64,000 nt of DNA. Origin: Haliotis cracherodii. Lineage: Eukaryota. Made by a program: the position numbers and the translations under genes. Positions 1 to 64,000 of the stretch are shown here, in pieces. The DNA is taken from the NCBI RefSeq assembly GCF_022045235.1, contig NW_027266264.1:1674001-1738000 (forward strand), written 5' to 3'. The stretch's first letter is position 1; every line of letters begins with the position of its first letter. Under the pieces are notes generated by a model. It saw nothing but the letters and a program-made list of their open reading frames with translations. It had not been told where the DNA came from and made no database searches.

Positions 1-410
1 TATCGCCGTGGAGCAGCTACAAAACATGGCACTAAATAATTTATTTCTGTATCCGTATTACAAAACGAGTATGGCACTTTGTTAACAAAAATAATTGTGC
101 TTTGTTACAAAATGTAAAAAAAGATTCCTATTCAAAACAAATGACTATTTCCATTGAATGTACACATATTATATTTTCCATGGTGTATATCTCATGAAAG
201 CAATCACGTTGACACCCATGGTGTAGACCAATACAAGTTTGAAGAAATGCCTTTGTGACCGATTGTATAAGATATGCTGTTTCCTCCGGGTATATTTGCA
301 ACCAATGTGTCCCGCGCTGTATCAATCAGTTGCGCCCTTGCGCCACCACCACTGGCTGTATATTTACAATGGTCTCCTCAGACAGGTCATGTGTTCTGTC
401 CCCCAGGGCC

Positions 411-3400
411 ATGTCTTCAGCAGCCGTGCTGATTGCCCTCCTGCTTCTCCAACTCTCCCCGACTGGAAGCACCCTCCTCAACATCCACAACAACAAATAT
501 GACAACCTCGTTGTAGCCATTCACGACAGCGTGCCAGAGAACCTCACCCTCATCTCCGAGATGAAGGTAAGCAAGGTGTAGGATGACGGACAGCGTGCCA
601 GAGAACCTCACCCTCATCTCCGAGATGAAGGTAAGCAAGGTGTAGGATGACGGACAGCGTGCCAGAGAACCTCACCCTCATCTCCGAGATGAAGGTAAGC
701 AAGGGTGAGATGACGGACAGCGTGCCAGAGAACCTCACCCTCATCTCCGAGATGAAGGTAAGCAAGGTGTAGGATGACGGACAGCGTGCCAGAGAACCTC
801 ACCCTCATCTCCGAGATGAAGGTAAGCAATGTGTAGGATGACGGACAGCGTGCCAGAGAACCTCACCCTCATCTCCGAGATGAAGGTAAGCAATGTGTAG
901 GATGACGGACAGCGTGCCAGAGAACCTCACCCTCATCTCCGAGATGAAGGTAAGCAATGTGTAGGATGACGGACAGCGTGCCAGAGAACCTCACCCTCAT
1001 CTCCGAGATGAAGGTAAGAAAGGGTGAGATGACGGACAGCGTGCCAGAGAACCTCACCTTCATCTCCGAGATAAAGGTAAGCAAGGTGTACGTTTCTTCT
1101 TTTAAGAAAATATTTCGAACATGTCCCGAGGCTAATATTTGTTTTGGCTGTCTATTCCCTCACTCAATGGCCATCTGTACGCCTATCTGTACGCTCACCT
1201 CTCTCAGTGTGGCCTTGTTTGTTTGCCTGTCCGTCATCCTACACAGATGCTCATCTGTGCGCCCACCTCTCTCAGGGTGACCTTGTTTATTCTTTTCCGT
1301 GGACATATATCTGTTTGTGTCTGTATTTATCTTTCCAGCTACCTACCTACCTGTCTTGATGCCTCCCCGTGTTAGAATCGATCTTCAGCAAACCATTCTT
1401 GTCGTAAAAGGCAACTAACGGGATCGGGTGGTGAGACTCGCTGATAGTGTTAATGGTTATCGTCTTATCCCAATCACGTCGATCCATGCTCATGATGGTA
1501 ATCACTGGATTGTTTGGTCCACATTCGATTATATACAGACCACTGACAGCAGCGATAAACAAAACAAGAAAGTCTTGATGCCTACTAGGGGCGTTCATTA
1601 AAGATTTCTCCTGACCCACTTCCGATGGACCTAGTGGAATGAAACTTGGCATAGGTATTAGTCTTTCTCCACATAGGAACCACCAAGAGTTACACAGTGT
1701 CACGTATTGAACCAACCGCAAACACAAATGAAGTTGTAATACAGATTTATTCCCTCCCTTAAGTTAATTTTAAAACCCAATAACAATATTTAAATTCAAA
1801 CAAATACCAAATTATTACCATCTACTACTAATACTAATATCTTAATACTAACAGTACAAATGACTACTACTAATAATACAACTATCTACTACTAACAATA
1901 CAACTATCACGGTACACTATCCTGATACTAATAATCTACTTCTAACAATACTAACACTACATGACCATGCTGATTCTGGCTGACTGTACAAATTATTACC
2001 CTGCCCCGCTATTTAAACTGACCCCAAAGCCCAAGCTACCCCTGACCTCCCTATTGTTACACCAATTAACTCCCCAGCTATCACCCGTACCCAGTCACGC
2101 TTCCCTGAACCTAACTTGTTCCCATAGTATTACCTGAAAATATCTAAAAACAACCCGCTAAGCTTAATATACTAATCTAACCATACCATAATACATCTAT
2201 CTGAAGTACTAACATATAATTTATATATACAAGATTATTTGTGATCTTGACACACACTTCTCCCATCGTTTTATGCAACTATGGAGACCTCGCTTGTAAA
2301 AGCCCTCATTTTGCGTCTCAAACCAGGACTTGATCATCTGTGAAACGTTTTCCCTTCAAAAATGACTTCATGGTTGGAAAGAGGTGGAAGTCGGATGATG
2401 CAAGGATTTCACAGCCACAGGACCGCGCTTCTGTCTGGGCAACATGAGAGTTGTGTACTGGAGCATTGTCTTGCAGGAGACAGACATTCTTGGTCATCAT
2501 GCCACGCCTCTTAAACTTGATAGCGTCCCGCAATTTCCACAGCAGTGAACCATAATAAGCTCCTGTAATTGTGGTACCCTTTGCCAGGAAATCCATCATC
2601 ACAACTCCGTGCTGGTCCCAAAACACCGTGAGCATGACCTTGCCTGCAGAGGGTTGGACACGTGCCTTCTTTGGGGGTGGTGACTCCACATGCTTCCATT
2701 GCATCGACTGAACTTAAGTCTCAGGATCATAGTGATGGACTCATGTTTCATCCTGTGTGATAAGTCTGTCAAAAAAGTTTGCCTGTTTTTTTTGGCACAT
2801 GTCCAAAAGATCCTTTGAGCAATTGACTCGTTCCTGCTTTTGGACAGGTGTGAGCAACCTGGGAATCCATCGTGCAGACACCTTATGCATGTTCAAATTG
2901 TCATGGATGATTTTTTCCACAGACCCTACACTGATCTTGACATCTTGTGCTAACTGGCGAACAGTTATACGTCGGTCTGCCAAAATGGCGGTGTCCACTT
3001 GATGGATAGTGTCCTCATCAATGGCTAAATTGGGTCGACCAGGAATGGCAGCGGTTTCCACAGATGTCCGACCACAGTTGAACTGGCGATGCCATTGTTT
3101 AACAACATCATATGATGGGGCATCTTCCCCATAAGTTGCTTTCATTTCATCGAAAGTTTCTTTTGGTGTGCGACCTTTCAAATATAAAAAAACCCTAATC
3201 ACTGCTCCGTATTCTACTGGCTCCATTGTCACACCCTACTCGATCATAACACCTGTAAAAGTGGTAAGATTTATAGTTCGGTGCTGCAAATTCAGACATA
3301 ACCAAAGGATACATGTATCATTACACATGTGAAATTTCAACCAAATATGATAACCCTAAGTGGTTTAGGGGAAATCTTTAATGAACACCCCTTGTAATTC

Positions 3401-6400
3401 CACATTTAAACTCCATCGTCCGATCCTTGGTTGATAGGTCATTTTATAAAGACAAATGTCCAGTTGAAAACATAAACCACCGGGTAGGAGGGTGGATAAA
3501 ACCAGTAGACTATGCGTATTTCTGACCAACTTCGGCATGCCATGAGTCGCACCTCGGGCGTGTCCCTAACAACAATAAACCGCTTACAGCATTGTCAGTC
3601 TGAGCTGGTTCACCCTGACTGTTAAATTCATAGTCACTAAAACAGATGGCAGGGCAATGCCTTTTGAATTTAAATAAACTGGGGTTTATTTCTACGGCCT
3701 GAACTAGTATCCTTATTTCTTCAAAGCTTGACATCTGCCATGCACCGTTCTATGTGTACAGAACGCAGAATAAAATCAAGAAAATTTGAAACTTCAGAAC
3801 ACAGTAGAAAAACAAAGGTGGAAGGCACTTCCTATGATATGATCGTCATGTATTTCTTACAGAGCATTATCAGCGATGCGTCCTCCGCGCTGTACAAGGC
3901 AACTAGGAAACGCTCCTACATAGGTAGTGTCACGTTCCTTATCCCGGGCACATGGTCTAAACAGCCAGCTTGGGCCAATGCGAAGGATGAGACATTTGAA
4001 GAGGCAGATATCCGAATCGACCAGGCGTCTCCAGTGTATGGCAACAACCCCTACACGGAGCAGCCCGCTGGATGTGGCGACCCCGGGGAGTACATCCACC
4101 TCACCCCGGAGTATATCCTCAACCCTCACTACAGGCTCACCAACTGGGGCGAGGGAGGTAGGTGGCCATCGGTCTTCATCTCGCGACATTGTCATTGCAA
4201 AGCCTAACATCTACACTCAATGATGGAAGATGGGCAGGGTATGTTGTATAGGCAGACGCTGGTGAATTGACAAGTGCTTGGCAGACGCTCATGGATGGGC
4301 AGACTGCTGTATGGCGGATGCTGTTGTGTGGGCGGATGCTGTTGTATGGGCGGATGATGTTGGGGGCGGATGTTGCTGTTTGGGGGATGGATGCTGTTTT
4401 GGGGGGCGGATGCTGTTGGGGGAGGGAAATGCTGGGGGGGGGGGGGGGGAATGCTGTTGTATAGTCATATTATGTAGCATGTAAAATGTTATTACGTACA
4501 GGTTTCTCTTATGCCATACTGTTTACCATATGGCCAAGTAGACATGTGAATTTGATTGGATAATTAAGGAAATAATGTATTCATAAAATAACAAACAAAC
4601 GCTTGGAATACGTTCTGCAGGTCGGACGCTCGTCCACGAATTCGCGCATCTCCGTTACGGAGTGTTTGATGAGTATGGACTGAACACCGCGGAATTCCCC
4701 AAATTCTACTTGGATGACAACACCTTGATGCCAACTGGGTGTACAAACTCCATCAAAGGTCACCCTCAAGGGAACTGCACCCTCGATCCGGCGACGCACC
4801 TGCCGGGGAGCGACTGCTACTTCCTGGCGGACATAGACGGGAACTCCGCCAGGGCGTCCATCATGAATGACCTCTTTGTCAAATCGGTAAGCAGTAACAA
4901 GGCCGGATCCAACAATTTTAAAAGAAGGGTTCCAAAATATCAAAATACTCTCTCAAAATAATACAGTTCCGGATCCCCCCATCCCCGCTCAATTTGGATC
5001 ATGGGGCATGGAATAAATATACCTTTGTATAGACATATTTTGTGATATGAAACATGTCATTTATTTATCATTCGGTAAAATAAAGGCCAACAGTACGCTT
5101 TCACAGCCAAATGTAACGAATAGACTATTAAATGTTTGGTGTCACGACCCGATGTTGGGATTGTGGGCTGGATGCATCATATACACAGCGGAATAAGCCG
5201 ATCTAACTCGGAATCTTGAACAAATCACAGCGCCATCTGGCGTTCTTATTGGGAATGTTTCCCTTTAGTTTTCGGTGTCCTTTTGTATTCGCAGACGTTC
5301 TGCAGTACACATTGTCCTTTGTTTCTGGACGTCTTTTCTTTACTATCTATATATCTTATGTTGTTCTTTGAGTTTCATTATTCATATGCAAATATCAATT
5401 GTCGTTGCTAAAAAATAATTAGTCTAGATTATTCACCAAAACAGATAAATATTTGGCGTAAGGTCAAAATAGGTGTGAAAATTATATGAATGGACCACTG
5501 AAAATCAGAGATGACACCTGTTGGCTGTTACTGCGTACTGTCGATCTTTACGTTTCTACTTATGTAATTTATGTCCCAGTGGGCAACTGTAGGTATCAGT
5601 ACCTTCGAGATGTAAAGGGGAGTTTGTGCTTTACAAATGTCGTGAATTTGTGTAACTGGGTGTCTGGAATCTCTGTGGGTTTATTGCTTCAAGCAATTGG
5701 ATTGGATACAAGTAGAAACGTCATTCTTACTAACAATTAATGTGTCAGTATTCATAAGATTTGATGTTACATTAACATTTGAAAATGCTGCACTGACACC
5801 ACGCCACTGTTTGATATGTGTAAAGATTGTTTTGGGCTGTGCTGATAATTTCACGATTGTTGTAATGTATATCTTTGAAAAGTTTCTGTGGAGAACGTTA
5901 TGTTGTTATTTTAGTGTTCATTTATGATTGTAACATGAAGGTTTAATATGCGTAACTGCCAAAACACACTACAGTATATTAATTGGTATTTGTGATATTT
6001 ACTGGCTTGTTACCAGTACATGTAAAGACTATATTCAAGGTATGTTGTGAGTTATGGATCGGGTTGACTAACTTTCCAAACTACCTGGCTCTTTAATGTG
6101 CAGGTAACTACATTTTGTGAGAGTAATTCCAATGACCCGGATTACCTCCACAACGACCTGGCCCCGAACCAGCATAACAAGATGTGTAGGGGGAGGGGCA
6201 CCTGGGACATCATCTTGGAGAACCCAGACTTCGCGGGAGGAGCCAACCCGCCCGTCAACAGGACAGAGGCGGAGATAAGACCTACATTCAATGTCCTGTT
6301 CAACAATAAGACCACCGCACACATCGGAGGGGAGGTCTGTGGGAGACCCGTTATCCTGGTCCTGGACCTTTCCGGCTCAATGGTATCGGTAAGTTTTGAT

Positions 6401-9400
6401 TGGAGACGATAATGCTACAGAGGTGGCTGAACAGTTCAGAGCCTAACTACGAAGGGCGTATAGTACACCCTAACAGTTTACATGTGTGAAGTACACCACT
6501 TCACATGCTTACAGGGGCGGTCGGGTAGCCTAGTGGTTAAAGCGTTCGCTCGTCACGCTGAAGACCCGGGTTCGATTCCCGACATGGGTACATTATGTGA
6601 AGCCCATTTCTGATGTCCCCCGCCGTGATATTGCTGGAATATTGCTAAAAGCGGCGTAAAACCATACTCACTCACTCACTCACTCACTCACTCACATGCT
6701 TACAAGCTACACTGGGACCAAAAACACAACCTGGCTGCACATTTCTGCGGGCATAAAAGCCAAAAGGTATTCTCTTTTGATGAAAATGGACAAAATTGAC
6801 TACCGTACTGTCATCAAGTCAGTGAAAGGACTATCTCCAACAGCCATCCATGCAGACATGATGCCGACTTTCGGGGTTGATGTTCTTTCCTTTACCACTC
6901 ACCATATGTCACATAGCAATTAGAGTAGGCATCTCTCATGAGAGGAGAGTTCAGAACAATCGGAGGAATGAACTCGGCATGACAAAGGTTTCAACACACT
7001 GGGTTCCACGGCTTCTGACTCCTGATCAGAAACAGTCCAGGTTTTCTCTCGTGCAAATTTAGCAGAGCCATCTGATCTTTCCACCTCTTCCCAAAGGAGA
7101 GGGTTTTACTGTTCTCCACTTGTGATAATGTTGAAAAATGATTAACAACCAACTCCATCAATGCACATGCAGTCCATCATACTTAGGCTCAGAATGTTTC
7201 AGCCACTCCTTCTAGGTCTTAATGTACGGTTTGTCAAATATGAATGTTAAATACCAGAAACCAAGCTCTGGTACTCACAGTATCTGTTTCTGGTACACTT
7301 GACGCCATAGGCATGTTATCTTATGCAAATTACTGTATGGAGATTGAATTGTCTTTCAGAACAACCGCTACTTCAAACAAAGTCAGACAGCGGACAAACT
7401 CATCAGAGACATCCTCCCCGTGGGAACAAAGGTCGGCGTGGTAACGTTTTCTACCACTGCGTCTACAAGAATATCTCTGACGTCGTTGTCAACAACCTCT
7501 GACAGAGACAGGGTGTCCAATCACCTGCTGAAACGGCAGGACTACGGGGGTGGTACCGGGATTGGAAATGGACTCCTTCATGCTAAACAGGTAGACAGAA
7601 CATACGATTATGAAAGTACATGCATGTTTTATCTTATATAGAATTCGTATTCGTCAAACTATTGCTGATGAAAGACTACCTTCCACTTACTGTTGTTTTT
7701 GTAAATGTGGTTCACACATGAAATACTAACTGTTGCCCCCAGATGCTGCAAGGTATAGGTGCATTAAAGGAAGGCAGGATAGTGCTGATCACAGATGGAG
7801 AGGAGAATGTATCCCCTTATGTAGCTGATGTGAAAGGAGAACTGATCCAAGCAGGAGTCCGGGTACATGCAGTGGCATACAGTAGTGCGGCTGCCGTGGC
7901 TATAGGGAAACTAGCTAATGAAACAGGTCAGTCAAGTTACACCGGGGCAAGTCTGTCTGCCTGTCTGTCTCTCTCTAACTGTCTGTCTGTCTGTCTGTCT
8001 GTCTCCATTGATTGGAAGTTGTTGCTAAGGAATATTTCATTAAACAACGCAAGGTCTTCTTACTGGCCTGCTTCTGTTTGTCAGGTGGTCAGTACGCCTA
8101 CTACTCCGAGGGCGCCACCTCCACCGTCCTGGACAGCGTCATCGAGACGTTGATGAAAGACATATCTATCTGTAACCACAGGGTCCGTATTGAGGTTCGT
8201 TGATGACATCGTTTCAAATCAAGTCATGTAAGTAGTCATACATTCCTCGTCGGTAAATGTCATCAATGATGACAGCATGTCATCCATGATGACAGCATGT
8301 CAAGACCACTGTTGGTTCGAATGGTGAAATATAATAAGAAAGTTTACAAATAAAGTTTACACAGTTGACTTTTACTAGTCCTGTGTGTTTGTCAGTCCGA
8401 TAGCCTTAAGCAACCCTAATTCCTTTTCGACTTTCTTGCGCTTGGATTGTGTAAGATGCCTAGCTTGGTCGGAGGCAAATTATGCCATGCACTGCATTGA
8501 CTCACTTGTTTCCTCAAACTCAAGGGGACAGAAACTTAGAATACCCGGATTTTGTTCCTATGGCCTTAACTATGACAGTGTCCCCCTTTCCATTACCTGT
8601 TCATTGTGAAGATGTCTGTGTCCAGACACGGGGAGTATATGAAGTGGACCCAAATATGTACGATATATTTTGTGACGATTTAATCCTGTTCTTTCGAGTT
8701 AACTGATATAGAACAGTCATTTCTTCAACTTCCGCGTTCAGGGCCAACTTGGAGGATAAGGTTCAAGGCCATGACTATGGTTTCTGAACCAGCGTAATTT
8801 CAGGTTTAATTTCAGATAATGAGAGTAGCTAAGCCTTTAATTCCCACGACACCCGTTGAAGACGTCATCACCATGGACGCTACAGTTGGGAATGACACGA
8901 TGTTCGTCTTTACACTCCCGCGTGGAGCATCAGTGACGGTGAGTATGTTTCCTCCATTGCGGCTTCATACTTCAAGTTATTTAACAAAGCTTGGTTGCCA
9001 CGAGAAGCTACATGTAGATGGTTTTATGCATTTCCTTATTGTGTTTAGGTAACCCTGACGTCACCTACTGGCATCAAGTATACCTCAGCTAGTCCTGAAT
9101 ATTCCCTCGACAGCAAACTCAACATTGTCAGATTCAACTTCCAGAAAGCGCAGGTATCATACTTCATTACTTATATAATCATGAGCCGTTTCTGTAATCA
9201 CCAAGCCAAGCATGATAGTTGCATTTGTTTCTGTATTAAGACAGGAGTATGGCGCTATTCGCTGTTGAGCCCGACGCCTGGCACAGTGACACTTGTGGTG
9301 AAGGCGCTACCTGGGGATCACACACAACCCTATGAGATTACTTCCTGGCTGTCCTCCACGGGCGCCGACCTCTCCGGACCTAACCCCACTAAACCTGTCG

Positions 9401-12400
9401 TCTACGTCAGTGTACGAAAAGGATATTCCCCCGTCGTTGACGCTGATGTAACAGTGACGGTGGAACGACCATCTGGGCCTCCCGCGACGTTAAAACCTAT
9501 GGACAAGGGGACGTGTAAGTATACCATAGGTCTTTGTAACAGATTTTGGGTAATAGGGTTTGTAAACCGTAGTGTATATGTAATCCGTAGTTATTGAGAG
9601 AGTATGGGTAATGGGATGTGTATGTACTCTGTAGTTATTGAGAGGGTGTGGGTAGTAGGGTGTGTATGTATAGCATTTGCTTGGAATTGCACAACGTCCC
9701 TATGTGTGTTTCTAACATGGCCGTGTTGTATAGGGTTGTGTAGAGGACCTCAGGGACCTGGCAACATATACTGACCATGAGGCTTCTGGAGGTGATACAA
9801 GTAATAGACACACAGCCTCGAGGTGCCTGTATTATATATACTTTAAATGTTAAGTTACTGCCTATAACAGGACCAGGTTCGATCCGGAGTTCATGAAAGT
9901 GTAAGTACATGTTCAGACATGACTCTTGTTTACTGTTTTGGTGGTGTGTACATGGAATGAGTTGCAGATCCTCCAGCTTCATTAATAAACAAGTGAGGCA
10001 ATGTCACTGCTTACATTTGCTGGCACGGACGTGCGTGTGTCTCTGCATTACTTTATTCACTTGTTCTATCCACAAAATATGCATTTCTATAATACATATT
10101 AACATATTCCATGCAATCCTATGTCCCTACATTGAGAGAGGCCGTCACATGCTTGTGTTCCAGTGCCGGACAACAAGGCTGATGACGGGGTGTATTCTGT
10201 GTACTTCACCCAGTTCACTGGCAACGAGAGGTACTCCCTGGATGTGGACGTGAGAACTATCGCCCACAAAACACGCTACTTCCTTCAGGGGGGTCCTGCC
10301 TTCGGGAGGGCCAACTCCAGATACCCCAGTATGTTTGTATCTGTGCCACACTAAGGGCATCATTTCTACACACATTGCATTGAATCCATTGATTCAGTGC
10401 ATCTATTTCGTACACGATACTCACCGCCAAAAGAAACGCCAACTATAGAAACATATGAAGAAGTTTGTAAGTTAAGAAGAAAAAGAGAAAAACTATCAGT
10501 CAACAGAGTGTCTTTATTCTTATCACGATATGCTGCATGTGATTTCCAAACTTTGCACGTTAATTCTCTACGCGACAAATGGGACATTTCAAGTCATGGA
10601 TCTCTGATGTCACATTTGAAACAACATACCAGTATGTTCGTTTGTGCATTGAACCAATCTAATATCTCATGCATGTGGGTCATTCTTCATATATTAACCA
10701 ACACATATGTTATTCGCTTTTCTTTTGTCTATGGATCAAATAGAGCATAATGTGTGCACTCACTCATTAATAAGCACTGAAAGATTGTAACCGAATCAAT
10801 TGAACTTTGAATATAATGGTAAATTGTCCTTATATCTCAAGGCGTCCTCTGTAACCTTGTAGCCTTGTTGTCCGTGTTTACCAGATACCACAGCCACTGT
10901 AAAAACTGTGGATGCCGACAGCTTCACCCGCACCACGTCTCCTGGTGCCATGGACGTTACTGGATTTGTACCTGGAAAAGACGTGTATCCCCCTGGTAGA
11001 GTCATCGATCTCAAGGTCGTCACTTCCAGTGCAAATATTGGAACAGTGACCTTGACCTGGACTGCCCCTGGGGACGATCTCGACGTTGGCACTGGTGAAT
11101 ATTTTGGTTTATTGTGTTCCGGATTATATAGAAGCAATGTTATCGAAGTTGAAGGAAATAGAATACAACAAAAAATTATTCCGGTGTCCGAGGATGGGTG
11201 GGAGGTTGCTAGCTATATTTTCAGCTATATCTTCAAAGCCAGATAGGTATTTACTTTAGAATGTGAGCCTAAAAAACAGCTTGCAGCAATGTACTTTTTG
11301 TGACTGACAATATCATCTTTTTCAACTGTCAGAAGTACATTTATCTGAGGTTGGCATAGTGGGTTTACTAGGGTTGATGATCAATTCTTCATGCATTATT
11401 TTTCATAGTGATTGCAATAGGATGAACCACATATGTAAATCGCGACTGATAATTATTTGCTGATAATCATTTTCTAAGATTTTGGATCACATCTACACCG
11501 TCATTTATGGTGTTAAAAAACAAGTGGACCTACATTTGTGTTTTGCAAAGCTTCTTTGGGCTGCTTAATTAGTACTTTTCTAAAGATGTACCAACTATTT
11601 CCGTTATAGAGATTGCAATTGGAGGGACCAGATTTTACTAAATATTTACTTTTAACCATTTTCTGAAATATGGGTTCATCTCTCCCGTCATATATAAGGA
11701 TCAGAACCGGTGGGCCCACATTTGTAAATCGTTTGGCTGAGGTTCACGTAGTAAATCCGCATCTTCCGGAGGCAAGGGAGTTAACTGTCAACACAAGTCA
11801 CGTTTATAGTCAGTCCTTGCTTCGTGAGGACGGTGAACAAACATTTGCACATAATTTACATTGATAAAAAGTAACAAAAGCAAGTTCGTAATACTGTGTT
11901 TTTGGACGTAGTTCATACTACAGGCGCAGTTTGTTTGGAATGTGTGCCCACCTCGAATTTTTGATTAGGCAAACAGAGTTAGCTGCCATCTCGAACCAAC
12001 GACATTTCTATATTATATTGTCACTCTTGCAGATTTATGTCTTTTTGTAAATCAGTATTCTAAATTTAATTTTCAGCTTCCAGATACGAAATACGAATCG
12101 CAGAAACTTATAAAGAACTGCACACAGATTTCTCGTCGTGCCAAAAGGTGACACAATCTATGATATCCGGACCTGTGGCGCCTAAACCGGCCGGCAGCAG
12201 AGAGAAGATGACGATCAAGACCCCAGTGGGTTGGACGACCGTCTGGTTTGCCCTGGTGACCTTTGATGAAGTCAATCACGCATCTGAAAAATCCAACATA
12301 GCTGTGGCAACTTTCAAACCAGTAAAGATGAATGGCCTAGTAACCGCCGAAACAACACGCCTAAAGACTGGACAGTCGGTGACCGCACGACCTATGACAA

Positions 12401-12603
12401 CGACGGCTCCAAGCGCAGGTATGATCGGCGCTATTGTGGGCGGCACGTTAGGCGGTGTTGCTATTGTTGCAGCAGCTGCTGTTGTTATAGCTAAGATGTT
12501 CATCAGCAAGAAGGTTCTCCATAGGCCGTCAGACCCGCAGGATGCCCCAATGACCGAGCCAGCTGTTCCTAACAAGTCGGTTTTCTTACAAATGAAATAT
12601 TGA
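411..12603 (+). CDS. CLCA: Calcium-activated chloride channel regulator (CLCA)-like protein, complete, 13 coding exons
   Basis: Exons with GT-AG boundaries and matching phases: 411-566, 3863-4157, 4621-4886, 6104-6388, 7360-7590, 7743-7926, 8085-8194, 8816-8938, 9049-9153, 9241-9514, 10164-10328, 10885-11094, 12077-12603. Signal peptide; CLCA N-domain (PYTEQPAGCGDPGEYIHLTP); zinc motif HEFAHLRYGVFDEY; VWA MIDAS DLSGS and LITDGEEN; DDGVYSVYFT; FN3-like PPGRVIDL and LTWTAPGDDLDVG; C-terminal TM helix; AATAAA near 12990. Confidence 0.93.
525..1090 (+). repeat. 63-64 bp tandem repeat x9 made of the CLCA exon 1 3' end plus splice donor
   Basis: Unit gacagcgtgccagagaacctcaccctcatctccgagatgaag|gtaagcaaggtgtaggatgacg starts at 525, 589, 653, 716, 780, 844, 908, 972, 1035. 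Confidence 0.95.
1375..1570 (+). mobile_element. Interspersed SINE-like repeat (family B)
   Basis: Shares gggatcgggtggt and actggattg..tggtcc motifs with copies at about 28690, 37575, 42352 and 46135. Confidence 0.7.
1585..3394 (-). mobile_element. Mariner-type DNA transposon, defective, in CLCA intron 1
   Basis: TIRs (ctaggggcgttcattaaagatttc / gaaatctttaatgaacaccccttg) flanked by TA. Transposase motifs WIPRLL, TQDET, LQDNAPVH, SSDFHLF are split across ORFs 3232-2741 and 2704-2318. The C-terminus WEKCVTLGGSYVEKD is interrupted by an insertion. Confidence 0.92.
1698..2252. mobile_element. Solo LTR nested in the mariner transposase C-terminus
   Basis: TGTCA...TGACA termini and a 5-bp TSD (cacag/cacac). 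Removing the insert restores mariner codons W-E-K-C-V-T-L. Confidence 0.75.
4295..4460. repeat. Degenerate ~18 bp G-rich tandem repeat
   Basis: Repeated gcggatgctgttgt(a/g)tgg units ending in a poly-G run. Confidence 0.7.
6514..6691 (+). mobile_element. tRNA-derived SINE (family A) with (CACT)n tail
   Basis: A box tagcctagtgg, B box ggttcgattcc, (ctca)n tail and 13-bp TSD tcacatgcttaca on both sides. Confidence 0.9.
6780..7062 (+). pseudogene. Degenerate mariner transposase N-terminal fragment
   Basis: MDKIDYRTVIK..KGLSPTAIHADM and ELGMTKVSTHWVPRLLTPDQK in broken frames. Confidence 0.75.
10418..10570 (-). mobile_element. Terminal fragment of a Tc1/mariner-type MITE (same family as 23113-24237)
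   Basis: TIR ctcaccgccaaaagaaacgc; reverse-complement match to about 24060-24237. Confidence 0.7.
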
Positions 12604-13103
12604 AATACTGAACGATGACTGCAGGGAAATTTGACATGTAATCACGATCAGTTGTTGAAATTTAATGTATACGATATTCCACTTGATCACACTTAAACTT
12701 CGTGTTTGTCCATCAACCACAAATGACATTATCTGACAAGGCTTGTACAGAGATCATTGCTGAGTCAGACCAGAGACAGTGTATGTCTAGAGTGAAAATG
12801 ACAATGAGTATAGATTGTTGTCCTTAGCTTGGACACGGCATGAGGTCAATGACGTATACAAAACGAAGACATTTATTCATACTTCTAATTCACAATGATG
12901 TGTATAGATGAAGTAAAATACATTTCCACGATGTTTCCCTTATATATGTATCATATATGTATATGTCTGCGTGCGTGAAGTGAATAAGCAATAAATACAT
13001 TCATAATTTAGCACTGATATCAACCTTTCACACCATCCAACACAGACGTATGGCAGTTGCAAGTACACCAGGTCGTGGAGGAACGCCCACAGTGATGCAG
13101 TTA

Positions 13104-13905
13104 GTGAACAATACCACTTAGGTTCTCGTCACCCAGGGGTGAACAATACCACTTTGGTCCTCGTCACCCGGAGGTGAACAATACCACTTAGGTCCTCGTC
13201 ACCCAGTGGTGAACAATACAACTTACGTCCTCGTCACCCTCTGGTGAACAATACCACTTAGGTCCTCGTCACCCTCTGGAGAACAATACCACTTAGGTCC
13301 TCGTCACCCTGTGGTGAACAATACCACTTAGGTCCTCGTCACCCAGAAGTGAACAATACCACTTAGGTCCTCGTCACCCAGAGGTGAACAATACCATTTA
13401 GGTCCTCGTCACCCTCTGGTGAACAATACCACTTAGGTCCTCGTCACCCTCTGGTGAACAATACTACTTAGGTCCTCGTCACCCATCGGTGAACAATACC
13501 ACTTAGGTCCTCGTTACCCTCTGCTGAACAATACCACTTAGGTCCTCGTCACCCTGTGGTGAACAATACCACTTAGGTCCTCATCACCCAGAGGTGAACA
13601 ATACCACCTAGGTTCTCGTCACCCTCTGGTGAACAATACCACTTAGGTCCTCGTCACCCGCTGGTAAACAATACCACTTAGGTCCTCATCATCCGGAGGT
13701 GAACAATACCACTTAGGTCCTCGTCACCCAGAGGTGAACAATACCACTTAGGTCCTCGTCACCCAGAGGTGAACAATACCACTTTGGTCCTCGTCACCCG
13801 GAGGTGAACATTACCACTTAGGTCCTCGTCACCCAGAGGTGAACAATACCACTTAGGTCCTCGTCACCCAGAGGTGAACAATACCACTTAGGTCCTCGTC
13901 ACCCT
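13104..13905. repeat. 35 bp minisatellite, about 23 copies
   Basis: Unit gtgaacaataccacttaggtcctcgtcacccNNNg. Confidence 0.95.
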
Positions 13906-14940
13906 GTACATCACGGCGTGGAGGAAAGCCTACGGTGATGCATGTGGTGAACAATACCACTTTTGTACCAGTATGTAACGTCAAGTTTGTCGAGGTTGAC
14001 CGTCGAGAAGAGACTAATATCTGTATCGTTGATGTGAGTGTTTATCCCCCTGAAGATCAATGGTGAAATCCCTGTTTGGTTCATGTGAGTGTTTAGGGGC
14101 GGGCCATTTGATATTGAGCGGGGAGCCCGGGAGTTTTGGGTAGAGTCATGTTTTTCTTTTCTTCAGTTATAGGGGCTGAAATATTTTTTTCTGAAAAGAG
14201 ATCTGAGATTTTCTTTTACAGCACATTTCAAATTCAAGAAAGAATGGAAAGAATGCTAACATTTCCTCATTGTTCACTACAAAATAATAACTGTACAGAT
14301 GTGGGTGATTTTGAAACAGAACAATTAAAATAGCAGTATAATAAAGCATTTTCTATGATACTAAATAAAAACCCATTTTTTACAATGCCATGGGTAGCAA
14401 GAAATAAAGAAACATTACCAAACTGAAAGTTTGGAACTTGGGTCCAAACCCAAATAGTGTTACAAAATGACAACCCCAACAGTTTGCTGTGTAATGCACG
14501 TGAAACATTACCAAGATCAGTGGAACTTGAGTTTGAAGTGAAACCTTTGGTGCACTTGCAGCATGCCAGCCTGCAAAGATATGGATATAAAAGGAACTAT
14601 GTACTGCTCATTCACACCCAAACCGTTGGACAGTGACATTAATGGTACTGAATGAACAAGCCATTGGTATGATAGATTAAGAAGCAACGCATGACCATGT
14701 TGCAAGGAGCTTGGCTGTAGCCGAATGACAGTCACCTGGCTGATGGTCCGTTATAGGCACACCAGCTGGACGGGAGACAAGCGATACTTCATTGTCGCCT
14801 TGGCCGACTCCACAACTAGCCATGCACCATAACAATATCCACGAACGTCGTGGAGTTCTTTTTCCCAAAAACATTTTTAAAAATATTGAAAGTCCCAGAA
14901 CACAGTCAAATGCATTTCTCCAATCACAAAGATCAGTTAC

Positions 14941-15360
14941 ATACTAATATATGTTGATGACATAATATTTTCTGAAACGTTTTTGGAACATTTGAGTCAC
15001 CTCAAGGCAGTATTCCAAAAGATGAAAGAAGCAGGGATCACTCTAAAATTGTAACAAAACAAGTCACCTACTTAGGGCATAGCTTCAGTAAAGATGTCAT
15101 CCATGTCGATATACTTCAAAAATAGATTCAGTAACGCAGATCCAACCCTCTAAAAACGTCCATGTCTTGTGTCATTTCTTGGATTTGGTTTGGTATTATA
15201 TATTTGTAGAAAACTTTTCTGACATCGCGTCTTTCGAATGGTCCAACAATTGCCAACAGGGATTTGAAAAGCTAAAGTAAGCCCTTACAACAACCCCCAT
15301 CCTTGCATATCCTGACAAAAAAAACCTTTCATCCTCACAACTGATGCATCTCAAACAAAA
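14941..15360 (+). mobile_element. Degenerate Ty3/Gypsy-type pol fragment (RT to RNase H)
   Basis: ILIYVDDIIFSETFLEHLSHLKAVFQKMKEAGITLKL, VTYLGH, FEWSNNCQQGFEKLK*ALTTTPILAYPD, FILTTDAS, with frameshifts. Confidence 0.8.
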
Positions 15361-16398
15361 CGTAACGTGGAATGATGTTGTGAATTCATGTCTATTGGCC
15401 ATACAAGTATCTTCCTGTTCTGTTGTTGGGAACAAACAATGTTGATTGGTAACGTTTCTTTTGCTTATCAGTTTTCAAGTAATGGTATATGATGCTTAAT
15501 GGTCCTTTCCCATCACAGTCAACAACTGTTTGGAATGATTATTAATAAATAAGGGTTACAGGCACACTGGCGCTCTGTCAAAGATTTTCTCACGAAATAT
15601 TTTGTATTGATAAGGAAGGCCATATTGTGGTCGAGACTCTTTTATTTAGAGTTTTTTATTTTCACAAAATTATAAGCTGTGTTTTTTTACCCTCTCCCCT
15701 AGAAATCATGTGGTTCAACCAGCCTGAAGACCAGTCACAAATCCCTCTATTTTTATATAAGCGTTGATTCACATGGAGGCCAGTGATAAATAGATCGATG
15801 AATGTTTAGTGTGGAACCAGTAACACTATCTGTTGGCAGTACTTGACTGCCCCCAACATGTACATGACTGTCAGTGTTAATTTGGAAACCGCATGCCCTG
15901 TAATCTGCAAGGGGGCATTGCATTACCTGTTATCTTATATATTGCTGATCGAGGGGCAGCTGATCCATGGCATGGCACTGGTGTCGCCCAATGATATATG
16001 ACGTGTACCCTAACTTATTTGGAGTAGGGGGATCACTACCAGGAAGACATGATATACACGTTTACTGGAAACCGTACATGCAAAGACATGACGTCCCTTG
16101 AGACGCACATTTTGATCCGATAGTGTCATGCAAAGTAAGATTGAAGAGGTAAAAAATACACTAAGATATTAATCTTTTCTTCCCCATCTAACACAAAACA
16201 TAGCAACTAATCCATTTTGCACTCATGTCCTACATTGCACACAGACACCATACGTTGTACACAAGCTCACTACATTATGCACTGACACCCTATAGTGAAC
16301 ATATACACCCTAATGTTAACACATACTAGTAACACTAGTAACACAAGAATTTTACCTTATTAATTGAACACAAGATTAACAAGACAGTGTTCCCGTGT

Positions 16399-17196
16399 AC
16401 AGATACGTACAGTTTATAGCGGTGCCACTACACTGGGGTGGTGACAGTCAGTATAGGGGAAGCCGACTCACAGATACGTACAGTGTACAGGGCTGACGCT
16501 ACACTGGGGTGGTGACAGTCAGTATAGAGGAAGTCGGCTCACAGATACGTACAGTGTACAGGGCTGAAGCTACACTGGGGTGGTGACAGTCAGTATAGAG
16601 GAAGTCGGCTCACAGATACGTACAGTTTACAGGGCTGACGCTACACTGGGATGGTGACAGTCAGTATAGAGGAAGTCGGCACAGATACGTACAGTGTACA
16701 GGGCTGACGCTACACTGGGATGGTGACAGTCAGTATAGAGGAAGTCGGCTCACAGATACGTACAGTTTACAGGGCTGACGCTACACTGGGGCGGTGACAG
16801 TCAGTATAGAGGACGTCGGCACAGATACATACAGTGTACAGGGCTGACGCTACACTGGGGTGGTGACAATCAGTATAGAGGACGTCGGCACAGGTACATG
16901 CAGTTTACAGGACTGACGCTACACTGGGGTGGTGACAGTCAGTATAGAGGAAGCCGGCTCACAGATACGTACAGTTTACAGGGCTGACGCTACACTGGGA
17001 TGGTGACAGTCAGTATAGAGGACGTCGGCACAGATACGTACAGTGTACAGGGCTGACGCTACACTGGGGTGGTGACAGTCAGTATAGAGGAAGCCAGCTC
17101 ACAGATACGTACAGTTTACAGGGCTGAAGCTACACTGGGGTGGTGACAGTCAGTATAGAGGAAGTCGGCTCACAGATACGTACACTGTACAGGGCT
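16399..17196. repeat. 69-71 bp tandem repeat, at least 11 copies, running into the assembly gap
   Basis: Unit acagatacgtacagtgtacagggctgacgctacactggggtggtgacagtcagtatagaggaagtcggctc. Confidence 0.93.
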
Positions 17197-17338
17197 NNNN
17201 NNNNNNNNNNNNNNNNNNNNNNNNNNNNNNNNNNNNNNNNNNNNNNNNNNNNNNNNNNNNNNNNNNNNNNNNNNNNNNNNNNNNNNNNNNNNNNNNNNNN
17301 NNNNNNNNNNNNNNNNNNNNNNNNNNNNNNNNNNNNNN
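17197..17338. other. Assembly gap
   Basis: Run of N. Confidence 1.
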
Positions 17339-17910
17339 TCGGGTGCTTGTGTTGCTGAGAGAGACTCGTTGGGTGGTAGGGTCTTGAGACCACACGACCT
17401 CATTTGGCACATGGCCGCAACCACGAGTTTCAGCATGATAACGCCCGTGCCCACACTGCGAGAGCAACAAGAGACTTCCTGCAGCAGAATGGCGTCAGAA
17501 CCATGCAGTGGCTTGCCCTCAGTCCCGATTTAAATCCCATTGAGCACCTATGGGATGAGATTCAAAGACGGCTGAATGACGTCCGACCAAGGCCGAAAAC
17601 TGCAGCTGGACTGCATCAGGCGTTCCTCAGAGTATGGGCTCAACCGCCTCATTCATTCCATGCATCGACGTTGCACGGCAATCATCAATGTACATGGCGG
17701 ACACACGAGATACTGACTTGTGATGCCATTTTCTCAGAGACTAGTGTCGTCGTTCGCTTTGAGAACATTTGACAGTTTCATTTCAACCTTGATGATCAGT
17801 TTTGCCAAGTTTCATCTTTTTAATATGTCTTAAAGTATGTTTGCAGTGTTTGGACAAATAAGGTTTCCCATATATCTATCCATGGTGACGTTTCTTTTGC
17901 GGTTCAGTAT
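17339..17910 (+). mobile_element. Tc1-like (DD34E) transposon, 3' part
   Basis: FQHDNARAHTA...SPDLNPIEHLWDEIQRRL; TIR-like end cgtttcttttgcggttcagtata. Confidence 0.85.
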
Positions 17911-18069
17911 ATGATCCATTGATACATAAGGTGAGGATATGATTCCTTAGACATGGAACACGGTATTCTGACGTTTGAAATACTGGAAAAGCAAGCTATC
18001 AATACCCTTCAATGATGAACTCCCAATAATTGACATCCTAGATTTAAAGGCACTGACTTTCTTATACAG

Positions 18070-18354
18070 GGAACTACATTTTGTGAGAGTAATGCCAAAG
18101 ACCGGGATTACCTCTACAACGGCCTGGCCCCGAACCTGCATAACAAGATGTGTGGAGGGAGGGGCACCTGGGATGTGATTATGGAACATTCAGACTTCGC
18201 GGGAGGGGGCAACCCGCCTGTCAACATGACTGTGGATCAAACGAGACCAAACATCAGAATATTGTACAACAGAGGACTCAAGACACCATCAGGCGATGAC
18301 ATCTGTGGCAGACCAGTAGTTCTGGTTCTGGATCTGTCTGGTTCCATGCTTGAA
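18070..18354 (+). pseudogene. Isolated CLCA-paralog exon (homologous to exon 6104-6388)
   Basis: GTTFCESNAKDRDYLYNGLAPNLHNKMCGGRGTWDVI...RPVVLVLDLSGSMLE. Open frame, AG/GT intact, same 285 bp length as CLCA exon 4. No other exons seen nearby. Confidence 0.8.
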
Positions 18355-18627
18355 GTGAGGGTCCTTCCTGGAATGATATCCCGTTGTTTGGGGTATCATT
18401 GTTCGTTTAGTATAGGGGAATAAACGATTCGTGGTCGTTGTTTATCATATAAAAAACACAGCGGGGAGAATAAACCATGAGGGGCGCAGTCGTTTATTGC
18501 TTAACCATGAGCTATCAAGATAATGTACATCCTCTTCAAGTATATTGATAAACTGTAAAGCTTTAAAATAATTACCTGGTTTTTAATAATGATGACACCC
18601 TGTATATAATTTGACCTCTCAACCGAC

Positions 18628-18820
18628 GTTACACCCCCCAAGATCGTTGCCGGTGTTAACTGCAAGCCACAGACCGTGACATCGGGGGGTCTAAAACAGT
18701 CACGATGATTGCAGCTGTCAGTGCAGTTGGCGGTAATGTTCCTCATTCTTTTGTATTTCCTGGTCAACGGATGAGAGAAGAACTGTTGTCTGAAGCAACA
18801 CCTGGAGCCTCTGGCCACTG
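18628..18820 (+). pseudogene. pogo/Tigger-type DDE transposase fragment
   Basis: PPKIVAGVNCKPQTVTSG..KTVTMIAAVSAVGGNVP..VFPGQRMREELLSEATPGA, with frameshifts. Confidence 0.65.
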
Positions 18821-19975
18821 CAGCAATGGCGGCAAGCGACGACTAGAGTTGACGAGTGCAGTCAGTAAAATGTGAGTGAATATCCTTTAACAGATGTTTG
18901 TTGACATTTACAGAAAATGAAATGATTTTATTAGGACGTGTATAGATTTACCGCGCACTTTTCGTACATCGCCGAAAACAGGTGAAACCGGGATATCGGA
19001 AGACGTTAAAAATTTGTTCTTGTTGTTACCCTGTCTGGCGCTGGGTATTATGAGGCTAAAACAAGGACTGGTCGGCTCAAAGTCAGTATGCTGTGTCTGA
19101 ATGGGGTATTTGTGTGAACCTGTTGCATGGTATCTCAGTAGGCTAGCACTATAAAATCGGCATTAGTCCGGACTAGTACAAGCATTTTTTCAATTTTAAC
19201 CCTTAGACAATCATCTATCCACAATTAAGCAATGATCGTTTATATACTGCACTTTCTGTGTATGACTGGGATTACCTGATGAATAATACTCCTTTTTCTT
19301 TCAAAAATTGGAATGTGACAAGACCATTTTTATATCACAAATTGTGTTCACTATTCGGTGAGAAAACGATATGCGAAACATGGTATTCCTCTACTTTCGT
19401 TTACTGTTCTCGCTTCGGTACTTTCTTACTCTTGTTGTGAGACTGAAACTATTCGTGGATCTGTGTATAAGATGACCTAATGGATTGTATTTTCTTCGTT
19501 TCTTTTTGCGGTATCGTGAGCTCAAACTGCTCCCAAGTTGCTAATATGTCCAACTCTGACAGTGACAATACTTTTGAGTTGTCAAGGAATGTGAATGTTT
19601 TTCGGGACATGAATTGGAGATTTCTGAGGAAGAAGTGTTGTAGTCTTGAAATGGCACTACCAAGATGAAGCAACATGTCATCAACTCTGTGACTCCGTGC
19701 CACTTACTCACATGATGTAACATTACACTATACACATGGATGAGCGATTAGTGGTACTTGGTCTGAGGGTATCCTCACAAGATAAGTACACGCCAACATC
19801 ACTGCAGTCTGAACAACAAAGTTGATGGTCCAGTGGGCAGCTACACCACTGCCTGATCCCTTCGTCATCATGGGACGTGTTTTGTAATATACAAATACAA
19901 AACAACGGAAGGTAGAAAATAGAATGATTTTTATTTCAACATGTATACATGAATAACATTTGTTATATGAATTCG

Positions 19976-20161
19976 TTTGTATTACCAAATAACAAAGCAC
20001 ACATGGACATGTAATATCGTTATTTAATCTCTTCAGCGATATACCGATATATAAATAATAGATATACCGGATTATGGATTATTTATATATCGGTTTATCT
20101 CTGAAGAGATTAAATAACGATATTACATGTCCATGTGTGCTTTGTTATTTGGTAATACAAA
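19976..20161. repeat. Long near-perfect inverted repeat (about 80 bp arms, short spacer)
   Basis: tttgtattaccaaataacaaagcacacatggacatgtaatatcgttatttaatctcttcag is mirrored by ctgaagagattaaataacgatattacatgtccatgtgtgctttgttatttggtaatacaaa. Confidence 0.85.
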
Positions 20162-20361
20162 TAATATATATACCGTAATATGCACCGTGTGCGACATACG
20201 CTTGCTGTCGGAAAGCGTACGTTAAATCTCCAATATAAGTAAGTAAGTAAGGAATATGGTCTCAAATTGTTTCAAATGATCTCAAATTTTCCAAAAAACT
20301 GCACTACAACTACAGCTGCAGATTGAATGTGTCCGGACAGACTCAGGTGCACGTGCACTAT

Positions 20362-20526
20362 CAGTGAGTGAGTGAGTGAGTGAGTGAGTGAGTGAGTGAG
20401 TGAATGAGTGAGTTTTTCGCCTCGTTCAGGATGTTTGCGTAACATGGCGGCGGGGTACTCCAAGAGCATCCATCACCCAGTGTCACTATGTGGGGAATCA
20501 AGCCTTGGACTTCAGCGTGACGCGCC
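20362..20526 (-). mobile_element. SINE family A, degenerate copy
   Basis: (gtga)n tail and head remnant ggaatcaagccttggacttcagcgtgacg. Confidence 0.75.
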
Positions 20527-20953
20527 ATTGCTATATACATCAGCTTACCTCCGCTGACTATTGATGACGTAATACGGAACAACAAAGAGGATAAACAATC
20601 AATGTTTTGACATTTGTATTTTGCATATCTTCCTTGTGGTCATAAACAATAAAACTATGCAATAAACGCAATAAACCATTTAATACATTCACGTCATTCA
20701 GGCGGTGAACTGAACTAAGTGTGTGTCATTGTGCAGCTTGGAAGCTTAACGCTGAACTGACCTTTAGTATGTCAGAAGCTCCTATGTTTACATTTCCAAA
20801 GCAACAATTAAGGACTACATCTTTATGTCACCTGTACTTGTACAAACGTAAGAATTACCCACAGTTTACTGGTATTGTCACATATATGACATACTTCATA
20901 CTCATACACATTGTGCGGCATGAACCAACAAACAAAAAAACTTTTACTATTCG

Positions 20954-23900
20954 TTAATCTTTCTCCTCTGTGTCCAAGCGATCAAATCCTCTGTAGGTGT
21001 TGCCAAGGAAACTGGGAAGATGCAGTCGTGTCTTGGTACAGAACTTCGAAATTTTTCCTGTGAAAAAGAAAGTTAAAATAATGAAATATTCCAGTCACGT
21101 GTTGGCATTACGTATTCTCTTGTCAATATCATATTACGATTATCCCAAGGTTATTCGTTACGGAAACAAAGCTACCACTGGGTATCAGCATGTTTGAGTT
21201 TTTATCCGCCTCAGATTAAATGAAATAACCCCCACACAATAAAGGCTTATGTATCAGAACAAAGTTACCGATTAGTCTAGTATGAAGTACATGTTTTCAT
21301 ATTCGTCACCTGACTGATATATAGCGAGAACGACAGCGAATCCAAGAACCAGCATCATCCCAGACATGATAAAGACATCCGTCAAGATAGTGTCCATTCC
21401 GTCCTTAGTTGTCTCCCTTGATCTGTTCTCAGCCACAGGCGAGAGTTCAGCGTCGACTGCAGAACGGTTTCCTGCGGTACTTTCTGAAGGTAGAGGCATC
21501 AGGTAGCGTACGTGTAACTAGCTCACGGTTACAGAATAGTGCCACTGACTAGTTCATCATAGTATTGTAGCATCCTCCCACATGCTGACATGAAATACGA
21601 GTGAATTATATTACATTTAGAACAAATAAATCGTATCCAAATCTCTTTCTGTGTCAATTCAAAACTCTCGCTACGTAAACAATCCATAACCCATATTGGA
21701 AGTCTCATCGCGCGGCCTTGCCTTGCTCCATCCAGCAGTGTTGTGAAGAGGTAGTGTTTGTTTTTTGTTGATGTTTAACGCCGCACTCAGCAATATCCCA
21801 GCTATATAATCGAGTCTGAACCAGACAATCCAGTGATTGACAACATGAGCATGCATCGATTTACGCAATTGGGATCGATGACGTGCATCAACCAAGTCAA
21901 CGAGCCTGACCACCCGATCCCGATCTTTCGACAAGCGTAGTCGCCCTTTACGATGCTCATGATGTCAATCACTGGATTGTCTGTCCAGACTCGATTATTT
22001 ACAGACCGCCGTCAGAGTGCAACGTAAAAGAACAAACAATCAATATTTACTCCCGTACTATTGTACTCCTATGACCTGACGTACATGTATCAGGTCACAG
22101 GTCAATGCTTCCCGTACCAGGTTATTCAGGTCTAAGGGTTTAGTGATGCGTGACATGTATGATCTTAAAGTGACGACGTTCAGGTCTGACAGCCACATAA
22201 TTTCCACTCAGTGCAGCGATCAACGTGTTCGTATTACGGACAACTCATTTACTGTTATACCATATCCCAATTTGAACTTTTACTACTCTAATTACTGTTT
22301 ATCGATTGATGATTGAAGACTTGACCGGAAGACAACGAAAGTATAATCGTTGTTTTTTAAGTTTTGCGGATTTACACCGAGAGTTGATTTTACCATTGTC
22401 GGGGGGATGCACGTGGAAGTGATGGTGGTCGTGACCTTGTGCTTCCTCCTCCAGGAGGGGGTTCCGGGGCAAGGGGACGGCCGAGTCAGGGGGTAGTTTT
22501 CTCACAAGGTCGGGATACTTGTTTCCCCCGCGAAAAGAGAAAAGACTTCCAGTGCTGGCTTCCGCTTTAAACATGAAGATGAAGTTGCACATCTCGTTAC
22601 TGTCTGCGAATCTGCAACAAAACAAACAGCGTGCCATATATCAACCCCCTCGTTGCGTGGCACTTGTCGACATGTGCAATAGGTGGTTCATTCCTATACC
22701 CATTATCTATGACCAGCGGAGGTGAGGAGTGGCAAAGAATTCTTGTTGCGATATATTCTTCAGAGTCTGTTTCTCCCGAACCTTCACATTCACAACCTTT
22801 GCCAAAGTCTGATCGGTTGCCATTTTGAAGAGTCATAATCGGACCTGAAGGAGCATGAAGTCGCGTGGCATTTTAAGGAAATGACGTCACTCAGTGGTCA
22901 TTATAAGACGCCGAGACAACATAATCTGGTCAGTGATAAAGCAGTTTGAGCTCACCATGAAAACACACAGACCCTTTAAGATTTCGTTGGAATATTGCTA
23001 AAAGCACATGTCGGCACATGTTACGATTTTACTGACTTCATGACCCCAGAACGAGTAGATCATTGGCAATGGTCATTCACCGCTATCTTCTTGTTCGACG
23101 TCTTGATATATATTCACCGCCAAAAGAAACGCGAATACCATACATGTTGGTTAATACATTCTTCAAAAAAAGAAACTCACAGGTAGCATGTAGTTCATTG
23201 AACCTGGCTACACAAACAATCCGGTATACAAAATGGATATATGTTATTGGAAAATGTTGGTGGCTTGATATTCGTCAGCCACGCAGCCAAAACGCAGCCA
23301 CTGTCGATTTGCAATGTCTTAAACGGCATTGTTTTCACACTTGTTAAAAAATGTCATGGTGGAAAATGGTAAAGCAAAATGCACGTGCAAATTATGGCAT
23401 TCGTAACACGTGGTATTGGTTATTAAAAGGCAAGCATCAGCCAACAATGTGTCGTTCAATTGTCAGCATTTTTCAAGTTCGAAACTGCCGAGACTCAGCG
23501 CTGCGGATCGGAATATCGCTATAGGACGTATCCAAAGAGGGAACAGTCTTCTGTTGCACGCCACTTCAACGTCCATCACAGCACCATTTGCCGCCTTTGG
23601 GACCGATTCACAAAGTTCAATTCCACTGCAGACCGTCCGAGAACCGACCGACCAAGAGCTACCACCCCTGCACAGGATCGCAACATTCGACTGTTGCAAC
23701 TACGTCATCGCAATGCCACAGCTACGGAGACTGCAGGACGCATCCCTGGGTAACTGTAGTGACGCTTGCGTCACGAGATCTGACTTGGTTGTGGTTCGGG
23801 AAAATTTGACAGTGAATCGCGACATGATTCAAATTCTTCAACCTCACCATTTTCCAATCATTGACCACCAGAGGGAGTTGTTTCAACAGGACAACGCTAC

Positions 23901-26900
23901 ACCGCACACAGCTCGTGTCACAGTACCTGCATGATGCCAACATCAACGTCTTGCCCTGGCCGTCGAGATCTCCAGATCTCAACCCAATCGAACTCCTCCT
24001 GGATAAACTCTATCGACGTTTACTCAGAACACACCGCAGAGATGCACCATTTTTCTCGAGCAATATTAATGTGTAAAGTTTGGAAATCATGTGCAGCACA
24101 TCGTGATAAGAATAAAGGCACTCTGTGGTAACACTTGACTGGTTGTTAGTTTTGTCATTAAGTGGCACACATTGGAAACATCTCTTATTGTACATACTTC
24201 TCTATATGTCTATGTTCGCGTTTCTTTTGGCGGTGAGTTTCACAGAACTTACCCTGCAAATGTGGTCCGGTTTCTATCCGTTGAGTCGTAGAGACATCTT
24301 GCCACCTGCCGACAGATAATGAATGTGTCATGGGGGTATCACCACTGTCCTACAAGGGTATAGGTCACGAGTGATGGAAGCATCATCACGTGCTAACAAG
24401 AAGGAAATGGTGAAATAAAACATTTACCAACTTATCCCCAGGCTTTATGACGATGTTTCTTTGCACGGGGTAGAAAACCTAAAAATAGATGTAATAACAA
24501 TGATGAAAAACACAATATATTAATGATGAACAGGTTATGTTTCGCTCACTCAACACAGATGCACAAATCACTTTCAGTCAAACGCAGTGTTGAACGTATA
24601 ACATTCAGTTAAACGCGGTGTTGAACATATCACACATTCAGTCAAACGCAGTGTTGGACCTATTACATTCAGTCAAACACAGTGTTGAACGCATTACATT
24701 CCGTCAAACGCAGTGTTGAAATATTACATTCAATCAAACGCAGAGTTGACCAAATTACATTCAGTCAAACGCAGTGTTGAACACATTACATCCAGTCAAA
24801 CGCAGTGTTGAAATATTACATTCCATCAAACGCAGTGTTAAACCTATTACATTCAATCAAACGCAGTGTTAAACATATTACATTCAGTCAAACACATTTT
24901 ACACGTGACAGCCCCAACGCTGAAACCCATTTATCACATGCAGATTAAGTATAGGTGAGGTGTAGGTTCTCGTCGCATACGATCATAACATGTATTCATT
25001 CCTCCATACCTGAGGCCACATTGGATTTCCCTTGCCGATTTCATACCAGGATCCGTTGTACAAATAACCTGTTATTACTCTTCCTGTAACACAGAAACAC
25101 ACGCTACCATGATGACGTCACACATAGGAAAACACGGCATATTGTGTTTTTGGACCGTTCATGTAACACACAAATACACGTTTCCATGACATCATGACAG
25201 ATGGGAATACTTTTTCAGGGGTGAAATGAAACTTCGGTCAGAGGAAAACATTGCAGCGATCCCAACATTAAATGTCAGTGAAGTAACAACGGAGTGAAGC
25301 TTGGGCAGAATGCAGCTGACACAATACAACCTGGTTCGAATCCAAGGAGTCTCTGCTTAAAAAGTATCTACACAGTATGCATGCTACTTCCCCGAGGCCA
25401 AGTTTCGTTGTGATGATTGATGGATTCTGTTACTTGGAAAAGGTAGTGGGAAACGTGTTATGTATCAATATTTGAGGCACTGGAGGTATGGATGCAAAAC
25501 ATGTTATAACTGATAAACAGTAACCAGAACCACCGCTGAGGACCCTTGACCAGAACCCGCCGTCCAATGGCAGCTGAAAGCGTTTGTCAGTAGCTGAGGC
25601 TACTTGAAGTAGTTCAATCAGAATGGGGGATTCTGCAGTGTCATGGGAGGACCTGGATTCTTTCTGTAGCCGAAAATCAAATAAACCGAAAGAAATCCAC
25701 AATTATAGGTAGATAATGTAACACCCTACTTGGCTTTGTTTGTAGTTTAACGCCGCACTCAGCAATATCTCAGCTACATGACGGAAACTTGTAATAATCC
25801 AGTCTGGACCAGACAATCCAGTGATTAATAACAACACGCAATCCACCCAGCCACCTGTCTGATCCCCCGACCAAAACACCTCTGACGACATGCATAGGTT
25901 GTCAGGGGTCAATTCGTCCTCGAAATCACCACAGGGTGCNNNNNNNNNNNNNNNNNNNNNNNNNNNNNNNNNNNNNNNNNNNNNNNNNNNNNNNNNNNNN
26001 NNNNNNNNNNNNNNNNNNNNNNNNNNNNNNNNNNNNNNNNNNNNNNNNNNNNNNNNNNNNNNNNNNNNNNNNNNNNNNNNNNNNNNNNNNNNNNNACTGA
26101 TGCAGATTTATAGTTCTAGCCTACTGAGATACCATGAATACCATACTCAGACGCAGCATAAAGACTCCGGGCCGACCAGTCCCCTTTATGCCGAGCGCCA
26201 GACAGGGTAACAACAAATACCATATTTTAACGCCTTTTGGTATGACGCGGGCGGGCATCGAACCCCGGACCTTCCGCTCTTTTGGCTGACGCTCGACTAC
26301 TAGACCACGGAGGCAGTTCTGATGTGATGGAAGATGACGCTATGACATAGAGACTTCTACACGACTCTGCAAATCAGCTGTAATACTGACCCAGGTTGTG
26401 GGCATGGGGTCTGAAGGCAAATGGGTAGATGGGCGTGTCCCCCGTGTAGGAACAGCTGATGTCCACGAGGACCTCTGGAAATAAACACACATTTTGTAGC
26501 GGCGCAGGGTATATTATAGAAATGAAGTTATGAAGTAACGAGGAGAGAGAATCGGTATGAAAAGAACGGACATCACAGTTAAATAAAACACCTGATCTGA
26601 CTAAATGATGTTTCTGGTAGTTTCCTTAATGTGTATATCAAAGTTGCCTTTGCCCAGCAGACAGCGTATGTGGCGGGTCAGAAGTTCTCACAACGTACTT
26701 GGTGTTTGCGGTGGTATTCGAAATCCATTGAAGTACATCACTACCATTCCGGCTGTATATAATTCCCTGAAGATCAATTATTTACATAGAAAATTAACCA
26801 CATTTAAACAATACATCTATGCTGAGTAAAGTCACATTCAGCACATTATCAATACCTAGACTCAAACAGCGGAAACCAAATTGCAGGATTTAAAGGTAGA

Positions 26901-29900
26901 AAAGCAAGTATTTCCAATCTCATTGGAGTGAGTGAGTGAGTATGGTTTTACGCCGCTATTAGCAATATTCCAGCAATATCACGGCTGGGACACCAGAAAT
27001 GGGCTTCACTCATTGTACCCATGTCGGGAATCGAACCCGGGTCTTCGGCGTGACGAGCGAACGTTTTAACCACTAGGCTACCCGAACTCCCCTATCTTAA
27101 TTAGACATCTCTGCAGTTTTACGACCCCAAATATATCAAAATACATCATGAAACTCAATCAATTGGTGATGATACCGAAACAAAACATAAAGAATGTTGA
27201 AGCCTTTTTTCCGACTGCTATGGTAGTATGCTTTCGATCTAACCTTCGTTACAAATTCTTATCAAATGTCAGTACGGTTTTTTAATTTGCTTACCTTTGA
27301 GTTGAAACGGTCAGCCGTATTCCCGAATAATCCTTTTTTGTAGAATCTATAATATAGGTTCTTTGAGACATGATAAGTAATATATATCGTGTACAGCGGT
27401 AATTCGTGTTTCCAACACTGTGGGACTCATGGTGTATTCTGAGCCAAATATCTGCGTCCATGGCGTTTCTTTATTAATAGTGAAATTTGTCCTTTCCAAA
27501 GTAACTCAGATGGTCTATTTTAATTTTTATATCAGCTTTTCACATACGTTTACTTTACATATACAATGGGTATAAGGAAATATAACTTAATTATATACTA
27601 CATGTCTCTGTTGGTGCTTCCAACCTCAGATGTGGCGAACATTACATCCGTTACAATGGAGAAAAATATATTTGTACTGGACTGTACAATAAACTATTGC
27701 TGACCCGGATTTCTCTCTACTTTGGACATATTTGACAGGAACTGACCAGTGCCAGGTTTGGCGACTCCATGGACAGTTCTACGGGGAGGAAGTCTTACCG
27801 GTAAACCCATGTTTGTAGTGAATCTGCAGTATAAGCGTTGTGATCGTCGATCCTTTACCAATTCTGAATCCAACCCCTGGAACAGAAGAATTTTACATTC
27901 GAATAATTCTAACTTATAATAGACCTGCATAACACATATTAATGTAGGTAGGCAATTTACAGACCTAGGATTAAAACAGTCTCTCCGCTCCTTCATTCTT
28001 GTAACTTTGACAAACGTTAATTTCAATAATATGTTCTTAAACAAGAATTTGTATTCATTTGACTTAGTATTCACTTTAAATCCAAAGTTTCAGAGAAGAA
28101 ATGTCACCTTTCGGTAAACTTGTCGATGTGGCGTGTTTGGCCCAGGCGTACATGGCTTTACGTTGCCCGGACCTGCATTTGCCTCCCCTGCAGTTCCTGT
28201 GATGATTTGAGAATCCAGCAACAAGATGAACAAACACATAACGACAACAAAATGTCTATAGCGCACGACGACCATCAGAATAAGTAGCACTGTTGCCATT
28301 TACGATATCAAAAACTATGCATAACAGGTGGGCAATTCTGAAGCTGCTGTCCTGACTGTACTCCCCTTGGAGCTGAGAATGGAAACCGAGTGCACACTGA
28401 TCTTTATTTCCAGCGGAAAAATAAATCCCTTCCACCCCGTTTCGAAGTAAAAAGTTAAAAGCTGAGTCTATGAAAGTCACGTGACATAGCACAAGCTAAC
28501 CTCCGCTCAATCGAACAGCTGTTTTCTATCAATTTTGAATTTGTTTTAATTCTTTTACAATAGCAGCTTAAAACATGTCGGTGAGATAATTCGTTGTTGT
28601 GGTATCACTTGGGGAACCCCATCTACCACTCGTGATCCTTCTACAAATATTATGTTATGTGTCCATTATTACTCACTCACTCACTCAATCCGTGAAGATC
28701 CGGGATAGAAAAGGTCTTCAGCAAACCATGCTTGCCGTAAGTGGCGACCAATGGGATCGGGTGGTCAGGCTCGCTAACTTGGTTGATGCATGTCATCTTA
28801 TCCCATTTGCGTGGATCGATGATCATGACGTCAATCACTGGATTGACTAGTCCAGACTCGATTATTTACAGACCGTCGTCATATAGCTCGAATATTGCTG
28901 AGTGCGGCGTTAAACATCAAACAAACCAAACTAACCAAATCAACCAGCTCAAGTCTTTGGTCTTGGCAGTTCTCCACGTTTAATACACTCGAGCATACTC
29001 GTCTGCGAAGATTTCAAAGAGAGTCATGCGACTCTTGCTCAAACGTTAATTTGATCTACCAGCCTACAACACGTACCATACATCGGTCTGTCTACCAGCC
29101 TACAACACGTACCATACATCGGTCTGTCTACCAGCCTACAACACGTACCATACATCGGTCTGTCTACCAGCCTACAACACGTACCATACATCGGTCTGTC
29201 TACCAGCCTACAACACGTACCATACATCGGTCTGTCTACCAGCCTACAACACGTACCATACATCGGTCTGTCTACCAGCCTACAACACGTACCATACATC
29301 GGTCTGTCTACCAGCCTACAACACGTACCATACATCGGTCTGTCTACCAGCCTACAACACGTACCATACATCGGTCTGTATACCAGCCTACAACACGTAC
29401 CATACATCGATCTGTCTACCAGCCTACAACACGTACCATACATCGGTCTTTCCAAGGGGTTCTCCATTACACGCTTTGAGAGAGATGTGGTGAGCAACAC
29501 CGCCACTTGTCAACGCCTCAAATTTGACTGAAATTGAGGTGAATACATGTTAGTAATAAGCTGGTAGACACAGCTGTAGTATCCACACCGGAACAGTGTT
29601 GTAAGACTGTGTTGTTGGACTGTGTTGTTAAACTGTGTTGTTGAACTGTGTTGTTGAACTGTGTTATGGAACTGTGTTGTTGGACAGCGTTGTTATACTG
29701 TGTTGTTAAACTGTGTTGTTGAACTGTGTTGTTGGACAGTGTTGTTGGATTGTGTTGTTGAACTGTGTTGTTGAACTGTGTTGTTAAACTGTGTTGTTAA
29801 ACTGTGTTGTTGGACAGTGTTGTTAGACTGTGTTGTTGAACTGTGTTGTTGAACTGTGTTATGGAACTGTGTTGTTGGACAGCGTTGTAATACTGTGTTG

Positions 29901-32900
29901 TTAAACTGTGTTGTTGAACTGTGTTGTTGGACACTGTTGTTAGACTGTGGTGTTGGACTGTGTTGTTAGACTGCGGTGTTGGACTGTGTTGTTAGACTGT
30001 GGTGTTGGACAGTGTTGTTAGACTGTGGTGTTGGAGTCTGTTGTTGAAAAGTGTTTTTGATACAGTTGCTGGACGGTCAGTGTTGTTGTACACTGAGGCG
30101 AATTGCGATTATTAATAAGCTAGTAGATATCGCTATAGTATCTTTGAAGGAACGGTGTTGTAGGATATGAATACGACTTACAAAGCGATTATCTTGCGTT
30201 CAACTTCTATAACCGATGTATAGAGAAGATTGTCCTTGGTTCTACAACCGATGTGTGGGTTTAATTCCTTGTGGTCTACTCACCTATGTAGGTGTCCTCG
30301 GGACAGTTAGCTACATTGAAACTGGAACACATGTAAGCATCAGCCTGTAACACATGTAAACATCGGCCTTTAACACATGTAAGCATCGGTCTGTAACACA
30401 TGTAAGCATAAGCTTGTAACACATGTAAGCATCGGCCTGTAACACATGTAAGCATCGGTCTGTAACACATGTAAGCATCAGCTTGTAACACATGTCAGCA
30501 TCGGTCTGTAACACATGTAAGCATCAGCTTGTAACACATGTAAGCATCGGTCTGTAACACATGTAAGCATAAGCTTGTAACACATGTAAGCATCGGCCTG
30601 TAACACATGTAAGCATCGGCCTGTAACACATGTAAGCATCGGTTTGTAACACATGTAAGCATCTGCCTGTAACACATGTAAGCATCTGCCTGTAACACAT
30701 GTAAGCATCGGCCTGTTACACATGTAAGCATCGGCTTGTAACACATGTAAGCATCGGCTTTTAACACATGTAAGCATCGGTCTGTAACACATGTAAGCAT
30801 CGGTCCTTAACACATGTAAGCATCGGTCTGTAACACATGTAAGCATCGGCTTGTAACACATGTAAGCATCGGTCTGTAACACATGTAAGCATCAGCTTGT
30901 AACACATGTAAGCATCGGCCTGTAACACATGTAAGCATCGGCTTGTAACACATGTAAGCATCGGCCTGTAACACATGTAAGCATAAGCTTGTAACACATG
31001 TAAGCATCGGCCTGTAACACATGTAAGCATCAATCTGTTACACATGTAAGCATCGGTCTGTAACACATGTAAGCATCAATCTGTTACACATGTAAGCATC
31101 GGCCTGTAACACATGTAAGCATCGGTCTGTAACACATGTAAACATCAGCTTGTAACACATGTCAGCATCGGTCTGTAACACATGTTAGCATCAGCTTGTA
31201 ACACATGTAAGCATCTGCCTGTAATACATGTAAGCATCAGCTTGTAACACATGTAAGCATCGGTCTGTAACACATGTAAGCATAAGCTTGTAACACATGT
31301 AAGCATCGGCCTGTAACACATGTAAGCATCGGCCTGTAACACATGTAAGCATCGGTTTGTAACACATGTAAGCATCGGCCTTTAACACATGTAAGCATCT
31401 GCCTGTAACACATGTAAGCATCGGCCTGTTACACATGTAAGCATCGGCTTGTAACACATGTAAGCATCGGCTTTTAACACATGTAAGCATCGGTCTGTAA
31501 CACATGTAAGCATCGGTCCTTAACACATGTAAGCATCGGTCTGTAACACATGTAAGCATCGGCTTGTAACACATGTAAGCATCGGTCTGTAACACATGTA
31601 AGCATCAGCTTGTAACACATGTAAGCATCGGCCTGTAACACATGTAAGCATCGGCTTGTAACACATGTAAGCATCGGCCTGTAACACATGTAAGCATAAG
31701 CTTGTAACACATGTAAGCATCGGCCTGTAACACATGTAAGCATCAATCTGTTACACATGTAAGCATCGGTCTGTAACACATGTAAGCATCAATCTGTTAC
31801 ACATGTAAGCATCGGCCTGTAACACATGTAAGCATCGGTCTGTAACACATGTAAACATCAGCTTGTAACACATGTCAGCATCGGTCTGTAACACATGTTA
31901 GCATCAGCTTGTAACACATGTAAGCATCTGCCTGTAATACATGTAAGCATCTGCCTGTAACACATGTGCCTGTAACACATGTAAGCATCAGCTTGTAACA
32001 CATGTAAGCATCTGCCTGTAATACATGTAAGCATCAGCTTGTAACACATGTAAGTGGTGAGTGAGTGGTGAGTGACGAGAGATGGCTGACAGTCACCAGC
32101 ACAAGTACATTACCTCCAGTTAATGTGAAGACACGCAACGTTCAGGGATCACATCCCCTACTCAATAAACATCTGGCTCTTGAGAATTTTGGAGTATCAA
32201 GAACTAGAACTGACCCCTGTTTCATTTCATATTTAATTTCGTTACTGATTGTGATACTTTCAAGTAATGTTTTTATTTTGATCAACCCAGTGCAACCAAA
32301 ATGTGTAGCATGTATATTATGTTTGTTCTGACACTGTTTCCTTGGCTGGAAGACCCAGGACCATGTTGTTGACTGCACTGAAATAAACATTCAAATCCCA
32401 TCTGCCTTTGTCCTCAACTCAAACGTTTTATACACAAGATGTAATTCTATACTTAATATACCCATAAGATTATTATTGAATTTCAATATCCAGGTCTATT
32501 TGTTCAAAACTGAACAGCTGTGGCAAGTCATAGTGAATGCACGGCAATACACCACTGAACAGCTTTGTCCAACCATTACTTTACAACCGTCTTAGTGGTA
32601 GGAACGCTTTGTGAAGCTACCTCTCACGACATCAATTGCATCGTGTAGACTAGTCGCCCGTATACAACACATACAACCCCTTTGACTGAAAGGATTCATC
32701 AGGGCGTGGCGCAGCTTGCCACGTCACACAATATCCCTGTTATAATGCTATCTTCATAAAAGAAAAACTATACACTCTTCAAAACTAGAAACGCACGGGT
32801 AGTATGTTATTTACGGAACCTGACTACAAAAAAAAATCCGGTATATAAATTGGATGTATCTTATTAGAAAATGTTGGTGGCCTGACAGTCGAGAAACGGT

Positions 32901-34030
32901 GCGCCAAAACACAGCCATTGTCGATTTGCAATGTCTTAAAAGGCATTGTTTTCACACTTGTTCAAAAATGTCATGGAAGAAAATAGTAAAGTAAAATAGG
33001 TGGTGGTTGTGTCATGGTGTGGGGGGCCATATCCTACAACACGAGATCTGACTTGTGGTTCAGGGAAATTTTACAGCAAATCGCGACATGAATCAAATTC
33101 TTCAACCTCACCATCTTCCAATCATTGGCCGCCAGAGGGAGCCGTGTCAACAGGACAACGCCCCACCGTGCACAGCTCGTGTCACGGTAGACTACATTCA
33201 TAATGCCAACATCAACGTCTTGCCCGGGCCGTCGAGATCTCCAGATCTCAACCCAATCGAACACCTCTGGGATGAACTCGATCGCCGTGTACGTCAACGT
33301 CAGAACACGCCGCAGACACTCCCACAAATTGGGAGTGCGTTACAAACAGAAAGGCGCAGAATTCCGCAGGACAGAATGTTCATACTCTTTTCCAGTCAGT
33401 GCCGAGGAGATGCAGAGCCGTGATTGCTGCCCGGGGCGATCATACCTGATACTGAGTTCAGCGCAACCTTGTAGCCTTAACAATGAACAGTTTTCAATGC
33501 CTTTGTACAACGACAACATGTGACTATCGAGCTCCAAAATTTCATATTTGTATCTATGATACTAAATTAAATATATCGACTTTATTCGGTGCAATACATT
33601 TCCTAAAAATTTACCTGCGCGTTTCCTTTTTTGAAGAGTGTATTAGCTTAATATCGTTTGTCACGATAATGTTTCTTTTTCTTTTAAGTAACGAGATGTT
33701 GGTTGTGTCAAACACATACAAACGACACTTCCCCAATATAGTTTCCTGCTTATAAGGTACCGTTGCATCTGATATCAAACACATTCAAGGCCATCCTAAA
33801 TACCTTCCTAGTGCACAGTAAGGCGTTATAGCGAGGTGTGCACCCCTCAACACATCGTACACACTCACTGTTGTCGGAGTGGCTCCTCTCATCCGCAGAT
33901 CAATAGTTCTCGTGCTCTGTCCAACTCTAACACTGACTTCGTCACCTCCGCAGATTGTTTGAGCATCCCCTGGAGAAATATTCTGAAGGTGGGCCACCAT
34001 CAGGAAAACCGTCATCCAGCGGTGAGCCAT
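20954..34030 (-). CDS. Membrane-anchored peptidylglycine alpha-hydroxylating monooxygenase (PHM-only PAM paralog), complete, 14 coding exons
   Basis: Exons: 34030-33869, 30344-30284, 29527-29437, 28196-28108, 27876-27799, 27346-27295, 26766-26699, 26474-26391, 25083-25010, 24478-24428, 24305-24253, 22611-22394, 21483-21310, 21057-20954; all phases compatible. Motifs IDLRMRGATP, DAYMC, VAHHI, YAWAKHA, VGFRIG..LQIHY, KDYSG, DISC..FAFRPHAHNLG, GKGNPMWPQ, VARC, NEMCNF; TM helix; tail RGFDRLDTEE. Confidence 0.9.
21755..22040. mobile_element. Two SINE family B fragments in opposite orientation
   Basis: tttaacgccgcactcagcaatat...gagcctgaccacccgatccc (-), followed by actggattgtctgtccagactcg (+). Confidence 0.75.
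23113..24237 (+). mobile_element. MITE with caccgccaaaagaaacgc TIRs containing a nested, deleted Tc1 element (about 23157-24045)
   Basis: Outer TIRs at both ends. The inner element starts cattcttcaaaa (same TIR family as 32773) and has HTH and FQQDNA..H, WPSRSPDLNPIE remnants. Confidence 0.8.
24572..24896. repeat. About 29 bp tandem repeat, about 11 copies
   Basis: Unit acattcagtcaaacgcagtgttgaacatatt. Confidence 0.85.
25940..26095. other. Assembly gap
   Basis: Run of N. Confidence 1.
26096..26316 (-). mobile_element. tRNA-derived SINE (family C); related fragment at about 19000-19180 (+)
   Basis: Head gcctccgtggtctagt..ggttcgatgccc; body ccctgtctggcgct..gactggtcggc shared with 19030-19180. 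Confidence 0.75.
26926..27091 (-). mobile_element. tRNA-derived SINE (family A)
   Basis: Near-identical reverse complement of 6514-6691. Confidence 0.9.
28686..28935 (+). mobile_element. SINE-like family B, long copy
   Basis: ccgtgaagatccggg...gggatcgggtggtcaggctcgct...gaatattgctgagtgcggcgttaaacatcaaacaaacc. Other copies at about 25735, 36865, 37575, 42352, 46135, 47215, 48245, 59150, 59820. Confidence 0.8.
29056..29449 (-). repeat. 36 bp tandem repeat x11 made of the PHM exon 3 end plus splice donor
   Basis: Minus-strand unit agaccgatgtatg|gtacgtgttgtaggctggtagac. Confidence 0.93.
29595..30060. repeat. 14 bp tandem repeat
   Basis: Unit actgtgttgtt(ga/aa/gg/ag). Confidence 0.9.
30328..32054 (-). 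repeat. 23 bp minisatellite (about 75 copies) made of the PHM exon 2 acceptor plus exon start, with a 713 bp higher-order duplication
   Basis: Minus-strand unit tgtgttacag|gccgatgcttaca. Identical ORFs recur at an offset of 713 bp (31 x 23). Confidence 0.93.
32773..33640 (+). mobile_element. Internally deleted Tc1-like transposon
   Basis: TIRs cactcttcaaaa / ttttgaagagtg with TA flanks; QQDNAPPC..PSRSPDLNPIEHLWDEL. Confidence 0.88.
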
Positions 34031-34363
34031 GATCGTCCCGCTGTTCAGGCTTCAGCCACACTGCAACTAAAAACCAACTACACGTCCCGCATCAACGGAT
34101 TAGATTATCACATAGTTTAAGAACAAACACTCAAACACAGGAACTTTCACACTTTTAACAGGAGGTCTTCTGTTATTGTAGTAAACATGAGACGTCAAAT
34201 AATTCGAAAAACTCTCTCGGAGTTCTCACACACCTTATCATCGATTTCGCACATATGTCACTGGGTACATACGAGTTATGTCTCCTGTTATAAACTACTT
34301 TGTCCAGATAGTCCCCAGCTAGTGGCCTTTTTAACACAACTTGTTTCTTCAAGTGAACGGCGT

Positions 34364-34372
34364 CTATTTATA
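34364..34372 (-). promoter_or_regulatory. Candidate TATA box of the PHM-only gene
   Basis: TATAAATAG on the minus strand, upstream of a candidate non-coding exon (donor gtatgt near 34271, acceptor ttttagttgcag near 34062). Confidence 0.45.
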
Positions 34373-34489
34373 GCTGTTAGATGATATAACACTAAACTTA
34401 CCGGTGCTTTAGCCTGCAGTGTGTACGCATGGTTGAGCTTTTGTCCAGACAGTACGTATAGTAACGTGTCTCTGGGTGTCTATTTGCTC

Positions 34490-34790
34490 TGTTGGATAGA
34501 GCGTCTGCCTTGTCAGTGGTTCGATCCTCTGACAGCCTCCGTGGTCTAGTGGATAGAGCGTCTGCCCGGGGAGTTAAAGGTCGGTGGTTCGATCCCCTGA
34601 CGGCCTTCGAGGTCTAGTGGATAGAGCGTCTGCCCGGGGAGTTAAAGGTCGGTGGTTCGATCCCCTGACGGCCTTCGTGGTCTGGTGGATTGAGCGTCCG
34701 CCTGGAGAGTTAAAGGTCGGTGGTTCGATCCCCTGACGGCCTTCGTGGTCTAGTGGACAGAGCGGAATGTCGGTGGTTCAGTTCCCCGGA
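34490..34790 (+). repeat. Tandem array of tRNA-like SINE heads (about 67 bp, 4-5 copies)
   Basis: Repeated A box (tggtctagtgg) and B box (ggttcgatccc) with no SINE body. Confidence 0.8.
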
Positions 34791-35784
34791 TCCCCTGTGC
34801 ATGCAATCGTTATGATCTTGAACACGACGTTACACCCCATTTCCTCTCACCTCACACCGTGTCAGTCTTTGCATCATCATTGATGCATGCAGAGTTTATG
34901 GAGAGCGTTGCTGAAAGGCCGGATGTTTAGTACACAGGTTTTGGAAATATTATTAACGCTTACACCTAACTTCACTTTAACACAAATTATATCCGTAGTT
35001 GTCAGTGTGTCTCGTCACCCCCTCTGTGTGGTGTCATTTCAAGCTTGTCTGTGGGGTATTATCACAGATGACCAGACCGTTAACAGGGACAGTCAGAGCA
35101 AAACATGGAGTGACATCATGACATTGCTTGAATATTGCAGCGGCGTAAAACTACGCTCGCTCACTCTGTCAGATCAGTTCAGCTTCCGGAGATGTAAACA
35201 ATGGCCATACTCTGCACTGTACCTAAAAATAATTGTTGTTTGTTTTTGTAGAATTTTGGTAGTATCGTTCTATTTTCTTGTCCATTTAACCTACGATCGG
35301 TCATTTATCGTTCAGTGGGTGCCTTCCCTCGCGCAAAAGCCGTCTCTTAATATTTATGCGTGACCCTGAGGTCAAACTCCAAAACGAGGCTATCCCCACA
35401 AGCTGTCAAAATGGCATCGGAGCATCGCTGTGCCCTCGAATGCGTTTCCGATGCGAGCTGCGATAAATCATTCAGTTTTCATCGTCGTTACGGTCGATTT
35501 ATCTTTGCGGAAACGATGACTGGCAGCCATCCGACAAGTTAAAGGAAAGTTGTTCACCGTAAGTAATATTTTTCATTCATGTTTTTGCAAAACTGATGAG
35601 CGAATATCGCCTATCAACTATTGATTTTATCGCAGCTTACATGACGTTTCAGTACGAAATACTCGTGCTTTTTTAAAATACTCGTGCTATCGATTTCTTT
35701 TCTCGTTACATAAATACTACGTTTTATATATGTATATATGAGAGAGAGAGAGAGCGAGAGAGAGAGAGAGAGTATCGCGCGAGT

Positions 35785-35875
35785 GTTAATATCCTGCATT
35801 AGGAATAAACATTGTATTTAGCGAGCCTTGGCGAGCTAAATACAAAGTGTTTATTCCTAGTACAGGATATTTACC
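35785..35875. repeat. Palindromic core of a non-autonomous DNA element
   Basis: aatatcctgcattaggaataaacattgtatttagc [gagccttggcga] gctaaatacaaagtgtttattcctagtacaggatatt. Confidence 0.7.
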
Positions 35876-37779
35876 TGTCCTAAACAAACAAGCGTGTTAA
35901 CCTCTTTATCATATAATGTCATTCTTCAATTCTGTGCTTGAAAATCACTTCCCCTCACTCACAAACATTACCTAAACATTGGGAGTTTTCCTGGAATGCG
36001 CGCATTACTATTTATTATGTCACAGGGTAAGTGATGTGTCAGACGGACAGTGAAAGTAGCCAATATAGTTCCAACTGAAATCTGTTTCTTATACACTGGC
36101 GAAGCAACATATACGCAAAACAACAATTGTTTTTACGTGCCTTTCGCGACAATCCATCGGTCTGTCCGCTAGAGTAACTGCCCTTTGTCAAAGGGAAGCT
36201 ACTCTAACCCAAGTCTATGAGACGTCACGGCCACTTTTTAGACGTTGTTGACAGTCGGCCTGTTCTGTCATAACGTTAAGAAGTTTAGTTAGATGTACAC
36301 ACAGCGCCAAGGTAACAATTCATACATATTTCGCCTAAATCCAACTATTTTTATTTGTGGGAAAGGTTTCAAGCCACAGAGGTCTACAAGCACAGATATG
36401 GCTACTGATCCCGCTTGGCTAGGCCTAGTGCCCTCGCAAAATTGTTTCGAAATTAAAACCTCGTTCTGGAGTTTGACCTTGGGGTCATGCATAAATGTTA
36501 AAAGAGGTCTATGTCTCGTACAAGAAGTGACTGAATACGTGTGACACATTCGGTGCCACATATAACCGCTACCAGGCATCATAGACTGGACATGCGTAGA
36601 ATTGCGATAAATAACTCCAACAAGGACAAGAAAACATTGATGCAGAGCATCAAAGTTCCCCGCCATATGTGATGCCTCACAAACGCATAATTATGGATGC
36701 CTCACAAACGCATAATTATGATGTTACTGAAAGGCATGAAGGAGCATAATTATATTAACCACAAATAACACAACGCTGTTGTTGAAAAAAATATTATTCA
36801 TTTTGAGTATTGGGCAATACAGTTGATACATGTGCATAGGGTAGGTCTATTTAAAAATAGTTTCTTGTTTAACGCCGCACTCAACAGTATTCAAGCCATA
36901 TAACGGCGTGAGTCTGGACCAGATAATCCAGTGAGTGACACCAGAGACCATATAATAGATATATTATATGGTCTCTGTTGACACCAAGAGCGTCGAACTA
37001 CGCAATTGGAATACGATGTTATGCATCGACCAAATCGGCGAGCCTGACTACCCAGTCCTGTTCGTCGCCTCTTACGGCAAGCATCCATGGGGTTATTTAA
37101 AAAGTAGATCGAAGGAAATTTCTGGCACAAATGTAAACATTTTGAAATAGTATCCAAACTGCCAACAACATTGGCAGATGCACATACTCAAATAATAGAT
37201 CACATCCTTTTTACCTTTGGCATTTGGTTATAAAAATGAAAATGAAAATACTAAGGGCTCCATATGGCAAAAACGTCACACTAGATAAGGTCTTTTTGTC
37301 ACAACCACAGATGCACATACTCAAAATATTATCACGTAGTTGGAGAACATTTCAATACCTGGACTAATCAATAACGCAGATTCCTCCTCTCTTGTTTTAC
37401 GTATTTTGGTCAGTTTCTTTTTTGTATTTCTTTCTTTCAAAGAATAGTAATTGTGATCATGATGAGTTGAGTTACTTCGTCTTTTTCTATGTACTGTTTT
37501 TATCCAGTGTCAGTAACTGTTGTGGAATGTGGTTTACTTGTAATAATTACTGGTTTGAGTTCATATGATGATAATTGATTGGTTTGTCGTTTAACGCCGC
37601 ACTCAGCAATATTCCAGCTACATGACGGCGTTCTGTAAATAATCGAGTCTGGACCAGACAATCCAGTGATTAATATCATGAGCATCGATCCACGCAATTG
37701 GGATCGATGCCATGCATCAACCAAAGCCTGACCACCGGATCCCGTTAGTCGCCTCTTACGACAAGCATAGTCGCCTGAT

Positions 37780-38314
37780 ATACTGTTAAGATGTAACATA
37801 ACAATTCATCAATACTACTAAACAGAAGTAAATCTGCTTGTCCATTCGGATGAGTCGGACCCAAACCATTCCGCTGATGAGAGTCAAATAATGCATACGA
37901 ATCAAAATCCGTAAAAATTGCAATAGAGACATCATTAAAAGTTACCAAAAGTGACTGGGATATCAATATTCCTTGTTGAAATGATTCTATGAAATTTGTT
38001 TTCCCTGCTTCAATATTTGGAGCACCTGTGACGGGGCCATAAAACTGATTATGACCTAAATACCCCTCATAGCCTTCGGTGTTAACAATGTGACTGTAGA
38101 CAGTTGTGCCTTCATCCAACCGATTATCGAGGTCAGTGGAACACGGTACAGACGCAAATAGATTTGAGCCATGGGACACAAAATATATGATAGCGACCAG
38201 TGTTACGGCTGTACATTGAATTCCATTAAACGGTTGAAAAATACTACAGCCTTGATGCAAATTCGCCGACACACTTCTCCGATTTTGCTTTGACTTTGCT
38301 ACCAAACGTTTCAC
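37780..38314 (-). mobile_element. Peptidase C76 (herpesvirus tegument deubiquitinase-like) domain fragment, probably Helitron/Helentron-derived
   Basis: SANLHQG...F..FNGIQCTA, LDNRLDEG..VY, SIAIF..YALFDSHQRNGLG...G.A.LL.F; Cys and Asp-x-His catalytic motifs present. Confidence 0.65.
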
Positions 38315-38921
38315 ATGTGGCTATGTGCGGTGCAATTATTAGAAAAAAACACAGGAGGCTGGGTTAATTCAAAATACGGAATATAACTATTCCAAATATT
38401 TCCAGTGAACATGAGCATCCAAGCAATCAAAAGTGTGGTATGTAGAATGTGGAATTCAGACATATTACATTTAAATTGAAATGTCGTCGTCGTTCATGAA
38501 TAAGCATATTCAGAACATATTTTATATTATGCTGTTATTTACGATCTCCGGAGTACAGTTCTTCTTTTGTATGCACCGTGAAAATCAGAAAATTAGTCCT
38601 TGAGGAAATAAGGACATCGGATTACACATGAATGGTTTAATAATGTCAGCTAATGACCAGAAACGGTCAGATGCATCAATTAACTACATAAAGACGATTT
38701 TGAAGTATCTCTTATTGCTGGAAAAGAATAACATCAACATTCCACGCACACGATTTGTATGTTTTGTTTCCGTAAATGCGTGGCTTGAAATTTCAAATAA
38801 ACCAACATGTCGACACACATGCTACAAATTTAACGTTTCCCGTATACTTCCCCGCCTTCAGGGCGGGGAAGAATAAACTGTCAACATGAATGGTGGGTTA
38901 TCGTGTGTTTATTACATGTAG

Positions 38922-39169
38922 TCAGTCCTCCCCAGTACAGAAGTCATCGTCTTCACTGGACAACAGTGTGAACCCTTGGTGAGACGTCCCAAGTATATTG
39001 AAAGATTTCCGGCCCTGGAAACAGGATAATGTACCTGAAAGAAATATACACAAGTTAAAACGACGTAGTTCAAAATATTGAAAATAGCAAAATTGACAAT
39101 GATCGATCGTTGTTACCGTGAACACTTTATCGACCAGTGGTTAGATATTTCATGGTAGACATCATGAAT

Positions 39170-39222
<53 letters not shown>

Positions 39223-54200: not shown

Positions 54201-57200
54201 AAATAATGGTTGTGGGGATGAGGCTGTAAGAAACGACGTTGCTCGCCACGTGTTACCGGGATGCGAGCATCGAGCAATCGCTTTACGATGGCTTTAGTAC
54301 CCTTGATTTGCTCGCCATTCATGCTGCGAATATCGCGCAAGGTTTCTTGGTAATCATTAAACGAAAGAAGTTGTCTGAAAAACGTGTAATGCCTCAGGAC
54401 GTATCTCGCCATGTCTGAATCGTACGGTGTCACACTCGACAATGAAACGTACTCGTGAGACTTTGATCTTAAATAATCATAAAAACCGTATAACCCAACT
54501 TACATAGAACCATATACATACATCCATGTCATATATAGAACTGAAACACAATAGACATTTTCTCTGTTTTTATTGACTCGTCTACCACTCTACAGGAAGA
54601 AAGATCGTGTTATATGGTAGAACACGTGAAACAGTACTTGAAATAGTCACAGATAAAGCGAGTCACATACGCATCATTGCGTGTTTTGTCTGTACAAAAC
54701 ATCTGTACGATATCTCGTAAACTAGCACTATTTCTACATTTCTGTAACGCGTAATATAAACAATAGAATCCACAAGCACTCGAACTAGATTGCTGTAAAT
54801 CAGACGTGTTATATCGATAACTGCGAGAATGTTTCTTGATAAAATATTTAAATTCACGATGATAGTAACTTGGTTTCTGTCCATAACTATCAAAAAACTC
54901 GCCGACTCCACTCCCGTCAAAGTAAAAGTCAACCCAATGTTGACCCTCGCCACGTGCTAGGTCCGTGTTAGCCACACATCCCCATGGTTTTCCACTGAAA
55001 GGTACGGTGATGTTAGCTAATGTATCTCTCGCGTACACACCCACCACGTGTGTACGGAGGCTGGGGTGTGTTCGGATGGCACACTGTAACTGTCGTTTGT
55101 ACATTGTCTACTTTAGAAACACGTTTCGGCTTTGGTCGATTTCGATGAGGGCCGGAAACTTGGCCAGGGCGATGACGTTGAAGGTATGGGCGAGGGCTTG
55201 AGCAAACTGGACTTCTAGTCGTAGATTACCCGACTTGACCAGATTCAGATATTCCCCTCTGTTGACTTGGATGTCTTGCAGGTTAAATACGTACAAGGCA
55301 TGACCTACGGAAAATTCCGTGCGGTCCAAGTTCAAACCTTTGTCTTTACGCCATTCGTTATTCCAGTCGTACAGACCGGCGTAAGCCTCGACGTCGTTCG
55401 ACTCTAACGGTCGTCCAGGTACACTGGTACCGTTCAAGTACAGTCCCATGCTTTTAACGATGTCGCCTTGGAAACAGAAGGGATTGGCCGTGTACGATCC
55501 GTTCACCCCATCGGACCTCACCAAGGCGACCACGAGTCGACTGGGGACTTCGTCTTGAAATATGGCATCCCAGTTAAAACTCAGACTGGACGAGGCGACC
55601 GAGGCCATCTTGACCATGGATCGTTCGTACGGGTACAGGGCGTTGGCTTTTTCGAACTGTTTGTTGTGGGCCACGATGAGAGCGTCGTTGATCCTCAGTT
55701 TGCATACTTTCAGGTACACGTCTTGTAGTTCAATGTTATATTCCTTGCTACTCTCTCCCGACATCAAGACGAAGGATGTGTTGGATCTGAATAGCTTGAT
55801 GCCGACATCCACGCCGTTCACCAGATGACGGTCGAAACCGAAAACGTCTTCCATAAGGGGCCCTGTTAGGGTGATCGACTTGCTTCCGGCGATGAAGCTT
55901 CCGCGGTTGATGAGCCCATCGTTTCCACCGCCGTAAGGATCAGGGTCATCAAAATCAACCACGGTTTCTCCCGAATCTTTGTAATACAGCTGACTGGTCA
56001 GCTGACTGGACTTGGCATCGGCGCCGTAGTCGAGGACGGTTTCCATGAGAGCTTTGTAAGGATAACTGGCATTGCTGGAGCTAACTTGTTGTCCCTGTAG
56101 GAACACGCTCACCTGATTCCACAAGCTGTGCAAAGTGAGGTTGACGGGCCCTACTTTTTCTTTATCGGCTAAGGGCGTTTTGTCGGTGTGAGTGACTTTG
56201 AGTTTGACGTGAAGTCGGGTCTTGCTCAAGTCGATGTAGTCTTTCCCTCCATTCACGGTCTCTTTCAGAAATGAATGCGATGTTCCTTCTGCACACTTTA
56301 TATACACTTCGATTTCTGACGATAACGGGTAAGTACCATGGCTGGTGAAAATAATATTTGGGTCCGTCTCTCAGATTGAGTCGTCTCAATAAAGGTAGAT
56401 AATTCTCACCCACGTGTGAACTGTCGCACAGATTACACAACACGTCAATGGTGGTATTATTGATATCTTTCAACTCGACTCGTCCTAGTTTCATTTCTAA
56501 CAGAGCCACCATCCACATGCCCTCCAGTTTCAAATGTTGAGACAGTTTCACCCAGAAACGGTAAGGCGTGTTGTCCGGATAATACTCCCGGGAGTCTGCA
56601 CTGTTAAACACGATGTATTTATCCATTTTACTTGTCCTTCACTTCGCTTGCTTCTACCTAGGAATCGAAACTCGATGGCCAACCTGCCCACCTGACTAAA
56701 TAGTACAATTTTTTCTCGTTGTCTTTCTTTTTCTTTAACACTTTTTCGATATCCCATGTGTCATCTAAATCTTTATCGACACGCTGTAATTCTTCTCCGT
56801 AAAAGCGTCCCTTTAAGAACTGGTCGTGAAAATCTTTCAGTGTGTATAAAGGAATACCCTGTCGTCGATAACGGGCTGCTACTTTAAATAACTCTTCCGT
56901 CCATCTCAAGTTGTGTTCCTAAGCAAAACGTTTTCTCCAATAACTGATTCTCACGATATCCCCTATTTTATATTGAAAGGAACGGAACTTGTGTGACATG
57001 TATGCTGATGGTTTCATGTATAAATGTCCCCATACTTTGACTTCATTTCGTTCATTCACATCTGTAGGGGCCCACTCGCCTAAGCTTCTATGTACTGTGT
57101 GATTGTAATTATACACTAAATCGGGTAGCACGTCCACATAGCGCTCGGTGTTCTTGTGTGTCAGATACCTCGCTATGAGTGACCTCAACGTTCGAATGAC

Positions 57201-60200
57201 TCTCTCGGCGTAATTCGCTTTAATGTCTTCGTTCTGATTGACAAACAATTTGATCGACTGACGCTCTATAAAATCCTTGAATATCCCTTTAAATTCCGTT
57301 CCTTTGCCCACTCCGATCTTTTGAGGTGCACGTCCGTGCGATAGGATGGCTTTAAAGCCGTCGACGATGGACTCGGGTTTCTTGTTTTTCAAAGGGGCTA
57401 CCCACAGATAGCGAGACAATATGTCAATGGCTATCAGCACGTAACGTACACCACCGTTCACTTCAGCATAGCGACTCATGTCCATCAGGTCCACATCCCA
57501 CTGTTCATCTACTCGGTTGACGAGTACTTTGAGGCGTTGAAATCTTCGATTCACCGACTTATGAATTGTGTAAGCATTGTGCTTGCTCAACTCGGCTTTT
57601 ACCTCAGGCACACCCAACGTTTTACCACGTCTTTTTAAACTTTGTTGAAATTTGGAGGCACCACAATACGCACCCGGGGACTTGGGATTAAAGTAATAGC
57701 TCTCTAACTCGTTCTGTCTAGACGACGACGGTGTTACATCTGACTTACTAGACATGTTTCTGTGTCGTGTGGTAAATTCAAATGTGACCACCCATCTGCG
57801 CATATTCTCTTTATATACACAGCAAAGTTAACAAACACATGCATTATTCAATACTATCATGCTTTATTATATAGAATAAGTCATGTGAATTCAACTACCA
57901 TACGAATAGCTATTAACACAAGTCAAGGATTTTCAACTACGAGGAGTAATGTTTTTCAAATATTAACATTTTTACAGCACGTCGCTTCAATTGTTCAAAC
58001 CATTCTGGGGTTTTGAAATACGAGTTGCGGTAATCTTTACACTGATAAGGTACAAAATTAAAGGAATCTTTCAATGATGTGTCATCAGCTAAAATGCTCA
58101 TCCATCGATCTAACACACGTACATCCTTGAGATCATTCATTGACATTGTAAAGTATTTGTCCACCTGTTCCTCTTCCGTCAAGCGAGAGGTATGGGTTTG
58201 TTCACCATCTGCTTCAAACATACAGCCAAAACACAATTCTCGGGAAAGTTGACAAATGAGTTAAGTCACTTCCAAGCAGTAACAGAGCGACAACAGTTCC
58301 TCAGCATGCTTGCGCGTGTGGTGCGCATCTAGTTCGTCGACACATAAGGGGAATGTTCTGATCTTCTTGATGATTATTCTTTTGGCTGTATCATCATTGT
58401 CTGGCTGAAACATATTGTCAGCATCTTTCACACATTCTTTCCGATTTTGAAACCAGTCTGGTGATTGAATTATTGTGTTTTCCTGTAGCTGTTCGGGTTT
58501 GCGGTGCACGGACTTCCAGGAGTAAAAAAACGTTTTTTCACTCGTCATTTTTACAGAATGTTACTTTCTCACGACGCCTGATGTAGATGGATGCGACACT
58601 GAAGACGGTCTGTGCTATGAATGATTAGTTATGCGAGGACTAACGTTTTATATACCATCTAATTTTGGAAAATGATATCATAGACTAATTAAGACATGTT
58701 CGTTGCGTACAACTGTCACTAAAAAACCAGCAGACGACTGTCCAAAAGCAGACGAACGTTTTTCTTATTTGCATCTAACCCGTTGAAGACGGGGGGACCG
58801 CTAGCAGACGACGAACGGGAAACCGCTAGCAGACGACGAGCACCTGTGCCAACACCTTCACTCCGCTTGTATCAATACCATCCTTTGTCCCCATTGTTAC
58901 CACATCTTTAGGGAGGTTTCAACGGTCTAACGCACATTCAAGTACCCCCCTCCATTGTCTACTCGCTCGCGCTTCATCGCTTTCCTTTGAAATTGGGAGG
59001 TAAATGCTATTGTTGTCATGAACTACTAAGTTTTCCTCTACTGATATTCCATTGGGCGGAGAACGGGACATCCGCGCTGGCCGTAACAGCCGACTAGGTG
59101 TAATCGGATGGTTACAAGGTGTACCTCGTAGGGTACGGGGTCGTGTGACCAACTGGATCGGTGGTCAGACTCAGTGGTCAGGCTCAGTGGTCAGGCTCAG
59201 TGGTAAGGCTCAGTGGTCAGGCTCAGTGATCAGGCTCAGTGATTTCGTTAATGGCGTGTCATCGTGGTTCGTTGTTTACAATATCGATCACTGAATTGTC
59301 AGGTCCAGACTCCAATGTTTACAAGCAGCCGTCATATGGCTAGAATAGCCGAGTGTGGCGTTTGACAAAAAACATACAAACGTATGTCATGTATCCCTAT
59401 CGGTCTGTTGGGTTCAGCTGCATTTATATACTTGATATTGCTTCATACGCCTCAGAAGTTATTGGATGAAGGTTAAAACATTCAACGCATCAGAAATGCT
59501 TTCTAAAGCCTTTTGGTAAACATGTGGAGGACATTTCCAAATATGATGCATCAGTGATAAAAGTTATGTCCGACGCTATTCCCTATTTTGACTTGTACCA
59601 TATGTTCCCGTATTTCTCCATGTGAACAATTGGCTTGCCTTTGCATGTGTTTGTGACAGTTGTCACCTGGGGCCAAGATACGTACACCTGGTATCATCAC
59701 TATCATGTACGGAATCGTACAGTCGACTCTGCTTTGGGCAAATATTTCTGTTGAATAGGGAAAGAGTTCCGTCCCTTTTATTAGTGGTTATATTACTCAC
59801 TGCGGCGCACAATACCATTCACTCACTCACTTTCGTTATGTACCATTATGAAGTGATGGAAATAGCTCAACCATGGCCGCCGCTAAATACGTAGGTCTGG
59901 ACAAGACAATAAGAGGTTAAAACTATGAACAACGACCTACGTCGTTGGGGGCGATGATGACCGACATTGACCATCTCACCGAGCCTGACCACCCCTAATA
60001 TAGTCATATCTCACAGAGCCTGGCCACCCATACCGAGCCTGACAACCCATACCGAGCCTGACCACCCGTACCGAGCCTGACCACCCATACCGAGCCTGAC
60101 CACCCATACCGAGCCTGACCACCCATAACATAGCCACATCTCACCGAGCCTGACCACCCATAACATAGTCACATCTTACAGAGCCTGGCCACCCATACCG

Positions 60201-63200
60201 AGCCTGACCACCCATACCGAGCCTGACCACCCATACCATAGCCACATCTCACAGAGCCTGGCCACCCATACCGAGCCTGACCACCCATAACATAGCCACA
60301 TCTCACAGAGCCTGGCCACCCATACCGAGCCTGACCACCCATAACATAGCCACATCTCACAGAGCCTGGCCACCCATACCGAGCCTGACCACCCATACCA
60401 TAGCCACATCTCACAGATCCTGGCCACCCATACCGAGCCTGACCACCCATACCGAGCCTGACCACCCATACCATAGCCACATCTCACAGAGCCTGGCCAT
60501 CCATACCGAGCCTGACCACCCATACCGAGCCTGACCACCCATACCATAGCCACATCTCACAGAGCCTGGCCACCCATACCGAGCCTGACCACCCATAACA
60601 TAGCCACATCTCACAGAGCCTGGCCACCCATACCGAGCCTGACCACCCATACCATAGCCACATCTCACAGAGCCTGGCCATCCATACCGAGCCTGACCAC
60701 CCATACCGAGCCTGACCACCCATAACATAGCCACATCTCACAGAGCCTGGCCACCCATACCGAGCCTGACCACCCATACCATAGCCACATCTCACAGAGC
60801 CTGGCCACCCATACCGAGCCTGACCACCCATACCGAGCCTGACCACCCATACCATAGCCACATCTCACAGAGCCTGGCCATCCATACCGAGCCTGACCAC
60901 CCATACCGAGCCTGACCACCCATACCATAGCCACATCTCACAGAGCCTGGCCACCCATACCGAGCCTGACCACCCATAACATAGCCACATCTGACAGAGC
61001 CTGGCCACCAATACCGAGCCTGACCACCCATACCGAGCCTGATCACCCATACCGAGCCTGACCAGCCATAACATAGTCACATCTCACCGAGCCTGGCCAC
61101 CCATACCATAGCCACATCTCACAGAGCCTGGCCACCCATACCGAGCCTGACCACCCATACCGAGCCTGACCACCCATAACATAGCCACATCTCACCGAGC
61201 CTGGCCACCCATACCGAGCCTGACCACCCATAACATAGCCACATCTCACAGAGCCTGACCACCCATAACATAGTCACATCTCACAGAGCCTGGCCACCCA
61301 TACCGAGCCTGACCACCCATAACATAGCCACATCTCACAGAACCTGACCACCCATAACATAGTCACATCTCACAGAGCCTGGCCACCCATACCATAGCCA
61401 CATCTCACAGAGCCTGGCCACCTATACCGAGCCTGACCACCCATAACATAGCCACATCTCACCGAGCCTGACCACCCATAACATAGCCACATCTCACCGA
61501 GCCTGACCGCCCATAACATAGCCACATCTCACAGAGCCTGACCACCCATAACATAGCCACATCTCACAGAGCCTGACCACCCATACCATAGCCACATCTC
61601 ACAGAGCCTGACCACCCATAACATAGCCACATCTCACCGAGCCTGACCACCCGTAACATAGCCACATCTCACCGAGCCTGACCACCCGTAACATAGCCAT
61701 GACAGGGCTTTATCAGCAGTGGTTGACTGTATTTTACTATGTAAAGGAGAAACGCTAACACACAGAGAGTGCGTTGCGTTTTCATATAAATAACTCCCTG
61801 TATATTTTTAGAACTTACACATCTATCACCAGGTGTTCTACATACTTACTGGGTGTATTCGGCGGTATGGCAAACCGTATGCTCTCCAATAAATATATTC
61901 CTGCTGCATATTTCTGTCTGCAACGACACATATAGGCGTACTGAAGTAACTGCATGCATCAAAAAACGTAAATCAAAAAGCTCTGGCTTACTGTCTGTGT
62001 GAAGTCCTGAAAGTCGTGGTTTCGTATTGGTTTTATCATATACATCACTCAATACCACTGGAATTCAACAGATTGGAGTGTAAATACACCCCACACCAAC
62101 TTAAGATACTGCATTCAATTATTTCGTTTAATGTACAAGTCTAGATACCAACAAAATGTTTTGCCCATTTGTTTGGATTTCTTCAGGTGGTCTAGAATTA
62201 ATATCCTTAACAAAACATATGATAACCAGGGGAATATTGTATTGTATGGCGTCTGTGAAGGAAACGACTATTCTGAAGTTATGGACTATATGTTATTTGT
62301 AGCTATATTTAGTATATACCAGTCTAAAGTAACTGAAACGTAGCTGTCATTATAACATATTCCTTAAAGCCGTGTTATCTTACGCTACAGATGACTTAAG
62401 TATATTAAGTCACCCATTGGTTCCAAACTAAACGTTCTCGATGCCAATTAATAAATAGTATTATTGGAAACAATATCCCCGGATCCGCCTGTCCACGTCG
62501 TATTATACCACGGTTGTAAAAACGTAGAATCATGGTGTAATAAAGATACTAAAAATGATTATATGTATAGTTGATATATGTTCTGCTCTTCGCAAGTATT
62601 ATTCACAAAATACCGAGAAGGTTGACACTGTCCTTACCGTTCTGGTGTTATAAAAATGCGGATTCCGGAGAAGTCTTTCGGTGCAGATTCTGAAATCAGA
62701 ATTACATTAACATTACAGAAGAGAAATATGCTGTGGCGTGCTGCCCATTCCCAGTGAAGACTCTGCCAGATGGACAGGACTATCTGTGCACGGGAGCAGG
62801 CACAGAAAGGTAGGTCTTGTATGACTTGAGAGGACATACGCGTTCTAGGTCCCGTCGGCAATATTTCCAGCCAAGGTGTACCTGGAGTACTTCACACAAA
62901 CATAAGACTGTCAACTGACAGGAGCCTAGTCCTCCTCCTCCTGGTATGACAGTAACACTGGTTTATGGGGAGATGTACACTAAGAGGGGTTCTTGCCCAG
63001 GAGTGTACCTCAAAGGTGTGACAATACCTACCCTATACATCAGAGTTGTGACAATACCTACCCTATACATCAGAGGTGTGATAATACCTACCCTATACAT
63101 CAGAGGTGGTGCAATACCTACCCTATACATCAGAGCTGTGACAATAACTACCCTATACATCAGAGGTGTGGCAATACCTACCCTATACATCAGAGGTGTG

Positions 63201-63841
63201 GCAATACCTACCCTATACATCAGAGCTGTGACAATACCTACCCTATACATCAGAGGTGTGGCAATACCTACCCTATACATCAGAGCTGTGACAATACCTA
63301 CCCTATACACCAGAGGTGTGGCAATACCGACCCTATACATCAGAGGTGGTGCAATACCTACCATTAAATGCATGCTGGAAGTGAGTCTGTAACACAATAG
63401 TTTTGATGGCGGATCCTCTCCCGACTCTAAAGCCAACGTCTGTAAAACACATAAATATTTAAGTAGCATTTACAAGCTGGTTATGTAACTGTAACAAGAT
63501 GGATGATCAACGTCTTTACAGAGTTGAAGTGATACGTGGATGCAGGTTCGTTACCTTATTTGGACAATAGCATATTTTGTTATGCCAGTTTGAAGTGACT
63601 GGTGCTAAATTATTGCCAGGCACGTGTTCTGCAAAGAAAAATTGTGCCAAAATAAACTTGAAACTTTGACACAACTTTACTATATCCACTGAGATTGTGA
63701 ACTGAGTAATGTAGACATGATTGTTTTGTATAAACTGTAAGTAACTGGGTACCGTCTGGTAGGGGTGTGGGTGGGACACCTTGTGCACAGGCAAACAAGA
63801 ACACCTCTGACGCGCCTTGCTGACAGACACCAGGACATTTC
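38922..63841 (-). CDS. PAM: PAM-like protein (PHM + degenerate PAL + TM + cytosolic tail); 5' exons lie beyond the window
   Basis: Exons: 63841-63753, 63439-63362, 62689-62638, 61917-61850, 50398-50315, 49737-49664, 49515-49465, 48620-48568, 47880-47492, 46561-46414, 45928-45821, 45482-45410, 44869-44730, 43805-43708, 42270-42076, 41568-41453, 39836-39722, 39579-39454, 39034-38922; phases compatible. PHM motifs LQTHF, FAYRTHSHGLG, GNPQWPQ, DEMCQFYMMYY. PAL/NHL motifs LGQVVGVA..IFHRG, FYLPHG, HFCQPSDVAV, NPHDV. Confidence 0.9.
39175..39248. repeat. Compound microsatellite (CT)n(CGAT)n
   Basis: Direct reading. Confidence 0.95.
39790..40710 (-). repeat. 27 bp tandem repeat derived from PAL exon sequence (HDVTVDSxD), with duplicated acceptors
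   Basis: Plus-strand unit gagtcaactgtcacatcgtggtccatg. Acceptor-like gttacacag copies near 39838, 39977 and 40703. Confidence 0.9.
40782..41275. mobile_element. MITE with long imperfect TIRs
   Basis: cccgaggcaggggagttaa...ccttgccgaactgg is mirrored by ccagttcggcaagg...ttatctctcttgcctcggga. A second copy lies at about 44022-44500. Confidence 0.75.
42806..43133. repeat. 36 bp tandem repeat x9
   Basis: Unit cacattaatgtatggggtgtacatgtacacatgtgg. Confidence 0.93.
43545..43766 (-). repeat. 73 bp repeat x3 made of a PAL exon end plus donor
   Basis: ttcctccgtcgtc starts at 43571, 43644, 43717. Minus-strand unit cacgttcctga..gacggaggaaagtgttgct|gtgagtat. Confidence 0.88.
44022..44500. mobile_element. 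MITE, same family as 40782-41275
   Basis: Shared agttaactgactgtaaaa..tgccgaact..ggaatttcaggg and interior; TIR-like ends. Confidence 0.72.
47575..47752 (-). repeat. In-frame 30 bp coding repeat x6 in the PHM-PAL linker
   Basis: (D/E/N)VPLS(Q/P)AP(G/A)L repeats within exon 47880-47492. Confidence 0.88.
47994..48102. mobile_element. Short palindromic MITE
   Basis: ggggcccgttccacaaagcgatcttagcgct / agcgctgagatcgctctatgggacgggacccc. Confidence 0.7.
48641..49318. repeat. 20 bp minisatellite, about 34 copies
   Basis: Unit gtgaccaacaacacaagcag. Confidence 0.95.
50550..51185 (+). CDS. Polinton-associated hypothetical protein (211 aa), open copy
   Basis: Open ORF with a CxxC motif (LCFGC). The mirror copy at 58548-57937 has an internal stop. 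Confidence 0.65.
   Translation: MILVEENLVTSEKTFFYYWKYVHRKPEQLQENTIIQSPDWFQNRKECVKDADNMFQPDNDDTAKRIIIKKIRTFPLCVDELDAHHTRKHAEELLSLCYCLEVTKLICQLSRELCFGCMFEADGEQTHTSRLTEEEQVDKYFTMSMNDLKDVRVLDRWMSILADDTSLKDSFNFVPYQCKDYRNSYFKTPEWFEQLKRRAVKMLIFEKHYSS
51319..53313 (+). CDS. Fusion ORF: integrase + chromodomain + minor capsid (partial) + major capsid (N-terminal half)
   Basis: 664 aa open frame. DDE triad WDVDL / SMDKGTEF / YAERVIRT; chromo-like IEKVLKKK..YLVRWAGWP; penton-like HVGENYLPLLR..PWYLPV; capsid DYIDLSKTRL..NASYPYKA. Confidence 0.85.
   Translation: MRRWVVTFEFTTRHRNMSSRSDVTPSSSRQNELESYYFNPKSPDAYYGASKFQQSLKRRGKTLGVSEVKAELSKHNAYTIHKSVNRRFQRLKVLVNRVDEQWDVDLMDMSRYAKVNGGVRYVLIAIDILSRYLWVAPLKNKKPESIVDGFKAILSHGRAPQKISMDKGTEFKGTFKDFIERQSIKLFVNQNEDIKANYAERVIRTLRSLIARYLTHKNTERYVDVLPTVHRSLGEWAPADVNERNEVKVWGHLYMKPSAYMSHKFRSFQYKIGDIVRISYWRKRFAKEHNLRWTEELFKVAARYRRQGIPLYTLKDFHDQFLKGPFYGEELQRVDKDLDDTWDIEKVLKKKKDNEKKLYYLVRWAGWPLEMKLGRVELKDINNTTIDVLCNLCDSSHVGENYLPLLRRLNLRDGPKYYFHQPWYLPVIVRDTSEIEVYIKCAEGTSHSFLKETVNGGKDYIDLSKTRLHVKLKVTHTDKTPLADKEKAGPVNLTLHSLWNQVSVFLQGQQVSSSNASYPYKALMETLLDYGADAKSSQLTSQLYYKDSGETVVDFNDPDPYGGGNDGLINRGSFIAGSKSITLTGPLMEDVFGFDRHLVNGVDVGINLFRSNTSFVLMSGESSKEYNIELQDVYLKVCKLRINDALKKHVCSKQSEIWCSWYVG
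53432..53950 (-). CDS. A32/FtsK-like DNA packaging ATPase, C-terminally truncated
   Basis: Walker A GGTCSGKT, Walker B ILVLDDLM, then HH..I..LLQ..Y.KG..RT.S.N and NPR motifs. Confidence 0.88.
   Translation of the reverse strand: MSEKCLLPFITTTTLSVIGGTCSGKTYWTKRLLENASRVFHKPPDLIVYRYGVWQDLYADVQQSIANIQFHESLPSKSQLRLWSDQSSKNMILVLDDLMMDICTSKLMLNVYTTLSHHLGITVINLLQSVYPKGPCSRTVSVNTHMFVLMSNPRSAHEYKILASQIFPGQSK
54005..54442 (-). CDS. Basic hypothetical viral protein (145 aa)
   Basis: Arg-rich open ORF, co-oriented between protease and ATPase; no recognised family. Confidence 0.6.
   Translation of the reverse strand: MSSVTPYDSDMARYVLRHYTFFRQLLSFNDYQETLRDIRSMNGEQIKGTKAIVKRLLDARIPVTRGEQRRFLQPHPHNHYLRMLRRIARPDTTKRSIKRTLLNHTPLIQFYIFEYEHVRQVRDKAQRALQRLARRQQRPLVPRAA
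54610..55104 (-). CDS. Adenain-like capsid maturation cysteine protease
   Basis: ANTD...GQHWV, EFFDSYG, LQ...SSACGFYC (His-Asp-Gln-Cys). Confidence 0.92.
   Translation of the reverse strand: MYKRQLQCAIRTHPSLRTHVVGVYARDTLANITVPFSGKPWGCVANTDLARGEGQHWVDFYFDGSGVGEFFDSYGQKPSYYHREFKYFIKKHSRSYRYNTSDLQQSSSSACGFYCLYYALQKCRNSASLRDIVQMFCTDKTRNDAYVTRFICDYFKYCFTCSTI
55108..56307 (-). CDS. Polinton major capsid protein (double jelly-roll), N-terminus replaced by the minor-capsid C-terminus
   Basis: DYIDL, LHSLWNQV, YPYKA, QLYYKD, NGVD..IKL.R, NPFCF, C-terminal GNLRLEVQFA..IEIDQSRNV. Confidence 0.9.
   Translation of the reverse strand: MYIKCAEGTSHSFLKETVNGGKDYIDLSKTRLHVKLKVTHTDKTPLADKEKVGPVNLTLHSLWNQVSVFLQGQQVSSSNASYPYKALMETVLDYGADAKSSQLTSQLYYKDSGETVVDFDDPDPYGGGNDGLINRGSFIAGSKSITLTGPLMEDVFGFDRHLVNGVDVGIKLFRSNTSFVLMSGESSKEYNIELQDVYLKVCKLRINDALIVAHNKQFEKANALYPYERSMVKMASVASSSLSFNWDAIFQDEVPSRLVVALVRSDGVNGSYTANPFCFQGDIVKSMGLYLNGTSVPGRPLESNDVEAYAGLYDWNNEWRKDKGLNLDRTEFSVGHALYVFNLQDIQVNRGEYLNLVKSGNLRLEVQFAQALAHTFNVIALAKFPALIEIDQSRNVFLK
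56250..56626 (-). pseudogene. Minor capsid (penton-like) protein, frameshifted by an 11 bp deletion
   Basis: SADSREYYPDNTPYRFWVKL...L.G.W.VAL.E and VG...PLLR motifs; lacks gagagacacgt, which is present in the + arm. Confidence 0.8.
56658..57803 (-). pseudogene. Polinton integrase-chromodomain with a nonsense mutation and loss of the second catalytic Asp
   Basis: Mirror of the integrase part of ORF 51319-53313. TAG at 56919-56921 in place of AAG; GVGKGTEF in place of SMDKGTEF. Confidence 0.88.
57937..58548 (-). pseudogene. Interrupted copy of the 211 aa viral hypothetical protein
   Basis: TAA at 58261-58263 where the + arm has AAA. Confidence 0.7.
59975..61700. repeat. Complex SINE-derived minisatellite
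   Basis: Mixed modules ccgagcctgaccacccata and acatagccacatctcacagagcctg; the core matches the SINE family B segment gagcctgaccaccc. Confidence 0.9.
63010..63362 (-). repeat. 30 bp tandem repeat x12 starting at a PAM splice donor
   Basis: Minus-strand unit g|gtaggtattgcaccacctctgatgtatag abuts exon 63439-63362. Confidence 0.9.
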
Positions 63842-64000
63842 CTGCAATAGAGGTGGCTTATATTGACATCACATCAATTTACACAACACTGAAGCAAGAA
63901 CTCAGTCTGTATAGAAACAATCATAATCTAGTAGTATAATTGTATCCAAAAAAATGCTCAACATGAAACAGAAGCAGTCGAACCATGGGCTCAGTAGTTC

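Follow-up and report, generated by a model that had tools for sequence, protein, structure and literature searches.

The window, that is, the whole 64,000-nucleotide stretch of Haliotis cracherodii DNA analysed here (C1:1674001-1738000 of a 1.18-Gb genome), spans part of a head-to-tail tandem triplet of PAM paralogs on the minus strand: PAM1 (P0004 and P0006; 105355-73431, beyond the window end), gene A (P0077, 822 aa, 22 exons; 66332-38922), and gene B (P0098, 452 aa, 14 exons; 34030-20954), where coordinates above 64000 continue the window numbering into neighbouring stretches. H. cracherodii RefSeq proteins matched the window and these stretches letter for letter, and exact spliced mapping of P0077 and P0098 located genes A and B where a first-pass annotation had placed them. 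Gene A starts 7,099 bases past the PAM1 stop, and 4,892 bases separate its own stop from the start of gene B, whose stop codon has its final base at position 20954. The first-pass annotation had described a tandem PAM locus of two paralogs; the tandem arrangement held, and a two-gene locus was ruled out by a third paralog, the intact PAM1, which lies outside the window 7.1 kb upstream of gene A. PAM1 is bifunctional, with every PAL catalytic residue present in the alignment.

The three paralogs share GT-AG ends at every mapped intron, identical intron phases 1-12, and equal lengths of exons 3-11. Exons 4-22 of gene A lie in the window (38922..63841, minus strand) and encode PHM, a PAL-fold domain, a membrane anchor, and a cytosolic tail (PF01082, PF03712, and PF01436), with exons 1-3, which encode the signal peptide and His107/His108, past the window end (64322-66332, minus strand). 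The PHM portion occupies exons 4-12 (47492..63841), exon 4 starting at 63841 and exon 12 terminating in a Pro-rich repeat linker; exons 21-22, for the anchor and a short acidic tail, lie at 38922..39579. Gene B (20954..34030, minus strand) encodes a weak signal peptide (hydropathy 0.66), PHM, a His-rich linker, a membrane anchor, and a tail; PF01082 and PF03712 were its only Pfam domains. A masked stretch (25940-26095) sits within one of its introns, clear of every exon. Gene B is not a read-through portion of gene A, as an in-frame stop precedes its ATG in the same exon. No more B-like copies were found in the genome, where counts are lower bounds, and a weak search found no gene B ortholog in H. 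asinina. In H. rufescens, the annotated protein P0079 (1684 aa) joins PAM1 and gene A and is likely an annotation artefact, and P0099 (268 aa) is a second, slightly different B-like model, either another gene copy or a duplicated haplotype.

Splicing was assessed in contigs from four public runs of three organisms, which are presumed to be RNA and carry no tissue labels. Among the junctions listed, at least 10 of the 13 in gene B were found in three runs and at least 9 of 13 in the fourth, and two runs bridged the last intron; the PAL-less join of exons 12 and 13 occurred in all four. For gene A, the stretch 43400-48100 contains the PHM-to-PAL join and four more junctions, all five of which were found in three runs and three in the fourth. 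As the RNA nature of the runs is presumed, no ranking of genes or tissues by contig depth is given. Pseudogene status, processed or unitary, was rejected for both genes given their open frames, GT-AG introns, and spliced contigs.

Intron 7 of gene A (50577-58545) carries a mobile-element insert in which about 2.7 kb occurs twice, inverted and 99% identical. The insert includes an integrase core frame (weak PF00665), and other frames presumably resemble ATPase, capsid, and protease genes of Polinton-type elements; a Pfam search of these remaining frames gave no match. Introns at 30284-32100, 39850-40900, 48550-49450, 29040-29500, and 43463-43760 contain tandem repeats of adjacent splice-site and exon-edge sequence. 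PAM1 has repeats of the same type ahead of exon 18, and such repeats disturb the H. rufescens gene models P0094 and P0100. CLCA-type exons (Pfam CLCA and VWA), apparently of more than one copy, were found on the plus strand at 3674-18420, downstream of gene B.

Active sites of the PHM domains

Residues are numbered as in rat by alignment to chain 5wm0_A, to which gene A aligned across both domains (E 2.6e-124). Both PHM folds were recognised in genes A and B (PF01082 and PF03712 above cut-off), and the AlphaFold model of gene A matched rat PHM with a TM of 0.84-0.89. The copper ligands and the roles of Arg240, Tyr318, and Asn316 are those given in PMC12164859. All six ligands, His107, His108, and His172 of CuH and His242, His244, and Met314 of CuM, were retained in both genes, as were the carboxylate anchor Arg240 and Glu313. 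In gene A, the codons of His172, Arg240, His242, and Met314 lie at 63383, 50336, 50330, and 47861, respectively.

The secondary substrate anchors, Asn316 and Tyr318, were not both preserved in either gene. Gene A carries Asn316Gln together with Tyr79His, at another position of the PHM substrate site, and across four Haliotis species its residue 316 is Gln or Lys, again with Tyr79His. Gene B carries Tyr318Ile (ATC, 22578..22580, minus strand), which is also found in H. rufescens. Two further replacements were confined to the window's genome: Trp141Cys in gene A and Cys334Arg in gene B (CGC, 22530..22532, minus strand), the latter position being Cys in H. rufescens. The first-pass annotation had reported that the visible copper ligands were retained and that substrate-site residues were altered; both observations stood, the former extending to His107 and His108 of gene A outside the window and the latter leaving Arg240 unchanged.

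The PAL domain in genes A and B

In gene B, the final PHM exon (22611-22394) is followed by the 910-base intron 12 (21484..22393, minus strand) and then by the membrane-anchor exon (21483-21310). Searches with two PAL domains as queries (tblastn and blastn) found no PAL remnant in 1-38900, and the same queries gave 30 protein-level and 66 DNA-level matches in the control stretch 38900-47000. The PAL exons of gene B were removed by a frame-keeping deletion at intron 12, and neither gene nor transcript contains PAL. An assembly or annotation artefact and PAL exons hidden in the intron were both rejected, given the exon 12-13 junction in contigs and the lack of a remnant. By its predicted domains, gene B is an ordinary kind of gene, encoding PHM alone with a membrane anchor.

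In gene A, exons 13-20 (39722..46561, minus strand) maintain an open frame, supported by mapping and contig junctions, and are predicted to form a PAL propeller. The best fold match of this six-bladed NHL domain was rat PAL 3fvz (E 3.2e-31; TM 0.88 by target), and the AlphaFold model had a mean pLDDT of 76, with low values in linkers and tail and values mostly above 85 in the PAL domain. The alignment showed Tyr654Phe (TTT, 43802..43804), His690Ser (TCC, 42233..42235), and replacement of Arg706-Glu707-Asn708 by Cys-Met-His (42179..42187), all on the minus strand, and the Tyr654-Arg706 dyad is accordingly Phe and Cys. Of His585, His690, and His786, which we take to be the zinc ligands, the second is lost. 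Arg533, Trp538, His585, His786, and Asp787 were retained, the first two of which we count among PAL functional residues. H. rufescens gene A, the second half of the fused P0079, carries the same set of substitutions, and H. asinina (P0003) and H. rubra (P0002, partial) carry it with His690Pro; the Cys-Met-His triplet is identical in all four species.

A Tyr654Phe change renders PAL inactive. Among 41 highly conserved PAL columns (at least 90% conserved in 72 well-scoring PAL rows and common to PAM1), three were changed in gene A, exactly Tyr654, His690, and Arg706, and all three belong to the set of six positions with a catalytic or metal role (P = 0.002, hypergeometric); losses this selective disfavour general decay. 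Retention of His786 and Asp787 is weaker evidence, since their codons lie in a likely gene-conversion tract from PAM1 (39738-39836, exon 20), where 93 of the first 99 bases match, compared with 60-78% in 14 other exon pairs; gene A of H. asinina also retains both residues. According to PMC10303134, the catalytic dyad is Tyr/Arg, rat Arg706Ala loses 97% of activity, and human Arg703Gln leaves 1% of PAL activity with normal PHM activity. A targeted literature search for residue-level PAL mutagenesis gave no match.

The PAL-fold domain of gene A looks lyase-dead as judged from its residues, and gene A is best described as a PHM with a genus-conserved pseudo-PAL. Among the three paralogs, PAM1 alone combines PHM and a catalytically complete PAL in one chain. 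These results agree with the first-pass claims that one gene had deleted PAL, that the other kept an open but eroded PAL, and that both appeared to have abandoned lyase activity; at the sequence level, gene A has no dyad and gene B no PAL domain.

Divergence, phylogeny, and lyase inventory

Orthologs of gene A in H. cracherodii and H. asinina were 80.1% identical in PAL and 76.2% in PHM, compared with 87-88% for PAM1. Identity to PAM1 was 62% for gene A and 50% for gene B, with all six copper ligands surviving. Paralog dN/dS was 0.20 for gene A PAL, 0.16 for gene A PHM, and 0.27 for gene B, values that are rough because dS is near saturation (1.2-2.5) and that also average over the PAM1 branch. 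Between the window's genome and H. rufescens, PAM1 differed at 4/276 and 4/312 residues, gene A at 11/277 (PHM) and 10/316 (PAL), and gene B PHM at 24/275, seven of the 24 lying near the Met314 strand (residues 284-313). These protein distances were set against a simulated neutral yardstick, which predicted 12, 18, and 21 changes in gene B PHM at assumed divergences of 2, 3, and 3.5%, a range of the same order as the intron-piece divergence of one contig-source organism. Gene B PHM lay at or above this yardstick, and gene A PHM and PAL lay below it only if divergence is at least 3%. The PHM branch between the two close species was about eight times that of PAM1 in gene B (0.079 vs 0.009) and about four times in gene A; conserved PHM columns changed in gene B numbered 4/43 here and 2/43 in H. 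rufescens. Gene B is either relaxed or under diversifying selection. The first-pass annotation had named absent expression or neutral evolution of both genes as evidence against its proposal. Spliced contigs were found for both, and gene B is near neutral, so that this objection applies in part to gene B.

To place these changes in the family, gene A was searched against 50% cluster representatives. Of the 150 proteins among the matches listed, 117 had a domain covering 70% of the profile with a score above 120 and were retained (73 with both domains, 14 PHM only, and 30 PAL only); the library is clustered, and these figures are not species counts. Both dyad residues were lost in two of the 73 bifunctional proteins, Nucella P0008 and P0156, and two more carry a single change: P0217, and P0151, in which PHM is dead as well. 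Tyr654, His690, and Arg706 were each retained in 99 of 103 PAL domains. The Nucella protein has changes in six of the 41 conserved PAL columns, five of them within the catalytic or metal set, and in 0/43 conserved PHM columns. Among 83 copper-intact PHMs, none had a change at Tyr318 and two had one at Asn316, H. rubra gene A among them. Anchor changes this rare could indicate impaired or different chemistry in genes A and B rather than a mild shift.

In the PHM tree, gene A joined Haliotis PAM1 (98/95) and gene B lay beside both (94/87), with the Haliotis group apart from Patella and from the Littorina-Nucella group. The PAL tree agreed, and a single clade of gene A and Nucella was rejected (p-AU 0.002), which on this constraint also rejects a common origin for the dead PALs of Haliotis and Nucella; P0156 formed a long branch of unsure placement. 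On these trees, the dead-PAL layout is of independent origin in Nucella. The conservation of the dead PAL of gene A across the genus, with such independent parallels, had been underplayed in the first-pass annotation.

Two own-genome searches found PAL exons at PAM1, gene A, and a standalone PAL (C1:76.498-76.509 Mb), and revealed no further PAL locus; Arg533, Trp538, His585, Tyr654, His690, Arg706, Glu707, His786, and Asp787 were seen in the exons of the standalone PAL. At least two tandem PHM domains, one with two alternative Met314 exons, lie at G000:C1:38033239-38104173 and possibly form a multi-PHM gene; no PAL was found in C1:38.03-38.14 Mb. No clear PAM-type match was obtained at C19:1.45-1.49 Mb or C5:7.26-7.31 Mb. 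The present locus was missed by a Pfam search of the genome, whose matches were chiefly to other copper monooxygenases. Contig C5 holds more than 20 matches to other copper type II monooxygenase genes, a large expansion. The inventory of PAM, PHM, and PAL genes that had been proposed as a check yielded two intact PALs and at least two further PHM domains.

Three outcomes had been envisaged for the pair: a pathway stopping at alpha-hydroxyglycine, a separate PAL acting in trans, or non-canonical substrates. With two PAL domains in the genome bearing every catalytic residue, PAM1 and the standalone gene, a trans-acting PAL has the strongest support among the three. PMC3241674 reports that the hydroxyglycine intermediate of mouse pituitary is free, quickly cleared, and base-labile, and that PHM is the slower step, PAL turnover being about five times that of PHM; with these properties and the intact PALs, a pathway that stops at the intermediate finds no support. 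Given a free intermediate that decays in base, a slower PHM, and a faster PAL, extra PHM copies would need no PAL of their own, which would explain the loss of PAL catalysis after duplication. A dispensable lyase leaves the retention of the gene A domain unexplained, for which a binding or routing role seems likeliest. PAM with an inactive PHM still acts as a cargo receptor according to PMC8793981, in which PAL was not examined.

Functional interpretation and known systems

We favour, with slightly better than even confidence in the explanation as a whole, that genes A and B, both spliced, arose as tandem duplicates of the adjoining intact PAM1 and likely act as membrane-anchored hydroxylase-only enzymes, with the standalone PAL or PAM1 likely supplying the lyase activity. 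With Arg240 and all six ligands in place, both proteins would bind copper and hydroxylate the C-terminal glycine of secretory-pathway peptides, and the one secondary anchor changed in each suggests that preference among glycine-extended substrates would be shifted. The alpha-hydroxyglycine product would be cleaved in trans or decay without an enzyme, and either fate could be afforded with PHM as the slower step. The domain of gene A would then be a lyase-dead pseudo-PAL selected for a non-catalytic job, most probably binding of peptide cargo or product, or aid to folding and routing.

The two genes alter nearly fixed anchors differently (Asn316 with Tyr79His in gene A across four species; Tyr318Ile in gene B across two), which may reflect a change of job: both would oxidise other carboxylates (a narrow class of peptides, for example, or N-acylglycines), or would yield alpha-hydroxyglycine peptides as an end product, with the dead PAL of gene A binding and shielding it. 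A pseudo-PAL that lost its dyad yet kept Arg533 and Trp538 would suit such a role, as would the differences of gene B gathered around the Met314 strand, and PMC5461114 and PMC6669573 list glycine-extended lipids as PAM substrates and side reactions of bovine PAM, respectively. We nevertheless regard a change of job as unlikely: no copper ligand is lost and both Arg240 and Glu313 remain, the genome has intact PALs for an intermediate described as labile in PMC3241674, and the Nucella dead PAL lies beside a PHM without a changed conserved column, so that PAL loss needs no new substrate.

Long PHM branches in both genes, together with loss of Cys334 in gene B and Trp141Cys in gene A in the window's genome only, could equally signal decay of one or both, with gene B drifting to a pseudogene and gene A persisting as a non-catalytic granule membrane protein, a cargo role documented for PAM in PMC8793981. 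This appears improbable given the open frames of both genes and their splicing in three organisms, and given that the copper ligands survive at 50% (gene B) and 62% (gene A) identity to PAM1, that so few conserved PHM columns have changed in gene B, and that gene A is intact in H. asinina. Cys, Met, and His are typical soft-metal ligands. Cys706, Met707, and His708 might join His585 and His786 in a rebuilt metal site, giving the domain some residual lyase activity or making it a redox or copper-holding module for PHM; the triplet shared by four Haliotis species and the two remaining zinc histidines would argue for it. In Nucella and P0156 the site was lost through unrelated replacements, and Arg706 alone accounts for most activity in rat and human according to PMC10303134; we judge a rebuilt site just as improbable, if not a little more so.

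Returning to the favoured hydroxylase-only reading, a split into PHM-only and PAL-only genes is already known, and the new part is a PAL that is predicted to stay folded but is stripped of exactly its catalytic residues. Its retention across the genus, and independently in another snail, suggests that the PAL propeller has a non-catalytic function, a point of relevance to the granule cargo-receptor role of PAM and to human variants that kill PAL and spare PHM. The intact, pseudo-PAL, and PAL-less neighbours form a natural series for testing propeller function, and the changed anchors are natural variants at almost fixed family positions. More tentatively, and with low probability, a PHM with a retained pseudo-PAL may be a recurring undescribed enzyme type in which the dead propeller binds product or metal, and the products of the abalone pair may differ in class from those of PAM1, for instance oxidised glycine conjugates that are not peptides, or stable peptides ending in hydroxyglycine. 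That the pair represents a new branch of the amidation pathway, as the first-pass annotation had suggested, seems doubtful to a similar degree. No report of abalone PAM paralogs, or of a natural dead PAL fused to PHM, was found in the literature searched, which is thin on subscription journals where much PAM work appears.

Bifunctional PAM (rat PAM-1; 5wm0, PHM 1sdw, and PAL 3fvz) and Haliotis PAM1 resemble genes A and B in domain order, anchor, tail motif, copper ligands, Arg240, and intron positions; in contrast, gene A lacks their Tyr654, His690, Arg706, and Glu707, gene B lacks the PAL domain, and each has a changed substrate anchor. For Conus bullatus, PMC3040727 gives a single bifunctional PAM contig. 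Separate PHM and PAL genes beside bifunctional PAM occur in planarian and scorpion, and the pairing of a hydroxylase-only gene with a separate PAL, also known from Drosophila, resembles gene B in layout (PMC5461114 and PMC6669573). The same papers describe planarian and scorpion PHMs as soluble, the scorpion ones in a clade apart from PAM, whereas gene B is a membrane-anchored PAM1 derivative that arose by exon loss; they give catalytic residues as conserved or make no mention of a dead PAL, unlike gene A. A raised PHM:PAL ratio by duplication is also seen in another gastropod, Lymnaea stagnalis, whose PAM has four PHM and one PAL in the account within PMC6669573. The Lymnaea copies sit in one precursor, whereas the abalone copies are separate genes, one with a dead PAL, and a possible abalone multi-PHM gene is the other locus at C1:38.03-38.10 Mb. 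The closest counterparts of gene A are Nucella lapillus KAL8575177.1 (P0008) and P0156, uncharacterised database proteins that share an intact PHM, a PAL without catalytic residues, and a membrane anchor, but that differ in their substitutions and have a canonical PHM substrate site.
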